Shown here in pieces: positions 1 to 51,553 of a stretch of DNA of 51,553 nt. Under the pieces are notes generated by a model. The model did no database searches. It saw nothing but the letters and a program-made list of their open reading frames with translations, and was not told where the DNA came from. Positions within the stretch are counted from its first letter, which is position 1. Each line of letters starts with the position of its first letter. Where the stretch lies: NCBI GenBank assembly GCA_963804975.1, contig CAWDSG010000002.1, positions 1 to 51,553 on the forward strand, read 5' to 3'. Source of the DNA: an uncultured bacterium. Lineage in GTDB: Bacteria > Patescibacteriota > Minisyncoccia > Phycocordibacterales > GWA1-40-21. The translations under genes and the position numbers were made by a program.

Positions 1-87
1 CGGAGAGGGCGAGATTCGAACTCGCGATGCCCTTGCGGACATTCCAGTTTTCAAGACTGGTGCGTTAAACCGCTCTGCCACCTCTCC
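1..87 (-). tRNA. tRNA-Ser(UGA) with long variable arm
   Basis: The reverse complement folds as a cloverleaf: acceptor GGAGAGG/CCTCTCC, anticodon stem CCAGT/ACTGG with loop CTTGAAA, long variable arm, T-arm GCGAG-TTCGAAT-CTCGC. The 3' end lies at the window edge. Confidence 0.9.
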
Positions 88-143
88 AAATAACCGTAAA
101 CAAACATCAATTTAACCCAAATTTGCTTAATTCGCAAGATAAT

Positions 144-1892
144 TTAAAACACATCTGCAATTCTCAACCTCAACTCTTCATTGCCGTTCCAGAAGCTTTT
201 TTCAAAGTTTGCAAGCAAGTCAATTTTTTCTCCGGCAGCAATTTTTACCGAAAAATCCTCCGGTTTTGTAAAAAATCCCACTGCAGATATTTTTCGGCCT
301 TTTCCATTCCTGAAATCAATTTTCAAATGCTCGCTATTCTTGCCGAAAATCTTCACTTCCGAGATTTCAATTCCACGAAACGCAAAAATCGGTTTTGGAT
401 TGCCCATTCCAAACGGCGCAAGCAAACTTACCTGTTTTCCCAAATCATCATTCACATCGTCTATGGAAATTATCGCATCGGCGATTATTTTTTCTTTTGA
501 TTCATTTTTTACACTTAATTTTTGATACGAAATCTCAAGTTCATCGGAAAGCAGATCAACTTTGTCAAAATGCACGGTAAATCCGCCCGAGGCCGCATGG
601 CCGCCGTATTCAGAAAACACATTGGAAGATTCCCTCATCATCGCCACAATATCCACACAACCGTCCGATCTGCAGGAACCTTTCAAAGTTTTCCCTTCTT
701 CTCTGCCCCAGAGAAAAACCGGGCCATTATGCTCGTCCATAAGCGAACTTGCCACAAGTCCTAAGAGCGACGGCTTCCAATCCGGATTTCCTGCCACCAA
801 AACTTTTCTTTTTTTCTCCGAATCTCTTTCTTTCCAGTACTTTTTGATTTCTTTCACCATCGCCGCCACGACTCCTTTCCTTTCTTTGTTTATTTTATCC
901 AAATGTCGCGCGTATTTGTCCGCCTCCGTCTCGTCCGAGGTACTAAGCAGTAAAAATGCGTCTTCCGGTTCGCCCATTCTTGAAGCGGCATTTATTCTAG
1001 GGCTTATCATGAAAGAAATATCGTCTTCCGAAACATTTTTCTGGTCAATTCTCAAAAGCGAGAAAAGTTTCTGGAGCCCGGGTCTTGGTGATTTCCTCAA
1101 AACCTTAAGACCGTATCGGGCAAAAATCCTATTTTCGCCGATAAGCGGAACCATATCGGAAATCGTGGCAATCGCCACCATATCAAGGAGCCATTTCTCC
1201 CAACCAACTTTTATATTGAATTTTTCCGCATGTTTTTTCAAAAACGCCTGGACAAATTTGAAAACCACGCCGGTGGCGCAAAGATTTTTGTCCGGATATC
1301 CGCATTTTGACTGTTTTGGATTGATAATTGCGACGGCGTCTGGAAGTTTTTCTTTATTTTTTACCAAGGTCGGCAAATGGTGGTCTATTATTATCAAATC
1401 TATGCCAAGTTTTTTGATTTTTTTTGCTTCTTTCACATCTGCAATTCCGCAATCAATTGTTATGATCAGATTTACTTTTTTTCCGGCAAATTCGTCTATC
1501 GCCTGTTCATTCAAACCGAATCCTTCAAGCACGCGATGCGGAATATAATTTTCAAAAAAATCAAAGCCAATTTTTTTGAAAAAATCATGCATTATGACCG
1601 CTCCCGGTATGCCATCAGCATCATAATCGGAAAATATTATTATCTTTTCTTTCTTTTCAATCGCATCATGTATTCTTTTCACTGCTTTTTCCATATCCTT
1701 CATCAGAAAAGGATCGTGATTTTCCTCATAAACCGGATTTAAAAATTTCTCCGCATCTTTTGCAGTCTTGATTCCTCTGTAATATAGAAATTTGCGCAAA
1801 ATTTCCGGACCTGCCTGCCGGCCAGGCAGGTATTTTTCAAGTTCCTTGCTCGCTTTTTCGTCTATTTCTCCCCTGACTGAATAATTTTGCAT
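144..1892 (-). CDS. recJ: single-stranded-DNA-specific exonuclease RecJ (DHH/DHHA1)
   Basis: 582-aa ORF with DHH-family motifs (SDYDADG, IIIDHH, GGHAASGG) and the typical RecJ N-terminus (RGI..AEKFLNP). It carries the 21-bp palindrome in-frame near the N-terminus. Confidence 0.9.
   Translation of the reverse strand: MQNYSVRGEIDEKASKELEKYLPGRQAGPEILRKFLYYRGIKTAKDAEKFLNPVYEENHDPFLMKDMEKAVKRIHDAIEKKEKIIIFSDYDADGIPGAVIMHDFFKKIGFDFFENYIPHRVLEGFGLNEQAIDEFAGKKVNLIITIDCGIADVKEAKKIKKLGIDLIIIDHHLPTLVKNKEKLPDAVAIINPKQSKCGYPDKNLCATGVVFKFVQAFLKKHAEKFNIKVGWEKWLLDMVAIATISDMVPLIGENRIFARYGLKVLRKSPRPGLQKLFSLLRIDQKNVSEDDISFMISPRINAASRMGEPEDAFLLLSTSDETEADKYARHLDKINKERKGVVAAMVKEIKKYWKERDSEKKRKVLVAGNPDWKPSLLGLVASSLMDEHNGPVFLWGREEGKTLKGSCRSDGCVDIVAMMRESSNVFSEYGGHAASGGFTVHFDKVDLLSDELEISYQKLSVKNESKEKIIADAIISIDDVNDDLGKQVSLLAPFGMGNPKPIFAFRGIEISEVKIFGKNSEHLKIDFRNGKGRKISAVGFFTKPEDFSVKIAAGEKIDLLANFEKSFWNGNEELRLRIADVF
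1810..1830 (+). repeat. GC-rich 21-bp palindromic element, in-frame in recJ (encodes LPGRQAG)
   Basis: The + strand reads cctgcctgccggccaggcagg. The stem is 8 bp, or 9 with the flanking a/t, and the centre is 5 nt. Confidence 0.85.
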
Positions 1893-1899
1893 AGAAACA

Positions 1900-2673
1900 T
1901 TATTTTCCTATCTCTTTGATGAGTTCGACAAAATCATTGGTTTTCAAACTCTCTCTTCCAACCAGAAGTCCGTCAACATTTCCTTTTTCTACGATTTCTT
2001 TTGCGTTGCCTTTGGTCACCGAACCGCCATAAAGTATCATGATTTTTCCCAAATCTTTCTTTCCCAGAATATCGCTCACGACTTTTTTTATAAAAATCGC
2101 CATTTCGTAAAGTTTTTCCCCGTTCATCGCTTCTTTTTCTGATTTTCCTATTGCCCAAATCGGCTCGTAAGCCAAAATCAGATTTTTCGCGAATTTTTTC
2201 GGCAATTTTTCAATCGCGCTTCCAATCTGCCTTTTTATTTCCGGATATTGATCGCCATGCTCGTTTCTTTCTTTTTCTCCGACGCAAAGTATTGCTTTCA
2301 AGCCCTCTTTGAGCACGCCAAAAAGTTTTTCTCTGACAATTTCATCGCTGTCTCCGGCCGCTCTTTTTTCCGAATGCCCGACAATTACATATTTAACGCC
2401 GATTTTTTTAAGCATTTCCGGACTTATTTCTCCGGTATGTGCAACTCCTTGGCCCGCAAAAACATCTTGCGCGCCCAGCACGACTTTTCTTGACGAAGAA
2501 ATCGCTTTTGCGACTGCATTGAGGAACAAAAACGGCGGACAAATGATAAGCTTTGTGGACCCGAAACTCCTTGATTTTCTTGCTATTTCCGAAGAAATCG
2601 CTTTTGCCTTATCAAGCGATTCCGGATTCATTTTCCAGTTAGCCACTATCAATTTCTTCTTGGTTTTTGCCAT
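1900..2673 (-). CDS. tpiA: triosephosphate isomerase
   Basis: VANWKMN, GHSERR-like (VGHSEKR) and AYEPIWAIG motifs. Start taken at MAKTKKK; an alternative upstream ATG is at 2682. Confidence 0.92.
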   Translation of the reverse strand: MAKTKKKLIVANWKMNPESLDKAKAISSEIARKSRSFGSTKLIICPPFLFLNAVAKAISSSRKVVLGAQDVFAGQGVAHTGEISPEMLKKIGVKYVIVGHSEKRAAGDSDEIVREKLFGVLKEGLKAILCVGEKERNEHGDQYPEIKRQIGSAIEKLPKKFAKNLILAYEPIWAIGKSEKEAMNGEKLYEMAIFIKKVVSDILGKKDLGKIMILYGGSVTKGNAKEIVEKGNVDGLLVGRESLKTNDFVELIKEIGK

Positions 2674-2721
2674 ATGGATCAATTATACCATTTTAAATAT
2701 ATTTGCTATAATACTTCCGGC

Positions 2722-3183
2722 ATGGAAAATAAAATTTCTTGGAAAGCGCTTGAATATAAAAGGAAGGAAAAAACAGCCGACTGGTACTGGGCTGTCATAA
2801 TTATTGCAATATCAATCATTGTGATTGCGTTTATCGCCAGAGACGGTTTGTTTGCAATTTTCGTACTCCTTGCGACGATAACACTCCTTATGTTTTCCAT
2901 AAAACAGCCGAAATGGGTGGATGTGGCAATAGATCGGCGCGGATTCACTGTCGGCAACGATACATATCCGTTTGCGACGCTTAATGAATTCTGGGTTGAT
3001 ATCAGCGAAAAAAACAATGAAAAAATAATTCTTAAATCAAAAAGGGTAATTATGCCGCTTATCATCATCCCGATTGAAGAGCATCATCATTTGGATGTCC
3101 GCGAATTCCTTTTAAAATATCTTCCCGAAAAAGAATTGCACGAACCGCTTGCGCAGAAAATAATGGAAAGATTGGGATTTTAA
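2722..3183 (+). CDS. hypothetical membrane protein (2 TM segments)
   Basis: ORF with a hydrophobic N-terminal hairpin (WYWAVIIIAISIIVIAF.. / FAIFVLLATITLLMF). Start chosen at MENKISW. No family recognised. Confidence 0.55.
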   Translation: MENKISWKALEYKRKEKTADWYWAVIIIAISIIVIAFIARDGLFAIFVLLATITLLMFSIKQPKWVDVAIDRRGFTVGNDTYPFATLNEFWVDISEKNNEKIILKSKRVIMPLIIIPIEEHHHLDVREFLLKYLPEKELHEPLAQKIMERLGF

Positions 3184-3187
3184 TATC

Positions 3188-3261
3188 TCCTCTCATCGTT
3201 CAATGGATAGGACAAACCCTTGCGAAGGGTTAGATCGAGGTTCGATTCCTCGTGGGAGGAC
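3188..3261 (+). tRNA. tRNA-Arg(GCG)
   Basis: Acceptor TCCTCTC/GGGAGGA, anticodon stem AACCC/GGGTT with loop TTGCGAA, T-arm CGAGGTTCGATTCCTCG. No encoded CCA. Confidence 0.85.
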
Positions 3262-3297
3262 AATTATAAAAAATAAAATAACCCTTTCAGGGTTATT

Positions 3298-3570
3298 TTA
3301 TTTTTTTGCTTTCGCTTTATTCAAAAATTTTGTAATTTTTGATTTGTACCTGGCAGCGGTATTCTTTTTCAAAAATTTTGTCTTTACCGCTTTGTCTATT
3401 GCCTTGTAAACTTCCGGCAGCAATATTTGCGCCTCTTTTATTTTATTTTCCTTTATGAGTTTTTTTATGCTTTTCAGAGCGGAATCTATCGTATTTTTTC
3501 TGCGGATATTGAAAATCTGCTTCCTTTCGGCAACTCTTAATGCTTTTTTTGCTGATGATGTTATAGGCAT
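3298..3570 (-). CDS. rpsT: 30S ribosomal protein S20
   Basis: 90-aa basic protein beginning MPITSSAKKALRVAERK, typical of S20. Confidence 0.9.
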   Translation of the reverse strand: MPITSSAKKALRVAERKQIFNIRRKNTIDSALKSIKKLIKENKIKEAQILLPEVYKAIDKAVKTKFLKKNTAARYKSKITKFLNKAKAKK

Positions 3571-3648
3571 GATATTTTATTTACGAGAAACCAATTTAAC
3601 ACTTTCAAACCATAAAAGCAAGTTTAAAATATGTGATATAATATAAAT

Positions 3649-4230
3649 ATGATAGCAAAAATTGAAGGCATAGTTTGGGATACCAATAATAAATTTCTCG
3701 TGGTCGGTGTTGGCCTGCCCGGCCAGGGCGGAGTGGGGTTTAAAATTTACACAACCACAGAAACAAAAGAAGTTGCGATAAAAGGCACGAAAATTTCCCT
3801 CTTCACTCACTTGGCTGTGCGGGAAGATGCGCTTGACCTTTATGGATTTCTTTCGGAAGAAGAGCTTAATTTTTTTGAACTTTTGATTTCCATTTCCGGC
3901 ATCGGCCCAAAAACAGCTTTAAATGTTTTAAATGTCAGCTCCGTTTCTCTTCTCAAAAAAGCCATTTCTACCGCCGACACATCCCACCTGATTAAAGTTT
4001 CAGGCATCGGCAAGAAAATCGCGGAAAAAATCGTGCTTGAGCTCAAAGATAAAATATTCACGCAAAAAGAAACCGACATGAATTTGAAAGATGAGATTGA
4101 CGCGATGGAAGCTCTGCAGAGCTTGGGCTATTCGCAAAGAGAAGTCCGTGAAGCTCTGAAAAAAATTGACCAAAAATTTGTTAAAACGCAGGATAAAATA
4201 AAAGAAGCGTTGAAAGTTTTGGGGAAATAA
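3649..4230 (+). CDS. ruvA: Holliday junction DNA helicase subunit RuvA
   Basis: 193 aa. N-terminal MIAKIEG.., GGVGF motif, HhH motifs (ISGIGPKTA, VSGIGKKIAEKI), C-terminal domain III (ALQSLGY). Contains a 5-codon LPGQG insertion. Confidence 0.9.
   Translation: MIAKIEGIVWDTNNKFLVVGVGLPGQGGVGFKIYTTTETKEVAIKGTKISLFTHLAVREDALDLYGFLSEEELNFFELLISISGIGPKTALNVLNVSSVSLLKKAISTADTSHLIKVSGIGKKIAEKIVLELKDKIFTQKETDMNLKDEIDAMEALQSLGYSQREVREALKKIDQKFVKTQDKIKEALKVLGK
3712..3730 (+). repeat. short form of the GC-rich palindromic element (CCTG-CCCGGC-CAGG) in-frame in ruvA
   Basis: ggC CTG CCC GGC CAG GGC encodes G-LPGQG and interrupts VVGV-GGVGF. The codon phase (xxC CTG CCx) is the same as in the full 21-bp copies. 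Confidence 0.6.
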
Positions 4231-4260
4231 AAAAGGCGTAACACTTTAGATGTTACGCCC
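4231..4260 (-). terminator. intrinsic terminator for the 4279..4947 gene
   Basis: Hairpin GGCGTAACA-N7-TGTTACGCC with an A-run on the + strand, which is a T-run on the - strand. Confidence 0.7.
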
Positions 4261-4278
4261 ATTCTCATTAACTAAAAA

Positions 4279-4947
4279 CTAAAGAAGAGTTAAGGGCACA
4301 AAAATTTGATTGTCTTGAAAACACAAATTATATAATGCACCTTTCCTATTAACTTTGTGGGTTATTACCGAGAAATAATATCCGAGTGTATGAAAATCCC
4401 TGTAAATACTCGAAACTTCAATAACTCTCAGAATATTGCTTTGATCTCGGACAAAGAAAATATTCCCGGGTTCGCCTCTGCCCAAAAGAGTTTTTTTGTC
4501 AAAGGTGAAGCCTGAGTATCTTTCCATCAAAAGAAATATGTCTGCAAAGGTTGTTTCCACTTTGTTTTCGCCGCCAAACTCGGAAACAATGTCCTCGTAA
4601 TACATTTCTTTCTTGGCAAGATTGAAACAGCCCAACACTTTCGCTTTTTCCGGCTTCTCGACTTTTTCTTCGCATCTGATAAAGTCTTCCCCGCCGATAT
4701 AACCTATCTTTGCCGGTCCGACATGATTTACCACAAAATTATTTTTTACGACAAATGTGCTGGCTCTCTCGGGTATATTCACGCACCCGACAATCTTAAA
4801 TTTTTCCCAACACAATTCTTGGCGGAGGAAACGATTGAATTGATCGTTCCATAATTCGTGATTTTTTCCTCCAAGATTTACCAAAAGATGATGCAACGGT
4901 CCGGACTCAAATTCAGTCCGAAGCGCATTACTGAGCATGTTATCCAT
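4279..4947 (-). CDS. hypothetical protein
   Basis: 222-aa ORF with a good RBS (AAGGAG about 8 nt upstream of the ATG) and its own terminator. No family recognised. Confidence 0.65.
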   Translation of the reverse strand: MDNMLSNALRTEFESGPLHHLLVNLGGKNHELWNDQFNRFLRQELCWEKFKIVGCVNIPERASTFVVKNNFVVNHVGPAKIGYIGGEDFIRCEEKVEKPEKAKVLGCFNLAKKEMYYEDIVSEFGGENKVETTFADIFLLMERYSGFTFDKKTLLGRGEPGNIFFVRDQSNILRVIEVSSIYRDFHTLGYYFSVITHKVNRKGALYNLCFQDNQIFVPLTLL

Positions 4948-5092
4948 GGTCAGTCTCCTTTACAGAGATTTAACAAAAGAACCTTGGAAAGTCTTTATGT
5001 ATCAAAGAGCTTTGCAAAATTCTAGTTTAAGTTAAGCATATTCAAATATATATATCAAATAATTATATAAATTTTATTAACTGATGAATTTA

Positions 5093-6004
5093 TTAGACAA
5101 CTGTTAATTTCTGATGCACTGGGCAAAAATGCGCGCTTCGGCCGCCTATTTTTATTCTTTTTATAATTCCGCCGTCTTTCTTGCCGCATTTCTCTCCTGT
5201 TCTTTGGTAAGCCTTGTGAATTTTTTGATATCCGCCTTTTTCACCGTACGGATTTCTGTAATCCGACATTGAATCTCCGCCGACTGTTATGGCTTGTTTT
5301 AAAATTTTCAAAATGCTCTGGTACAGCGATTTCATTTTGCTTTCGGTTATATTTTCCACTTTTTCAAGCGGATGAATTCCGGAATACCAAAGAACTTCAT
5401 CGGAATATATATTTCCTATTCCTGAAATAATTTCCTGGTCCATTAAGATTGTTTTTATTATTCCTTTCGGTTTCTTCAGCAATCTTTCCTTGAAAATTTT
5501 ATAAGTGAAATTTTTATCCAATGGTTCCGGTCCGAGTTTTTTCAAATCATCTTCTTTATCGATTTTGTCCGTGTCCGATACGAAAACTTTGGCGAATTTT
5601 CTCATGTCCGATAAGACAAGATTATTTTTATCCGATAAAGTGAAAACCAAATGGATGAAACGGTTGAATGGATCGGAAAGCAAACCATCATTTTGAGGGA
5701 ACCATTTTTTGCCGGCAAATTTATATTTTCCATATAAAAAATGTCCGGTCATTTTCATATGAACCAAAATGGTTTTGTTTCTTGAAACATTTATCAGCAC
5801 ATTTTTTGCTCTTCTTTTTACACCTAAAATTTTCCTGCCGACAGTTTCTTTTTTGAAAATCTTAAAATAATTTTTGTCCTTTATATTATTTTCCCCTTTA
5901 TGGAATGACGAATCGTAATCCGTCCAGACATCCAAAATCCGAAGACCTTTGATCTTTTTGTTCAGAATATTCACTGTTGTTTGCACTTCAGGCAATTCTG
6001 GCAT
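5093..6004 (-). CDS. mutM: formamidopyrimidine-DNA glycosylase (Fpg/Nei family)
   Basis: N-terminal MPELPEV catalytic motif, H2TH region and a C-terminal zinc finger (C..C....GGRSAHFCPVHQ). Confidence 0.88.
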   Translation of the reverse strand: MPELPEVQTTVNILNKKIKGLRILDVWTDYDSSFHKGENNIKDKNYFKIFKKETVGRKILGVKRRAKNVLINVSRNKTILVHMKMTGHFLYGKYKFAGKKWFPQNDGLLSDPFNRFIHLVFTLSDKNNLVLSDMRKFAKVFVSDTDKIDKEDDLKKLGPEPLDKNFTYKIFKERLLKKPKGIIKTILMDQEIISGIGNIYSDEVLWYSGIHPLEKVENITESKMKSLYQSILKILKQAITVGGDSMSDYRNPYGEKGGYQKIHKAYQRTGEKCGKKDGGIIKRIKIGGRSAHFCPVHQKLTVV

Positions 6005-6042
6005 AATTTAAGTTTAAAATGAAAAATATAAAAAGTAAAATT

Positions 6043-6522
6043 TTAAAAAATCCGATATCCCGCTATTCCAAACGCCACGCTGACATTCAATGATTCCTTC
6101 TTGCCTGCCATCGGGATTTCGGCAATCAGGTCGGCAAACTTGAGAATATTTTTGGAAATTCCCGAGACCTCATTGCCCAAAAGCAAAACGGTCGGATATT
6201 TCGGCCTGACTTTTTTGAAATCAACAGATTTTTTGTCCTGTTCAATAGCTATTATCTGGAATTTTTCTTTTTTCAACTTTTTCAAAACACTTGAAGCGCT
6301 AAGCGAATATTCCCATTCAATATTTTTTTCCGCGCCAAGTGCAACTTTAGCTAGATCTTGCCTAGTTCTTCCGAATCTATCTATCGGCGCCGGTGTCGTT
6401 CCGCATAAATATATTTTATCCACCGAAAGCGCGTCCGCCGTCCGAAAAATTGAACCTACATTGTAAACGCTGCGTATATTATCCAGAATCACCACTTTTT
6501 GTTTTTTAATTTTCTTTTTCAT
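6043..6522 (-). CDS. SpoU/TrmH-family RNA 2'-O-methyltransferase
   Basis: 159 aa with the SPOUT motifs NVGSIFRTADA, LLLGNEVSGIS and IPMAG..ESLNVSVA. Confidence 0.8.
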   Translation of the reverse strand: MKKKIKKQKVVILDNIRSVYNVGSIFRTADALSVDKIYLCGTTPAPIDRFGRTRQDLAKVALGAEKNIEWEYSLSASSVLKKLKKEKFQIIAIEQDKKSVDFKKVRPKYPTVLLLGNEVSGISKNILKFADLIAEIPMAGKKESLNVSVAFGIAGYRIF

Positions 6523-6614
6523 TTCAGTTTAGATATTAGCAGAAAGCGCACAAATGAAAAGCCAGTGATTTGACATTTGGATATGAATCATTATAATTGG
6601 CAACAAAATAGTTC

Positions 6615-6875
6615 TTGGTATTGATATGTAGGCTGCAAATGACGGAAAAATACTTCTTGGAAATAATCACCAAATGGTTTTGGTTTAATGCCGATAAACC
6701 AACACTAAATATGGTTATCGATAAAGTAATAGGCGCTTCGAACAGGCCTGAATTGTTCGAAAAACTTGAGGAAAGATTTATTACCAAAATCCCCCGCAAG
6801 GCTGCTAAGAAATTCATAACCTTTCTTGCTATATATAAGCACCTCAAGAAAGTTGTGCCGAAACAGTTCGCTTAA
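6615..6875 (+). CDS. hypothetical small protein (start may be 6639)
   Basis: ORF followed by a clean intrinsic terminator. No family recognised. Confidence 0.4.
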   Translation: MVLICRLQMTEKYFLEIITKWFWFNADKPTLNMVIDKVIGASNRPELFEKLEERFITKIPRKAAKKFITFLAIYKHLKKVVPKQFA

Positions 6876-6897
6876 AAAAACCGCTGACTGTATTTTA

Positions 6898-6930
6898 AAG
6901 CCCAAATCTAACAAGATTTGGGCTTTTTTC
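6898..6930 (+). terminator. intrinsic terminator
   Basis: GCCCAAATCT-AACA-AGATTTGGGC followed by TTTTTT. Confidence 0.8.
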
Positions 6931-6967
6931 ATAATATTTATATTAAATTTTGAATTTTTGATAATCG

Positions 6968-6991
6968 TTTGACATTTGACATTTGACATTT
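6968..6991 (+). promoter_or_regulatory. three tandem TTTGACA units (overlapping -35-like boxes) upstream of acpP
   Basis: tttgaca tttgaca tttgaca ttt. The last TTGACA is 16-17 nt from TATACT. Confidence 0.45.
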
Positions 6992-7047
6992 AATTACGAA
7001 TATTTATACTTGCCATAAAGCAGTTATTTTGAAATAGGGGGTGGCAA

Positions 7048-7278
7048 ATGTCGATTGAAGAAAAAGTGAAGAAAATCATTGCTGATCAACGTAAAGTTGA
7101 ACCTGAGAACTTAAAATCAGAAACATCTCTTCGTGATGATCTGGGCGCTGATTCCTTGGATGAAGTTGAGATAGCAATGGATTTAGATGAGGAATTTGAT
7201 ATTGACATATCGGAAGAAGACCGCGGAAAAATCAAAACCGTCGGCGACGCCATCAATTACGTCAAATCTAAAGGGTGA
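7048..7278 (+). CDS. acpP: acyl carrier protein
   Basis: 76 aa, acidic, with the phosphopantetheine attachment motif LGADSLD. RBS GGGGGTGG. Confidence 0.85.
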   Translation: MSIEEKVKKIIADQRKVEPENLKSETSLRDDLGADSLDEVEIAMDLDEEFDIDISEEDRGKIKTVGDAINYVKSKG

Positions 7279-7310
7279 ATAAATAACATAAAACGAAAGG
7301 TGAATCTGCA

Positions 7311-7344
7311 AAGCCCCGGCCAATATTAGGTTGGGGCTTTTTTC
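7311..7344 (+). terminator. intrinsic terminator after acpP
   Basis: AAGCCCC...GGGGCTT hairpin followed by a T-run. Confidence 0.75.
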
Positions 7345-7403
7345 ATGATATTTATTTGTCTGGACTTTTGTTTCAAAACTAAACTAGTGTATAATAAACG
7401 CAT

Positions 7404-7811
7404 ATGATATTAAATGTATTCCCGGGACTTCTAACATACAGCATTCTTGCTCCTCTCATTTTGAGAGTCGTGCTTGGTTTTATCGCCATAGACCTCGGAT
7501 GCCTGAAACTTGGCAAGGAACATCGGGAGTGGAAAGAGCTTTTTGATATTATACATTTCCGCCCTTCGCATTTTTTTGTAAAAATTCTCGCATGGATTGA
7601 AATGCTGGGCGGGCTTATGCTTCTTGCCGGAGCATACACGCAAGTCGTAGCGATAGTTTTTGCCGTGGCGTTTTTCTGCGAAAGCGTCGTTGAATACCGC
7701 GAAGAAAGTTTGGAAAAAAGAAATTTTCCTTTTTATATATTGATGCTTGCCATTTCTCTTTCGCTGATCTTTTTGGGAGCAGGGGCTTTTGCACTGGACA
7801 GCGCTTTATAA
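7404..7811 (+). CDS. DoxX-family membrane protein
   Basis: 135 aa with 4 hydrophobic segments and a LLRVVLGFIAI.. / GGLMLLAG pattern typical of DoxX. Confidence 0.7.
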   Translation: MILNVFPGLLTYSILAPLILRVVLGFIAIDLGCLKLGKEHREWKELFDIIHFRPSHFFVKILAWIEMLGGLMLLAGAYTQVVAIVFAVAFFCESVVEYREESLEKRNFPFYILMLAISLSLIFLGAGAFALDSAL

Positions 7812-7826
7812 ATTTAAATTAATGAT

Positions 7827-7866
7827 AAAATCGGCCCGGAACCGAAGGTTCCGGGCCTTTTGTTTT
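7827..7866. terminator. bidirectional intrinsic terminator
   Basis: GGCCCGGAACC-GAA-GGTTCCGGGCC flanked by an A-run and a T-run, between convergent genes. Confidence 0.85.
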
Positions 7867-7884
7867 TCCTTTCTTTTCAAATTA

Positions 7885-8268
7885 CTATACATAATTACGA
7901 TACAAACTCTCTTCGGGTATTCGCTCCATGGCCGTAGGATAATCTTTCACAATTATCTTGATACCCATTTTCTTGGCTTTTTCCTGCAATTTCCTTTCTC
8001 TTCTTCTTCTCCTTCTGTCTTTTTGTTTTCGTATCCTTTCCCAAAGATACATGAGAGTTTTCTCGTATTTTACTATTTTCCCTTTTGGTTCTCCTAAAAC
8101 CCATCCGCCTTTTCCATCTTCTCTTGGCTCATACAGCCACCCAATAGTTCTTCTTACTGATCCTCCTTTTCCCCTCAAAAAAAGCTTTTTTGATGACGGC
8201 GCTTTGATTCTAGGCTCGGGTATTTTTATAACCATTGCCACCCCCAAAAAAAATAAAGATCTCTTCAT
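7885..8268 (-). CDS. hypothetical highly basic protein
   Basis: 127-aa ORF with an RRRRRRERK tract and a weak RBS (AAGGGA). No family recognised. Confidence 0.45.
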   Translation of the reverse strand: MKRSLFFLGVAMVIKIPEPRIKAPSSKKLFLRGKGGSVRRTIGWLYEPREDGKGGWVLGEPKGKIVKYEKTLMYLWERIRKQKDRRRRRRERKLQEKAKKMGIKIIVKDYPTAMERIPEESLYRNYV

Positions 8269-8429
8269 GTAATATTCTATCCCTTATAAAAACTGTGTCA
8301 ATTTGTGCCCCAGCCCAGAAATTATTATAAATGTTTTGAGTGATAAAAGTTATATAGAGGAGATGTACTCGAGGTTTTTGTATATTAAATTAAAGAGATG
8401 AGGAAATAAAACAATTTGATAAGATTTAA

Positions 8430-9023
8430 TTAAAAACCATCATAAACATAAACCTCTGTGGCGTCCATGTCTGAACCTATACGAACAAGGATGTCATTTT
8501 TATCAGGGCGGTATACTGCACTAACATATCTGTTACCAGTCGGAACATTTATGTGTTTAACTGTAGTAATATTTTCATATTTAAATTCCCTAGCCGTGGG
8601 CACAATTGACATACTTCTATCCCCAGTAATACCGATGGCGATACTTTTATCATTTGTCAGTTTAACAATATCTTTTCTACGATTTCCTGGTAAATTCAAA
8701 TCAAGATCGCCAGCCCAGACATGAACCAAAGTATATTTATTATGGCCATCTTCTTGAGGAGTTTTAATAAGAAATACGTTGCAATCGGCTGCATTATCAG
8801 TTCGAATCGGTAAGTGTTCTGTTGAAGCCATACATCCTTGATTTACAATGGTACTGACGGCACCCCTTGCTTTAGCATCATTTGCAAATTTAGGAACTTC
8901 GCTAACGGGAATAATTTTGATTGGTGCTTTAATTTCCTCAATATTTTTGTACATTTCTTGGATTGCAATTTCACGCGGATCTTTTTCCATTTCCCTCATT
9001 TGTTTTTCTAGCCAATTGGTCAT
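8430..9023 (-). CDS. hypothetical protein
   Basis: 197-aa ORF with no obvious RBS and no family recognised. Confidence 0.5.
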   Translation of the reverse strand: MTNWLEKQMREMEKDPREIAIQEMYKNIEEIKAPIKIIPVSEVPKFANDAKARGAVSTIVNQGCMASTEHLPIRTDNAADCNVFLIKTPQEDGHNKYTLVHVWAGDLDLNLPGNRRKDIVKLTNDKSIAIGITGDRSMSIVPTAREFKYENITTVKHINVPTGNRYVSAVYRPDKNDILVRIGSDMDATEVYVYDGF

Positions 9024-9253
9024 ATTTGACAGACTAACACAATTTGAATTTTACTCAAAATAGCTGGCAAATAAACTTTAACATTAGTTCGATTCCTATC
9101 TGGGTAGCGTAAAAATAACCTTAATTGAAGCTGGAATTTTGCTCGCACAATGTGGTCAGGAATAATTTTCTCGTCGTCACTCAAAAATTTTCACGACCCT
9201 GACTCGCTCGTTTTGCAAGCTTGCAAAACATAGCTCTGTCTCGCACATGTACT

Positions 9254-9282
9254 AAAAAACGCAAAGTAGTTTGCGTTTTTTG
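9254..9282. terminator. bidirectional hairpin terminator downstream of tRNA-Lys
   Basis: AACGCAAA-GTAG-TTTGCGTT flanked by an A-run and a T-run. Confidence 0.8.
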
Positions 9283-9287
9283 TCATG

Positions 9288-9360
9288 TGCGCCCAGTAGG
9301 AATCGAACCTACGACCGTCTCCTTAAAAGGGAGCTGCTCTACCAACTGAGCTATGGGCGC
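9288..9360 (-). tRNA. tRNA-Lys(UUU)
   Basis: The reverse complement GCGCCCATAGCTCAGTTGGTAGAGC... has anticodon loop CTTTTAA and T-arm GTAGGTTCGATTCCTAC. No encoded CCA. Confidence 0.9.
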
Positions 9361-9406
9361 ATAAATACCGAGAAAATATAACAATTTTTTTGTAAAAAGT
9401 CCAATT

Positions 9407-10171
9407 TTAAAGCTCCAGAATAAACTTCTCCAGAGCTACAAAAAAATCCGTATTCCCTCTATGCGCTTCGTGATACATTGATACGAGTTTCCACAAAATA
9501 TTTTGGAGTTCCTCGTCTTTATAATTCTTCGCGTATTCGCGGGCTTTTTGGAACGGATATGGCTTCATTCCAGCTTCTTCCGCACTCTTGCATAATTTCC
9601 CCAACATCATACTTTTCGCCTGCCAGAAAAAGATCCCGTGCACTTCCTCCGCTGGCACCTGTTCAGCCAAGGCATCCTGATAAAACACCCACAAGCCCTT
9701 TTTGTCTCTCCTGCCAAGAGCGTCTGCAAATTCAAAAAAATCTATTTTTTCTCCGACAAGTGCAAGTTTTTCTTTTTTATTCAGCGGTTTTTCCGGTTTT
9801 ATAAACTCCTGAACTTTCCCTGCCTGGCCGGCAGGCAGGTCTGCGACTTTTTCAATTTTTGCCAGCCCAGCTTTGTCCATCTTCCCTTCGGCAAATATAA
9901 AAATATTTTTCGATTTGCCGATTTCTTTAATATTTTTCAATATTAATTCCTTATTTTCTTTATTTTCAAAAGTTTTGTAGAAATATACAATATATTTATT
10001 TGAAAAAAGCGCTTGGCTTTGCGTAAGCTCGGCAATTCTTTCATTGGACAAATTTTCCTCCCCTATTTTTACAAGAGTTGCATCAGGTTTTTTGAGAAGT
10101 AAAGAATCAATTGTTATTTTTGCTTTCTTTCTCGCAGAATCTATATCTGAGCCGTAGTAAAAGTAGATCAT
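9407..10171 (-). CDS. holA: DNA polymerase III delta subunit-like protein (HolA)
   Basis: The N-terminus MIYFYYGSD..., overall length and C-terminal helical region resemble CPR HolA annotations recalled from memory. Start chosen at the internal ATG; the upstream extension is hydrophobic junk. Carries the 21-bp palindrome in-frame. Confidence 0.65.
   Translation of the reverse strand: MIYFYYGSDIDSARKKAKITIDSLLLKKPDATLVKIGEENLSNERIAELTQSQALFSNKYIVYFYKTFENKENKELILKNIKEIGKSKNIFIFAEGKMDKAGLAKIEKVADLPAGQAGKVQEFIKPEKPLNKKEKLALVGEKIDFFEFADALGRRDKKGLWVFYQDALAEQVPAEEVHGIFFWQAKSMMLGKLCKSAEEAGMKPYPFQKAREYAKNYKDEELQNILWKLVSMYHEAHRGNTDFFVALEKFILEL
9819..9839 (-). repeat. GC-rich 21-bp palindromic element, in-frame in holA (encodes LPAGQAG)
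   Basis: The + strand reads cctgcctggccggcaggcagg. Confidence 0.85.
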
Positions 10172-10308
10172 ACGCCTTAGTGTAAAGGAAAAAAGAGAAA
10201 GGTGAAAGAGAAAAAATACTTGACTTATAAATATATATGTGATATCCTTTAAAAAGGAAATAAAAAATATTGATGGATATGGATCCATCAAAGAAAGAAG
10301 GTCGCGTC

Positions 10309-10623
10309 ATGGAACATTATCACATGATGGCAAATGTTATAGCCTTTCTCGTTCTCTGTCTTCCCCTGATCGGACTCATTTTCTGGTATAGTCACCTCTT
10401 TAAAAAAGAGGAGGAGCTTGCCGTCATTGAGTGGATTGGGATAAGCGGTGTTCCTCCGCTCTATGAAGGACCGATGAAATATTCGGAAGCCATGAAGAGG
10501 GCAAACGACATATTTAATAACGATCTGAGTCCAAGGTTAGGTACCCCTTTGGTTTGGATTGCAGGAAGTGAAAAATTTAAGAAGGCAGTTCAAATACTCA
10601 AGCAAAAGAAGAACACGAAATGA
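10309..10623 (+). CDS. hypothetical N-terminally membrane-anchored protein
   Basis: ORF with one TM segment (VIAFLVLCLPLIGLIFWY), followed by a terminator. The start is uncertain (10270 or 10309). Confidence 0.5.
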   Translation: MEHYHMMANVIAFLVLCLPLIGLIFWYSHLFKKEEELAVIEWIGISGVPPLYEGPMKYSEAMKRANDIFNNDLSPRLGTPLVWIAGSEKFKKAVQILKQKKNTK

Positions 10624-10643
10624 TTTGCTTTTTCAAGAAGCAA

Positions 10644-10676
10644 ATATCCCCTGAGAAAACTCGGGGGATATTTTTA
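10644..10676 (+). terminator. intrinsic terminator
   Basis: ATATCCCCTGAG-AAAA-CTCGGGGGATAT followed by TTTTT. Confidence 0.75.
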
Positions 10677-11393
10677 TTTTAATAAAACGATCGCACTTGC
10701 TACAATCGCTGCTGTTTCGGCGCGGAGAATTTGCGGGCCTAAAGATACTGATTTTATGCCTTTTTGTCTGAACAATTCCCTTTCTCTGTCCGTCCATCCG
10801 CCTTCGGGACCGACAAAAAGCCCGAGCTTTTTGCCCTGAGCCTGTCGAAGGGTTTCAATTTTTTCACCATTGAAATCCAGTGCAAACATTTTTCCCTCAA
10901 AACCTGCCTGGCCGGCAGGCAGGTTTTCAATTGCATTTTCCAAATCAACCGGTTCAAAAATTTCCGGCAAGTAAGCTCTCCCAGATTGTTCGCTCGCCTC
11001 TTTTGCAATCTTCTGCAACCTTTCAATATTCAGATCTTTCTTTTCGCTTCTCTCGGAAATTATAGGATGAAAAGCACTTGCGCCAATTTCTGTGCATTTT
11101 TCCACCACCAATTCAAAATTATCTTTTTTTATAATTGATTGAAAAAGATGCAATTCGGTTGCCGGAATATTTTCAATTTTTTTTTCTTTATCAATCACAA
11201 TAACCGCCTCTTTTTTACTAAGCAATTCAAAAAATCCTTCATATTCTTTGCCGTTGCCGTTAAAAAGTACAACTCTGTCCGCAACAGAAAAGCGAAAAAC
11301 TTTTATCCACTGATGCAAAAGCTCCGGATTTTCAATCCTGACTCGCTTTCCTTTTTCCAAAGTTTCTTCTATATAAAATCTGTGTAATCGCAT
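10674..11393 (-). CDS. rsmE: 16S rRNA (uracil1498-N3)-methyltransferase RsmE
   Basis: MRLHRFYI N-terminus and C-terminal SPOUT motifs (GPEGGW, LGPQILRAETA). Carries the 21-bp palindrome in-frame in a variable loop. Confidence 0.88.
   Translation of the reverse strand: MRLHRFYIEETLEKGKRVRIENPELLHQWIKVFRFSVADRVVLFNGNGKEYEGFFELLSKKEAVIVIDKEKKIENIPATELHLFQSIIKKDNFELVVEKCTEIGASAFHPIISERSEKKDLNIERLQKIAKEASEQSGRAYLPEIFEPVDLENAIENLPAGQAGFEGKMFALDFNGEKIETLRQAQGKKLGLFVGPEGGWTDRERELFRQKGIKSVSLGPQILRAETAAIVASAIVLLK
10903..10923 (-). repeat. GC-rich 21-bp palindromic element, in-frame in rsmE (encodes LPAGQAG)
   Basis: The + strand reads aaCCTGCCTGGCCGGCAGGCAGGtt, giving a 10-bp stem when the flanks are included. 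Confidence 0.85.
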
Positions 11394-11543
11394 AGCACCA
11401 GTCTAAGGTTTTAAGCAAATAAAGTCAAAAATACAAATTAAAATCCCCAATTCAACCATGGTTGAATTGAGGATTTTGGTTTTTTAGTAAAATAAAACCC
11501 CAGGGCGGTTTAAACCGTTTCCTGGGGCAAAAATATAAAATCA

Positions 11544-12242
11544 TTACAGATAAAACAAAACGATCGTGGCGATCATAAATACATAAAAAATAACGCTCGC
11601 CTTCCAGTATTTCCTCAAACAGTTCCACTTGTTATCACTGTTGTAGGCAATGAAAAAAGCAGAGAAAACAGCGACGACAGCGACACAATCGACAGAGATG
11701 ACAGGCGTAAAGACAATAGAGACCATAGCAGCGAAAGCGGCAATTGCAGCGGCGCTAGCGACAGAAGCGACGGGAGCGACAAGTTTTCTCCGTAAAATAT
11801 TAGATCCCACCATCGCAAAAATTGCCAAAATCGCGAATATAATGAACGGACTAAACTCCCATTTTGTCTTCGCAACCCCAGCATTTGTGACCGCTTCAAT
11901 CGTCTTTTTGTTCTTGTTGTAAACAAGAGCGATGTCAGTGATTGTCCGCGTCTCCATCTTAAACACGCCAATCATTTTCCTGTGATCGCTTGTCATAACT
12001 GGCACGACAGCATTAATTTTAATAATGCCAGGTTTCTCAAACATCTCCTTCCACGTATCGCCATACTGAAGTGCTTCATCAGAAACCGAAACGCCGGTTG
12101 GCGTCCAAGTTTCTTTCGTTCCCGCCACAGGAGCAATTCGCAGATTGTCCTTGCTTCCGACCTCCACCGTCGCCGCCTGCAAAGACGACGCCGTAAAAAA
12201 TAGTGCGAACAACGCAATCAAAAGCAATGTGATCTTTTTCAC
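11544..12242 (-). CDS. hypothetical secreted/membrane protein (signal peptide plus C-terminal Ala-rich TM segments)
   Basis: A GTG start 7 nt after GGAGG gives VKKITLLLIALFALFFTASSLQA. The C-terminal half has several TM segments. Confidence 0.6.
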   Translation of the reverse strand: MKKITLLLIALFALFFTASSLQAATVEVGSKDNLRIAPVAGTKETWTPTGVSVSDEALQYGDTWKEMFEKPGIIKINAVVPVMTSDHRKMIGVFKMETRTITDIALVYNKNKKTIEAVTNAGVAKTKWEFSPFIIFAILAIFAMVGSNILRRKLVAPVASVASAAAIAAFAAMVSIVFTPVISVDCVAVVAVFSAFFIAYNSDNKWNCLRKYWKASVIFYVFMIATIVLFYL

Positions 12243-12356
12243 TTTACTACCTCCAATTTGAAATGAACGAATTACAACGAACTTCACAGAAAAACTAACA
12301 TATTGTGAAAATTTTGTCAAGTAGAATTGACTGAGTTTTTGTTATATCTTTACACT

Positions 12357-12929
12357 ATGAATTTAATCCCAACAGTCATAGAAAAATCACAGTTCGGCGA
12401 AAGGGCCTTTGATATTTACTCACGGCTCTTGAAAGAAAGGATAATTTTTCTGGGCGGAGAAATAGACGACGATACCGCAAATATTGTCATTGCGGAGCTT
12501 TTATTTTTGCAATCCGAAGATCCCAAAAAAGATATTATGCTTTACATAAATTCTCCCGGCGGTTCGGCTACGGCAACTTTGGCAATGATTGACACTATGA
12601 ACAATATAAAATGCGATGTATCAACCGTGTGCATAGGACTAGCGGCATCCGGTGCGGCATGGCTTCTTTCTGCGGGAGCAAAAGGAAAAAGATTCGCTTT
12701 GCCGAATTCGGAAGTAATGATTCATCAGCCGCTCGGCGGAGCCCAAGGGCAAGTTTCCGATATAGAAATAAGAACAAAAAATCTTTTGAAATTGCGCGAT
12801 ACTTTGGCTAAAATAATGGCAAAAAACACCGGCCAGCCGCTTTCAAAAATAGAAAAAGATATTGATCGGGATTTCTTCATGGATGCGGAAGAAGCCAAGA
12901 AATACGGGATTGTGGATAAGGTTTTGTAG
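12357..12929 (+). CDS. clpP: ATP-dependent Clp protease proteolytic subunit
   Basis: Conserved ClpP sequence ([34 protein letters not shown]). Confidence 0.93.
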
Positions 12930-12962
12930 CTGTTAGTTTGATTATCAAGGGAAAATACAAAA

Positions 12963-12997
12963 AGAGGGGTTTTCGCAAAGCGAAAACCCCTCTTTTT
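12963..12997 (+). terminator. intrinsic terminator after clpP
   Basis: 14-bp stem AGAGGGGTTTTCGC/GCGAAAACCCCTCT followed by a T-run. Confidence 0.9.
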
Positions 12998-13197
12998 ATT
13001 TGCATTTTCAGCAAGATTGCGCTATTATCAAGAAGTTAATAATTTTAATTTTTAAGGATTCCGTTTTTACAAGATTCTAAGCAAGCAATATGTTTTTTAA
13101 ACCAAATTTAAAAATTTCAGCAAACTGTTCCGTTCTAAGCAGGAAACATCATAAAGCTCAATAGAAAAGCTAGAAAGGCGAAATCTTTTTCGCAAAT

Positions 13198-14727
13198 ATG
13201 TCGACATTAAAAATAATAATTTTCCTCGCGGGCTCCGGTCTTGCGGGAATTGCAATTGGTTATTTTCTGCGGCTTATAATCTCTCTCGGAAAGAAAGGTT
13301 CCGTGGAACTTGAAATCCGAAGGATGATGCTTGAAGCGGAAGAAAAAGCCAAAAAAACCATTATTGAAGCTGAAACAAAATCCGTTGAGATAATGAAAGA
13401 GTCAAAAAGAGACGCAAAAGAAAAAGAAGATAAATTTAAAGCTACGGAAGACCGCCTTATCAAAAAAGAGGGGCTTCTGGATCAAAGACAGGTGGATATA
13501 GACAAGGAAGTCGAAAATATAAAGCAAAAAATAGCCGAAATAAAGGAAATTAGGGAAAAAACCGACAAATTGGAAGAACAGAAAAATACCGAGCTTTTGT
13601 CCATCACAAAAATGACCGAGGAAGAGGCTAAAAACAGCTTATTTTCTTCAATTGAGAAAAAATACGAAGGAGACATCATGGGTAGGATGAAAAAACTCGA
13701 GGAAGGAGGTGAGGAAAAACTTGACCATGTGGCAAAAGAAATTCTTGTCACTTCAATCCAGCGGCTCTCTACGTCCGTTGCGTCCGATGTCATGTCCACC
13801 ATACTTTCGATCCCGTCGGATGAAATGAAAGGAAAAATCATCGGAAAAGAAGGAAAAAATATCAAAGCGTTTGAAAGAGTTACCGGAGTTGAAGTCATTG
13901 TGGACGATACTCCCGGCATGATAACGATTTCCTCTTTTGATCCCATCAGAAGGCAGATTGCAAAAGTCGCTTTGGATATCCTTCTTGTAGACGGCAGGAT
14001 TCAACCGGCAAAAATAGAAAAAGCGGTTGAAAAAGCACAGGCAGATATCAATAAAATAATCAAAGAAAAAGGCGAGCAGGCGGCTTATGAATGCGGAGTG
14101 GTAAATCTTGATCCGCGAGTCATTGCCATACTTGGGCGGCTTCATTTCAGAACAAGTTATGGGCAGAATGTATTGCAGCATTCGATAGAAATGGCTTTTA
14201 TCGCCAGAATGATTGCAGAAGAGGTAGGCGCAAATGTGCCAGTGGCAGTGGCTGCTGCGCTTGTCCATGATATCGGAAAAGCACTCACTCACGAAGTGGC
14301 AGGTACGCACGTGGAAATCGGCAGAAGAGTGCTTCAGAAATTCGGCGTGAGCGAAGATATCATCAAAGCGATGCAGTCGCATCACGAGGAATATCCTTAT
14401 GAATCATTGGAAGCTGTTATCGTCAAAGTCGCCGACACTATTTCGGGCGGAAGGCCGGGCGCGAGAAGCGACAGCGTTGAAAATTACATCAAACGCCTTG
14501 CCGATCTTGAAGCAATCACCAATTCCTTTGCCGGAGTTGAGAAATCATACGCTTTGGAAGCCGGAAGAGAGATAAGAATATTTGTCACGCCGGAAAAAAT
14601 TTCAGATCTTGAAGCCCATAAACTGGCTCGCGATATCGCCGATAAGATAGAAACCGATCTCAAATATCCAGGAGAAGTAAAGGTTATGGTGATAAGAGAG
14701 ACGAGAGTGATTGAATATGCGAGATAA
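13198..14727 (+). CDS. rny: ribonuclease Y
   Basis: N-terminal TM segment, coiled coil, KH domain (GKIIGKEGKNIK) and HD domain (LVHDIGKA). Confidence 0.92.
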   Translation: MSTLKIIIFLAGSGLAGIAIGYFLRLIISLGKKGSVELEIRRMMLEAEEKAKKTIIEAETKSVEIMKESKRDAKEKEDKFKATEDRLIKKEGLLDQRQVDIDKEVENIKQKIAEIKEIREKTDKLEEQKNTELLSITKMTEEEAKNSLFSSIEKKYEGDIMGRMKKLEEGGEEKLDHVAKEILVTSIQRLSTSVASDVMSTILSIPSDEMKGKIIGKEGKNIKAFERVTGVEVIVDDTPGMITISSFDPIRRQIAKVALDILLVDGRIQPAKIEKAVEKAQADINKIIKEKGEQAAYECGVVNLDPRVIAILGRLHFRTSYGQNVLQHSIEMAFIARMIAEEVGANVPVAVAAALVHDIGKALTHEVAGTHVEIGRRVLQKFGVSEDIIKAMQSHHEEYPYESLEAVIVKVADTISGGRPGARSDSVENYIKRLADLEAITNSFAGVEKSYALEAGREIRIFVTPEKISDLEAHKLARDIADKIETDLKYPGEVKVMVIRETRVIEYAR

Positions 14728-14937
14728 TTAAAATCCCCTTATTTTAAGCCATATTTTACAATCCAAAATAACCCTTATTTTGCAACATTATTTTTATGTT
14801 GCACATAATTTTATCCTCTATTGTGCTAAAAAACCTATATATTATAATAGCCCATAGGTCATTAAAGCCCTCCTTTACGAAAAACAGGACGGCATTGGCG
14901 GTCGAAATTATAAGTTATTAATTATTTATTAACTTTT

Positions 14938-15210
14938 ATGAATAAAGCAAGTATAGTAGATGCAGTGCATGCAATACTAAATGGAACAAAAGTTCAGGCA
15001 GAGCAGGTTGTTGATGCGGTTTTTGATACGATCGTAAACGGTTTGAAGAAAGGAAACGAAGTATCAATCGCAGGCCTTGGAATCTTTTCTGTAAAGCAGA
15101 GAGCTGCGAGACAGGCAAGAAACCCAAGAACCGGCGAATCCATTTCGGTCGCCGCTATGAAGGTTCCAAAATTCAGAGCAGCAAAAGCTTTGAAAGAAGC
15201 GGTGAAATAA
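14938..15210 (+). CDS. hup: HU-family DNA-binding protein
   Basis: 90 aa, MNKASIVDAV..., with the RNPRTGE arm motif. Confidence 0.9.
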   Translation: MNKASIVDAVHAILNGTKVQAEQVVDAVFDTIVNGLKKGNEVSIAGLGIFSVKQRAARQARNPRTGESISVAAMKVPKFRAAKALKEAVK

Positions 15211-15218
15211 GAAAAGTT

Positions 15219-15247
15219 AAAAAAACTGCCTTAAAGCAGTTTTTTTA
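15219..15247. terminator. bidirectional terminator
   Basis: AAAAAACTGC-loop-GCAGTTTTTT between convergent genes. Confidence 0.75.
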
Positions 15248-15270
15248 ACACCAGGTTTTCTTTACGGAAG

Positions 15271-15885
15271 TCAATCTCCGTTAAAAAAATAAAACTCGAT
15301 CAATTTATGGCAAGTGCTGTAATCACCTAAGTAGAAAAATCCGATTTTATCAACCTTAAATGAAAAATTTGATTTATCAATATTCAAAAGAGCTGATTTA
15401 TTAAATTTTTCTAACTTGGTAAATGTCAGGTGAGGAAAAAATTTAGCACCGACACTACGGTATCCATAAAGCTTGAGGTTTTTCTGCTCAGCTTTAGTCA
15501 TTTCACTCATTCGCGCTTTGTCTTTTTTCCTCATCAAACCCTCACGCAATGGATTCAAAAGAGTAATGATTTTCCTTTGAAGTTTCATGATGTTTTTAGA
15601 TTTTTTGTAATTAATATCAATGTATCCGCCATTACTTTGCCGATATTTCAAAGAAATTACGTGAAATGGTTTTATTTTAGCAGTAAACTTATGAAGTATT
15701 TTTCTAATTTTTGTAATATTTTTTACGGGAAATTCAGTTATATAAATTGAGATGTGCGGGAAAAAGTTTTTGTTATCCAAAATAAAAAGTCCGCCTTTCT
15801 TTTTCAATTTCTTACTAGTACTTATTGCTTTTTGGGAAATATTCGCAGAAGGGCAAATAACAATATCGAAAGATTTAGATTTCAT
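15271..15885 (-). CDS. 2H phosphoesterase / LigT-like protein
   Basis: Two H-x-S/T-x motifs (PHISIY, PHLTFT) spaced as in 2'-5' RNA ligase-like proteins. The start is set at MKSKSF because the longer ORF overlaps tRNA-Gly. Confidence 0.6.
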   Translation of the reverse strand: MKSKSFDIVICPSANISQKAISTSKKLKKKGGLFILDNKNFFPHISIYITEFPVKNITKIRKILHKFTAKIKPFHVISLKYRQSNGGYIDINYKKSKNIMKLQRKIITLLNPLREGLMRKKDKARMSEMTKAEQKNLKLYGYRSVGAKFFPHLTFTKLEKFNKSALLNIDKSNFSFKVDKIGFFYLGDYSTCHKLIEFYFFNGD

Positions 15886-15899
15886 ATAATTAAATTCTG

Positions 15900-15970
15900 T
15901 GCGGGTAGGGTGAATCGGACACCCGACTAGAGTTTGGAAAACTCCCATTTTACCACTAAACTATACCCGC
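15900..15970 (-). tRNA. tRNA-Gly(UCC)
   Basis: The reverse complement GCGGGTATAGTTTAGTGGTAAAAT... has anticodon loop TTTCCAA. No encoded CCA. Confidence 0.88.
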
Positions 15971-15986
15971 CTGAAAAAACATACTA

Positions 15987-16289
15987 TCAGAAATTCTTAT
16001 TCTTTGCTACTTTTAAAATTTCTTCAAAATCATCATTTTTGTCGGAAACTTTTCTTCTCTTGGCTCCGCACTTCAAACATTTATGAATTATGATGTGTTC
16101 TCCTTTTTCCAAAATAATTTCTTCCGGCATCATCATACCGGCACATTTTTCTGCTCTATCTCCAGGATCTATGTCCACATGTTTGCTGAAGAGGCATTTC
16201 GGGCAATGGTTTGTGAAGCCGTTACCTTTCACTTTTTCTGCGCAATTTTCGCAGACAAAATTTTCAATTTTTCTTTGAAATTTTTTCAT
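15987..16289 (-). CDS. RNHCP domain-containing zinc-ribbon protein
   Basis: 100 aa with CENC...FTNHCPKC...C..C cysteine pairs. Confidence 0.7.
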   Translation of the reverse strand: MKKFQRKIENFVCENCAEKVKGNGFTNHCPKCLFSKHVDIDPGDRAEKCAGMMMPEEIILEKGEHIIIHKCLKCGAKRRKVSDKNDDFEEILKVAKNKNF

Positions 16290-16346
16290 ATTTTTACATA
16301 AACTAAAATTTCATTTTATTATTTTTTATGCTAGTATTCGCGTGTA

Positions 16347-16419
16347 TCGGAGTGTGGTGTAACGGTAGCATATATGCTTTGGGAGCATACAGTCCGGGTT
16401 CAAATCCCGGCACTCCGAC
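16347..16419 (+). tRNA. tRNA-Pro(UGG)
   Basis: Acceptor TCGGAGT/ACTCCGA, anticodon loop TTTGGGA, T-arm CCGGGTTCAAATCCCGG. No encoded CCA. Confidence 0.88.
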
Positions 16420-16424
16420 AATAA

Positions 16425-17936
16425 TCAACTTACTCTGTGTTTTCCTCTTATTTTTTTTACCTCTTCCTCGTTTTCTTTTTCTTTTGTCTCCTTCCCTTCC
16501 GCCCCCATTGCGCGCAACTTTTTTTCCGGAAGTTTTAAAAGCTCTATAGCTTTGTTGGTCAAATATTCTTCATTATTCAATTTCGGATCATCAAGCACTT
16601 CCTCCAAAAGAGCGTGCAAAACAAAGCCGATTTTCGGTCCCGGAACTTCGCCGGAAATTTCCATAATTTTTTTGCCGTTTATATTTAGCATTCCGACAGA
16701 AATTGGATCTCTCATCGCTTCATCTATCATCGCATGATATTTTCTCAGGCGATACGGGTCCGCTTTCGGCCTGCCCATTCCTATCCTGTCGCTTACGCGC
16801 AAATCCATAAGGTCCCAAATGTTTTCTTTTCCGATTTTGGCAATGACTCTTCTCACTGCCGAAAGAGTTATCTGCGAAGTGTCCGAGAAAAACATATGCA
16901 TTCTGACAAGCTTCACCACTTTTTCAATGATATTTTTCGGATATTTCAAATCCTGCAAAATTTTCTCCGCCATTCTTGCCCCGATAACTTCATGCCCGTA
17001 AAAAGTCCATTTCTCGCCCGTCTCTCCTTTTCTTCTGGATTTTGGCTTGCCGATATCATGCAAAAGCGCGGAAAGCCGCAGCTCCAAGCCAAATTTTTTA
17101 TCTGCGGCATATTGCAAAGATTTCAGGGAATGTTCCCAAACATCATAAATATGGGTTCCTCCCTGTTCTATGCTTATTGTTTTTTCCAATTCCGGAATTA
17201 TATATTGTAAAAGATTGAATTTCTTGCAGAGTTTTATGCCGTTTGCCGGATTGTCAGACATTATTATTTTCGTAAATTCATCCCGTATTCTTTCCTTTGA
17301 AATTTTTGAGAGCAAATTTGATTCCGCATTCAGAGCAATCTCTGTTTTCTTGTCAATTTCAAATCCAAGGAAATTTGCAATTCTCACAGCACGCAAAATT
17401 CTCAGGCCGTCTTCCTGAAATCTCTCATGCGGATCACCGACCGTCCTTAAAATTTTATCCTTCAAATCTTTCTGCCCGCCATAAAAATCCTCAATATTCC
17501 CTTTATAATAGCCATTTTTTGTGCTTTCTTCCGACAAATTCAGGGCTATGGCATTGATAGTAAAATCCCTTCTATGCAAATCGTCGTCCAATTTATCGCT
17601 AAAAATAACATGGTCCGGCCTTCTATTATCGGAATATTCCGCTTCAAGGCGATAAGGTGTAATTTCAATGACCTTTACCGTTTCATCTTTTGTTTCTTCG
17701 TTTACAACCCCGACTGTCCCATAAATATTTTCATAAAACGTATCTGGAAAAATTTTCATAATCTCTTCCGGCCTGGCATTTGTCGTAATATCCCAATCTT
17801 TCGGTTTTATTTTCAACAAAATATCGCGTACGCATCCGCCAATCAAATATGCCTCAAGACCGGCAGTTTTAAGCTTTTCTGATGCGTCCCAAATTTCTTT
17901 TGGTATCGGTCCGTATTCTTTTTGAGATTTTTCCAT
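16425..17936 (-). CDS. cca: CCA-adding tRNA nucleotidyltransferase with HD domain
   Basis: GGCVRD nucleotidyltransferase motif, RRDFTINA and HD motif (LLHDIGKP). 503 aa. Confidence 0.88.
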   Translation of the reverse strand: MEKSQKEYGPIPKEIWDASEKLKTAGLEAYLIGGCVRDILLKIKPKDWDITTNARPEEIMKIFPDTFYENIYGTVGVVNEETKDETVKVIEITPYRLEAEYSDNRRPDHVIFSDKLDDDLHRRDFTINAIALNLSEESTKNGYYKGNIEDFYGGQKDLKDKILRTVGDPHERFQEDGLRILRAVRIANFLGFEIDKKTEIALNAESNLLSKISKERIRDEFTKIIMSDNPANGIKLCKKFNLLQYIIPELEKTISIEQGGTHIYDVWEHSLKSLQYAADKKFGLELRLSALLHDIGKPKSRRKGETGEKWTFYGHEVIGARMAEKILQDLKYPKNIIEKVVKLVRMHMFFSDTSQITLSAVRRVIAKIGKENIWDLMDLRVSDRIGMGRPKADPYRLRKYHAMIDEAMRDPISVGMLNINGKKIMEISGEVPGPKIGFVLHALLEEVLDDPKLNNEEYLTNKAIELLKLPEKKLRAMGAEGKETKEKENEEEVKKIRGKHRVS

Positions 17937-17943
17937 TATTTTG

Positions 17944-18014
17944 TGCGGGTAGAGAGAATCGAACTCTCATCTAATCCTTGGCAAGGACTCATTCTACCAC
18001 TAAACTATACCCGC
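17944..18014 (-). tRNA. tRNA-Gly(GCC)
   Basis: The reverse complement GCGGGTATAGTTTAGTGGTAGAAT... has anticodon loop TTGCCAA. No encoded CCA. Confidence 0.9.
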
Positions 18015-18125
18015 AAAATTAATTTTTGCCTGTTAAATTTTAACAGAACCATTCTAGCATTTTCTCCAAAAAATCCAAAGAATACTTTATTTTTCTCTGG
18101 TTTTGATGTATTATTTACCTTATAT

Positions 18126-18197
18126 GCGCCCGTGGTGAAATGGATATCACAATGGTCTTCGGAACCATTATTGTGGGTTCGATTCCTACCGGGCGCG
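18126..18197 (+). tRNA. tRNA-Arg(UCG)
   Basis: Acceptor GCGCCCG/CGGGCGC, anticodon stem ATGGT/ACCAT with loop CTTCGGA. No encoded CCA. Confidence 0.88.
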
Positions 18198-18493
18198 CAT
18201 TGCAAACAATTGAAAATTACCCTTATTTTGGGTGATTTTCTTTTGCAATGCGCGAGCCGGAGCGCGACGGCGCGAGGCGGGGTCGCGGAATTTTTCAGCA
18301 GAAAAATATCTGTGACTGCAAAAATTAAAAACTAATCAAAAAATTGAGTTATTTTTTGTTTTTGCATAAAAATTCTAAAAAATCAATCAAAGACATCAAA
18401 ATATTTTTAAAGACATAATAAGAACATATTTTACAAAAATTGTACTATTTAATTTATTTTTAGCTCTTAAAATAAGGGGTTCCCACGTGAAAC

Positions 18494-18502
18494 TGTGGAT
18501 AA
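18494..18502 (-). promoter_or_regulatory. perfect DnaA box (TTATCCACA on the - strand)
   Basis: TGTGGATAA on the + strand, directly abutting a parS half-site. A 2-mismatch box (TGTGAATAT) follows 4 nt later. Confidence 0.6.
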
Positions 18503-18665
18503 CTCTGTGAATATGTTAATTAAAGACAGGTCTGATAGATAAGAGAAAAAATGTATTTTTTACGTCTTTTATTAAAATAGTGGCTAATAATAAGAATATT
18601 TTATATAGGGCGTCTTTGAAATTAAGATTGTCCTATAAATAAATGTTTCTTAGTAACATTTTATA

Positions 18666-18681
18666 TGTTTCACGTGAAATG
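18666..18681. promoter_or_regulatory. parS-like site (14/16 match to TGTTTCACGTGAAACA)
   Basis: The sequence is tgtttcacgtgaaatg. Confidence 0.6.
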
Positions 18682-18752
18682 TCGTCAAAAAATGAAAATT
18701 TTTATCAAAATTTAACATGAAAATTATGATATACTGCTTTCAGGATTAATTT

Positions 18753-19157
18753 ATGTTAAAAATTACAGAAAAAAGAGAACTTGGTAATTTAGGGGAAGAT
18801 TTGGCTTGCAAATACCTCTTAAAGCATGGATTTCAGATCGTGGAAAGGAATTATTGGAGAAAGTGGGGAGAAATAGATATTGTGGCTAAAAAGGGCCAAA
18901 ATCTTCATTTTATTGAGGTAAAAAGTGTTTCACGTGAAATAAACGATATGATTTCACGTGAAACTAATGACAAATACAGGCCGGAAGATAATATGCATCC
19001 CTGGAAATTAAAAAGGTTATCTAGAGTTATACAAACCTATTTACTGGGGAAAAACGTTTCAGGTGAAACGGATTGGCAATTTGATGTTATTACGGTATAT
19101 ATTGATAAAAAACGTAGAATTTCAAGAGTTTTTATGCTGGAAAATGTGATTTTATAA
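18753..19157 (+). CDS. yraN: YraN-family (UPF0102) endonuclease-like protein
   Basis: LGNLGEDLACKYLLKHGFQIVERNYWRKWGEIDIVA..HFIEVKS matches the YraN N-terminal signature. Confidence 0.85.
   Translation: MLKITEKRELGNLGEDLACKYLLKHGFQIVERNYWRKWGEIDIVAKKGQNLHFIEVKSVSREINDMISRETNDKYRPEDNMHPWKLKRLSRVIQTYLLGKNVSGETDWQFDVITVYIDKKRRISRVFMLENVIL
18926..18941. promoter_or_regulatory. parS-like site (15/16) inside yraN
   Basis: The sequence is tgtttcacgtgaaata. Confidence 0.65.
18950..18965. promoter_or_regulatory. parS-like site (13/16) inside yraN
   Basis: The sequence is gatttcacgtgaaact, which keeps the 12-bp palindromic core TTTCACGTGAAA. Confidence 0.55.
19055..19070. promoter_or_regulatory. degenerate parS-like palindrome (13/16) inside yraN
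   Basis: The sequence is cgtttcaggtgaaacg. Confidence 0.4.
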
Positions 19158-19509
19158 GTGTTTCGCGTGCCTGTCCGGCCAAGAAAACATATCGTCTAAA
19201 TCTATATTTTTCAATAAAAAAACCGCCCTAAACCACTGAGCGTAGTAAGGACGGCGAAAGAAAGAATTTCGCCAAGTCCCGTTTTTCAATCTTAGCGTTT
19301 TAAAAATAAAATCTTAAAGCGGACGAAAAAGGAGCTTAACCAAATTTGACTTTCAATTTCGAAGATAGCTGATCTTCTGGAAAGAACTCCATTGTGAAGC
19401 ATTAAGGAGAACTAAATAATTTGAGTTGCTATATTATTTTGTCTAAATACTTCAAATGCTAAATCCAATATAATTATATCTTGTATAAAGGACATGTAAA
19501 GGACATAAC

Positions 19510-19518
19510 TGTGGATAA
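19510..19518 (-). promoter_or_regulatory. perfect DnaA box
   Basis: TGTGGATAA on the + strand, in the 455-bp convergent spacer between yraN and ftsH, flanked by AAAGGACAT repeats. Confidence 0.6.
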
Positions 19519-19612
19519 CTTGACACGGTCGTTTAATTCTAAAGGACATCAATAATACGGCTAATATTAACGATATTTTTATATTTATATATTATTGACA
19601 AAATTTTTTGAA

Positions 19613-21577
19613 CTACGCCTGATGCTCAATGTCAGCCTTTTTCTTAGGCATTATTCCGTTTGCCACAAGGATCTTTTCAAATTCTTCTCTCTCAATGGTT
19701 TCCGTGTCAATCAATCTTTTCGCTATAGAATCAAGCGCTTTTCTGTGGTCGGTGATTATTTTTTCCGCCCTTTTCATATTGTCATTCATAATCCTTGAAA
19801 CTTCTCCATCAATCTGGGCGTTTATTTCGTCCGAATATTCTTTATCATCCACTCCTTTGCCAAACACTGTCCTTCCGCCTTCGCCTTCAAGCGCTACTGG
19901 ACCGAATTTATCGGACATTCCGTATTTTGTCACCATATCCCTTGCGAGAGCCGTTGCAATCTGCAAATCGTTTGAAGGGCCTGTTGTCAAATCGCCAAAA
20001 ATCATTTTTTCCGTAACATATCCGCCAAGCGATACGGCAATATCGTCCAAAAATTCCTTTTTTGATTGCAATCTTTTGTCTTCAAAGGGCAAATGCAAAG
20101 TGTATCCGCCGGTTCGCCCTCTGGCAATGATGGAGATTTTATGCACCGGATCGGCATAGGGAAGCACCGAGGAGACAAGGGCATGTCCGGCTTCGTGGTA
20201 GGCCGTGATTTTCTTTTCTTTCGCCGAAAGAATATGGCTTTTTCTCTCAGGACCCATCATCACTTTTTCTATCGAACGGATAAGGTCAAATTGGGAAATT
20301 TTTTGCCTGCCTTCCCGCGCCGCAAGTATCGCCCCCTCATTCATAAGCGAATATAAATCCGCGCCGGAAAAACCAGGCGTTCTTTCTGCTATTACCCTCA
20401 GATTCACGTCTTCGGCAAACGGCTTTTCTTTTGAATGGACCTGTAAAATCGCCTCCCTGTCGTTTCTGTCCGGCAAATCTATGACGACTCTCCTGTCAAA
20501 CCTTCCGGGTCTCAAAAGCGCAGGGTCCAGAACATCCGGCCTGTTTGTCGCTGCCATTACGATGACTTTTTCGTTCGGTTCAAAACCGTCAAGTTCCACA
20601 AGAATTTGATTAAGCGTCTGCTCTCTTTCGTCGTTGCCTCCGCCCATTCCTCCGCCTCTTATCCTGCCGACAGCGTCTATTTCGTCTATAAAAACTATAG
20701 CTGGAGCCGTATTTTTGGCCATTTTGAAAAGATCGCGCACACGGGACGCGCCAACTCCGACAAACATTTCCACAAATTCGGAGCCGGAAATCGAAAAGAA
20801 TGCCACGGAAGCTTCGCCTGCCACCGCCCTCGCCAAAAGCGTTTTCCCCGTGCCTGGCGCGCCCATCAAAAGTATGCCCTTTGGAATCTTTGCGCCAATA
20901 TCAAGGAATTTCTTCGGATTTTTAAGAAAATCAACGACTTCGCCGAGTTCTTCTTTGGCTTCTTTCGTCCCCGCGACATCGGCAAAAGTCACTTTTTGTT
21001 TTTTATCCGTCGGCAGAATAATCCTGGCTTTTGATTGTCCAAAAGAAAGCGCCTGCACACCCGCCCCTCTCATCTGTCTTGTGATTATCCATATAAAAAT
21101 GCCGATGATGATAAGGGGAATGAGAAACGGCGCAAGATTTATAAACCAGTAGCTGAAACCCGTGTCGCTTCCGATATCAATATTCACTTTTGCAAGATTG
21201 CTCTCCGAAACCTTATAATTTGAAAGGGTCTGAGTAAGTGCGATCCCTTCTTCTTTTCTGGAAATTTTTACAATCGGCGTCGTGGTTCCCGTGCTTGTGG
21301 CATAAGTAATCGTAAGATTATCTCCTTTGACATCAATTTTTGAAACAAGCCCGGCATTGATATCGCTTGCGACTTGAGAGAGGGGAATCTGCTCGTTGCT
21401 CGCGCCACCATTGAATATCATTGAATACAAAACTGAAATAATAAGGATAATCAGGATAGCATTCGCTATTTTATTGAAAGGGGACATCCTGCCACCAGAA
21501 AATCCCGGGAATTTGTTCTTGTTTGGAACCTGTTTTTTCTGCGGTTTTTTATTTTGTGGTTGCATCGGATTTGCCAT
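19613..21577 (-). CDS. ftsH: ATP-dependent zinc metalloprotease FtsH
   Basis: Two TM segments, AAA+ Walker A (GAPGTGKT), Walker B (IVFIDEIDA), SRH and HEAGH zinc motif. An alternative start is at 21625. Confidence 0.93.
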
Positions 21578-21674
21578 ATTTTTATGCTTGAATGCCCAAT
21601 ATAACACAGATTTTAAGTATTTCAAAATTGATCTATTTCACTTACTTAAGCTTACAAAATTGATAATTAATAAA

Positions 21675-21726
21675 AACAAAAAACCGCCTTATCATAAAGA
21701 CTCAGCGGTCTTTTTGATAAAGCAGT
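21675..21726 (-). terminator. probable terminator of the 21731..22162 gene
   Basis: ACCGC...GCGGT hairpin with a T-run on the - strand. Confidence 0.5.
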
Positions 21727-21730
21727 TTAC

Positions 21731-22162
21731 TTACCCGTGAAGAAGTTCTTCAAGTGACATCCTGCGCACCTGAGCGCAGTACATAGCATTTTCCAGAAAT
21801 AAAGGCTCCTCTCGACGATTGGTCGCTGAAGAACCAGCCCATCGCATTTCAAATGTTCCGGCAACTGTGTTGCATATGTGCAAACTATGTCCATCCTCCG
21901 CCACCTTAACTTCTTTGAAATTATCTTCGTAAAGAGCAACATACCAATTATCTTCACTGTTGCCCAATTGAAATTTAATTAAATCTTCACGAATATAGAT
22001 AAATTTCAACTCGAATTTTTGATCTCCAACACGAACAGAACCATGAGATCTATTAAAATCAAGACAAATGAAGCATGTTCGCTTTCCCATCAAAACTTCA
22101 ATGGCCATTCGTAGTTCTTCCATAATACTGCAAAGACTTTCAACAAGTATCGGACTTTTCAT
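21731..22162 (-). CDS. hypothetical protein
   Basis: 143-aa ORF with a strong RBS (GGGAGGA). No family recognised. Confidence 0.6.
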   Translation of the reverse strand: MKSPILVESLCSIMEELRMAIEVLMGKRTCFICLDFNRSHGSVRVGDQKFELKFIYIREDLIKFQLGNSEDNWYVALYEDNFKEVKVAEDGHSLHICNTVAGTFEMRWAGSSATNRREEPLFLENAMYCAQVRRMSLEELLHG

Positions 22163-22308
22163 GGCTTCCTCCCTAGTTCAAGGTACTATTCGAAGAAACT
22201 TTTCCTTCGATAATCACAGTTCAGTGATTACCATAACAGTATACACTATTTAATTTTGTTTGTCAAATACAACCTTTTTTTATATTTTTTGCTACTATAT
22301 AGCGTGTT

Positions 22309-22755
22309 ATGGCTAATTTCGCGGAAAACAGAAAAGCTTATTTTAACTATGAAATCCTTGAAAAAATCACGGCGGGTATTGAGCTTGCCGGTTATGAAGT
22401 CAAAGCCATAAAAGCCGGGCGAATCACTTTGGATGGAGCTTACGTAACAATCCGCGGAGGCGAAGCATTTCTTATCGGTGCAGGCATTACATCGTTACAG
22501 CCAAAAAACACTCCGAAAGATTATGATGAGAGAAGAAATCGCAAACTTTTACTTACCAAAAAAGAGATAACCCGCCTTGCTGGCACAGAAAACAAGAATG
22601 GTTTGACAATTATACCACTTTCAGTGTATAATATGGGCCGCAAGCTTAAAGTAGAGCTTGGCATAGCTCGCGGAAAGAAAAGCAGAGACAAGCGTGAATC
22701 AATTAAAGCACGCGAATCCGCCCGCGAGATAGAGAGGACATTGAAAAATCAGTAA
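22309..22755 (+). CDS. smpB: SsrA-binding protein SmpB
   Basis: NRKAYFNYEILE...GYEVKAIK.. matches the conserved SmpB sequence. Confidence 0.93.
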   Translation: MANFAENRKAYFNYEILEKITAGIELAGYEVKAIKAGRITLDGAYVTIRGGEAFLIGAGITSLQPKNTPKDYDERRNRKLLLTKKEITRLAGTENKNGLTIIPLSVYNMGRKLKVELGIARGKKSRDKRESIKARESAREIERTLKNQ

Positions 22756-22756
22756 T

Positions 22757-23160
22757 GGGGATGATCGGCCTAGACAATTGACCAATTATCTTCTGCGCAA
22801 AGTGGAGCAACCTTGTGAACTCCTTAATCTCTCAAGGAAATATAAGTGCTAAAAACATTTATTCAAAAGTAATCGGTGTTCTTTCTCCTTACGGAGTTGG
22901 AAACCTTGCTTTCGCTACAGCTTCGGCTTAAGCGACATTTCACCTGCTGACGTCTGATAGGCGGAATGAAGTGTAATATTTTCAGGATATATTTTGTTAA
23001 TTCTCGGAACAAAACGAATTTAGAGAATCGGATTGCAAATATTTTGTTATTTTATAGTTTGCAATCTTAAATCCGCTTTCGGGCGGAAATAAAACAACTA
23101 AACTTTGTAGAAGCACGGATAATAATCATTTGCACCCGAGTTCGATTCTCGGCATCTCCA
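22757..23160 (+). ncRNA. ssrA: tmRNA (ssrA), one-piece
   Basis: It starts 2 nt after the smpB stop. The 5' GGGGATG pairs with the 3' CATCTCC (G3:U pair), and the T-arm is CGAGTTCGATTCTCG. An internal frame from GCT at 22848 to TAA at 22929 gives the candidate tag AKNIYSKVIGVLSPYGVGNLAFATASA; the resume codon is uncertain. Confidence 0.88.
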
Positions 23161-23241
23161 CATATACGAAAATCGCCTGATAATTCAGGTGATTTTTGTT
23201 GTTTAAATTAGATTTGACAAATAAGCACGAGAGGTTGAAAA

Positions 23242-23460
23242 ATGAATAAAACAGGTTTAATCTTCAGGATTTTAGCTCTTTTGATTATTTTGGCGATGTG
23301 GATGGGCTGCTCATCGGTTCCTCATAGGCGGGTAACGGCTTTGCCGGGAAATTGCTACATGGTTGAGGAATGGAAAGACGGAGCAAATTACTACCAATGG
23401 CAAATTATAGGACCAGTCAGCAAGAATAAAAAATCTATTCTTTGCCATAATTGCCAATAA
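23242..23460 (+). CDS. small putative lipoprotein
   Basis: Signal peptide with lipobox-like AMWMGC. Confidence 0.5.
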   Translation: MNKTGLIFRILALLIILAMWMGCSSVPHRRVTALPGNCYMVEEWKDGANYYQWQIIGPVSKNKKSILCHNCQ

Positions 23461-23585
23461 TAAAAAATGAGCTGGCATAAGGGGCGGATATCAAATTTTC
23501 CGCTCTTTTTTATTTGGCAGAAAAAATTGACAAATAAAATGAATAGTGCAGGATAGAATAAGAATCAAAAACCAAGGAGGTTTTT

Positions 23586-23936
23586 ATGAAAATAAGGTTG
23601 TTTATTGCGTTGTCAGCTCTGATCGTTCTTTTTATTGCGTACGGCTGTTCCGGCATGCGTGGCCTCATTATAGTCAGCGACGGTGAGATTGTACACGCTG
23701 ATATAGTGGAAACGTACGGCCAGTTGGGACCGGTAACACCGGTAAATTACGATGTTCCTAAAAAAGTTGTTAACAATAGAGGAGAAACAATCGGCGAAGA
23801 GGTTGTTTTTGAACACCCGCACTTTGTCGATGAATCAAACCGCTATACAACCACTTTGAAAGTTCCAAAACATTATAAGAATTATCGCATTACGACTTAT
23901 AAAAGATGTCCTAAAAGCGAAAGGGTTCTTTATTAG
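23586..23936 (+). CDS. putative lipoprotein
   Basis: Strong RBS (AAGGAGG) and signal peptide with lipobox IAYGC. Confidence 0.65.
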   Translation: MKIRLFIALSALIVLFIAYGCSGMRGLIIVSDGEIVHADIVETYGQLGPVTPVNYDVPKKVVNNRGETIGEEVVFEHPHFVDESNRYTTTLKVPKHYKNYRITTYKRCPKSERVLY

Positions 23937-24010
23937 TCGCCGTTTAAAGATCGGGAGAATATCGATTTTATTCAAAGAGCCGCAAAGTTTCACTTTGCGG
24001 CCCTATTATT

Positions 24011-24601
24011 TTAAACTAATTCTTCTACCCCGATTTTTACTTTCTCAAAAATCTTTTGGTGGCCGGCTGAATTCGGATGAACCCCGTCAAAAAGATCTTC
24101 TATTTTTATAATATTGTTCAACGGAATAAATTTTAATTTATTATTCTCACAAAATCTTTCAAGCATCACGTCATACTTTTTTATATTTTGATTCGTATAA
24201 ACCGCTTCCATATTCCAATCCACAGGATTCGTCAATGCTTCATCCACGCTTGTAAGCCCGACAAAAATAATTTTCTTTGTGAATTTTTTTGCGATAACTA
24301 AAAGTTTTTCAAGATTTTCAAGAAATTCAGCCGGTGGGACCAATTCTGTTTTTTCCGAACGAATAATCTCTGAATCGTTCACGCCGATTGCAAAGATTAT
24401 CATGTCCGGCTGGCGTGATTTCGCTTCCATTTCGGTCCTTTTCAATAATTCTTCCGTAGTATCTCCGGGAATGCTAAGATTGTAAACGTTTATATCGTCA
24501 ATTTTGCCCTCAAGATAATTCCTCAGGCGATTTACCCAGCCGCCCGCCTCTTCGTCATATGCGCCAAAAGCAATGCTATCTCCAAAAATGCAAATGTTCA
24601 T
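24011..24601 (-). CDS. SGNH/GDSL-family hydrolase
   Basis: Block I GDS (ICIFGDSIAFG), block III GVND and block V DGVHPN. Confidence 0.8.
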   Translation of the reverse strand: MNICIFGDSIAFGAYDEEAGGWVNRLRNYLEGKIDDINVYNLSIPGDTTEELLKRTEMEAKSRQPDMIIFAIGVNDSEIIRSEKTELVPPAEFLENLEKLLVIAKKFTKKIIFVGLTSVDEALTNPVDWNMEAVYTNQNIKKYDVMLERFCENNKLKFIPLNNIIKIEDLFDGVHPNSAGHQKIFEKVKIGVEELV

Positions 24602-24624
24602 AACAAAAGTATATCAATATTGGT

Positions 24625-24653
24625 TTGACAATCAAAATCAAATCAAGTAGTAT
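24625..24653 (+). promoter_or_regulatory. sigma70-like promoter (TTGACA-17-TAGTAT)
   Basis: Consensus -35 box, 17-nt spacer and a reasonable -10 box upstream of the structured leader. Confidence 0.55.
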
Positions 24654-24659
24654 TTTGCA

Positions 24660-24793
24660 TAGCAAAAGTTCTTCTCGAACCTATAGTGCCACTTCATCGC
24701 TATAGGATTCATTGAGGCGGGCTCGCGAGGAACAAACCCTCGCGAGCCCCTCAGGGCAAAGTAAGCCGGGATGTTATTTTCTCGGCTTTTTTT
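24660..24793 (+). ncRNA. candidate structured leader / riboswitch-like element or small RNA ending in an intrinsic terminator
   Basis: Three consecutive hairpins. The first is CCTATAG...CTATAGG (24680-24706). The second is a 12-bp perfect GC-rich stem, GGGCTCGCGAGG-AACAAAC-CCTCGCGAGCCC, inside 24714-24752. The third is the terminator AGCCGGG-N10-CTCGGCT followed by T7 (24764-24793). Confidence 0.4.
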
Positions 24794-24823
24794 ATTGCCA
24801 ATTTATGTTAAATTTATAGTCAA

Positions 24824-25456
24824 ATGAATCAAAAAGGTAAAATCATCGGCTTGGTAATATTAGCGGCATTATTTTTAATCGTCACATTTGGCGTCACAAG
24901 CCAAAATTCTATTTTGATAGGTTTTGACCGGAATATCGCAGGTTTTGCGAGCACTGTTCATTCTACCGGCTTGGACAATTTCATGCTTTCAATCACAAAA
25001 CTGTGCGATCCTTACGAAGCTTTTGTAATATTTTTGATTTTTGGAATTTTTATGATTATAAAAAAGAAAAAATACTTGTTTTATATTTTTACGATTGCCA
25101 CAGGGCTTGGAATAATACTTACTGAAATTATAAAATTTCTCGTGGAAAGAACGCGGCCGCCGATGCATCTCCTTATGGAAACCGGTTATAGCTTTCCGAG
25201 CGCTCATGCGACAATCGCCGCCGTTTTTCTTCTCTCTGCGATTTTTCTGATAAGCCCGCTTTTACAAAACCGCTTTTCAAAAATAGTTTGGCTGACAATC
25301 TGCATTATTATTTTCCCGCTTGTCGCCATAAGCAGAATTTATCTTTCCGTTCATTTTACAACGGACGTTTTGGCTTCAATAATTATCGGCTGTGGAAGTT
25401 TTTTGTTTGCAGATATCATTATGGCTTATCGTAATTCCAATAGACAAATAGGATAA
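24824..25456 (+). CDS. PAP2-family phosphatase (undecaprenyl-diphosphatase-like)
   Basis: Polytopic protein with PAP2 motifs (KFLVERTRP, SFPSAHA, SRIYLSVHFTTD). Confidence 0.8.
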   Translation: MNQKGKIIGLVILAALFLIVTFGVTSQNSILIGFDRNIAGFASTVHSTGLDNFMLSITKLCDPYEAFVIFLIFGIFMIIKKKKYLFYIFTIATGLGIILTEIIKFLVERTRPPMHLLMETGYSFPSAHATIAAVFLLSAIFLISPLLQNRFSKIVWLTICIIIFPLVAISRIYLSVHFTTDVLASIIIGCGSFLFADIIMAYRNSNRQIG

Positions 25457-25505
25457 TTTTGTTACTGGGTATCTATTGATGGCTGTTTTATATCAAAATC
25501 AATAT

Positions 25506-25537
25506 AAAAAGGCCGTACTAACAAAAGTACGGCCTTT
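25506..25537. terminator. bidirectional terminator
   Basis: GGCCGTACT-N6-AGTACGGCC with flanking A and T runs. Confidence 0.8.
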
Positions 25538-25603
25538 AGGAATCCTTTTTCAGGTTCTTGTTCTTCGCCCAGACCATTAAAGGTGAGGCGAAATTACCCT
25601 GAT

Positions 25604-25828
25604 TTAGTTTCTTTTTTGAATCCTTCCTCTCATTTTACCGAAATACTCTCTACACGCCGTCTCGGCCATTTCGAGAATAATAGTTTCGGCTACTTCAATC
25701 TCATCTTTGGACAACTGCTTGATCATATCGCCAACATCGCGATAAATCAGACCAAGTTTCTCCGAGACCATCCTGCTTAAAAATCGTTGGAGAATCTCCT
25801 TATAAAGATTTTCTAGGTCGTCTGCCAT
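25604..25828 (-). CDS. hypothetical small protein
   Basis: The start MADDLEN is preceded by AAGGAG. No family recognised. Confidence 0.5.
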   Translation of the reverse strand: MADDLENLYKEILQRFLSRMVSEKLGLIYRDVGDMIKQLSKDEIEVAETIILEMAETACREYFGKMRGRIQKRN

Positions 25829-25918
25829 ATGCAGACTCCTTTCTGTGGCCATAATATTCATAACCACATACAAGGTATAGCGAAAAATATCGTTTTTGTC
25901 AAGTTTTCGGCAGGAAAA

Positions 25919-26686
25919 TTACTTTAACTCCAGCAAAATAGGGCAGTGATCTGAACCCATTATATTGTCAAAAATTTCGGCTTTTCTGATTTTGTCCTTC
26001 AAGTCGTCTGAAACGAAAAAATAATCTATGCGCCAGCCGGCATTCCTGTCCCGGGCAAAAAATTTCATATTCCACCATGTATAAATATCTTTTTTGTCCG
26101 GATGAAGCGCGCGGAAAGTATCTAAGTAGCCTTTTCCGATAACTTTATCCACCCATGCCCGTTCAATCGGAAGGAAACCGGAGGTTTTTTCATTTTCTTT
26201 CGGTCTGGCAAGATCTATTTCCTTATGGGCTACGTTTACATCCCCGCAAAAAACAATTTTTTTGCCTTGCTTTTTTAATTTTTCAATAAATTTCAGAAAT
26301 TCATTATAATATTCCAATTTGTATTTCAGCCGTTCCGGACTGCCTCCGCCATTTGGAAAATATACGTTTAAAAGCACAAAATCCTTATAATAAACCACCA
26401 AAGTGCGGCCCTCGTCATCAAATTTCGGTATGCCGATGCCATATTCCACTTTTTCCGGCTTGATTTTTGAGTAGATGGCAACTCCGCTATAACCCTTCTT
26501 GAGTTTTGAATGGTCAAAATATGAAAAATAGCCGGGAATGTTTTGAAGTTCCTCCGGAAGCTGTTCAGGATGGGCTTTTGTCTCCTGAAAGCAAATAACA
26601 TCAGGATCAATTTCAAAAACAACGTCAAAAGCACCTTTTTTATAGAGTGCCCGCAAACCGTTTACGTTCCAAGAAAGAAGTTTCAT
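25919..26686 (-). CDS. xth: exodeoxyribonuclease III
   Basis: MKLLSWNVNGLRA, QETK, GDVNVAH and SDHCP motifs of the EEP/ExoIII family. Confidence 0.9.
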   Translation of the reverse strand: MKLLSWNVNGLRALYKKGAFDVVFEIDPDVICFQETKAHPEQLPEELQNIPGYFSYFDHSKLKKGYSGVAIYSKIKPEKVEYGIGIPKFDDEGRTLVVYYKDFVLLNVYFPNGGGSPERLKYKLEYYNEFLKFIEKLKKQGKKIVFCGDVNVAHKEIDLARPKENEKTSGFLPIERAWVDKVIGKGYLDTFRALHPDKKDIYTWWNMKFFARDRNAGWRIDYFFVSDDLKDKIRKAEIFDNIMGSDHCPILLELK

Positions 26687-26806
26687 GCTTAAATTGTACC
26701 ACAAAAATAAATGTTATAATCAAATCAATGCCGAGGTAATTTAATGAAAAACTTCTCAATTGTATTGGGAAAATATAGGCTCATTACCTATCTTCGGCTC
26801 AAATAT

Positions 26807-27841
26807 ATGGAAAAAGAAACAAACGATTATTTAAATAACTTATTTACAAAAATTGAACCGTATAAATTGTCAGATGAGGAAAACAAAAAAATCCTCCATG
26901 ACAAAATGGGTTTTATTTTAGATAAACTGGGAAGAAAAAGCTTCCGTAGATTTATGTCTGAAAAAACCAGGGAAAATATCAAAACAAAAATAGAAAAGTG
27001 TATGGCTGAAGATAAACCGATCCATTTTGTAATACCCTTTGGCGGTTACAAACATTTTTGGAGTAAATCTCATCCGGAACCGGACTGGGCAGAGATTTTT
27101 AATTTTAGATTTCTTACGGATTATGTTTCACCAATCCTGTCTGTCTATGAACCGGGTGTGATTATTGAATATATATCAGAGGATGTAATTATTCCAAGGA
27201 TGAATAATTATACTTTTGAAAGCACAGAGCAATATTGGAATGTATTTGTAAAACTTATGGAATGGTACAAAAAATTTGCACCGAAAAATCTCATATTTAC
27301 CGGTTTTAGAATAGGGGATCGTTTTGATAAAAAAGAAATTTTAGAAGATGTAGAGAAAGTTGTTCAAGAAAGAATGAAGAATTTTGGTAAATTATCGGAA
27401 GAACAAAAATCAATAGAATTAAAAAGAAGCATGAGATCCGTTAACTGGAAAGGACTGAAGGATTTATCCTCTCTTTCTGAAAAAGAAAGAATGAATAGAA
27501 TAATAGAATCGCGGGCAATAGAGCTTGCTTACTATGAAACAGAGGCCAAACCACAGTTTTTGGCAAATTATCTATCGGATAACATCATGATATCTTTTAC
27601 ATTCGGAACATCTCCCGATAATGGTTCGGAAGATCTTTCATTAAAAAGCAATCATGGTTCGGTAGTTGATTTTTGGATTGGTATTGGAATATTGGAATAT
27701 AAAAATGGAAAATTTACTCCAAAAACAATTTCTAAAAATCAGTATGATGATTTAAAAACTATTAAAAAAATAAAAATTGAGCCAAAAATTCTGCCATTTA
27801 AAAATTTTGAATATATTGAAGTACTGGCAAGCGAAAATTAA
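26807..27841 (+). CDS. hypothetical protein
   Basis: Long ORF with normal coding composition. The start is uncertain (26744 or 26807). No family recognised. Confidence 0.6.
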   Translation: MEKETNDYLNNLFTKIEPYKLSDEENKKILHDKMGFILDKLGRKSFRRFMSEKTRENIKTKIEKCMAEDKPIHFVIPFGGYKHFWSKSHPEPDWAEIFNFRFLTDYVSPILSVYEPGVIIEYISEDVIIPRMNNYTFESTEQYWNVFVKLMEWYKKFAPKNLIFTGFRIGDRFDKKEILEDVEKVVQERMKNFGKLSEEQKSIELKRSMRSVNWKGLKDLSSLSEKERMNRIIESRAIELAYYETEAKPQFLANYLSDNIMISFTFGTSPDNGSEDLSLKSNHGSVVDFWIGIGILEYKNGKFTPKTISKNQYDDLKTIKKIKIEPKILPFKNFEYIEVLASEN

Positions 27842-27844
27842 ATA

Positions 27845-28813
27845 CTATTTCTTATTATGAAACTTTTGGTGGACATCGCGGAGGTGTTTGTCGGTAACAT
27901 GGGTGTAAATTTGGGTTGTGGCGATATTTGCATGGCCGAGCATGGCTTGAACGCTTCTTATATCGGCGCCGTTTGAAAGCAGGTCGGTGGCAAAACAGTG
28001 GCGGATGACATGGGGAGTGACTTTTTTGGAAATCCCGGCGATTGCCGCGTATTTTTTGACGATTCTTTCGATTGAACGGCGAGTCAGTCCTTCATCAGAA
28101 CTTTTGTTTCCCGAGGAGAGACCTTTTTTAGGATTCAAGGTATCACCTCGGGAAATTTCATCACTAATTTTAACAAAAAGCGCATCGGACATATCTTTTC
28201 GGAGCGCCAAATATTCTTTTACCGCCGTTTTTGCTTCGGGTGAGAGAAAAACAACGCGCACTTTTCCTCCTTTTCCGCGAATTGAGAATTCATCCTGCCT
28301 GATATCCAAATCGTTCGTAAGGGAACAAAGTTCGGAAACGCGAAGGCCGGTGGAAAACAAAAGTTCCAAAATAGCATGTCCTCTGGCCCTTTTTTCAGGA
28401 TTTTCCTCGGAATCGGGAGCTTTCAGTAGCCGCTGCAATTCTTCAGGCGAGATGACATCTATGGCCCTTTCGCCGACTTTTGCCAGCTCTATCTGGTCGG
28501 CTTGAAGGGAAGTGATACCTCGCTTGGTCAAAAATTTTAAAAAAGTACGAAGAGCTATAAGATAATAATTCTGTGTTTTCTTTTTCATCGTCTCTCCGGT
28601 GGCGCGATTGTTCCCGGCCACTTGTCGATTGAGCCACATGCGAAAATCACGGACTTTTTCGTTTGTTATGTCTTTCGGGTCGTCAGCTTTTGTTTGTTGC
28701 AAAAAAACGGTCAGATAATGGTCATAATTTTCCACCGTGCGGAGTGCGCGGCCTTTTTCAATTTCTATGTACTCAAGGAATTGTTGTTTGAGTTCTTGCA
28801 GTTTCACACCCAT
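27845..28813 (-). CDS. tyrosine recombinase, XerC/XerD-like
   Basis: N-terminal SAM-like domain and catalytic residues in RVSEL, HVIRHCFATDLL and LGHANIATTQIYTHV. Confidence 0.85.
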   Translation of the reverse strand: MGVKLQELKQQFLEYIEIEKGRALRTVENYDHYLTVFLQQTKADDPKDITNEKVRDFRMWLNRQVAGNNRATGETMKKKTQNYYLIALRTFLKFLTKRGITSLQADQIELAKVGERAIDVISPEELQRLLKAPDSEENPEKRARGHAILELLFSTGLRVSELCSLTNDLDIRQDEFSIRGKGGKVRVVFLSPEAKTAVKEYLALRKDMSDALFVKISDEISRGDTLNPKKGLSSGNKSSDEGLTRRSIERIVKKYAAIAGISKKVTPHVIRHCFATDLLSNGADIRSVQAMLGHANIATTQIYTHVTDKHLRDVHQKFHNKK

Positions 28814-28962
28814 ATTTTACCATGTCGCACAATATAAAAACAAGGATTTTGGCCCTGTTTTTCAAGCTGGAAGGTAAGAAATTTAAAATCCATTGACAAA
28901 TACATATATGTATGATACCATTGAAAGTAGGCGGAAATACCATTCAATTAAGGAGGATTGCA

Positions 28963-29142
28963 ATGAAAACCTTCAAACTTTACTGGAAATGCGGCCAAAG
29001 TGAGACCGTTCGGGGTTATGATTTTATTGATGCTTGCAGAAATGCCGGCATCAGCCAAGAAACCGTTTCGTCTCACCTTGATCGTTACGAGGAAGAGCAA
29101 CGGGCACGAAATTCTCGCCTTGAGATGGCTGTTTCACAGTAA
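28963..29142 (+). CDS. hypothetical small protein
   Basis: AAGGAGG RBS 6 nt before the ATG, and a terminator downstream. Confidence 0.5.
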   Translation: MKTFKLYWKCGQSETVRGYDFIDACRNAGISQETVSSHLDRYEEEQRARNSRLEMAVSQ

Positions 29143-29245
29143 AAACAACAAGTGAAAAATAAGCCTCGCGCGCAAGTGCGGGGCTTTTTGTTGGAAAAAA
29201 TAAGAATTTATTGCATTTTAAGCATAAATATGCTATCATTTCGCC

Positions 29246-29509
29246 ATGTTAACAAAGACGAAAAAACAGAAAGTCATCAAAGAAGTGGCTCTTCATGACA
29301 CCGATACCGGTTCTCCGGAAGTCCAGATTGCCGTGCTTTCAAAGAAAATCGAGGAATTGACCAAACATTTGAAGAAAAATGCAAAGGATAATCACTCAAG
29401 AAGAGGGCTTATCGGAATGGTGGCGGACAGAAGAAAACATTTGAAATATTTGGAAAAACACGCTCCTAAAAGGTACGAAGCGATAGCGAAGAAAGTAGGA
29501 TTGAAGTAA
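29246..29509 (+). CDS. rpsO: 30S ribosomal protein S15
   Basis: GSPEVQIA..L...I..L..HLK.N.KD.HSRRGL matches the S15 signature. Confidence 0.93.
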   Translation: MLTKTKKQKVIKEVALHDTDTGSPEVQIAVLSKKIEELTKHLKKNAKDNHSRRGLIGMVADRRKHLKYLEKHAPKRYEAIAKKVGLK

Positions 29510-29537
29510 AAAATCCGCTTTAATGAGCGGATTTTTT
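29508..29537 (+). terminator. intrinsic terminator after rpsO
   Basis: ATCCGCT-N6-AGCGGAT followed by a T-run. Confidence 0.85.
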
Positions 29538-29625
29538 ACTGAAGCAGTTTTTCTGCTAGATGTTATAATGTTAACAGTAAAAAGGTCGATTATTAATAGA
29601 AATTAAATGAAATATTTAAATAAAT

Positions 29626-30156
29626 ATGTCAGTAATTAAACACAAAAACCAGAGAGTTGGAATTTTTATAGATACGCAAAATCTTTATCATTCGGCAAAA
29701 AATTTATACGGGGCAAAAGTCAATTTTGGCCAGGTAGTGAAAGACGCTTTGGACGGCAGAGTTTTGATACGAGCGACAGCTTACGTCATTAGCACCGAAT
29801 CAGGCGAAGAAAAAAGCTTTTTTGAAGCGCTCGGCAAAGTCGGTATAACGATAAAAACAAAAAATCTGCAGATATTCGCGGGAGGCGCAAAAAAAGCCGA
29901 CTGGGATGTCGGAATGGCAGTAGATGCCATATCGCTTTCGCCAAAGCTTGATGCAGTGATACTCGTGACAGGCGACGGAGATTTTATCCCGCTTGTGGAA
30001 TATCTCAAAGTCACGGAAGGATGCCAGGTAGAATGCGTTTCTTTCGGCAAATCAACATCAGCACGGCTTATAGAAGCAGTTGATGATTTTATGGATTTGG
30101 ACAAGGATCCTTACAAATACATGATAGGCGCGGGAGGAAGAGGAAGAAGAAAGTGA
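29626..30156 (+). CDS. NYN-domain (LabA-like) protein
   Basis: RVGIFIDTQNLY... and VTGDGDFIPLV motifs of LabA/NYN nucleases. Confidence 0.8.
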   Translation: MSVIKHKNQRVGIFIDTQNLYHSAKNLYGAKVNFGQVVKDALDGRVLIRATAYVISTESGEEKSFFEALGKVGITIKTKNLQIFAGGAKKADWDVGMAVDAISLSPKLDAVILVTGDGDFIPLVEYLKVTEGCQVECVSFGKSTSARLIEAVDDFMDLDKDPYKYMIGAGGRGRRK

Positions 30157-30166
30157 TTGAAAAATT

Positions 30167-30200
30167 AAAAAAGGCCGGTTTCTTATGAAACCGGCCTTTT
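30167..30200. terminator. bidirectional terminator
   Basis: GGCCGGTTT-N6-AAACCGGCC flanked by A and T runs. Confidence 0.88.
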
Positions 30201-30205
30201 GGTTT

Positions 30206-30553
30206 TTACGCCATATCCAAGGAATTTTTAGCGCAATAATCCGTCCAGGCATTCCACAAAGATGGGTTTATTTCTTTCAACTTATCCTCTAATTTATCTG
30301 GGTCTAAATAAAATTCTTCAGAAATTTTTACTAGTTCATCCCTGAAACTTTTCCATTCCCGTGAAGAAATTTCCAGTTTCTTAAAAATTTCCTGATCCGA
30401 ATTTATTTTCTCTGGATTAAGATTGGGTAAATCCGCCGATACTTTGGAAAGAAGAGTTGCAATTACATTTTGCACAAATCTTTCGGTGTCTTCCTTTTGT
30501 TTAGTCTTGAGATTCAAAAATTGCTTTAAAAAATCACTCGGGCCCTGTCCCAT
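30206..30553 (-). CDS. hypothetical protein
   Basis: The start MGQGPSD is preceded by AAGGAG. No family recognised. Confidence 0.5.
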   Translation of the reverse strand: MGQGPSDFLKQFLNLKTKQKEDTERFVQNVIATLLSKVSADLPNLNPEKINSDQEIFKKLEISSREWKSFRDELVKISEEFYLDPDKLEDKLKEINPSLWNAWTDYCAKNSLDMA

Positions 30554-30741
30554 TTTAAACTCCTTTGAATTTATACTTGTACTTCTGTTTAAAGAGTACA
30601 AGGTTTGTTGTTTTTGTCAATGATTTGAAAAATTCGGATTTTATGTTAATTTTAACTTGTTATCAATTAATAAATTGGCCTTTGGATAAGCAGCTCAAAA
30701 CTTTATAGTTCTGATCTGAAATCTGAAGGTCAGCTAAAAAT

Positions 30742-32856
30742 ATGACAAAAAAAGAATTCTCCACCGAACTCGGCGGAAAGAAACTCATAGCGGAGTTTAA
30801 CGATTGGACCGAAAACGCCCACGGTTCGGTAGTTTTGAAATACGGCGAGACGACAGTCCTCGCGACAGCTGTTATTTCAAAAGAAGTGAGAGAAGGCACG
30901 GATTATCTGCCTCTGACGGTTGATTACGAGGAAAAATTTTACGCCACAGGGCAAATTCTCGGCTCAAGATACACAAGAAGAGAAGGAAGGCCGTCTGACG
31001 AAGCGATTCTTTCAGGAAGGGTGGTGGACAGGACGATCCGCCCTCTTTTTGACCAGTGGATCAGAAATGAAATCCAGGTTGTTATAACAGTTTTGTCTTT
31101 GGATCAGGACGACCCGGATACTATCGGCGTTATTGCGGCATCGCTTGCGCTAGGAGTTTCAAAAATTCCTTTCAACGGTCCAGTAAGCGCCGTCCGAGTC
31201 GGAAAACATAAAAATGACGGCTTCCAAGTGAATCCAACTTATGTTGAAAGAGAAAACGAATTTTATGAAATTGATCTTGTTGCCTGCGGAAAAGACGGAA
31301 ATATAAACATGATAGAGCAAGCCAGCGACGAAGCGCAGGAATCTATAGTTGTTGACGCTTTGAAACTTGCATCGGAAGAAATCGAAAAACTGAACAAGTG
31401 GCAGAAAGAAATATTTGCGAAAATTGGCCAGAAAAAAATGGAAATGAAAGAGCCGGCCGTTCCGGAATCGGTAAAAAATCTTTTTGAAGAAAAAATTGCC
31501 GGAAAATTCGAAAAATATGTGATGAGCGGAATCGCAGGACATTCAAAAATAGACGAGGTGAGCGAAGAATGGATGAAAATCGCCGAAGAAACTCTTTCTG
31601 AGGAAGATTTTCCTTTTGCGGAAAAATATTTGAATACAAAACTTGACAATATGATCCACGAACAGGTTTTGAAGCACAGCAAAAGAGCGGATGGCAGAAA
31701 AATGGATGAACTTCGGCCGATTTCCGCGCAAGCCGGAGGAATATCCGACATACTTCACGGTTCGGGAATATTTTACAGGGGAGGAACTCATATTCTTTCG
31801 GTTCTTACTCTTGGCGGGCCAAAAGACGCGCAGATAATAGAAGGGATGGAAGAAAAACAGGAAGCAAAAAGATTCATGCATCATTACAATTTTCCTCCTT
31901 TCTCAACAGGCGAAACAGGAAGAATGGGCGGAACAAACAGAAGAATGATCGGGCACGGCGCCCTTGCGGAAAAAGCTTTGCTTCCTATGATTCCAAAACA
32001 GGAAGATTTCCCTTATACGATAAGATTGGTTTCAGAAGCTCTCTCATCAAACGGTTCCACTTCAATGGGATCGGTCTGCGGTTCGGTCCTTGCGCTTATG
32101 GACGGCGGAGTGCCGATAAAAAAACCCGTTGCAGGCATTGCTTCGGGGCTTATGATGGACGAAAAAGGAAATTATAAAATTCTTACGGATATTCAAGGGC
32201 CTGAAGATCATTTCGGCGACATGGATTTCAAAGTTGCCGGAACAAAAGACGGAATTACAGCAATACAGATGGATGTTAAAGTCAGCGGAGTTCCAATTCA
32301 TGTCCTCACTGAAGCCTTTGAAAAAGCAAAACAGGCGCGACTGAAAATTCTTGAAGTAATGCTTAAAGCAATATCAGAACCGAGAAAAGATATTTCAAAA
32401 AATGCTCCGAAAATATTGGTATTGAAAATAAAACCGGATCAGATCGGCGGAGTCATCGGTTCGGGAGGAAAAACAATCAAAGCAATTAAGGAAAAAACCG
32501 GCGCTGAAATAGATATTGACGATGACGGCACGGTATATGTGACAGGGAAAGAAGGTTCCGCGGAAAAAGCCAAAAAAATAGTGGAAGAAATGACTCACGA
32601 ATATAAGCTCGGCGAAAAATTTGAAGGAACAGTCGTCAGGATTGAATCATTCGGCGCTTTCGTGAATATTGGATATGAAACCGACGGTATGGTGCATGTT
32701 TCCGAGATCGCTCCTTTCAGAGTGGAAAATGTTTCCGATTATTTGAAAATCGGCGACAAAGTGCCGGTTGTGGTAAAGGGAATTGACGAAAGAGACAGGA
32801 TTGCCTTGTCCATAAAATCCGCAAATAAAGATTTCTTCAAGCAGAAAATGAAGTAA
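30742..32856 (+). CDS. pnp: polyribonucleotide nucleotidyltransferase (PNPase)
   Basis: 704 aa with two RNase PH domains followed by KH and S1 domains (GKTIKAI.., GTVVRIESFGAFV). Confidence 0.94.
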   Translation: MTKKEFSTELGGKKLIAEFNDWTENAHGSVVLKYGETTVLATAVISKEVREGTDYLPLTVDYEEKFYATGQILGSRYTRREGRPSDEAILSGRVVDRTIRPLFDQWIRNEIQVVITVLSLDQDDPDTIGVIAASLALGVSKIPFNGPVSAVRVGKHKNDGFQVNPTYVERENEFYEIDLVACGKDGNINMIEQASDEAQESIVVDALKLASEEIEKLNKWQKEIFAKIGQKKMEMKEPAVPESVKNLFEEKIAGKFEKYVMSGIAGHSKIDEVSEEWMKIAEETLSEEDFPFAEKYLNTKLDNMIHEQVLKHSKRADGRKMDELRPISAQAGGISDILHGSGIFYRGGTHILSVLTLGGPKDAQIIEGMEEKQEAKRFMHHYNFPPFSTGETGRMGGTNRRMIGHGALAEKALLPMIPKQEDFPYTIRLVSEALSSNGSTSMGSVCGSVLALMDGGVPIKKPVAGIASGLMMDEKGNYKILTDIQGPEDHFGDMDFKVAGTKDGITAIQMDVKVSGVPIHVLTEAFEKAKQARLKILEVMLKAISEPRKDISKNAPKILVLKIKPDQIGGVIGSGGKTIKAIKEKTGAEIDIDDDGTVYVTGKEGSAEKAKKIVEEMTHEYKLGEKFEGTVVRIESFGAFVNIGYETDGMVHVSEIAPFRVENVSDYLKIGDKVPVVVKGIDERDRIALSIKSANKDFFKQKMK

Positions 32857-32880
32857 AAAATAATTAAAAAGCCGATTTAT

Positions 32881-32908
32881 TTTCTGCTGACTTGAGAAAG
32901 TCAGAATC
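32881..32908 (+). repeat. polar intergenic repeat, copy a (divergent)
   Basis: tttctgctgacttgagaaagtcagaatc shares TCTGCT...GAGAAAGTCAGAA with the family. Confidence 0.6.
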
Positions 32909-32914
32909 AGTTTT

Positions 32915-32943
32915 TTGTCGTTTAAGAAGAAAGATGGTATAAT
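32915..32943 (+). promoter_or_regulatory. sigma70-like promoter (TTGTCG-17-TGgTATAAT)
   Basis: Extended -10 box 6 nt upstream of the ATG region of the 32950 ORF. Confidence 0.5.
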
Positions 32944-32949
32944 AAAAAT

Positions 32950-33267
32950 ATGAAATTTGATGAATCAGGTCAACCAAATATTGAAAGAGAAGCTAAAATA
33001 ATTCCTATTATTGATATAATAGCAAAAGCAGTAGGAAAAATTAATCCGGATGAACCGTATGTACCGGGTGTTCCATATAAATTAGCTGAAAAAATTCTTG
33101 ATTCAAAAGGAGAAACTATCGAAGATAAAGTCAATGACATGTTTAAAACTTCTTTTAAAGATACACCGGAGTTGAGAAAAGCACATCCTGAAATATACGA
33201 AGGATTAAATAAAATAAAAGCACTTATCATTGAAGATCTTCAGAAAAAATATCCGAACGGTTTTTAA
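32950..33267 (+). CDS. hypothetical protein
   Basis: 105-aa ORF, the sole gene in the unit between repeat copies a and b. Confidence 0.5.
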   Translation: MKFDESGQPNIEREAKIIPIIDIIAKAVGKINPDEPYVPGVPYKLAEKILDSKGETIEDKVNDMFKTSFKDTPELRKAHPEIYEGLNKIKALIIEDLQKKYPNGF

Positions 33268-33300
33268 TTTCTGCTCTATTTAGATAGAGGAAGTCAGAAC
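33268..33300 (+). repeat. polar intergenic repeat, copy b
   Basis: The sequence is tttctgctctatttagatagaggaagtcagaac. Confidence 0.75.
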
Positions 33301-33315
33301 ATGTTTATTTATAAA

Positions 33316-33822
33316 TTAAACAAGATCGTTTAATATTGATTTAGCTATTTCTTTAGGTTTGATTTTGCTCGTATCAAAAATTTTTTCTCCTTTAATTTTG
33401 TAAGGATTGCACCAATAACTTTTAATTGCATTTTTTGTTATTTTATATTTAACATCCGGTATAATTCTTCTTCTATTTCTCTCTAAACAAACTTTCAAAG
33501 GCGGGTAAAGTAAGTATGAATATAATTTATACTTGTTCTTTTTAGCCAGTTTTTTATAGGCATCATATTGATATGCTTTATTGGAATGTATATCAGCGAT
33601 GATTACTCTGCCGGTTTTTTTCATAATTTCATCGGCTAAAAAGATTGCTGTTTTGAATGCCATGCGATCTCGCCATTCGGAAGCTTTTGCATGATCAATG
33701 GATCTTTTGAACGAATCCATATCTACAATACTTGCTTTATGAATATTCTTTTTCAACAGTTCAACGATTGTTGATTTGCCTCCGCAAATTGGACCGCGTA
33801 TGAGGATAATAACTTTTTTCAT
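33316..33822 (-). CDS. P-loop NTPase / small-molecule-kinase-like protein
   Basis: Walker A GPICGGKST at the N-terminus. At 168 aa it has a size and layout like the AAA_33 / zeta-toxin-like kinase fold. Confidence 0.65.
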   Translation of the reverse strand: MKKVIILIRGPICGGKSTIVELLKKNIHKASIVDMDSFKRSIDHAKASEWRDRMAFKTAIFLADEIMKKTGRVIIADIHSNKAYQYDAYKKLAKKNKYKLYSYLLYPPLKVCLERNRRRIIPDVKYKITKNAIKSYWCNPYKIKGEKIFDTSKIKPKEIAKSILNDLV

Positions 33823-33843
33823 GATGAAAATTATATCATGAAA

Positions 33844-33875
33844 TTTCTGCTCTACTGGCTGGAGAAAGTTAAAAC
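33844..33875 (+). repeat. polar intergenic repeat, copy c
   Basis: The sequence is tttctgctctactggctggagaaagttaaaac. Confidence 0.75.
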
Positions 33876-33879
33876 CTGG

Positions 33880-34473
33880 TTATGCTCCCCAAATAGATAA
33901 ATTTGGATATTTTTTTCTTAGGGCAGTTAATTCAGTCTCAGATAGCATAGGAAGTAAAACACTACCTTTAACAGATTTAGGAAGTTTAAGACCCTTAGCT
34001 GATTCCAAATCTTGAAGAATAAGATTTCCATTGATGACTTCAGGAAATTTTACACCATCTGCTGATATAATATTTGAAAGATCAAGATTACCGCCAATAG
34101 ATTCCGGAAATTTAAGACCCTTTGCTGATTCCAACGTTTTAAGATATAGGTGTCCCCCAATAAATTCTGGAAGTTTCAAACCCTTAGCTGATTCAATATT
34201 ATCAAGATTAACCTCTCCACCAACATGTTTAGGAAGCTCTAAAACTCCAGTTTCGGGAAGATATCTAAGATCAAGATTACCGCCAACAAATTCTGGAAAT
34301 TTCAAACCTTTAGTTGATGTAAGATTTCGTAGGTCAAGATTACCACTAATAGACTTCGGAAGTTTTAAACCTTCGGCTGATGTGAGAGTAGAATAATCAA
34401 GGTCGCCTTGAAATTCATATTGTTGTTCCTGTTTATTTTCTTCAAAAATTTCTTCTGGATTAATCTTTTTCAT
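33880..34473 (-). CDS. repeat protein with seven 21-aa LRR-like repeats
   Basis: The unit (S/T)AKGLK(L/F)Pxx(I/V)GGNLDLxxLx is repeated 7 times, and a 63-bp periodicity is visible in the DNA at about 33942-34386. Confidence 0.65.
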   Translation of the reverse strand: MKKINPEEIFEENKQEQQYEFQGDLDYSTLTSAEGLKLPKSISGNLDLRNLTSTKGLKFPEFVGGNLDLRYLPETGVLELPKHVGGEVNLDNIESAKGLKLPEFIGGHLYLKTLESAKGLKFPESIGGNLDLSNIISADGVKFPEVINGNLILQDLESAKGLKLPKSVKGSVLLPMLSETELTALRKKYPNLSIWGA

Positions 34474-34502
34474 ATCAAAAGTATATCATAATTATAGTTA
34501 GA

Positions 34503-34536
34503 ATATCTGCTCCATCGGCTAGAGGAAATTAGAATC
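34503..34536 (+). repeat. polar intergenic repeat, copy d
   Basis: The sequence is atatctgctccatcggctagaggaaattagaatc. Confidence 0.75.
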
Positions 34537-34589
34537 ATATTCGGGACAAAACCGGCATTTTTTAGTATAATGGGAAAAATTTCATTATT

Positions 34590-35642
34590 ATGGACGAAGA
34601 TATTGATGTAGAAAAAAATAAAGACGATCTTGATGAAAAACTGCGGGAAGCTGTCAGCGGCGAATTGAGTTCCTATGTAAATCCGCAGCCAACTTCAAAT
34701 TCCGCGGTAAAAACTCCGGTAAAACCGATTATCAGGACTTACAAAAGCGATATGGAGGAAACGATCGAAGCAGGGCATCTTTCTTCCATCAATATGGCTA
34801 TCAGTGAGAACAAAAAAATGATGGGCCGGATGAAGCAGGGAATATCCGAGATAAAAAAATCACCTGTCCGGTCAGGAAAATTAAATAAAAACATAATTAT
34901 TATAAGTTTGGTGCTTGTCGCCGGCGGAGCGGCGGCGATTTTCGTACCATACTTTTTGGTGCAAAAACAAAACGCACCTTCAACAGTGGCTTCAAGCACT
35001 ATCACCGCATTAACCCAATCCATAATGACGACCGATATTGAGGAAAAAATAAACATCAAAGACATAAACCTAAACGGAATAGACACGACTTTGAAACAAA
35101 GGGTTGACCAGTCAGCGACAAATCTCGGACAAATCAAAGATTTTGTGCTGACAAAAGGAAATGGAACAAATGAAGCTCCGATCTTGGCAAGTGAATTCCT
35201 GACTATGATCAAAGCTGATGTTCCGCCGGCAATATCACGGAATCTTCTGCCGCAATATATGTTCGGAATGCACAATTACAACGGAAATCAGGAATTTTTG
35301 ATATTGAAAGTCAGCTCATACGATACGACATTTTCCGGAATGCTTTTGTGGGAAACAGACCTGTGGCAGAACTTTAAAAACCTTTTCGGCCTTTCCGATA
35401 CTGCCGGCTCCGAAACACCTATAGCAAGCACTTCAGGCCAAAATTCATTTGGTATAACAGTGAAAAGATTCCAGGATGCCGAATTCGCCAACAAGGATTG
35501 CAGGGTGGTAAAAGACGATTCAGGAAATATAGTTTTCCTTTATTCAATCATAAATCCAAGCACTGTCGTCATAACTACCAGCTCGGATACATTGAAAGAA
35601 ATAATTTCAAGAACGAGCAGAATAAATACCGTAACTCAGTAA
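34590..35642 (+). CDS. hypothetical single-pass membrane protein
   Basis: 350 aa with a central TM segment (IIIISLVLVAGGAAAIFVPYFLV). No family recognised. Confidence 0.6.
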   Translation: MDEDIDVEKNKDDLDEKLREAVSGELSSYVNPQPTSNSAVKTPVKPIIRTYKSDMEETIEAGHLSSINMAISENKKMMGRMKQGISEIKKSPVRSGKLNKNIIIISLVLVAGGAAAIFVPYFLVQKQNAPSTVASSTITALTQSIMTTDIEEKINIKDINLNGIDTTLKQRVDQSATNLGQIKDFVLTKGNGTNEAPILASEFLTMIKADVPPAISRNLLPQYMFGMHNYNGNQEFLILKVSSYDTTFSGMLLWETDLWQNFKNLFGLSDTAGSETPIASTSGQNSFGITVKRFQDAEFANKDCRVVKDDSGNIVFLYSIINPSTVVITTSSDTLKEIISRTSRINTVTQ

Positions 35643-35684
35643 TCGCTTGGTTTTGGAATAAAATTTTGATACAATTCAATCACT

Positions 35685-36044
35685 ATGATAGATACAAATA
35701 AATTCAAAAAGAAATTGGAGAAAGAATTGAAGCTTGTGGAAGCCGAGCTCGCCGATATTGGCATGGAAGACAAATCAAACCCGGTAGACGGCTGGAAAGC
35801 TGTTGAAACGGAGATTGATTCGGACCATGCCGATGACAATGACGTAGCAGACAATCTGGAAAGCTTTGACGAAAATAGGTCAGTAGTGGATAATCTGAAA
35901 ATTCAATACGAAAACATCAAGCTTGCTTTGGAAAAAATCAAGAAAGGCATTTATGGCAAATGCGAAGTCGGCGGTGAAGATATTCCTGAAGCCCGCCTTG
36001 AAGCAAATCCAAGCGCAAAAACTTGTATAAAACATGCTCGCTAG
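35685..36044 (+). CDS. DksA/TraR-family protein with degenerate zinc finger
   Basis: Coiled-coil N-terminus and the C-terminal sequence GIYGKCEVGGEDIPEARLEANPSAKTCIKH. Only 2 of the usual 4 cysteines are present. Confidence 0.6.
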   Translation: MIDTNKFKKKLEKELKLVEAELADIGMEDKSNPVDGWKAVETEIDSDHADDNDVADNLESFDENRSVVDNLKIQYENIKLALEKIKKGIYGKCEVGGEDIPEARLEANPSAKTCIKHAR

Positions 36045-36187
36045 TCAAAAGTTGAAAGTTTTGCTAGAATAGAATTAGCATACCAGCCAAGCTTCTTCGT
36101 CGTCCTGAATCCGGGACATAAATCGAAAGCTCAAATCGGCTGGTTTTTTTATTTGAATTAATTTCAAATAATGTATAATACTCTTAA

Positions 36188-37762
36188 GTGAATTTCGCCA
36201 AAACATATTCCGCACAGACCGTAGGTCTCGGCGCAAAAATAGTTGACGTCGAGATTGATCTCTCAAAAGGTCTGAATTCTTTTACCATTGTCGGCCTGCC
36301 GGACAAAGGCGTTGAGGAATCAAAAGACAGGGTTTCCGCGTCAATCAAGAATTCCGGCTTCACGTCTCCGAAAAGCCAGAATCAAAAAGTGGTGGTATCT
36401 CTCGCTCCCGCCGATTTAAAAAAGGAAGGTCCGGTTTTTGATGTCGCCATATCGCTTGCATATATGCTGGCCCATGAAGACATAGATTTTGATTCGGAGA
36501 AAAAACTTTTTCTTGGCGAGCTTTCTCTTGACGGGAATGTCAGAAGCGTAAACGGCGTTCTCCCGATTGTCGCAGAAGCGAAAGCGCGCGGATTTCTTGA
36601 AATATTCGTGCCAAAAGACAATGCGAGGGAAGCGGCGCTAGTTTCCGGCATCAAAATATATCCTGTTGATAATCTGAAAGAAATTATTGATCATTTGAAT
36701 GACCCCAGTGAAGTAAAAAATTCAAAACTTCACGGGGCAGGAAAAAATGTTAGTAAAAAAATCTCAACACAGCCGCAGACGAAAATTGTTGTTGAAGATG
36801 ATGAGATATTCGCCATAGATTTCAGCGAGATCAAAGGCCAAGAAACCGCAAAACGCGGCTTGGAAATCGCCGCCGCAGGCGGGCATAACATCGCGATGTA
36901 TGGGCCTCCGGGCACCGGCAAGACTATGCTTGCGAAAGCTTTCAGCCATATTTTGCCGCCGCTTTTATATGAAGAAATTTTGGAGATTACTTCCATACAT
37001 TCAGTCGCAGGAATATTGAAAAAAGATATTATTACGAAATCGCCGGTCAGAAATCCGCATCATACCGCATCATACGTATCTATTGTCGGCGGAGGAGTGA
37101 TACCGAAGCCGGGAGAAGTGACGCTTGCACATCACGGCGTTCTTTTCCTTGATGAATTTCCGGAATTTGAAAGAAAAGTAATTGAGACATTGCGCGAACC
37201 GCTTGAGGAAGGTGAGATAAGCATTTCGCGCGCCAAAGGCACGCATACTTTTCCGGCAAATTTCATTCTTATTGCCGCAATGAATCCGTGCCCATGCGGA
37301 AATGCCGGTTCAAAGACAAAAGATTGCATCTGCAAGCCGCATGATATCGCCAGATATCAGAGAAAAATTTCCGGACCGATTATTGATAGGATAGATATGT
37401 GGGTTGAGGTTTCGCAGATTGATTATGAGAAACTTTCGGACAGAAAAACCTCTGTTCCGGAAAGCAAACTCATAAAAGAGCGGGTTATGAGCGCGCGAAA
37501 AATCCAAAAAGAGCGTTTTGACGAAGCAAAAAGAAAAATCAAAACAAACAGCGAGATGGAAGCCAAAGATATCGGCAAACTAATAAATATAGACGATAAA
37601 GTGAAAGAAATTTTGAATATGTCTGCTAAAAAACTGAATTTGTCAGCCCGCGCGTATCATCGGGTCATCAAACTCGGCCGAACCATCGCCGATTTGGAAG
37701 GAAGCAAAGAAATAAATTCCTCGCACATCCTTGAAGCATTACAATATCGTCCAAAAAGATAA
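36188..37762 (+). CDS. YifB/ComM-family Mg-chelatase-like AAA+ ATPase
   Basis: Lon-like N-terminal domain, Walker A GPPGTGKT, Walker B VLFLDEF and a C-terminal ChlI-like region. GTG start. Confidence 0.9.
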   Translation: MNFAKTYSAQTVGLGAKIVDVEIDLSKGLNSFTIVGLPDKGVEESKDRVSASIKNSGFTSPKSQNQKVVVSLAPADLKKEGPVFDVAISLAYMLAHEDIDFDSEKKLFLGELSLDGNVRSVNGVLPIVAEAKARGFLEIFVPKDNAREAALVSGIKIYPVDNLKEIIDHLNDPSEVKNSKLHGAGKNVSKKISTQPQTKIVVEDDEIFAIDFSEIKGQETAKRGLEIAAAGGHNIAMYGPPGTGKTMLAKAFSHILPPLLYEEILEITSIHSVAGILKKDIITKSPVRNPHHTASYVSIVGGGVIPKPGEVTLAHHGVLFLDEFPEFERKVIETLREPLEEGEISISRAKGTHTFPANFILIAAMNPCPCGNAGSKTKDCICKPHDIARYQRKISGPIIDRIDMWVEVSQIDYEKLSDRKTSVPESKLIKERVMSARKIQKERFDEAKRKIKTNSEMEAKDIGKLINIDDKVKEILNMSAKKLNLSARAYHRVIKLGRTIADLEGSKEINSSHILEALQYRPKR

Positions 37763-37766
37763 AAAT

Positions 37767-37800
37767 TATCTTGCTCCACTAGTATAGAGAAAGTTAGAAC
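37767..37800 (+). repeat. polar intergenic repeat, copy e
   Basis: The sequence is tatcttgctccactagtatagagaaagttagaac, followed by ttgtttttg as in copy g. Confidence 0.75.
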
Positions 37801-37824
37801 TTGTTTTTGAATATTTTTGAATAA

Positions 37825-37856
37825 TAAAAAAATCCCCACTAATCGTCAGTGGGGAT
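37825..37856 (-). terminator. intrinsic terminator on the - strand
   Basis: ATCCCCACT-N7-AGTGGGGAT with a T7 run on the - strand only. Confidence 0.75.
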
Positions 37857-37987
37857 TGAGAGTATACACTCACGCCGTAGGTAGCTGTGCATACTTACGT
37901 TGTTTGGGATTAGCTAATTCCCAAAACACGGATCTAAAAGGTTCCAAACCTGCCTAAGCTCTTAGCGCAGAGGAAAGTCCCTTTTCT
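37833..37987 (-). ncRNA. candidate ~155-nt small RNA (unknown family)
   Basis: On the - strand there is a promoter TTGACA (38023-38018), a 17-nt spacer and ATTATT (38000-37995). Then come about 150 nt with hairpins (TTGGGA..TCCCAA) and no ORF, ending at the terminator at 37825-37856. The element lies between repeat copies e and f. Confidence 0.3.
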
Positions 37988-38082
37988 TGTTCACAATAAT
38001 AGCAAAGATTTAAAAAATGTCAAGCTTTTTTTATATTTTCCTTTTTATATATCTAAAATAGACCTAAGAATAAGGCTAATTT

Positions 38083-38114
38083 AATTTGCTCCATTAAATA
38101 GAAGAAATTGGAAC
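38083..38114 (+). repeat. polar intergenic repeat, copy f
   Basis: The sequence is aatttgctccattaaatagaagaaattggaac. Confidence 0.65.
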
Positions 38115-38127
38115 TTTTATCAAATCT

Positions 38128-39195
38128 CTAATACTCGCTTGGATCTTGCATGAAATTATACGCTCCACGGACTTCAAAATGCAAATGCGGGCCTGTGGAA
38201 TTTCCTGTATTTCCCGTAAGTCCTATGACTTGGCCTTGAAAAACAAATTCTCCTGCAGATACATAGTTGACGCTCAAGTGACCATAGACCGTTTCAGTGC
38301 CGTTTGCATGCGATATGACGATATATCTGCCGTATCCGCCGTTCCAACCCGATGCTCTTGAAATAAGAACCTCTCCTGAAGCCGCCGCAAATACCGAGGT
38401 TCCGACAGGGGTGCCGAGGTCAATCGCATTCCATCCATGCAGACCTTGTGTTTTTACTCCACCGACAATAGGGCGAATATAATATCCTTGATAATCCGGT
38501 CCGCTTCCGCCAAGATACGGCTCATTTCCGCTTCTTCTGCCGGATAATGAACTTGGATTGATATATGCTCCTTCGCCGTCAGGAATAATTATTGAATCTC
38601 CCACTGTGAGAGGAGAGCTCTGGTCAATTCCGTTGAACTGGGCGATTTCTCCGGCATCAGCTTTATATTTTTTGGCAATGGATTGCAGCGTGTCCCCATT
38701 TGCAATCTTATGAAGCGTCCCCGAAACAGGCAATATTATAAGAGTGTCTCCCGGCTGTACGCTTGTGGCGGTTACATTGTTCGCCCAAATAATGGTATTG
38801 ACCGAAACACCAAACATTTTTGCTATGCCGGAAAGTGTATCTCCTTTCTGCACTTTATATTTGCTGATTTGCCCTGTATTGGCCGAATCGCTGACATCGG
38901 CAAGAGTGCCGGAAGGTCCGCTCTCGGATACCAAAGCATCATTATTTGCAACAATAATATCTCCTCCTCCAACCGCGGCTGAAGCATTAAAATTGGTTGA
39001 ATTTTGGAGAAGCGGAACGTTTTGCGAATTTAGGTTGTCCGAGAGAGAAATATCGGAAGAAACGGAAAGATTCCCCAGTATTATACTTGAGAGAGCGGAA
39101 AACAAACTGGCATTTGCGGTAGCTGGTATGGCAGAGATAATGGAAAAGATAAACAAAAAGATAACAAGCCAGTTTGAATACATGGCTAAAAACAT
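38128..39195 (-). CDS. LysM-domain M23-family peptidoglycan endopeptidase
   Basis: Signal/anchor sequence, two LysM repeats (YKVQKGDTLSGIAK.., HKIANGDTLQSIAKKY..) and the M23 motifs HGWNAIDL and GNSTGPHLHFEV. Confidence 0.87.
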   Translation of the reverse strand: MFLAMYSNWLVIFLFIFSIISAIPATANASLFSALSSIILGNLSVSSDISLSDNLNSQNVPLLQNSTNFNASAAVGGGDIIVANNDALVSESGPSGTLADVSDSANTGQISKYKVQKGDTLSGIAKMFGVSVNTIIWANNVTATSVQPGDTLIILPVSGTLHKIANGDTLQSIAKKYKADAGEIAQFNGIDQSSPLTVGDSIIIPDGEGAYINPSSLSGRRSGNEPYLGGSGPDYQGYYIRPIVGGVKTQGLHGWNAIDLGTPVGTSVFAAASGEVLISRASGWNGGYGRYIVISHANGTETVYGHLSVNYVSAGEFVFQGQVIGLTGNTGNSTGPHLHFEVRGAYNFMQDPSEY

Positions 39196-39314
39196 TGATT
39201 TTATGGAACGACCCTTAGATTTCGCCTTATTTTTAGGGTCGAATATTGAGTTTTCGTCTTTTATAAGCCAATTTTATTAAGGGAATTCGGTACTTTCTGA
39301 ATTTTTACGGCCTA

Positions 39315-39332
39315 CCTGCCGGTAAAGGCAGG
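39315..39332. repeat. stem-only variant of the GC-rich palindrome (CCTGCC-N6-GGCAGG) in the 5' leader of the M23 gene
   Basis: The context is cctaCCTGCCggtaaaGGCAGGctc. Confidence 0.4.
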
Positions 39333-39392
39333 CTCTCCTTAGCCGTATTTCAGCAATTTTGCTTCTGTTTCGGTAGGGTATAATTATACTAC

Positions 39393-39420
39393 CTGAGGTT
39401 TCTCGGTCAACCAAGTTATC
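39393..39420 (-). promoter_or_regulatory. sigma70-like promoter of the M23 peptidase gene (TTGACC-16-TATAAT on the - strand)
   Basis: -35 box at 39420-39415 and -10 box at 39398-39393, leaving a leader of about 190 nt. Confidence 0.5.
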
Positions 39421-39425
39421 CACAC

Positions 39426-39434
39426 TAAAAATCC
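39426..39434 (+). promoter_or_regulatory. perfect DnaA box TTATCCACA, 5 nt upstream of the -35 box of the M23 promoter
   Basis: Exact 9-mer match. Confidence 0.5.
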
Positions 39435-39479
39435 CCGGATAGTAAATATCCGAGGATTTGTTTTTGCTTCTAAAAACAA

Positions 39480-39719
39480 TTAATTAGAGGTTCCGTCATC
39501 ATTATCATTTCTAAATATTGGGTCATCGCGATAACTTATATTGGAACTGGGATCATGTATTGTTTCCGAAAATGCTTTGCCACCAATGTATCCGAAACCT
39601 CCGCCAAAAACCACCATGAAAATGGTGATGAATAATGGCTGTTGATTTATGATTCCGAAAAAACAAAGAACTACGGCGCCAGCAAGACCACCAATTGTTC
39701 CTGCAATTTTATTTTTCAT
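39480..39719 (-). CDS. small glycine-zipper membrane protein
   Basis: 79 aa with RBS GGAGGA and two TM segments rich in G-xxx-G. A terminator lies downstream. Confidence 0.55.
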   Translation of the reverse strand: MKNKIAGTIGGLAGAVVLCFFGIINQQPLFITIFMVVFGGGFGYIGGKAFSETIHDPSSNISYRDDPIFRNDNDDGTSN

Positions 39720-39852
39720 CTTAATCCTCCAAGGTTCAAAATTTTGACTTCAAAGTTCACAACGCAAGTTTGTTCCGTTTTAAACTCTACATTTTTATAA
39801 CTTTTTGTCAAGATTTTAAGCCCTAAATCTGATTTTATGTTATATTTACCAA

Positions 39853-41805
39853 ATGGATTACCTAAAAGGTCTAAATGAAAAGCAAAAAGAAGCTGTTTTA
39901 CAGAAAGACGGACCGGTTTTGGTGATTGCCGGAGCTGGGGCGGGAAAGACAAAGACTATTGCCCACAGAATCTTGCACTTGATAAAAGAAGGGATTGCAC
40001 CGGAGAACATTTTGGCTATAACTTTCACCAACAAAGCCGCCAAAGAAATGCAGGAAAGGGTGGAAAAAATAATTTTCGAGGATAAAAAACTGAATTTTCC
40101 GGCACATTTCCACAGCCGGCCGTTTGTCAGCACATTTCACTCGCTCGGCGTCCATATTATAAAAGAAAATGCCCGGCTCATCGGCCTCACTCGTCATTTT
40201 AATATTTCGGACAGAAGCGATTCGTCAAAAATGATCCGAGATTGCCTGAAAAGCTTGGATATTGATCCGAAACAATTTGAGCCGGGGAAAATTCTGACAA
40301 TAATTTCAAAACAAAAAGGAAACTTGATTGAAATGGAAGATTATTCGGTAGAAAAACAAAAAGGTTTCACTCTTTCCGCAGTCGTGGCTATGGTCTGGCC
40401 GCTTTACGAGCAAAAATTAGCTGAGGAAAAATCCCTTGATTTTGACGATCTTCTCCTGAAATCTTATTTGATTTTGAAAAAGCACAAAGATATTTTGGAA
40501 AAATACCAGAATATTTGGAAATATGTTTTAGTGGACGAATATCAGGACACGAATAAAGTCCAATATGAAACGGTAAAACTTCTCGCCGAAAAAAACAGGA
40601 ATATTTTTGTGGTAGGGGATGTTGACCAGAACATTTACAGCTGGCGCGGAGCGGATATAGAAAATTTGCTGAATTTTGAAACCGATTATCCGGAAGCGAA
40701 AGTTATTTTGCTTGAAGAAAATTATCGCTCAACGCAGACAATACTCGCCGTCGCAAACGATGTCATCAAAAAAAATAAATTAAGGAAAGAAAAAAATCTT
40801 TTCACAAAAAATGATGTCGGCGAGAAAGTTTCGTTTCTGCGGACGACAAATGAAACCGAGGAAGCAAGATTTGTGGCGCAAAAATCAAAAGAATTAATCG
40901 CAAACGGAATCAATTCGAGAGAAATCGCTGTGCTTTACCGGGCAAATTTCCAGTCCCGCGCAATTGAAGAAGCGTTTATGATTGAGGATGTGCCTTATCA
41001 AGTTCTTGGAACGAAATTTTTTGAAAGAAAGGAGGTGAAAGATATTCTCTCATATCTTAAAGCAAGTTTGAATCCGGAAAGTTTGAGCGACATAAAAAGA
41101 ATAATAAACGTGCCGGCGCGCGGAGTGGGAAAAGTGACTGTCTTGAAAATTTTTTCCGATAAAAGCAGAAAATTGGACGGATTGCCGGCGGCGATGAAGG
41201 AAAAAGTGAATAATTTTTATAAACTTTTGGAAAAAATTAAAAAAGAAATCGGCGAGAAAAAACCGTCTGAAGTTATAAAATTCATAATAAAAGAAACCGG
41301 GCTTGAGCTTGAATTGCAAAAAGGAAACGACGAGGACAAAGAAAGATTGGAAAATATGCGCGAGCTTGCGACTTTCGCCGTAAAATATGACGCCCTGCCA
41401 AAACCGGAAGGAATTGAAAAGCTTTTGGAAGAATCGGCGCTTGCCACGGACCAGGATTCGCTTGAAAAAAACGAAAAAGCAGTGAAACTTATGACTGTTC
41501 ACGCATCAAAAGGGCTTGAATTTGATTATGTTTTTATCACAGGGCTTGAACAAAATCTTTTTCCGCACCAGAGCATCGGGACGGAACAAAAAACACCGCA
41601 AGATTTGGAGGAGGAAAGACGACTTTTTTATGTAGCTTTGACACGCGCAAGAAAAAAGTTATTCTTGACCTATTCCGAAATGCGGACGATTTTTGGTTCG
41701 CAGCAGATAAATCTGCCTTCGGAATTTTTCGCAGATTTTGACAATGATTTGCTTGAGGGAGAAAAATTTGAATCCAGCGAAAAAATAATTTATTTGGATT
41801 GGTAA
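39853..41805 (+). CDS. UvrD/PcrA/Rep-family ATP-dependent DNA helicase
   Basis: Motif I AGAGAGKT, motif II VDEYQDTN, plus ENYRST, VLYRAN and TVHASKGLEF..VALTRA. Confidence 0.9.
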   Translation: MDYLKGLNEKQKEAVLQKDGPVLVIAGAGAGKTKTIAHRILHLIKEGIAPENILAITFTNKAAKEMQERVEKIIFEDKKLNFPAHFHSRPFVSTFHSLGVHIIKENARLIGLTRHFNISDRSDSSKMIRDCLKSLDIDPKQFEPGKILTIISKQKGNLIEMEDYSVEKQKGFTLSAVVAMVWPLYEQKLAEEKSLDFDDLLLKSYLILKKHKDILEKYQNIWKYVLVDEYQDTNKVQYETVKLLAEKNRNIFVVGDVDQNIYSWRGADIENLLNFETDYPEAKVILLEENYRSTQTILAVANDVIKKNKLRKEKNLFTKNDVGEKVSFLRTTNETEEARFVAQKSKELIANGINSREIAVLYRANFQSRAIEEAFMIEDVPYQVLGTKFFERKEVKDILSYLKASLNPESLSDIKRIINVPARGVGKVTVLKIFSDKSRKLDGLPAAMKEKVNNFYKLLEKIKKEIGEKKPSEVIKFIIKETGLELELQKGNDEDKERLENMRELATFAVKYDALPKPEGIEKLLEESALATDQDSLEKNEKAVKLMTVHASKGLEFDYVFITGLEQNLFPHQSIGTEQKTPQDLEEERRLFYVALTRARKKLFLTYSEMRTIFGSQQINLPSEFFADFDNDLLEGEKFESSEKIIYLDW

Positions 41806-41810
41806 AGCAA

Positions 41811-41843
41811 GTGAACTATTTCATTTATAGAAAAAGTTAAAAC
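41811..41843 (+). repeat. polar intergenic repeat, copy g (5' half degenerate)
   Basis: gtgaactatttcatttatagaaaaagttaaaac followed by ttgtttttg. The 3' half is nearly identical to copy e. Confidence 0.55.
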
Positions 41844-42062
41844 TTGTTTTTGTTGCAAACCAATTAGTAGTTGACAAATCTTTATTTGGCGATATCGTTG
41901 TAAATAGTATCGTCCTTTTATAATATATAATATAAAAAGATTAAAAATGAGATGAGCGTTTTGGATGTCTATGAAAGATTTCTAAAACGCTCGTCTCATG
42001 TAGTTAGTGGGGTGGCCGTCTGCCAGAACGTGTTTCTGGTAAATTAAAAAAGGAGGTGTGTC

Positions 42063-42833
42063 ATGGAAATCATGGCGCGTCCCAGCAATAAAGAAGAAAT
42101 TTTCGGCCAAGACAATGGACTTATTCATGAAGCCGTTATCACTGGTCGAAAAGTTGGTGCAGGAAGAAAATTCTGGTCAAGCCTTGCCCATAACCAAACT
42201 TTGTTTGAAGAGGTTGTGGACCTTGTTAATCGAGGTGGTCTTTCCGGACCAACTACGTACTTAACAAAAGCAGAAAAAATTATGGGACCAAACCTTTTTG
42301 GGCCAGGGGAGGCTAAAAAATATTTCGGTATTACCCTTTTGGATGAGCAGATTTCTTCTCTTGCAGAAATTCCTTATCCCGAAACAGTCTTGAGAGAATT
42401 GAAAGGCACTCATATTCTAGTTGCAACTTTTCCGCTTTCAATTCTCGATATTCGAGAGAAATTTCCGAAGATATTTGCCACGTCGCCACAAGAATATGCT
42501 TGGTATGCGAAACAGTCATTTGCTATCGACAAAGGAAAAGCAGAATGGTTTTTAGTAAGAAAAAAACCATTATATGCAAATGCTTTAACCGAGAATATGG
42601 AGGTGCCGACGGCTCGTGTTATGACCTATTGTATAATTGGTCATCTGCTTGCTACAGGCAAAAGATTGGTTAAGAATCATGTTCGTGTTTCACCCAGCGG
42701 CACTTCCGAAGGAATCATTGCTCTCTCTGTTGGTTTTACAGGGCCACTTGGTTTTTCAATCATGGGTATAAGCAAGTGCGCTATGTATGAACATATTCCA
42801 CTTGCTTCTGTTTATAAACAAACTAAATCTTGA
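42063..42833 (+). CDS. hypothetical protein
   Basis: 256-aa ORF with a strong RBS (AAGGAGG) and a clean terminator. No family recognised. Confidence 0.6.
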   Translation: MEIMARPSNKEEIFGQDNGLIHEAVITGRKVGAGRKFWSSLAHNQTLFEEVVDLVNRGGLSGPTTYLTKAEKIMGPNLFGPGEAKKYFGITLLDEQISSLAEIPYPETVLRELKGTHILVATFPLSILDIREKFPKIFATSPQEYAWYAKQSFAIDKGKAEWFLVRKKPLYANALTENMEVPTARVMTYCIIGHLLATGKRLVKNHVRVSPSGTSEGIIALSVGFTGPLGFSIMGISKCAMYEHIPLASVYKQTKS

Positions 42834-42850
42834 GGTATTAAGTTTCCTGA

Positions 42851-42886
42851 GCCCTTCGACGTTGTGTGTCGAAGGGTTCTTTTTTG
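42851..42886 (+). terminator. intrinsic terminator
   Basis: CCCTTCGAC-N7-GTCGAAGGG followed by TTCTTTTTT. Confidence 0.85.
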
Positions 42887-42976
42887 TTTCACTCGATTGG
42901 TATTGAAGTGTTCGCAAATCTTTTTATAAAATAAAACTCGCTTGCTGATAAAAAATGCAGTACAATATAATAAAAA

Positions 42977-43777
42977 ATGGAGAAAATAATTGCAAAAAAA
43001 TCGCTGGGGCAGAACTTTTTGAAATCAAAAATGGTTCTTTCGGCAATGGTAGAAGCCGGACAAATATCTCAAAACGATATTGTGCTTGAAATCGGACCGG
43101 GGCAGGGAACTTTGACGGAAAAATTGTTGGAAACCGGAGCAAAAATTATTTCTGTGGAAAAAGACGATAGATTAATTAAATTTTTGAAAGAAAAATTTGC
43201 AAAAGAAATTACGAGTGGCCAATTACAAATAATTCATAGGGATATTTTAGAGTTAGATTTGCGTTCACTTGGTTTAACAGCTAACAGCTACAAGCTAATA
43301 GCTAATATCCCTTATTACATCACCGGCCAAATATTCAGGAAATTTTTGTCCGGAAACATTCAGCCGGAAAAAATAGTTATTATGGTTCAGAAAGAAATCG
43401 CCGATAGGATCGTTGCAAGAGACGAAAAAGAAAGCTTGTTGTCGCTTTCCGTAAAAGTTTACGGCAAACCGACCAAGATTATGAAAGTAGAAAAGGAAAA
43501 TTTCAGTCCGAAACCGAAAGTTGATTCTGCGATTTTGCTTATTGATAATATTTCCAAAGATTTTTTTAAAAGTGTAAGTGAAAAACAATTTTTTGATACG
43601 ATAAAAGCCGGATTTGCGCATAAAAGGAAGATTTTAACAGCAAATTTAAAGGGTATTTTCGAGAAAAAAGGAAAAAATCTCTCCGAGATTTTTTCCGCTC
43701 TGAAAATTCCCCCAAAAGCCCGCGCCGAGGATTTGACACTTCCTGATTGGAAAAATATCGTTTCTGTTGTACAATAA
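42977..43777 (+). CDS. rsmA: 16S rRNA (adenine1518/1519-N6)-dimethyltransferase RsmA/KsgA
   Basis: KSLGQNFL, EIGPGQGTLT and ANIPYYIT motifs. Confidence 0.9.
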   Translation: MEKIIAKKSLGQNFLKSKMVLSAMVEAGQISQNDIVLEIGPGQGTLTEKLLETGAKIISVEKDDRLIKFLKEKFAKEITSGQLQIIHRDILELDLRSLGLTANSYKLIANIPYYITGQIFRKFLSGNIQPEKIVIMVQKEIADRIVARDEKESLLSLSVKVYGKPTKIMKVEKENFSPKPKVDSAILLIDNISKDFFKSVSEKQFFDTIKAGFAHKRKILTANLKGIFEKKGKNLSEIFSALKIPPKARAEDLTLPDWKNIVSVVQ

Positions 43778-43816
43778 CGGCAAGATTTATTATCCAATCT
43801 ATTAACTTTTAACTTT

Positions 43817-45322
43817 ATGAAAAAATTCGAATTTAACACATTTCTGGTTATCGCGCTTATCGTCCTTTTTTCGGTAACCGCATATGCTGCGCAATATATT
43901 CTCGGGCAGCCGACGGCTGTAATTTCCGCATCTTCAAGCCCGGTGTTTACCAGAAATCTTAGCACTGGAATGACAGGAAATGACGTCTCGGCTTTAAATG
44001 CAATATTGGACATTGAATTCAACACTGCGATTCAAAACTCAAACACATTCAACGCAAACACAAAATCCTACCTTATCAAATTACAGCAAAGATACGGGAT
44101 AACCGCAAACGGCTCTTTCGGAACCACAACCATAGATAAATTGAATTCGCTGGCAAACGAATACGGCGTTACGCTTGCAAATTTTGCATCGCCGGCATCA
44201 ACACAAGCATCAGCCGCGGTATCAACGCCAAGCGTTCCGCAGATTTTCACAGAGCCGCTCTCGCTTGGCTCCGTAAGCGACAAGGTTTCATTATTGAAGA
44301 ACATTTTAAACTCAGATCCGGCAACAGCTCTTGTTTTTACAACCGTTTCCGAACAATCAGCTCCGGCGAATCTATTCGACACGGCAACGCAAATCGCAGT
44401 AATAAAATTCCAGGAAAAATATGCGGGCGATATACTGAAGCCAAGCGGCCTCACTCATGGGACCGGTGCTGTCGGTCCGGCTACAATGAAAAAATTGAAT
44501 CAAATTTTAGCAAATTTGACCGGCTCGCAAAGTACAAGCGTAACAACAGTCAAACCGAATATTACCTCTCCTTCAAAAACAAATGTGATAAGCGGTTCGT
44601 GCACAACCGATCTTTGGAGCTGTGGCGATTGGGACCCGTGCAAGGCAGACGGCACACAAACCAGAATCTGCCAGATAACTTCCGCCTGCCAAAACCCCGG
44701 CGCAAATCATAATTTTACGGGACCGACCTCCCAATCATGCATTTATACTGCTCCTCCGGTATGCCCTGCCAGTTCGCCGCAGACAAAAACTTTTGTGCAA
44801 GATTTGAATTTTAACGGCTCGCGCCAAGGCGGAGTTAAATTTACTTTATCAGGATTGAAATCAATATATGGGCCGGGAGAAACAATCAATTTGTCAGGCA
44901 ATGTATCAATAACCGATGGCGGCCCTTTCGGCATTGACCAAATAAATATGACGGTAAACGGCACAGAAATAGTTCATGCAAGCGATAACGGCAAATATGG
45001 CGGCGGCAACAGCATATCAAACGGTTCAGGTTCCACAAGTTTTACCGCGCCGACAACGCCGGGCGCATACAGCATTCACATCTCATACTGGCTGGCTGAT
45101 GTATATGACGGAGGCCTGGCAATGATAGATTACAATCTTTACGGTTCAAAAGGTCCGAAAATCCAAAGCAACAAAACAGTTGACGATGAAAATCTTTCCT
45201 ATACGGTAAGCAATTGCACTCCTGCTTCACAAACATCCGCGCCAGCAACAAACGCTAAAAAATGCAGTTCTAATTTCCTTGGCATTTGTTGGCCAATTCT
45301 CCCGAATTTCTTTGGTTTTTAA
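43817..45322 (+). CDS. secreted/anchored protein with two peptidoglycan-binding-like repeats, a Cys-rich module and a beta-rich C-terminus
   Basis: N-terminal TM/signal segment. Two PG_binding_1-like segments (LSTGMTGNDVSALNAIL...GSFGTTTIDKLNSL and LSLGSVSDKVSLLKNIL...AVGPATMKKLNQIL). A cluster of 8 Cys residues lies between about residues 262 and 316. Confidence 0.6.
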   Translation: MKKFEFNTFLVIALIVLFSVTAYAAQYILGQPTAVISASSSPVFTRNLSTGMTGNDVSALNAILDIEFNTAIQNSNTFNANTKSYLIKLQQRYGITANGSFGTTTIDKLNSLANEYGVTLANFASPASTQASAAVSTPSVPQIFTEPLSLGSVSDKVSLLKNILNSDPATALVFTTVSEQSAPANLFDTATQIAVIKFQEKYAGDILKPSGLTHGTGAVGPATMKKLNQILANLTGSQSTSVTTVKPNITSPSKTNVISGSCTTDLWSCGDWDPCKADGTQTRICQITSACQNPGANHNFTGPTSQSCIYTAPPVCPASSPQTKTFVQDLNFNGSRQGGVKFTLSGLKSIYGPGETINLSGNVSITDGGPFGIDQINMTVNGTEIVHASDNGKYGGGNSISNGSGSTSFTAPTTPGAYSIHISYWLADVYDGGLAMIDYNLYGSKGPKIQSNKTVDDENLSYTVSNCTPASQTSAPATNAKKCSSNFLGICWPILPNFFGF

Positions 45323-45395
45323 CAGCCGATTTAAAAATAAATTGGAAAAATCCATTCGTGTAAAATTGATATTTGCTGTGTTATAATTATCACTG

Positions 45396-46379
45396 ATGAT
45401 AAACAGAAAATATTTTCCATCAAAAAAATTCGTCGCTTCTTTGTCGGTGGCTGTTATTCTTATTCTTATTGCGATCGCTTTAAGCTATCAGAAGCCAAAT
45501 ATTACGAAATACGGCGACAACAATTTGCTTGCTTCAAACGCAACATCCTCAATAAACGAAAAAGATTCCGATAATGACGGCCTTCCGGATTGGGAAGAAG
45601 CTCTTTACGGCACTAATCCGAATAATCCGGATACGGACGGAGACGGCACTCCTGATGGAGAAGAGATAAAAGAAGGCAGAGATCCTCTGAAAGCCAATAC
45701 CGCGAAAGTTGGCCAGGAACCGAACGACAAAATACCTCCTGAAATAATTGCCGAAAATCAGGCAATATCCACCGCAAACCAGGGCCTTAATGCCACCGAA
45801 AAAATGGCGCATAATCTGATATCAAATATTTTTGCCTCGCAGCCAATAAGCGGGGAAATGAACCAAGATACAATGAATACGCTTGTGGAGCAATCGCTTC
45901 AAGACATTCCGCAAAAGCAATTTGCAGGCACCACGACGATTTCGGATTTGAATCTGACACCTATAAATCAGAATAATGAAAAAGAAAAACTTTTCGCATA
46001 TGCAAACAATTATTATGCCGCCACAAAACCTCTGCAAAAATTACTCGGACAAGATATTGCCGTTATTAATAGTGCCATATCAAAAGAAACTGCCATCGAC
46101 CAAAAATCTTTAGAAAACATAATGGGACAATACCAGACCGCCATAAATATCTTTATAAAAATGCCTTTGCCCGCAATTGCCGGTTCTAGCGGAGAAATAT
46201 ATCATTTGGCTATTATCAACGACCTGGAAGCACTTGTGGCTATTGATAATGATATAATTAATTCCGGCAATGATACGGTGAATATTTATGCTGACATAGC
46301 AACTTATAACAATATATTAAATGATTTGGTAACATCGCTTAGCACAATTGATACTATTTTAGGAATAAAAAGGCAATGA
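45396..46379 (+). CDS. membrane-anchored protein with thrombospondin type-3-like Ca-binding repeats
   Basis: N-terminal TM segment followed by DSDNDGLPDWEE..NPNNPDTDGDGTPDGEE. Confidence 0.6.
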   Translation: MINRKYFPSKKFVASLSVAVILILIAIALSYQKPNITKYGDNNLLASNATSSINEKDSDNDGLPDWEEALYGTNPNNPDTDGDGTPDGEEIKEGRDPLKANTAKVGQEPNDKIPPEIIAENQAISTANQGLNATEKMAHNLISNIFASQPISGEMNQDTMNTLVEQSLQDIPQKQFAGTTTISDLNLTPINQNNEKEKLFAYANNYYAATKPLQKLLGQDIAVINSAISKETAIDQKSLENIMGQYQTAINIFIKMPLPAIAGSSGEIYHLAIINDLEALVAIDNDIINSGNDTVNIYADIATYNNILNDLVTSLSTIDTILGIKRQ

Positions 46380-46385
46380 AATACT

Positions 46386-48320
46386 ATGAATTTTTTAAAA
46401 AATTTTAATAAAAAAATATCCTGTTTGCTCATTATATCTATTTTAGCTGTTAATCTTTCTTTTTTGGCTTTTCCCCAAAAAACAAAAGCGGTGACAGTTT
46501 TGGGAACAGGAACATCTGCAGAAGAGGTGTGGTTCATAGCGAATGGAGTTCAGGCCGCTGCTTTTTATAATGCTGCAGTACCCGCCACAGCTGCATTTCA
46601 AGCAAAACAGCTTGCTGCCCCTTCTATTTGGAATATCCTTGAACAAGATGGCGTTCTTCCTGCTCTTCAGGCAATTGCAGAAGATATCGCAAGACAAATT
46701 ATTCAAAATATCACTGAAGCAACGGTAAATTGGATCAACAACGGTTTTAACGGCCAGCCAGCATATGTGTCAAATATAGGAAATTTTCTTGCGAATACGG
46801 CAGACCAGACAATCGGTGAAGAACTTTTAAATTCAGATTTGAATTTCCTTTGCACTCCATTCCAGCTTCAGGTCAAGCTCGCCCTCAACTTATCCTACTC
46901 GCAGCCGTATTATAAGCAGATTGGCTGTACTCTCACCGGAGCAATCGCAAACGCCACAAACGCAGTCAATGATTTTACAAGTGCGGAGGGATGGAATAAT
47001 TGGCTTCAGATGAGCACAAACCCGCAAAATAATCCTATTGGCGCATTTCTTATAGCGCAAAACCATATCAACACCCAGGTTGCGGCAAGACAGGCTTCCG
47101 CTTTAGCGGAAGTAAGTATCGGCCAAGGAGCTTTGAGTTATAAAGATTGCGTAGAAACCACAAAGGACAGCAATGGAGAGCTTGTGTCAACACGAGAATA
47201 TTTAGGTTCTGATTTTCTTAATGCCAGTGCTAACGTAACTTTGCCTAACGGTAAAAATATTGTCAATACCAACACTCCTGCAAATACAACGAACACAACA
47301 AATAAAACAACGACTGAATGTACAACTAAAACCCCAGGAGCTGTTATTACAAATATGCTCGGTTTTAGCGCCACCAGTGATGTCAGAGTAACCGAGCTTC
47401 AGGCAGCTTTATCAAACGGCATAGACCAGGTTCTTGGAAGCCTCGCAAACGCACTTATTAAAAAAGGACTTTCGGCGCTTCAAAACGGCGTGCTTGGAAA
47501 TAACAGCACTACAAACGCCGATTATAATTCACAGCTCAATTCAATACTGCAACAAACTCAGACGCAATATAACCAAACTGCGCAACAAGTTCAAAACCCG
47601 AATTATACTCCGGATTATAATCTTGGAAGCCAGCTCAATCAGTATGACACCTTTTTGGGCAACAATTACAGCTCCGGTTTCAATCCTACGCCGGAGACAG
47701 CCACGACAACAAACGGGCAAAGCATCAGCCCAAGCGATCCATTTTATTCCGAAAAAACAAATTCCATTTCAATCATCAACTCAATACTGAATTTTGAATA
47801 CAAATATCAGGATGTGTACGACGTGGCTCTTAACATACTTTCCGCGGGAAGAGATGTTTTTAACAGCGCAAAAAATTGCAATATTGCTCTTGGAGACCCC
47901 GCATCGTATTCCAGAGCGCTTTCCATAAACGCAAATGTCATTTCAAACATAGATAGAACAGTCAATTACAGCAAAACGATTCCGCAGATACCTTGGAGCT
48001 TGCCGGCTCTGGACAGCTCAATGATACTTTCAAATTCCCATGTTGATATCCTTAACAACGCACAAGACACAATAATAAGCGCCACTGCAGGCGATACGAT
48101 TTCAAGCGAGATGGATATTATAAATGGCACAAACTTCAACGCCGACCAGCCGCTTGCGAATATGATTAGCAATATAAAAGCATGGTTTACCCAAATGAGC
48201 ATTATGTACACGACAGCCCAGTGTCCGATAGATCTGACTTCTGCTCTCACCGGCAATGCGCCTGCGCAATCCGAAGGCGCAACAAGTTCAACTGTCACTT
48301 CCGGAAGCTTTTTGCAGTAA
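46386..48320 (+). CDS. large secreted N/T/Q-rich protein (possible secretion-system or surface component)
   Basis: 644 aa with a signal/anchor sequence and a start 6 nt after the preceding stop. A strong GC-rich terminator lies downstream. No family recognised. Confidence 0.6.
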   Translation: MNFLKNFNKKISCLLIISILAVNLSFLAFPQKTKAVTVLGTGTSAEEVWFIANGVQAAAFYNAAVPATAAFQAKQLAAPSIWNILEQDGVLPALQAIAEDIARQIIQNITEATVNWINNGFNGQPAYVSNIGNFLANTADQTIGEELLNSDLNFLCTPFQLQVKLALNLSYSQPYYKQIGCTLTGAIANATNAVNDFTSAEGWNNWLQMSTNPQNNPIGAFLIAQNHINTQVAARQASALAEVSIGQGALSYKDCVETTKDSNGELVSTREYLGSDFLNASANVTLPNGKNIVNTNTPANTTNTTNKTTTECTTKTPGAVITNMLGFSATSDVRVTELQAALSNGIDQVLGSLANALIKKGLSALQNGVLGNNSTTNADYNSQLNSILQQTQTQYNQTAQQVQNPNYTPDYNLGSQLNQYDTFLGNNYSSGFNPTPETATTTNGQSISPSDPFYSEKTNSISIINSILNFEYKYQDVYDVALNILSAGRDVFNSAKNCNIALGDPASYSRALSINANVISNIDRTVNYSKTIPQIPWSLPALDSSMILSNSHVDILNNAQDTIISATAGDTISSEMDIINGTNFNADQPLANMISNIKAWFTQMSIMYTTAQCPIDLTSALTGNAPAQSEGATSSTVTSGSFLQ

Positions 48321-48349
48321 TTTTCTATAAAAAAGATTAAAAACAAACA

Positions 48350-48385
48350 GCGGGGCGGGGCGCAAAGCGCCCCGCCTTGTTATTT
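48350..48385 (+). terminator. strong GC-rich intrinsic terminator
   Basis: GGCGGGGCGC-AAA-GCGCCCCGCC followed by TTGTTATTT. Confidence 0.8.
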
Positions 48386-48408
48386 GCTGTTATTTGCCCC
48401 GTATTGCT

Positions 48409-48436
48409 TTGAAAAAATATAAACGAATGGTATAAT
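48409..48436 (+). promoter_or_regulatory. sigma70-like promoter (TTGAAA-16-TGgTATAAT)
   Basis: Extended -10 box 12 nt upstream of the ATG at 48448. Confidence 0.5.
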
Positions 48437-48447
48437 TTTAGCATCCG

Positions 48448-50700
48448 ATGACCCGATTTTTCAAAAAAAAATCAATTGGGCTTTTTTTGCTATCTATCGC
48501 AATCTGCGGCTTTTTCTATTCTGGCATTGGTGTTGCAAATGCACAAACACCTGTAATATCCGGACATTTAATATATACAGATTATACAGGTGAAGGTGAG
48601 GCTGCAGAGCAGCATTATTTTGAGTATTTAGGTAATCAATCATGGTCGGAAATAGATAAAAATGGAAAAGTAATAGGAGCTGCCATATCAGATGCCGATA
48701 TGTTAAAAAATCATAATCAACAAAATAATTTTAACAAAGCACAAGCACAAGAAACAAATTATAAAACTAATCTTCCTGCAACTTATAACAAACCCGTTGC
48801 CGAAAATCCTTCGGTTTCAGGATCTGATGTTGCTGATTTTATTGGAGGAATTTTAAATCTTCCTACTGCTGCTGCTTGGCTATCTTTTTTCAATATATTA
48901 TTTTATACACTTGCTTTTATTTTATCAATCGCAGGTTTTCTTCTTGACGGAGCAATCGGTATTTCTTTGTTCGGAATGTCCAAAATTTTTGCAAATCTTG
49001 GACCGCTTGATCAAGTATGGTCACTTGTCAGAGATACAATGAATATCGTGTTTATTTTTATGCTCCTTTACATTGCCATCAGTATGATTCTCGGTAGTTT
49101 GGGAGTGAAAGCAAAAGCAAGCTTAACAAGCGTAATCGTCAGCGCCCTTTTTATAAATTTCAGCATGTTTATCGCAAAAGTGATAATAGATGCCGGAAAT
49201 CTTGTTGCGGTGGCCTTATATAACCAAATTCCCGGAAATTCTGCATTTGTCGGTACAGGAAGCAATCTTGGACATTCAATATTGTCCGGTCTTATTGTAA
49301 ATGGATTATCCGGCCAAAATTGGGGACAATTTTTTCTTAGCTTAAGTACGTTTTCAGGACAGGCAAATATACTGGTTTTTGTTATTTTAAAAACTATAGT
49401 TGTCGGCATATCTTGCTATGTATTGATTTACGCTGGAGGAATATTCATAGGAAGAATAGTTATGCTTATGATTCTTGCAGTGACCTCGCCTGTTGGCTTT
49501 ATTGGCGGAGCGATACCTTGGCTTGATGATTTGCGAGGCAAGTGGTGGAAAACTTTTACAGATCAAGTGATTGTAGCTCCTATGTTTATGTTCTTAATGC
49601 TTTTGTTTGTGAAGATGCTTGATATTATACATAGTATTAGCCAAGATACGACAAACGCATCAATGTGGGCTACAATATCTACAAAATTTGATTGGGCTAA
49701 TTACCTTTTTTATATATTGATGATAATCCTTCTTTGGGAAGGAATGAAAATGGTGAAACAAACGAGCGGCAAAGTTGGTGAAATGGCAAACAAAATAGGA
49801 GCCGCTCTTACAGTTGCAGGTGCAGCAGTCGCCACAATGGGTGTTGCTGGTGTTGTTGGTGTTGCTGGAGGCGTAGGAGCAGCAGCTAGAGGCGGAAGCT
49901 TCTTGGCAGGCGCCGCGAAAGGAGCCGGCCGTGTGATGAATGTGCCTTATAAATTTGCCACGGGCGAATATGAAAATAAATCTGGACCTTTAGGATACGC
50001 CGGAAGAGTTGTAAGGGGAGGAATATTGGGAGGAGCCGAAAAAATGACAGGCGGATTTATAAGCGAAAAAACAGTTAAAGAAGAAATGGCGAGAAAAAGA
50101 GGAGAGGTAACAAAAACAGAAACTGAATTGAAAGCGAAACAAGAAAGGATGGCGAGTACCTATCAGATAGCTATGGACAGAGCTCAAGCTACCGCAGAAA
50201 AAATAACAAAAGAGAAAAAAGATACTTTGGAAAACGAAAATAAGACCGATAGAAGAAATCTTGATAGAGCTAAAAAATGGTCTGAGGAACTTGATCAAAA
50301 GATTGCTATTCTTACTAATGCTGGGCAACCGGTACCAGCTGATTTAACTAACCAAAAAGCTCAAGCGGACGAACGATTAAGTAGGGCTCATGCAGAACTT
50401 GATGATTCGACGCAGAGACTAAGGAATTTCCAAATAACCCTTAAGAATAGGTTGGCCATTGAAGCTGCAAACCTCGGAACAACTGTTAGTGAATTGGCTC
50501 AAGAAAAGGTATCGGCAATTAGGCTTACTCCGGAAATCAAAGCGGCAGCTCTAAAGAGAATCCGGTTAGCAACCGAAATCAAACAAGGTCAATATACTAC
50601 AGCCGCTATTTTGGCTTCGCTCGGAAGATTGGCGATTACCCCTGAGGCGCAGGAAAAACTGGGCGAAGAAATGTACAAAGGTCCCGATAAAAAATCTTGA
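48448..50700 (+). CDS. polytopic membrane protein, VirB6/TrbL-like architecture
   Basis: 750 aa. Signal peptide ending VANAQ, an extracytoplasmic domain of about 130 aa, at least 6 TM segments, a Gly/Ala-rich tract and a C-terminal coiled coil of about 200 aa. The call rests on architecture only; no motif-level match could be verified. Confidence 0.5.
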   Translation: MTRFFKKKSIGLFLLSIAICGFFYSGIGVANAQTPVISGHLIYTDYTGEGEAAEQHYFEYLGNQSWSEIDKNGKVIGAAISDADMLKNHNQQNNFNKAQAQETNYKTNLPATYNKPVAENPSVSGSDVADFIGGILNLPTAAAWLSFFNILFYTLAFILSIAGFLLDGAIGISLFGMSKIFANLGPLDQVWSLVRDTMNIVFIFMLLYIAISMILGSLGVKAKASLTSVIVSALFINFSMFIAKVIIDAGNLVAVALYNQIPGNSAFVGTGSNLGHSILSGLIVNGLSGQNWGQFFLSLSTFSGQANILVFVILKTIVVGISCYVLIYAGGIFIGRIVMLMILAVTSPVGFIGGAIPWLDDLRGKWWKTFTDQVIVAPMFMFLMLLFVKMLDIIHSISQDTTNASMWATISTKFDWANYLFYILMIILLWEGMKMVKQTSGKVGEMANKIGAALTVAGAAVATMGVAGVVGVAGGVGAAARGGSFLAGAAKGAGRVMNVPYKFATGEYENKSGPLGYAGRVVRGGILGGAEKMTGGFISEKTVKEEMARKRGEVTKTETELKAKQERMASTYQIAMDRAQATAEKITKEKKDTLENENKTDRRNLDRAKKWSEELDQKIAILTNAGQPVPADLTNQKAQADERLSRAHAELDDSTQRLRNFQITLKNRLAIEAANLGTTVSELAQEKVSAIRLTPEIKAAALKRIRLATEIKQGQYTTAAILASLGRLAITPEAQEKLGEEMYKGPDKKS

Positions 50701-50719
50701 TTAATTATAAAATAAAATT

Positions 50720-51508
50720 ATGGATAATGATTTAGACAAAAATCTTGAAGAACAGTTCCAAAATCTACCGAAAGAACTTCGGGAGGCAATTTCTTCTGCT
50801 GATTTACCAAATAAGCTGCAACAAATAACAAAAAATAACCAAATTCTTCTTGATCAAGCAGAAAATGTACAAAAAGAAACATTATTGGTCCTTTTAGGAC
50901 TTGAGCCGCTTGAAAACTATACTGAAAACTTACAAAAAAATGCCGAGCTTACTAAAAATCAGGCTATAGCTATAGCTCATGATATAAACGAACTAGTATT
51001 CAAAAATGTCAGGGAAACATTACGAAAGATAAATGAAGATGCTGAAGCTGCAGAAGCCGGGGCAACAGCCGAAAAGGAAAAATTACCAGCAGCAAGCGCT
51101 CTGCAGCCGAGCAGGGAAGAAATACTTGCTGGCATTGAAAATCCGGAAAATATAAAAACAAAAGAAGAGGCCGTTTCAATCAGTTCGATTTCATCAAACA
51201 TTCCAAAACCTGCGGAGAAATCGGAGATAGCTCCTGAAAAAACAGAAATAAAAAATGATTTGCTTCCGGAAATATATCCAGAGACAAATATTTCCGCCGA
51301 GTCCGTGCTTTTACCGAAACAGGAACCGTACCATGAAAATATTTCTCCGGTAGAAAATATAGTGCAATCTAAAATGTCCGGACCGGTTATCGTACCGAAA
51401 GAAACTGTCGTAGTTGAAAAAACAAAATTGCCGGACCTGCCAGCCGGCCAGGCAGGAAAATCAAAACCTTCGGATTCCACAGACCCATATCGCGAACCAA
51501 TAATATAA
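50720..51508 (+). CDS. acidic low-complexity protein of unknown function
   Basis: 262-aa ORF starting 19 nt after the preceding stop. It carries the 21-bp palindrome in-frame near the C-terminus. Confidence 0.55.
   Translation: MDNDLDKNLEEQFQNLPKELREAISSADLPNKLQQITKNNQILLDQAENVQKETLLVLLGLEPLENYTENLQKNAELTKNQAIAIAHDINELVFKNVRETLRKINEDAEAAEAGATAEKEKLPAASALQPSREEILAGIENPENIKTKEEAVSISSISSNIPKPAEKSEIAPEKTEIKNDLLPEIYPETNISAESVLLPKQEPYHENISPVENIVQSKMSGPVIVPKETVVVEKTKLPDLPAGQAGKSKPSDSTDPYREPII
51436..51456 (+). repeat. GC-rich 21-bp palindromic element (1 substitution), in-frame in the 50720 ORF (encodes LPAGQAG)
   Basis: The + strand reads cctgccAgccggccaggcagg. Confidence 0.8.
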
Positions 51509-51514
51509 AATCAA

Positions 51515-51553
51515 ATGCAATTCCAAGTTCCACAATTCATAGAGGTTGAAGAC
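51515..51553 (+). CDS. 5' end of an ORF (MQFQVPQFIEVED...) resembling PrgI/VirB3-like T4SS proteins; truncated by the window end
   Basis: ATG 6 nt after the preceding stop. The N-terminal pattern M.F.VPQFI..EDK is recalled from PrgI-family annotations. Only 13 codons are visible. Confidence 0.3.
   Translation, partial: MQFQVPQFIEVED

Follow-up and report, generated by a model that had tools for sequence, protein, structure and literature searches.

A 21-nt GC-rich palindrome, CCTGCCTG-(GCCGG/CCGGC)-CAGGCAGG, recurred in the window analysed here (the whole 51,553-nt stretch of DNA). It is likely to be an ultra-small, non-autonomous mobile element that was inserted as DNA at unrelated sites and was then filtered by selection wherever it landed in genes. 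Palindromes of the same family, 18-21 nt long, occurred in many phyla and in phages, and the palindrome therefore appears to be among the smallest mobile elements yet described.

Copies in the window

Four matches to the 21-mer were found in the window, three of them exact and one with a single substitution; 100 dinucleotide-preserving shuffles produced none (4 copies observed, 0 expected). All were intragenic, and their positions in coding sequences were exactly those given in a preliminary description of this DNA. Copy 1 (1810..1830, minus strand) lies in recJ (144..1892, minus; Pfam DHH, DHHA1 and RecJ_OB) and copy 3 (10903..10923, minus) in rsmE (10674..11393, minus; Pfam Methyltrans_RNA and PUA_4). 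Copy 2 (9819..9839, minus) lies in a holA-like gene for DNA polymerase III delta (9407..10171, minus; Pfam DNA_pol3_delta_C), whose likely start Met is at 10171, the mechanical ORF reaching 10291. The Pfam domains agreed with the names these three genes had been given. Copy 4 (51436..51456, plus), which carries the substitution (CCTGCCAG...), lies in an ORF for an acidic protein (50720..51508, plus) that had no Pfam hits, is found among Paceibacteria-type genomes and adjoins PrgI/TraC-like genes. The copy in recJ is the reverse complement of copies 2 and 3, and its coding strand (C CTG CCT GGC CGG CAG GCA GG) was translated as LPGRQAG; the other three copies gave LPAGQAG, in agreement with the flipped centre described previously for recJ. 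In each case the first base of the element was codon position 3, and the preceding codons (TAC, GAC, AAC and GAC) all ended in AC, as had been reported.

A shorter relative of 15 nt, GGCCTGCCCGGCCAG (3712..3726, plus), with one CCTG/CAGG arm pair, was found in ruvA (3649..4230, plus; Pfam RuvA_N, HHH_5 and RuvA_C), where GGC CTG CCC GGC CAG encodes GLPGQ in the same codon phase as the 21-mers. An intergenic hairpin of 22 nt, CCTACCTGCCGGTAAAGGCAGG (39311..39332), with one mismatch per arm, may be a decayed member of the family but could equally be an unrelated hairpin. Rfam at gathering thresholds returned only a tmRNA and seven tRNAs in the window, with no match at the elements.

Copy 4 was identical in a second, independent assembly made from a different sample (L369; 99.99% identity over 10.8 kb), ruling out an assembly artefact. 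The presence of the same short GC-rich sequence across many metagenome assemblies would fit a sequencing, adapter or assembly artefact, but isolate genomes also carried the element (Terrimonas sp. R1, and T. pollutisoli with a one-substitution copy), and the copies were in frame, phase-biased and graded in their decay. An artefact is thus contradicted and has a negligible probability.

Insertion into host genes

Alignment with orthologues confirmed, at the level of sequence, that RecJ, the HolA-like protein, RsmE and the acidic protein each gained an exact 7-residue insertion, as had been suspected for the first three. In RecJ, the seven residues following a conserved Tyr were absent from 20 orthologues; the RsmE insert was missing in 25 of 25. 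The HolA-like protein aligned full-length with a 247-residue orthologue and differed by one 7-residue gap from a syntenic, 76%-identical orthologue (L131), the nucleotide site reading GCA GAA AAA when empty and GCA GA[21 nt]G AAA when filled. The acidic protein had KLP-D-LPAGQAG-K in the window versus KLP-EK in most of 19 aligned orthologues; other short inserts were present at this site in a few of them, and the nearest relative had DLPAQA. When RuvA was aligned with PDB RuvA sequences, the alignments shifted by 5 residues at the 15-nt insert, and the same 17-mer as in this variant formed a 5-residue insert in the RsmE orthologue of another genome (P0014/L130). In an AlphaFold2 model of RsmE, pLDDT fell below 50 solely at residues 159-164, within the insert, which was modelled as coil between a helix and a strand.

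A clean gain of 21 nt was also observed in a sulfatase gene of Terrimonas sp. R1, which had CGC AA[CCTGCCTGGCCGGCAGGCAGG]C AAA versus CGC AAC AAA in a 90%-identical orthologue. A check for flanking target-site duplications had been suggested; none was present in the two filled/empty comparisons (Terrimonas sulfatase and HolA). Some copies were degraded by point mutation, including LPDRQAG and LLERQAG in the sulfatase comparison, DLPAQA in the relative of the acidic ORF, and copy 4, which is probably the oldest of the window copies. At one and the same sulfatase codon, the copy was intact in one lineage and heavily decayed in another that is more distant, while closer relatives had an empty site, indicating either strong site specificity or precise loss, neither of which is explained.

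LPAGQAG and LPGRQAG could in principle be a true protein motif (for example a linker or a site of processing) that unrelated proteins acquired for its function, since the same peptide stood in several proteins and always in exposed loops. However, it was absent from all aligned RecJ, RsmE and HolA orthologues and from most orthologues of the acidic ORF. Its codons were identical across genomes of 33-72% GC, both orientations were present and gave two different peptides, and copies also occupied non-coding DNA and each of the three phases. A protein motif is contradicted by these observations and highly improbable. Spread at the DNA level, preferred from the outset over a shared protein motif, was borne out by the 7-residue insertions, by unrelated flanks across phyla and by the Terrimonas empty site.

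Distribution, codon phase and length class

The collection scans demanded exact arms, and their counts are of the matches listed, thus lower bounds from a non-random sample; phylum labels of carrier loci are those on the MAG records, and coding status outside the window was judged from longest ORFs rather than gene calls. A scan of GTDB species gave at least 119 loci with the element, labelled Bacteroidota, Omnitrophota, Planctomycetota, Patescibacteria and others, showing that it is not specific to the source genome. Genomes from several phyla, with GC contents of 33-72%, carried the identical 21-mer between unrelated flanks, and an all-against-all comparison of 135 flank pairs gave few matches, which were within-genome or orthologous. 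The family core was CCTG(C/T)CTG, a short GC centre and CAG(G/A)CAGG, with a total length of 18-21 nt, and the commonest form among the matches listed was a 20-bp perfect palindrome. The centre differed among copies (CG, CCG, CCGG or CCGGC); GCCGG/CCGGC was present in 95 of the 131 copies listed in the genome scan with an S5 centre. The outermost C and G are part of the element, because 9 of 10 viral matches to the inner 19-mer carried both. In one phage contig with terminase and portal genes, 15 family members lay within 11.9 kb; the three copies inside those two genes were all in phase 3. No further recurrent family of GC-rich hairpins was found in the same loci besides the 18-21 nt palindromes, and full-text literature searches with the 20-mer, the 21-mer and the encoded peptides returned no description of the sequence; those with other insert peptides likewise gave nothing.

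Codon phase was strongly biased. Phase 3 was used by 33 of the 47 clear coding copies listed in AT-rich loci (binomial p=4e-7), whereas the intergenic-like copies among the matches listed had phases of 8/10/10, with no preference. The earlier claim of an invariable phase thus held for the window (4 of 4 copies) and outside it becomes a strong preference of approximately 70%. Since coding copies favour one phase and intergenic-like copies do not, selection acting on the encoded peptide once a copy is in place is the best explanation of the fixed phase. The 21-mer has no stop codon in any frame, so that stop avoidance alone, as already argued, is insufficient. Length was filtered as well: ORFs of at least 150 aa held 17 of the 21 copies of 3n length listed versus 30 of the 88 of other lengths (Fisher p=1.4e-4). 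The base preceding the element was never T (0 of 61 copies listed), and the Gly codon completed 3' of it was GGA in 1 of 61, though GGN codons are synonymous; this is a DNA-level signature. A preference for a purine|pyrimidine junction was rejected as the source of the phase bias, as it predicts only 28/40/31% when taken alone. A shifted boundary or a target-site duplication was likewise rejected as the origin of the excess of C that follows the element; both of its terminal bases are intrinsic, and the filled/empty pairs were free of duplication.

HIP1 and the uptake sequences (USS/DUS) are lineage-specific motifs that accumulate by substitution in place and show a reading-frame bias in genes. 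The 21-mer resembles them as a short motif far above chance that is tolerated in genes with a frame bias, and a cis-acting site (an uptake, recombination, protein-binding or methylation target) kept by selection and tolerated by proteins would share this bias. Such a site would also suit the density of copies in one phage contig, the non-random neighbouring bases and two Ferruginibacter species in which the 21-mer was intact in both while the flanks were 85% identical; this conservation could be a sign that the element itself is under selection, subject to ascertainment bias. However, the copies arose as length-changing insertions (7 residues; 5 in RuvA) and not by substitution, and they decayed by point mutation in several lineages. 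Further, the centre that bears CCGG/GCCGGC was inconstant, and a single recognition system would not be expected in Patescibacteria, Bacteroidota, Omnitrophota and Planctomycetota alike. The alternative offered in the preliminary description, a target for uptake or methylation that builds up in place, therefore fits poorly, because the copies are insertions and the centre varies, and a cis-acting site is unlikely overall. PMC5861425 gives the context of HIP1 in cyanobacteria.

Copying mechanism and related elements

The 21-mer is predicted to form a hairpin with a stem of 8 bp and a loop of 5 nt, at -8.5 to -8.9 kcal/mol as DNA; the full range given for the DNA hairpin was -8.0 to -8.9 kcal/mol. 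Lag-7 autocorrelation in the flanks was 0.326 for 20-mers and 0.300 for 21-mers, compared with 0.260 in a distal control. Direct repeats of 7 nt flanked 8 of 92 copies (0.32 expected), and explicit heptamer arrays were present at L031, L048, L085, L189, L252 and L343; tandem heptamers were found at 0 of the 4 window copies. When ORFs within 3 kb of copies were clustered (about 360 loci), the families recovered were limited to phage structural proteins and generic ABC ATPases, with no mobilising enzyme. An apparent PstB cluster did not hold up when inspected. Pfam assigned housekeeping functions only to 25 window proteins, with no transposase or HUH match. As neither a mobilising enzyme nor a linked gene family emerged, the copying mechanism remains conjecture.

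Two abutted inverted repeats look like a palindrome, and the palindromes might thus derive from a larger conventional transposon, either as footprints of its excision or as its terminal inverted repeats lying end to end; imprecise footprints would vary in length as this family does (18-21 nt), and the 7-nt direct repeats by some copies could be old target-site duplications. However, in 2.8 Mb of element-bearing sequence, half-sites paired at greater distances had no recurrent spacing and no shared internal sequence of the kind that a larger element with these arms at its ends would show, and no transposase family recurred within 3 kb of the copies. Both filled/empty comparisons gave exactly +21 nt with no duplication, and the single centre GCCGG/CCGGC was dominant among the copies listed. 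A transposon footprint is quite unlikely in light of these results. The palindrome also differs from conventional MITEs: the whole element is one hairpin, with no TIR-flanked internal segment and no target-site duplication in the two comparisons.

As a mobile palindrome, the element would enter unrelated sites as DNA, with neither a target-site duplication nor a linked gene. Selection in genes would then retain lengths divisible by three, and the survivors would mainly be in the phase reading Leu-Pro-(Ala-Gly or Gly-Arg)-Gln-Ala-Gly, whereas copies read in either of the other frames, whose peptides contain Cys/Trp/Arg, would mostly be lost. Surviving copies would sit in disordered, hydrophilic surface loops, and the encoded peptide would be a tolerated passenger rather than a functional motif. 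The data show the insertion itself, the lack of a target-site duplication, the dispersal of multiple copies between unrelated flanks, the filters on length class and phase, the position in loops, the decay by point mutation and the occurrence in several phyla and in phages. The copying step, which we infer, may rely on the hairpin that the element forms in single-stranded DNA, with either a trans-acting enzyme or replication-associated template switching as the agent. Flanking tandem heptamers may be slippage by-products of replication stalled at the hairpin, and phages are plausible vehicles between lineages. As long as no vector is demonstrated, it is difficult to account for an identical 21-mer in different phyla.

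The closest known kinds of element are the small dispersed repeats (SDRs) of cyanobacteria and the Rickettsia palindromic elements (RPEs). SDR1-8 of Nostoc/Nostocaceae are reportedly 21-27 nt long with a predicted hairpin, and are said to occur as dispersed copies with unrelated flanks, embedded in tandem heptamers and nested in themselves, with no associated transposase. The palindrome family (18-21 nt, also with a predicted hairpin) shares with them many dispersed copies in unrelated flanks, the lack of an associated transposase, frequent embedding in heptamer arrays (although not for the window copies), apparent nesting in its own copies, and presence or absence between relatives, here in the Terrimonas sulfatase and HolA. 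It differs in being present in several phyla and phages, with hosts among Patescibacteria, Bacteroidota and others and not Nostocaceae, and probably in its sequence. What stands out most is that essential genes are colonised systematically and in frame, subject to filters on length class and phase. SDRs are given as present in Nostocaceae only, and absent elsewhere, in PMC5861425.

RPEs (Ogata et al. 2000, summarised in PMC10969869) are approximately 100-150 bp long, encode tens of residues, and comprise ten families in Rickettsia only. Like the 21-mer, they are palindromic selfish DNA lying in frame in unrelated housekeeping genes, with a peptide where the fold permits; by contrast, the present element is 21 nt (7 residues), is spread across phyla and has a host that is not Rickettsia. 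RPEs had been named as the precedent, which is apt for behaviour, but the 21-27 nt Nostoc repeats are closer. REP/REPIN sequences are GC-rich hairpins of 20-40 nt that are extragenic, species-specific and RAYT-mobilised, and REPs are often inverted doublets with a conserved 5' tetranucleotide and a co-occurring RAYT gene (PMC3116915). The palindromes are also short GC-rich hairpins with many dispersed copies, probably acting as single-stranded hairpins. However, extragenic siting, species specificity, doublets, the 5' tetranucleotide and RAYT were not seen for the 21-mer; no RAYT/Y1 HUH family recurred within 3 kb of copies at the approximately 360 loci, and none was among the 25 window proteins. 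Yeast mitochondrial GC clusters are mobile GC-rich elements of an AT-rich organelle genome. Such clusters and the palindromes of organelle genomes resemble the 21-mer as GC-rich palindromes that spread in an AT-rich genome, occasionally within coding sequence, but they are longer, more heterogeneous, organelle-bound and not common to distant lineages. Palindromes of Volvox organelle genomes are covered in PMC2670323.

More tentatively, a single 18-21 nt palindrome family could be mobile in many phyla and phages with no enzyme of its own or linked to it, through an unrecognised, widely available mechanism (replication-fork hairpin capture or a phage-borne, broad-host-range enzyme), its 3n variants being protein-compatible selfish DNA able to colonise essential genes of minimal genomes. 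We regard this as a real possibility, still short of probable. If mobility in many phyla is true, the isolated case of the Nostoc SDRs would be extended to a general class of nano-sized mobile elements. If the 21-mer is a mobile palindrome, as is likely, 21 bases would suffice for a mobile element. The cross-phylum spread makes the movement of tiny repeats testable, using culturable carriers (Terrimonas) and copy number against gene content. Inserts of this kind can mislead the alignment of orthologues, the search for motifs and, in metagenomes, the annotation of ORFs, and they may explain some of the short indels in candidate-phyla proteins that lack an explanation. For the source organism, the essential genes (recJ, ruvA, holA and rsmE) of a reduced 0.6-Mb genome would be open to colonisation, given a protein-compatible length and phase, and the copies would form a natural experiment on the insertion-tolerant loops of conserved proteins.

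Insertion of the palindrome into window genes

A pattern search with CCTGCCTG-SSSSS-CAGGCAGG matched the window at four starts, 1810, 9819 and 10903 (exact) and 51436 (one substitution); no match occurred in 100 dinucleotide-preserving shuffles of the window, confirming the four copies listed in the preliminary description. The GC content of the element was about 76-81%, compared with 38.8% for the window. Both orientations were present, the copy at 1810 being the reverse complement of those at 9819 and 10903. The hosts were RecJ, a DNA polymerase III delta-like protein (HolA), RsmE and an acidic ORF with no match in Pfam. All four carry the element with its first base at codon position 3 (phase 3), giving the peptide LPGRQAG once and LPAGQAG three times, so the fixed phase described earlier for the window was upheld. 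Contig L369, from an independent assembly and a different sequencing run, was 99.99% identical over 10.8 kb and carried the same fourth copy, which rules out an assembly artefact and contradicts artefact as an explanation.

When orthologues were aligned, the exact 7-residue insertion anticipated for RecJ, HolA and RsmE was found in all three. In all 25 aligned RsmE orthologues (58-77% identity), AIEN-FD stands in place of the window's AIEN-LPAGQAG-FE. HolA differed from its syntenic orthologue in L131 (76% identity) by one 7-residue gap, the DNA being GCA GAA AAA in L131 and GCA GA[C CTG CCT GCC GGC CAG GCA GG]G AAA in the window. In RecJ, the 7 residues after a conserved Tyr were missing from 20 orthologues. 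Most of the 19 orthologues of the acidic ORF had KLP-EK in place of KLP-D-LPAGQAG-K, and a few carried other short inserts there; the nearest relative had DLPAQA, an 18-nt or decayed relative of the element. An AlphaFold2 model of RsmE had a mean pLDDT of 86.9 and fell below 50 only at residues 159-164; these lie within the insert, where the model has coil linking a helix to a strand, in agreement with the variable loop proposed for this copy. PrgI-like and TraC-like genes follow the acidic ORF just past the 3' end of the window (L369:10796-12246), indicating that this ORF heads a type IV secretion or conjugation-like cluster.

The window is almost all coding, and it held 21-nt and 15-nt forms of the family and no copy of the 20-mer form. 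The 15-nt relative, GGCCTGCCCGGCCAG at 3712-3726 in ruvA, is an in-frame insert (GGC CTG CCC GGC CAG, encoding GLPGQ) in the same phase as the 21-mers, and alignments to solved RuvA structures showed a five-residue offset exactly at GLPGQ. A 17-mer spanning this relative recurred in the RsmE orthologue of another genome (L130) as a 5-residue insert, two codons away from the window RsmE insertion site. Intergenic CCTACCTGCCGGTAAAGGCAGG (39311-39332) may be a decayed 22-nt relative, or a leader-region hairpin unrelated to the element.

Other Paceibacteria RsmE proteins (alignment A1: P0018/P0020/P0023/P0054, P0056, P0113, P0115, P0041, P0093; L131:5001-5717) had different short inserts in variable loops, among them LRAKRGNPGLN, ...CHGNTLAMTG, CHASLAMTG, FLRRQESI... 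and IPRGGTLG. The DNA of the one insert examined, from P0018, was GC-rich (TTGCGAGCGAAGCGTGGCAATCC). These sequences suggest that Paceibacteria genomes may hold several families of small GC-rich inserts.

Perfect GC-rich intergenic hairpins were also present at 7833-7857 (11-bp stem) and 48354-48376 (10-bp stem), both followed by a T-rich run and terminator-like, and at 24719-24749 (12-bp stem) between divergent genes. The window further carried smpB beside a tmRNA gene (22309-23163; tmRNA 106.5 bits, Rfam), seven Rfam tRNA genes (1-87, 3189-3260, 9288-9360, 15900-15970, 16348-16418, 17944-18014 and 18126-18197) and, in the minus-strand ORF 33880-34473, a 63-nt tandem repeat (33973-34223; 4 copies, 68% matches) encoding 21-residue protein repeats.

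Distribution and decay in other genomes

A scan of GTDB species genomes demanding exact arms found at least 119 loci carrying the 21-mer with any G/C centre, extending it beyond the genome of the window. By the labels in record titles, the matches listed were mostly from Bacteroidota, with Omnitrophota, Planctomycetota, Patescibacteria and a few others; their loci ranged from 0.33 to 0.72 in GC, and carriers included isolates such as Terrimonas sp. R1. Among the matches listed, the centre was GCCGG/CCGGC in 95 of 131 copies and CCCGG/CCGGG in 22. The terminal C and G were both present in 9 of 10 hits to the inner 19-mer and therefore belong to the element. Flanks were unrelated from locus to locus, save for a few repeats within single genomes and an orthologous pair from two Ferruginibacter species, showing that the recurring unit is the palindrome itself. 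A shared protein motif is contradicted: as had been proposed, spread is at the DNA level, the copies being insertions with unrelated flanks.

The arylsulfatase gene of Terrimonas sp. R1 (compared across L015, P0271, L371 and L370) read CGC AA[CCTGCCTGGCCGGCAGGCAGG]C AAA, and a 90%-identical metagenome orthologue was empty (CGC AAC AAA). The filled site was longer by exactly 21 nt, and the target-site duplication looked for in this pair was absent. The T. pollutisoli arylsulfatase carried LPDRQAG, one substitution from the intact copy, and in a 74%-identical orthologue this codon held LLERQAG, a heavily decayed form, showing that copies decay like neutral sequence. Since closer relatives were empty, either the site was hit twice, as a hot spot, or the element was precisely lost. 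A footprint of a larger transposon is disfavoured by the exact +21 nt and because the arms bounded no larger element in the 2.8 Mb of element-bearing sequence searched.

Length and reading frame

The family is larger than the 21-mer, which is one of its length classes. In exact-arm scans of viral and metagenome contigs with a free centre (1-10 nt), the perfect 20-bp palindrome CCTGCCTGCCGGCAGGCAGG was the commonest metagenome form among the matches listed (56/125), followed by centres CCG (16) and CG (8); 21-nt forms were a minority, and viral contigs were similar. On contigs below 50% GC, an ORF of at least 150 aa held 17 of 21 copies with length divisible by three, compared with 30 of 88 others (Fisher p=1.4e-4). 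L128 (IMGVR_UViG_3300019458_000440), a phage contig bearing terminase and SU10-type portal genes, was unusually rich in the family, with 15 members of 18-21 nt across 11.9 kb; a C/T arm variant with a G-T wobble in one strand (CCTGTCTG...CAGGCAGG) was among them. All three of its terminase/portal copies were in phase 3, encoding LPAQAG, LSAQAG and LPGQTG.

Outside the window, the phase was a preference only. At AT-rich loci with one clearly dominant long ORF (coding status taken from longest ORFs, not gene calls), phase 3 accounted for 33 of 47 copies (binomial p=4e-7), phase 2 for 6 and phase 1 for 8; where a long ORF was lacking, the split was 8/10/10. T never preceded the element among 61 phase-3 coding copies, and the Gly codon finished after it was GGC 37 times, GGT 18, GGG 5 and GGA once, all synonymous. 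Intergenic-like copies showed the same junction avoidance; the signature is DNA-level. Combined with window codon composition, this junction preference predicted 28/40/31% for phases 1/2/3 and was rejected as the source of the phase-3 enrichment. The peptide read in phase 3, LP(AG|GR)QAG, is small and flexible, and those of the other two frames are PACRPGR/PAWPAGR or xCLPARQ/xCLAGRQ. Selection acting after insertion is the simplest reading, and it needs no frame-sensing insertion machinery.

Heptamer context and mode of spread

Many non-coding copies lay within or beside tandem heptamers whose sequence varied by locus, and a few appeared nested in older copies (e.g., L163, L170). Lag-7 autocorrelation in 40-nt flanks was 0.326 for 20-mers and 0.300 for 21-mers, compared with 0.260 in the distal control; 7-nt direct repeats stood on both sides of 8 of 92 21-mers, against 0.32 expected. 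Many bacterial genomes are over-rich in heptamer repeats, possibly via polymerase slippage (PMC4692102).

In a metagenome UvrC-like gene (L308:900-1000), a 20-nt copy between AATTATG/AATTACG heptamers read through (...NYELRIMNDALPAGRQELRI...), showing that composite heptamer-plus-palindrome inserts can also keep frame. The window has an intergenic perfect heptamer, TTTGACA x3.4 (6968-6991), followed by AATTACGAAT (6992-7001), motifs of the kinds that flank palindromes elsewhere, here with the palindrome itself absent. A heptamer-like TAACAGC x4.4 (43275-43305; 83% matches) lies within a KsgA/RsmA-like gene (42977-43777) and encodes ...GLTANSYKLIAN..., and a GC-rich segment of 47 nt (18245-18291), in which GCGCGAG-like units recur with a loose period of 7 nt, lies close downstream of a tRNA gene in AT-rich intergenic surroundings.

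As DNA, one strand of the element forms a hairpin with an 8-bp stem (-8 to -9 kcal/mol), which favours a hairpin intermediate on a single strand as the copying step. Such a hairpin might be processed by a putative enzyme acting in trans, or through template switching where forks stall, and the heptamer arrays would be slippage by-products. Neither neighbourhood clustering of the copies nor the scanned window proteins yielded a candidate linked enzyme. A cis-site selected for protein binding, or for the uptake, recombination or methylation raised initially, would fit the non-random bases next to the copies and the Ferruginibacter pair in which the element is intact, but it is improbable given that the copies are insertions, that they decay and that the centre varies.

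The small dispersed repeats (SDRs) of Nostoc (Elhai et al. 2008) reportedly share their combination of traits with our element: a unit of about 21 nt that forms a hairpin, embedding in heptamer arrays, nesting, presence/absence polymorphism and lack of a transposase. SDRs are reported as confined to Nostocaceae (PMC5861425). The Rickettsia palindromic elements (PMC10969869), first suggested as the precedent, do behave alike, but the Nostoc SDRs are the closer likeness. Searches of the accessible literature found nothing on the element sequence, its spread across phyla, its carriage by phages, or a filter on length and phase acting in essential genes. The palindrome inserts into DNA bare and without duplication, at many unrelated targets, and decays by point mutation; in genes its copies are filtered by length and phase and lie in protein loops, and it is also present in phages.

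Follow-up and report, generated by a model that had tools for sequence, protein, structure and literature searches.

The ruvA gene in the window (the whole stretch of DNA analysed here, 51,553 nt) carries a 15-nt insertion that is read in frame and belongs to a family of small palindromes, the short and long forms of which are distributed independently of one another and the copies of which are biased towards one codon phase. We consider it probable, at roughly three chances in four, that this insert is a young and intact copy of a 15-nt palindromic subfamily with 18- and 21-nt sister forms, copied in trans and thereafter filtered by reading frame and encoded peptide. The core of the short subfamily is CCTG-C-CCGG-C-CAGG, usually seen as GGCCTGCCCGGCCAGGG, and the family has three or more sister forms (15, 18 and 21 nt, each divisible by three), which have CCTG/CAGG arms in common and have expanded separately in different species of the genus.

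The ruvA gene and its five-residue insertion

The source genome of the window (G000, 681 kb, 39.5% GC; other G-numbers denote comparison genomes) encodes a RuvA in which Pfam assigns RuvA_N to residues 1–66 (1.5e-13), HHH_5 to residues 76–134 (2e-16) and RuvA_C to residues 151–191 (1.3e-10). The hallmarks of the protein, that is, the OB-fold RuvA_N domain, two helix-hairpin-helix motifs and RuvA_C, are thus all present, RuvA entries of the PDB match it (E 3.5e-28) and a RuvB gene is found elsewhere in the genome. Within this gene (Table 1), GGCCTGCCCGGCCAGGGC is read in frame as RuvA residues G22 L23 P24 G25 Q26 G27. The net gain is 15 nt, or five residues, which split the V-GG-VGF turn, and because GGC stands at both ends of the insert its position is ambiguous by 3 nt.

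Table 1. Positions, within the window, of ruvA, its insertion and the other palindrome copies
Feature	Position	Strand	Remarks
ruvA CDS	3649..4230	+	193 aa, intact, insertion host; from ORF list and Pfam domains
GGCCTGCCCGGCCAGGGC	3712..3729	+	15-nt insertion plus 3-nt GGC assignable to either end; encodes G-LPGQ-G
Quasi-palindromic 14-nt core CCTG-C-CCGG-C-CAGG, short (15-nt) subfamily	3714..3727	+	8 exact copies in the genome
T-variant short core CCTGTCCGGTCAGG	34863..34876		phase 0, PVRSG, in ORF 34590-35642; 5-aa gap vs G020
21-nt copy, reverse, LPGRQAG	1810..1830		in recJ, ORF 144-1892 minus; exact 7-aa gap vs G020; RecJ_OB, DHH, DHHA1
21-nt copy, LPAGQAG	9819..9839		in DNA polymerase III delta-like gene, ORF 9407-10291 minus
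21-nt copy, LPAGQAG	10903..10923		in RsmE-type RNA methyltransferase gene, ORF 10674-11393 minus
21-nt copy, one substitution, LPAGQAG	51436..51456		in ORF 50720-51508 plus, no Pfam family

That a five-residue insertion splits this turn, as a preliminary description of the window had proposed from the letters, is borne out by comparison with 23 genomes of the same genus and six from other genera of the order. The insert is absent from RuvA in all 29 at both the protein and the DNA level: their strand runs straight into GG(I/V)GF, the proteins reading V-G-V-GG(I/V)GF without gap filler, and their DNA reads GTN GGN GGN at the place where the source genome has GTT, then GGCCTGCCCGGCCAGGGC, then GGA. 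No element of any form occupies the RuvA site in any of these 29 relatives, and the alignment with the closest congener (G020) shows a clean 5-aa gap. Among the best 120 matches in a collection of 5.8 billion proteins, 118 other homologues cover the site and all 118 lack the insert, the nearest other RuvA being 77% identical; different inserts of 1 to 4 residues are seen in the same turn in P0063, P0098 and P0108. The same loop written in unrelated codons, which would have spoken against the proposal, is thus found in none of the 29 relatives or 118 homologues, and from its absence there we conclude that the insertion, known from one assembly only, is real, lineage-specific and young.

An AlphaFold model of the protein (mean pLDDT 83.5), the core of which superposes on solved RuvA structures with a TM score of 0.90–0.91 and an rmsd of 1.8–2.1 Å, places the insert in a loop (residues 22–28) between strands 17–21 and 29–35. 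In this model LPGQG belongs to the hairpin that joins strands 2 and 3 of the OB fold at the N-terminus; pLDDT is 80 for the 21–30 block versus 94 for its neighbours. We infer that the five extra residues are tolerated in RuvA. In E. coli RuvA the acidic pin consists of E55/D56 on the hairpin after the fourth strand, according to the portions available of PMC8881015 (also PMC3364216). In the present protein E59-D60 lie in AVREDALDLYGF, between strands 48–57 and 62–67, where an acidic pin belongs, E59 is invariant across a 45-sequence RuvA alignment, and the pair corresponds to E. coli E55/D56. The tips of the strand 2–3 and strand 4–5 hairpins of an OB fold lie at the same end of the barrel. 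If this usual topology holds here, the new loop may therefore adjoin the strand-separating acidic pin.

Short and long forms of the palindrome

The copies of the 14-nt core CCTGCCCGGCCAGG in the 681-kb, 39.5% GC source genome (eight, all exact) compare with about 4e-4 exact cores per whole genome expected by chance from base composition. A reversed-pattern control of the core gave no match in any of the 41 genomes searched, and shuffled versions of the window held on average 0.10 core matches at up to two mismatches, against five observed. Four other copies in the genome have the same 17 nt (GGCCTGCCCGGCCAGGG) as the RuvA copy; all five are sense copies, lie in the genes for RuvA, RecG, MnmA, GreA and a GatA-type amidase, and read GLPGQG; short copies in reverse orientation read (S/T)LAGQA. 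Among short variants with a T/A centre the phase is 0 and the peptide P(G/V/A)R(S/T)G, the phase rule being looser in the short class, and a looser variant of the T-type core lies at 19170–19183, outside any ORF of at least 60 aa. From relatives, 17 short-core copies were fetched, in ORFs of 113 to 463 aa, six of which read GLPGQ(G/D) and four (S/T)LAGQA; five of the six congener sense copies match the 17-nt RuvA sequence in full and the sixth over 16 nt. The RuvA copy has the exact core, the 15-nt gain, the in-frame position and the (G)LPGQ(G) peptide of the subfamily, features shared by four other copies in the source genome and by 10 of the 17 from relatives. As RNA, the hairpin of the short palindrome is no stabler than shuffled sequence (z −0.38, the 21-mer giving z −2.66), on which ground an RNA hairpin was rejected as the function of the RuvA insert.

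The 21-nt palindrome, CCTGCCT(A/G)CCGGCCAGGCAGG, has 31 copies in the source genome at up to three substitutions, all in long ORFs. The RuvA copy had been described as having the same phase (xxC CTG CCx) as these full copies, and it indeed matches 30 of the 31, which share one codon phase. Of these in-phase copies, 16 read LPTGQAG, seven LPAGQAG, four are reversed (LPGRQAG type) and three are variants; the reversed A form of the 21-mer would, in that phase, place a TAG stop in the reading frame. Long copies interrupt a codon after its second base, most often as GA|N, and turn Glu or Asp into Asp...Gly. If preference for a target dinucleotide alone were responsible, all 25 scored long copies would fall in one phase with P of about 1e-9, which makes a filter on the encoded peptide the likely cause of the phase bias. 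A third length class is an 18-nt perfect palindrome, CCTGCCTGCGCAGGCAGG, with copies in the source genome at C1:772, C2:425548 and C2:163209, one of which is an in-frame six-residue insertion (NLPAQAGK) in a 977-aa protein. With one arm unit per side, a 6-nt CCCGGC centre versus CCGGC and a gain of 15 nt, the RuvA element is a sister form of the 21-mer and not a member of it.

Genes for DNA replication and repair are prominent among the hosts of these palindromes in and near the window (RecJ, the polymerase III delta-like protein, RuvA, RecG). Several genes hold more than one element (C2:102294-103190; 298184-299410; 580387-581883; 414999-416870): a single ORF carries three, two 21-nt variants and one of 15 nt, the MnmA and amidase genes carry one long and one short copy each, and one ORF holds two 21-mers 42 nt apart.

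Whole-genome comparison was made with G020, a single 681,747-bp contig without 15-, 18- or 21-nt copies. Relative to its orthologues, 25 of the 31 long copies appear as exact 7-aa gaps, three as gaps of 6, 9 or 10 aa and three without a resolved gap, while the 20 short-type sites give 10 exact 5-aa gaps, seven other gaps and three without a spanning alignment. A census of indels between the two genomes, antisense-frame duplicates included, shows spikes in the source genome at 5 aa (27 vs 16) and 7 aa (41 vs 6), and inserts of at least 3 aa with at least 70% GC make up 54 of 169 in the source genome versus 5 of 102 in G020, again with antisense-frame duplicates counted. A match in G020 is lacking for 205 of the 639 ORFs of the source genome.

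The three forms differ in where they occur. The 21-mer (31 copies in the source genome) is found in none of 24 congeners, the 15-nt core (eight exact copies) in nine of the 24 at one to three copies each, and the 18-mer (three copies) likewise in nine of the 24, G011 alone having 18 copies. Five genomes from other phyla contain 125, 4, 5, 20 and 24 copies of the 21-mer and 0, 0, 1, 0 and 0 exact short cores, respectively. These separate distributions indicate sister lineages, each bursting separately. Forms of different length nevertheless meet at certain sites. A loop in RecG (SLF-G; L214–L243) serves repeatedly as an insertion site and stands empty in 25 of the 30 genomes. The 15-nt form occupies it in the source genome (copy at C1:1264, gene C1:824-2995) and in G004; G005 has a degenerate 15-nt copy, G015 has the 18-nt form, and G013 has a degenerate 18-nt copy one codon downstream. 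In a second protein a 21-nt copy (source genome) and a 15-nt copy (G001) lie two codons apart. Shared sites of the RecG type are hotspots or highly permissive loops.

Beyond the genus, the exact 21-mer is present at at least 117 loci in genome records of many phyla. Eighty such loci were fetched: 35 combine the LPxGQAG phase with an ORF of at least 100 aa, 18 show other phases and 27 lie in short ORFs. In the Cyclobacteriaceae (Bacteroidota) assembly with 125 copies, pairs of 21-mers in inverted orientation, spaced some 330 nt from each other, delimit a repeated unit of about 350 bp that has no consistent ORF (L203–L205, L207; G041, G042); the unit looks like a MITE with the palindrome serving as terminal repeat. 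In viral contigs the 17-mer occurs at 33 loci, all but one with flanks of at least 54% GC (the exception, L255, has 49%), and given these GC-rich flanks the matches are probably due to chance; the 21-mer occurs there at 10 loci, one of them in a low-GC context (L279, 40%; the next lowest 51–52%).

Proposed copying in trans and its competitors

Our reading of the RuvA insert is as follows. A copy of the short form would have entered the turn V-GG-VGF by interrupting a Gly codon (GG|C), at a time when the lineage had already separated from every sampled congener, and once translated it would lengthen by LPGQG the hairpin that links strands 2 and 3 of the OB fold at the N-terminus. In a genome that is 88% coding, copies would survive only if they are of codon length and stand in a Leu-Pro-Gly-Gln-Gly-type frame, and such a filter on frame and peptide would leave almost all copies in one phase. 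Purifying selection would then lie behind the phase bias, and the copying itself would be performed in trans by a candidate activity that recognises the palindrome or its hairpin. Counting against this reading are the weakness of the short palindrome, whose RNA hairpin does not exceed shuffles in stability, the looser phase rule of the short class, the reuse of the RecG site by forms of different length, and the enzyme searches described below, which linked no mobilising enzyme to the family.

The main alternative to copying in trans is templated repair, in which the 15 nt were copied from another family member by repair or template switching at GG/CC microhomology, and hotspots are places where microhomology coincides with permissive loops. 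In all 11 sense short copies the element stands between a preceding GG and a following G, the conserved stretch is 16 nt against a gain of 15 nt, GGC is repeated at the RuvA junction, the RecG site has been used recurrently and the searches of the source genome described below returned no matching transposase or nuclease, all of which would suit such an origin. We nonetheless think it rather unlikely: identical 21-mers in many phyla indicate a sequence-specific agent, the long copies are without flanking homology, and bursts of 18 to 125 copies per genome are hard to obtain from rare repair errors.

The preliminary description had seen in the RuvA element the 21-bp palindrome reduced to one arm unit per side, either through decay or as a shorter allele. 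The resemblance to the 21-bp palindrome holds for the arms, the CCGG centre, the phase and the related peptide (LPGQG versus LP(T/A)GQAG). It fails on length, as loss of one unit per side should leave 13 nt whereas the RuvA core has 14, with an extra central C that simple loss of arm units does not yield. Decay in place, by which a full 21-nt element in RuvA would have lost these units, could draw in addition on the RecG hotspot, occupied by different lengths across species and with degenerate copies in G005 and G013, yet we judge it very improbable. Over 17 nt the RuvA copy shows no difference from the consensus of the short family; nine of 24 congeners, all without the 21-mer, have the short core; between them, the five 21-mer-rich genomes of other phyla contain a single exact short core; none of the RuvA proteins of the 29 relatives has an element at the site; and two precise codon deletions plus a substitution would have had to hit the consensus of another family exactly. 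The idea of a shorter allele fares somewhat better in that short and longer forms share the RecG site across species, a reuse that could mean interconversion in place.

Recruitment of LPGQG or LPxGQAG into many proteins as a functional tag, for instance a recognition or modification site, is again a most improbable explanation. The bias towards one frame and one peptide family is strong and extends to other phyla, where it is seen in 35 of the 53 copies in ORFs of at least 100 aa. Against a selected tag, all copies use identical codons, as expected of an origin at the DNA level, their hosts are unrelated cytoplasmic housekeeping proteins whose orthologues do without the peptide, the same DNA is found elsewhere in other frames (18 of 80 loci) and in short ORFs (27 of 80), and 21-mers form the ends of the non-coding unit of about 350 bp. 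Chance expansion of a GC-rich loop or an assembly error, to which the single assembly and the unrelated small inserts of other RuvA proteins in the same turn might point, is almost certainly not the explanation, given 17 of 17 nt identical to four other copies, an expectation of about 4e-4 copies, an empty reversed control, a length that keeps the frame and the same family in independent congener assemblies.

On a more speculative level, which we would put forward as a tentative proposal that may well prove wrong, the CCTG/CAGG-armed palindromes of 15, 18 and 21 nt would together constitute a superfamily of the smallest mobile DNA proposed so far: selfish elements of codon length, moved by a palindrome-recognising enzyme within and between phyla, bursting independently in single species and persisting as harmless translated Pro/Gly loops in essential proteins. 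The in-frame palindromic repeats of Rickettsia and some REP families are ten times larger, and the 15-nt gain in RuvA, RecG, GreA, MnmA and the GatA-type amidase, like the 18- and 21-nt sisters, lowers the size limit for dispersed repeats. The copies also amount to a simple natural experiment on loop tolerance in conserved proteins, testing which sites accept five additional residues, and for annotation they account for lineage-specific, GC-rich indels of 5 to 7 residues in genomes of the candidate phyla radiation. The RuvA insert itself is a natural variant of a nearly invariant turn and is biochemically testable.

Relation to known repeats and candidate enzymes

In-frame palindromic repeats as such are known (RPEs, intragenic REPs); new here are the RuvA insertion, the subfamily of short copies and the hotspot in RecG. 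The sequence and peptide strings of the RuvA family occur in no paper of the full-text library searched, and a keyword search of the literature for in-frame palindromic insertions in the candidate phyla radiation gave nothing relevant among the matches listed. As set out in the accessible parts of PMC3733652 and PMC3116915, REPs measure 20 to 40 bp, are tagged at one end by GTAG or CGTC, lie for the most part outside genes and stand on either side of their own RAYT gene; in the part available of their paper, Di Nocera et al. (2013) report that some REPs are intragenic, many of the host genes serving replication and repair (PMC3733652). To the extent that these accounts cover REPs, the present family resembles them as small GC-rich hairpin repeats, intragenic in replication and repair genes, in a genome that has a RAYT gene, and differs in that the RuvA element GGCCTGCCCGGCCAGGGC is 15–18 nt long and has neither GTAG nor CGTC, and in that its family is almost wholly intragenic. 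GTAG is present in the reverse complement of the A-form 21-mer, but inside the palindrome.

RPEs (Ogata et al. 2000), in the description available to us through excerpts of PMC10969869, are about 150 bp long, encode a conserved peptide of tens of residues and are confined to one genus. Like them, so far as that description reaches, the palindromes of the present family lie in frame in unrelated housekeeping genes, are translated with the host and are apparently tolerated; in contrast, the RuvA family measures 15 nt (five residues), with sisters of 18 and 21 nt, and its 21-nt form is identical across many phyla. The RuvA element works like an RPE but by size and sequence is not a member of that class. 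Small dispersed repeats of cyanobacteria, of some 20 nt, were reportedly described and proposed to be mobile by Elhai and co-workers in 2008; the RuvA family is alike in its very small size and differs in sequence and taxon. A MITE has 50–500 bp, terminal inverted repeats and a target-site duplication; at 15 nt the RuvA element falls below that size. The GGC on either side of it could be a 3-nt duplication or a coincidence; long copies need no duplication.

A further comparison is offered by Ssn (Chenal et al. 2025), a small GIY-YIG nuclease that, in the sections available of PMC11893778, recognises hairpin repeats (NTS/SRM) as single-stranded DNA and whose gene is flanked by them; there the SRMs, some 30 bp long, have flanks that are oriented and not palindromic, and the activity reported for Ssn is cleavage of the repeats rather than their insertion. 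On that account, Ssn and its short dispersed hairpin repeats could plausibly serve as a model of how a trans-acting enzyme would work, differing from the present case in the repeat sequence and in that the small GIY-YIG gene of the source genome has no adjacent palindrome.

Searches of the source genome for GIY-YIG, DUF559 and Y1_Tnp/RAYT proteins tied no enzyme to the palindrome family, and DUF559 was not found there. Two GIY-YIG matches were obtained, the small one (C2:603415-603861) having AT-rich flanks and no palindromes beside it. Its 148-aa product is encoded directly upstream of a 377-aa ATPase-like ORF (C2:602275-603861, L067), neither being matched in G020, and the two may form a defence-type pair. 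The genome has one Y1_Tnp/RAYT gene (C2:139568-140314, 248 aa), which is part of what looks like a classical REP/RAYT pair at C2:139492-140291 (L085:1239-2043), being flanked and interrupted by CCCGAGGTTNAACCTCGGG palindromes; about 25 further CCCGAGGTTNAACCTCGGG copies are found elsewhere in the genome, mostly with A/T-rich, terminator-like flanks, and G020 has neither CCCGAGGTTNAACCTCGGG copies nor a Y1_Tnp match. This RAYT could not be tied to the short family, its own flanks carrying CCCGAGGTTNAACCTCGGG and no CCTG/CAGG palindromes. Y1_Tnp genes, present in 15 of 24 congeners, do not track the short copies either: six of the nine carriers have the gene, and the short-copy carriers G005, G019 and G021 gave no Y1_Tnp match. 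Finally, a GC-rich inverted repeat of another kind, with 26-nt arms that are 77% complementary, lies at 48338–48392, some 20 nt past the end of ORF 46386–48320, and looks like a terminator.

Follow-up and report, generated by a model that had tools for sequence, protein, structure and literature searches.

A family of identically oriented intergenic repeats that probably marks the entry of foreign-looking DNA into a Paceibacteria genome

A 51,553-nt stretch of DNA from a member of the Paceibacteria (CPR), an ultra-small bacterium, analysed here at its full length (the window), contains exactly seven copies (c1 to c7) of a motif, M, all on the + strand between 32.9 and 41.9 kb, and this motif probably marks how foreign-looking DNA entered. 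The copies are 33-45 bp long and follow each other from c1 to c7 at spacings of 387, 576, 659, 3264, 316, and 3728 bp. An earlier note had listed them, and each was re-found at its position on the + strand; likewise, the claims that every copy is intergenic (7/7) and that none occurs elsewhere in the window stood up to a scan of both strands, in which the next-best model score was only about 11 bits. The model (R1), a sequence-only Infernal model of 47 positions built from the seven copies, scores these at 27.9-38.5 bits (E of 1e-7 to 5e-11), and the next scores in the window are 11.2 and 11.1 bits (E about 0.02), the former being a match of c6 to itself on the reverse strand. A 15-nt weight matrix for the 3' half of M scores the copies at 17.0-21.8 bits and the best other site, on either strand, at 16.4 bits, and a degenerate pattern matched four copies, versus none in 100 shuffles. 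Because intergenic DNA makes up only 14% of the window, the chance of all seven copies being intergenic, assuming uniform placement, is about 1e-6. Their shared orientation has a two-sided p of 0.016, but of only 0.25 if the three blocks of copies are treated as independent events. Logan contigs of ERR10755942, an assembly that may share its sample with the assembly of the window, are 99.97-100% identical to it across all seven copies.

Comparison with relatives places these copies at the edges of inserted DNA. The core gene order pnp-orf350-dksA-comM-M23-pcrA-ksgA is kept in five syntenic relatives, with ComM identities of 80-87%, the nearest relatives being already 13% diverged. None of the five possesses M (the best R1 score is 9.7 bits in 100 kb), nor do they possess orf105, the kinase gene, the repeat-protein gene, the sRNA gene, or orf256. 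One lineage-specific insertion is block 1 (32881..34535, 1.65 kb), of the structure motif-orf105-motif-kinase-motif-repeat protein-motif, which splits the ancestral terminator hairpin of pnp cleanly at its top. Its first base is the start of c1 (32881..32918, +, R1 31.1 bits, behind pnp), and it ends in the last bases of c4 (34503..34545, +, 34.1 bits), as seen in the empty-site alignment. Both hairpin arms persist on either side, the left arm (AAAAAGCCGATTT) at 32866..32878 (+) by alignment with relatives and the right arm (GGGACAAAACCGGCATTTTTT), followed by the ancestral orf350 promoter TAGTATAAT, at 34543..34574 (+), and the flanks, when joined, can be aligned over their full length with the one terminator-promoter spacer that three relatives (L068, L071, and L072) have. 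Inside the block, c2 (33268..33310, +, 36.7 bits) begins immediately 3' of the orf105 stop codon, between the convergent orf105 and kinase gene, and c3 (33844..33886, +, 37.7 bits) separates the start of the kinase gene from the stop of the repeat-protein gene. Another insertion is block 2 (37767-38117, motif-sRNA-motif), which, by comparison with the relative L221, occupies the place of the comM/M23 terminator; it is bordered on the left by c5 (37767..37811, +, 38.5 bits), with the comM stop codon 4 nt upstream, and on the right by c6 (38083..38123, +, 31.0 bits), with the M23 stop codon about 10 nt beyond. The last copy, c7 (41811..41853, +, 27.9 bits), is found just past the pcrA stop codon, and to its right is the lineage-specific orf256 (42063..42833, +, GC3 0.30), which has its own canonical terminator and no M on its right side. 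The 9 kb, which the earlier note saw as partitioned into cassette-like units, are not one cassette array but three separate insertions in a conserved core-gene block, and the two larger units with comM/yifB-like and pcrA-like genes are not cassettes but conserved ancestral core-gene blocks.

Each of the four block borders is no more than about 5 nt away from an M core, and in both blocks n cargo units are flanked by n+1 direct copies, the arrangement that results from recombination or transposition via direct end repeats. Neither a target-site duplication nor, at the left borders, a conserved target word was found. By simple counting, the p for finding all seven copies at novel junctions is about 0.10, because lineage-specific DNA is involved in 16 of the 21 junctions from 25.9 to 46.4 kb. 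In the same stretch, M is missing from other lineage-specific genes, namely orf365, orf76, orf131, and orf79, and from the right of orf256. Pattern scans of public collections of genomes and viruses produced single, chance-level matches only, and no second genome with the M family. The borders also bear on a quite unlikely alternative, in which M would be a selfish REP/MITE-like repeat of about 40 bp that hopped locally and strand-specifically into seven neighbouring spacers, in a process unrelated to gene gain. Like some REP and IS200-type elements, M is indeed short and intergenic, with a partial palindrome and one uniform orientation. However, independent later insertions would not meet exact borders between old and new DNA four times, some 45 other spacers of the window are free of M, and the copies have weak hairpins and are diverged rather than nearly identical.

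The cargo is as the earlier note had described it, with three small genes and an ORF-less unit. The orphan orf105 (32950..33267, +, GC3 0.15) has its own promoter, TTGTCG-17-TATAAT (32915-32943), in a promoter scan and no match in Pfam, PHROG, or NCBIfam. The P-loop kinase-like gene (33316..33822, -; AAA_33 or polynucleotide-kinase-like) has homologues of at most 60% identity in other Patescibacteria, where their flanks carry no M, and the gene for the 21-aa-repeat protein (33880..34473, -, GC3 0.16), with repeats of 63-bp period, has distant homologues only (identity at most about 52%). The candidate sRNA proposed for the 316-bp unit is likewise borne out as a structured RNA of about 170 nt (37826..38023, -; fold z = -3.7), with its own promoter (TTGACA-16-TATTAT, 38023-37996) and terminator (37857-37831) and no match in Rfam. 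The cassette genes look compositionally foreign, with GC3 of 0.15-0.27 versus 0.40-0.43 in core genes.

Our preferred explanation, held tentatively, is that a private, strand-specific insertion process has M as its end or junction repeat, and that some copies were later reused as terminators or promoter-upstream DNA. The copies and their polarity, the insertions as seen against relatives, the coincidence of borders with M, and the foreign composition are observed; that M caused or guided the insertions is inferred, as is each step of the mechanism, which would be as follows. The M family would consist of lineage-private small insertion units, each a piece of cargo bounded by direct copies of M and able to be chained (M-g-M-g-M-g-M), that insert in one fixed orientation into terminator-containing spacers behind the core genes pnp, comM, and pcrA. 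The cargo would be AT-rich foreign DNA with its own promoters, comprising the three small ORFs, the sRNA gene, and probably orf256. The activity would be trans-acting and strand-specific, with its enzyme encoded outside the window. It could be "peel-and-paste" like that of IS200/IS605 elements, guided by hairpins in single-stranded DNA, or site-specific recombination that creates direct junction repeats, known from integron, Xer-module, and IS26-type arrays. Once inserted, copies would have decayed or been reused, c1 and c7 becoming hairpin-plus-T-run terminators for pnp and pcrA, and c3 and c4 the -57 to -25 region of two leftward cassette promoters.

The anatomy of M fits a DNA site. A left 10-mer, TTCTGCTCYA, is followed by a variable centre of 5-6 nt and by the right part, TAGAGRAAGT-YAGAAC-(NTGTTTTT); the 3' tail reported earlier as TTGTTTTTG is exact in c5 and c7 and inexact in the other copies. 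The reported 5' hairpin with a variable loop proved weak and not common to all copies, but an inner dyad, CTCYA/TRGAG, with conserved ends and a variable centre, is present. Cells of the helix pair in 75% of cases versus 29-50% in slid controls, with no covariation across the seven copies; pairing without covariation, together with this anatomy, is more in keeping with a DNA site than with a selected RNA. The hairpins have 5-6 AT-rich pairs with mismatches, and the fold z-scores of the copies on the + strand are -1.8 to +1.6. Pairwise identity among the copies is only 44-77%, and the centre, 5 or 6 nt long, is deleted in c1, so that most copies should be unable to recombine with one another via a classical tyrosine recombinase.

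A rather unlikely alternative is suggested by the right half, in which two direct 10-mers, TAGAGRAAGT and YAGAACNTGT, can be read at a distance of one helical turn. M could be an operator or upstream promoter element, with a protein-binding inverted pair and a third direct 10-mer, that regulates the cassette genes and has no part in insertion, having come from a donor replicon or spread with duplicated gene fronts. In its favour, the reverse complement of M in c3 and c4 occupies the same position, about -57 to -25, before the -10 elements of the kinase and repeat-protein genes (for the kinase, an extended -10, TGATATAAT), and the homology of c3 and c4 runs on through the 5' UTR and first codons: the kinase gene front (first codons MKK, 5' UTR, and -10; 33804..33845, -), contiguous with c3, and the homologous repeat-protein front (34457..34493, -), which adjoins c4, give a local alignment score of 35 versus a null maximum of 30 in 300 shuffles. 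The relative L071, too, has duplicated native promoter DNA on the flanks of inserted genes. However, a -10 is found at the matching distance in only two of the seven copies, and the neighbour of four copies is the 3' end of a + strand core gene, so that a leftward promoter there could make nothing but antisense RNA. M is located exactly at the outer borders of both blocks, where a passenger site within randomly cut donor DNA would not be, neither c1 nor c7 has a conserved left half, and the cassette proteins have no detected DNA-binding domain.

These two left halves are changed from the consensus to pair with their own right halves, before T-runs, which suggests that the original function of M is spent at these copies. 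In c1, a remodelled CTGACTT pairs with AAGTCAG, followed by T6, forming a terminator-like hairpin behind pnp (-9.4 kcal/mol), and c1 alone among the copies was flagged by a terminator scan; in c7, likewise terminator-like, the left half is replaced by the complement of the right half, followed by T5 (-9.3 kcal/mol; z = -1.8 on the + strand and -3.05 on the - strand). A T5 tail also follows c5. One might read M as a whole as a weak bidirectional transcription stop or RNA processing site insulating transcription units, especially as six of the seven copies adjoin the 3' end of one or more genes and as the insertions removed or split the ancestral pnp and comM terminators, but we consider this very unlikely: on the + strand, c3, c5, and c6 have next to no structure (-2 to -4 kcal/mol, z > 0), c4 is positioned between two gene starts, those of the divergent repeat-protein gene and orf350, strong canonical GC-rich terminators are used elsewhere in the same region, covariation is lacking, and a symmetric terminator leaves the 7/7 orientation unexplained. 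Nor is there enrichment, M being found in six of ten gaps with a 3' end and in one of two divergent gaps. Candidates tried and rejected were a sigma-70 promoter, whose consensus M does not match, and a general terminator, whose consensus only c1 matches, in agreement with the earlier view of M as neither terminator nor promoter. Since all four kinds of gene gap (tandem, convergent, and divergent among them) have copies of M, it does not follow transcription, and its orientation is, as had been claimed, independent of it. This indifference, the failure of the promoter and general-terminator readings, and the fact that M bounds DNA lacking in relatives favour a DNA-level link with cassette gain.

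The other DNA-level role proposed earlier, a replication- or segregation-polar signal, finds support only in the uniform orientation. M would be an oriented Ter-, KOPS-, or centromere-like site near the origin, and the change of sign of the GC skew and the divergence of gene orientation at about 26-27 kb do place the cluster on one replichore, near a likely origin. We regard this as highly improbable: the relatives have the same core genes at the same position without M, which, consequently, cannot be a conserved chromosome-maintenance signal, and all copies fall within 9 kb and within inserted DNA. M is not known to resemble parS.

As to an enzyme for the preferred insertion process, no transposase or dedicated recombinase is encoded in the 51.5-kb window. 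A Xer-type tyrosine recombinase gene (27845..28813, -; XerD/XerC/XerA-like) is a conserved neighbour, for which the earlier note saw no direct link with M, and rightly so: it is a syntenic core gene also found in relatives without M, with an 87%-identical syntenic orthologue in the motif-free L068. It is ancestral and shows no link specific to M, and it scores 135 bits with the integron-integrase model, versus a cut-off of 265.

M itself was rejected as an attC, a dif site, or a REP, but the locus shares features with several known systems. One example is integron arrays and CALINs, in which single small accessory genes likewise make up units of 0.3-0.7 kb that are separated by directly oriented sites; attC sites, like M, are imperfectly palindromic, with conserved ends, a variable centre, and strand-specific polarity (PMC5027507). 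However, M measures 33-45 bp versus 57-141 bp for attC and lacks the RYYYAAC/GTTRRRY pair (a partial GTTARAA is present on one side only), the window encodes no integron integrase, the cassettes face both ways and have their own promoters, and n+1 full sites are found where relatives are motif-free. Another example is the Xer-dependent dif modules (Acinetobacter pdif) and IMEX arrays, with discrete, site-bounded accessory modules and, at the M locus, a Xer-type gene 4 kb away. The pdif sites, of about 28 bp, have two arms that form a conserved palindrome on their inner sides and vary more on their outer sides, with a central stretch of about 6 bp that is also variable (PMC6449649). In contrast to M, always direct and with a centre of 5 or 6 nt, they flank modules in alternating (inverse) orientation and have a fixed centre of 6, and the M locus is origin-proximal. 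Nor is a XerD-arm-like TTATG core apparent in M.

A third example is the IS26 translocatable-unit arrays, in which n cargo segments are likewise flanked by n+1 direct copies, built by insertion beside an existing copy or by cointegrate formation. However, IS26 is an 820-bp insertion sequence that encodes a transposase and makes 8-bp duplications, while M is about 40 bp and non-coding. IS200/IS605 elements have ends of similar secondary structure in the same orientation and transpose strand-specifically, tied to the lagging-strand template (PMC5027513). Like M, these elements and their gene-less derivatives (PATEs, and REP/BIME with RAYT) have no terminal inverted repeats and no target duplication, and a hairpin loop as the site of insertion would be in keeping with a single-strand target; the differences are the weak hairpins of M, the lack of a conserved 4-5-nt target word at the left borders, the lack of a Y1 transposase in the window, and a copy number of seven in these 51.5 kb rather than tens to hundreds. 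Finally, the xer-rpsO gap of L071 also contains lineage-specific small genes between core genes, as promoter-ORF-terminator modules with direct repeats at the joints; these repeats, however, copy the neighbouring native promoter at one locus, whereas M is absent from the native DNA of relatives and is found at three separate loci.

The repeat M is a junction repeat of fixed orientation, private to this lineage and tied to gene gain. Repeats of this general kind are known, but M belongs to none of the known families tested. Its seven copies, c1 to c7, start at 32881, 33268, 33844, 34503, 37767, 38083 and 41811, as the earlier note had listed them, with spacings of 387, 576, 659, 3264, 316 and 3728 bp that include the short units claimed there, and all seven are on the + strand and intergenic, in a window of which 14% is intergenic DNA. 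A weight matrix of the 3' half scores the copies at 17.0-21.8 bits and everything else, on both strands, at 16.4 bits or less, and R1, an Infernal model of 47 positions built from the seven sequences alone, gives them 27.9-38.5 bits, the next-best scores in the window being 11.2 bits (a reverse-strand self-match of c6) and 11.1 bits; these gaps uphold the statement that neither strand of the window carries a further copy. A degenerate pattern matches four copies, versus none in 100 shuffles. Since the separate Logan assembly of run ERR10755942, possibly from the same sample, is 99.97-100% identical over every copy, the arrangement is not an assembly artefact.

The consensus reads TTTCTGCTCYA - N5-6 - TAGAGRAAGT - YAGAAC - NTGTTTWT, in copies of 33-45 bp that are 44-77% identical in pairwise comparison. 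The left 10-mer repeats the first right 10-mer in inverted form (TAGAGCAGAA versus TAGAGGAAGT), and the second right 10-mer, YAGAACNTGT, is a direct repeat of the first, one helical turn further. The variable centre is 6 nt long in c2 and c5 and 5 nt in c3, c4 and c6, and is collapsed or deleted in c1. Pairing in the consensus dyad is found in 75% of helix cells, versus 29-50% with a slid partner, and the dyad is real at the level of the consensus. It shows no covariation (335-456 of 500 shuffles do equally well), and the single-strand folds differ between copies, at -2.2 to -9.4 kcal/mol on the + strand (z of -1.8 to +1.6), those of the - strand being somewhat better (z of -3.05 to +1.1). The hairpin proposed earlier is thus retained as a consensus dyad but not as a stable structure common to the copies, and M as a selected RNA structure is rejected, the folds being weak and inconsistent and covariation absent. 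No Rfam match reaches the gathering threshold in the region, 37700-38200 giving only a chance NRON match (E = 0.5).

As to a role in transcription, the copies are spread over gaps of all four types: 3'/5' tandem (c1 and c7), convergent (c2 and c5), - strand tandem (c3 and c6) and divergent (c4). Their orientation is therefore independent of transcription, as first described, and M is rejected as a promoter or terminator family. No copy contains a sigma-70 hexamer pair (-35/-10, 16-18 nt spacing), and the promoter-like matches beside c1 and c4 are assigned to the downstream genes. In c1 and c7 the left half is off consensus and complementary to the copy's own right half instead, forming hairpins of -9.4 kcal/mol followed by T6 directly behind pnp (c1) and of -9.3 kcal/mol followed by T5 directly behind pcrA (c7); the other five copies have no terminator-like fold. 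A terminator scan (G+C-rich stem, then a T-run) is passed by c1 alone, so that the earlier verdict of neither terminator nor promoter holds for the family, with this single copy set apart. That M serves generally as a weak terminator or insulator, as c1 and c7 might suggest, is in our view improbable.

From 25.9 to 46.4 kb the genes (orfN being an ORF of N aa) are exonuclease, orf365, xer (27845-28813, -), orf76, rpsO, NYN nuclease, orf131 (-), pnp, orf105, P-loop kinase-like (-), 21-aa-repeat protein (-), orf350, DksA/TraR-like, comM/yifB, an ORF-less unit, LysM-M23 peptidase (-), orf79 (-), pcrA, orf256, ksgA and envelope genes. The window, from a Paceibacteria (CPR/Patescibacteria) contig of 606,401 bp, has a GC content of 38.8%, and the best ComM homologues carry the annotation Candidatus Paceibacterota. 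At about 26-27 kb the GC skew switches sign and the genes point away from each other, so the motif region is probably on a single replichore, close to an origin, and its + strand would be the lagging-strand template, given a rightward fork. The skew switch and divergent genes also suggest that the origin is inside the window. DnaA boxes are present at 12911, 18494, 19510 (-) and 39416 (+), two perfect ones lying within the big ORF-free gaps 18336-18752 and 19158-19612, and no dnaA gene is found in the window. The LysM-M23 peptidase gene has a long leader, in which a GC-rich palindrome, CCTACCTGCCGGTAAAGGCAGGCT, with arms CCTGCC...GGCAGG, lies at 39311-39334. The uniform strand of M in such a setting is what a replication or segregation signal, one of the ideas put forward earlier, would call for; orientation agreement has p = 0.25 if the three blocks of copies are the independent events, and we regard this reading as very improbable.

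The comparison with relatives is the most informative. Loci chosen by ComM homologues 80-87% identical (L068/L069, L070, L071, L072 and L221) all keep the order xer-rpsO-NYN-pnp-orf350-dksA-comM-M23-x-pcrA-x-ksgA. M was not found in the 100 kb scanned (top R1 score 9.7 bits, E = 0.13), and M as a conserved chromosomal signal is rejected, being absent from relatives with the same core genes. Neither do these loci contain homologues of orf105, the kinase, the repeat protein, the candidate sRNA, orf79, orf256, orf131, orf76 or orf365. Behind pnp, the relatives have one long terminator hairpin and the TAGTATAAT promoter of orf350-381. The window keeps the left arm of this terminator, AAAAAGCCGATTT, at 32866-32878, and the right arm with the promoter, GGGACAAAACCGGCATTTTTTAGTATAAT, at 34543-34571, and if 32880 is joined to 34536, the resulting spacer aligns end to end with those of the relatives. 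Block 1 (32881-34535), which extends from the first base of c1 to the last bases of c4 and holds orf105, the kinase gene and the repeat-protein gene separated by c2 and c3, is therefore a clean insertion of 1,655 bp in the top of the pnp terminator hairpin. The second example is the comM/M23 gap, which in L221 and L068 is one terminator; the window does not have this terminator, and block 2 (37767-38117; c5, candidate sRNA, c6) occupies the gap up to a T-rich remnant before the M23 stop. At the third locus, c7 begins a few bases past the pcrA stop and borders the lineage-specific orf256 on its left; to the right of orf256 there is an ordinary strong terminator and no motif. Sixteen of the 21 junctions between 25.9 and 46.4 kb touch lineage-specific DNA and a simple count gives p ~0.10 for seven copies at novel junctions, so the bare claim that all copies are at novel junctions is weak; several lineage-specific genes have no M.

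The cargo looks foreign or very young, given GC3 values of 0.15 (orf105), 0.27 (kinase) and 0.16 (repeat protein), versus 0.40-0.43 in core neighbours; those of orf79 and orf256 are intermediate, at 0.29-0.30. GC3 of 0.15-0.30 (32950-34473, 39480-39719, 42063-42833) is a simple marker of acquired or young genes in this genome. The cargo units face both ways, each with its own -10 or -35 elements: orf105 has TTGTCG-17-(TG)GTATAAT, the kinase gene its own expression signal, TGATATAAT, the repeat-protein gene its own TATAAT, and the candidate sRNA (37826-38023, -; about 170 nt) a TTGACA-16-TATTAT promoter, a 12-bp terminator and a fold of z = -3.7. This candidate matches no Rfam family, and the five syntenic relatives lack a homologue. 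The kinase has 11 homologues, at 62% identity or less, in other Patescibacteria; four loci representing two of these were retrieved, and their flanks carry no motif and their contexts are unrelated. The repeat protein has distant relatives only, orf105 is an orphan, and blastn found no match of block 1 among phage records or of block 2 among plasmid records. The homology of c3 and c4 runs about 40 nt further left, through the -10, 5' UTR and first codons (MKK), the gene fronts of the kinase (33804-33845) and the repeat protein (34457-34493) aligning with a score of 35 versus a null maximum of 30, which argues that at least one duplication copied motif and gene front as one piece. As c3 and c4 lie at -57 to -25 of the cassette promoters that read leftward, M might be a passenger operator or promoter-upstream element, an explanation that we find rather unlikely.

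The reading that we favor, tentatively and at less than even confidence, is that M is the end or junction sequence of inserted DNA, its copies later drifted or reused. Four features together suggest it: the exact fit of four block borders to motif ends, the direct arrangement of n+1 copies, a cargo of foreign composition and the single orientation of all copies. Since the empty sites of the relatives are without M, the simplest picture is a unit with a full M at each end: the inserted unit would be M-cargo-M, chains sharing internal copies, and a terminator loop would be a plausible single-stranded target. Recombination of cassettes into a pre-existing att site appears less likely. After insertion, copies would have drifted or been reused, c1 and c7 becoming substitutes for the terminators of pnp and pcrA, which had been split or displaced, and c3 and c4 coming to form the stretch at -57 to -25 of the leftward promoters. 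IS200/IS605-like, integron, Xer-module and IS26-type processes cannot be chosen between, for the window encodes no such enzyme, the hairpins have little stability, and neither a target word nor a target duplication is visible at the insertions; the latter three likewise leave direct junction repeats in n+1 arrays.

As to known systems, the proposal of a recombination site is partly supported, in that the borders coincide with M; a link to the Xer gene is unsupported. The window encodes a single tyrosine recombinase, which is of the Xer type (XerD 236 bits; XerA_Arch 222.5 bits, cut-off 220), far below the integron integrase cut-offs (TIGR02249 135 bits, cut-off 265; PRK15417 82, cut-off 435), and an orthologue, 87% identical, is in the same position in motif-free L068. 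No dif-like or M-like sequence lies beside the gene. The absence of a direct link, already remarked upon, is thereby confirmed, and a specific link of M to the nearby Xer or to an integron integrase is rejected, by HMM scores and by synteny in motif-free relatives. In integrons, IntI adjoins the arrays, CALINs being without IntI, and the cassettes are mostly promoterless and co-oriented behind Pc, whereas the units here are self-promoted and in both orientations. The attC sites are 57-141 bp long and have R''/R' boxes that are complementary to each other (RYYYAAC / GTTRRRY), together with extrahelical bases (PMC5027507). In contrast, M is 33-45 bp, with a GTTARAA-like sequence on the right only and a left end, TTTCTGC, that has no AAC triplet save in the aberrant c7; M as an attC site is rejected by size, boxes and cassette design.

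The dif/pdif sites are of 28 bp, arranged 11-6-11 around a centre of constant length (6 bp), with a conserved XerD arm, and pdif modules lie between sites of inverse orientation, XerC/D then XerD/C (PMC6449649). M resembles them in its inner palindrome and variable centre but differs in that the centre is 5 or 6 nt, deleted in c1, and all seven copies are direct. M as a dif/pdif site is rejected, for want of a fixed 11-6-11 layout and alternating orientation. No XerD-arm consensus is recognized in M, and the reverse-complemented right arm of M (ACTTTCTCTAT) may resemble the XerC arm of Firmicutes dif. REP/BIME families have many genome-wide copies, a RAYT gene with copies of the repeat on its flanks and a conserved, stable imperfect palindrome; the window has no Y1 gene. 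We consider it unlikely that M is a REP/MITE-like mini-repeat, inserted independently. Elements of the IS200/IS605 type have two ends that are similar structured sequences in the same orientation, lack inverted repeats and make no target duplication; they enter single-stranded DNA in a strand-specific manner, on the 3' side of a fixed tetra- or pentanucleotide that is also found at the left end (PMC5027513). The bases left of the copies (TTAT, ATTA, TTAA, GAAA, GAAT, TTAA, GCAA) are AT-rich, with no common word, and M as an IS200/IS605 end is rejected on this account.

A more specific proposal, and a doubtful one, is that of an undescribed cassette-capture system of Paceibacteria, in which a polar site of ~35-45 bp (an inverted 10-mer pair and a third, direct 10-mer) and an unlinked trans-acting enzyme would move self-expressing mini-modules (protein and sRNA genes) into terminator loops behind core genes, building n+1 arrays. 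Its working would be similar to that of integrons and dif-modules, but with no integrase platform, no promoterless cassettes and another type of site.

No second carrier was found among 185,579 species genomes, JGI metagenomes and IMG/VR searched with exact patterns, which yielded no more than one match on any contig, in taxa unrelated to each other; the exact pattern is strict, catching four of the seven local copies, and diverged families would escape it. Matches in GTDB, JGI and IMG/VR are at chance level, the viral ones being mostly one conserved coding stretch (LLHEMEKIKI-type) common to related phage contigs. Exact-protein look-ups (orf105, rpsO, DksA-like, M23, KsgA) returned only Logan contigs of ERR10755942, 99.97-100% identical, with no closer strain in the protein index and no polymorphic or empty-site allele among these contigs. 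With chance-level matches and no closer strain, the motif family rests on one population. No joints were seen in run X1 (~1x coverage of the region, 151-nt contigs), and our literature search found nothing published on repeats of this sort, or on integrons, in the genomes of Patescibacteria.

The genomes of CPR/Patescibacteria are tiny and highly syntenic, yet possess many lineage-specific orphan genes between core genes. Inserted DNA bounded by one oriented motif at three separate loci provides a concrete handle on the insertion process, with M a candidate recombination substrate of 35-45 bp. M would be much more interesting if shown to be an active cassette system: the discovery of its enzyme would establish a new small cassette system and possibly provide a genetic tool for organisms now almost without any. 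If M is a regulatory or decaying passenger sequence, the finding shrinks to an ordinary variable islet.

Other observations concern gene gain in this region more generally. The comM/M23, M23/pcrA and pcrA/ksgA spacers contain a different lineage-specific gene in nearly every genome (L068, L070, L071 and the window), encoding 166 aa in the first, 410, 272, 135 or 79 aa in the second, and NUDIX plus LMWPc, 316 aa or orf256 in the third, and are recurrent insertion hot spots in an otherwise rigidly syntenic block. In L071 (a contig of GCA_040384425.1), a direct repeat of ~70 nt at 3233-3432 and 4028-4198, made of xer-proximal intergenic/promoter DNA, flanks extra small genes (132 aa; HTH, 75 aa) between xer and rpsO, so that insertions flanked by native intergenic copies recur in this family, also without M. 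It is possible that gene addition in these bacteria is generally homology-assisted, M being one particular joint. Finally, the upstream regions of pnp (30611-30652) and pcrA (39802-39847) have in common a promoter-like stretch of 42-46 nt, TTTTTGTCAA...GATTTTATGTTA (local alignment score 42 versus a null maximum of 30), which in each case adjoins a divergent lineage-specific orphan (orf131, orf79) and may be a common regulatory promoter or another duplicated joint.
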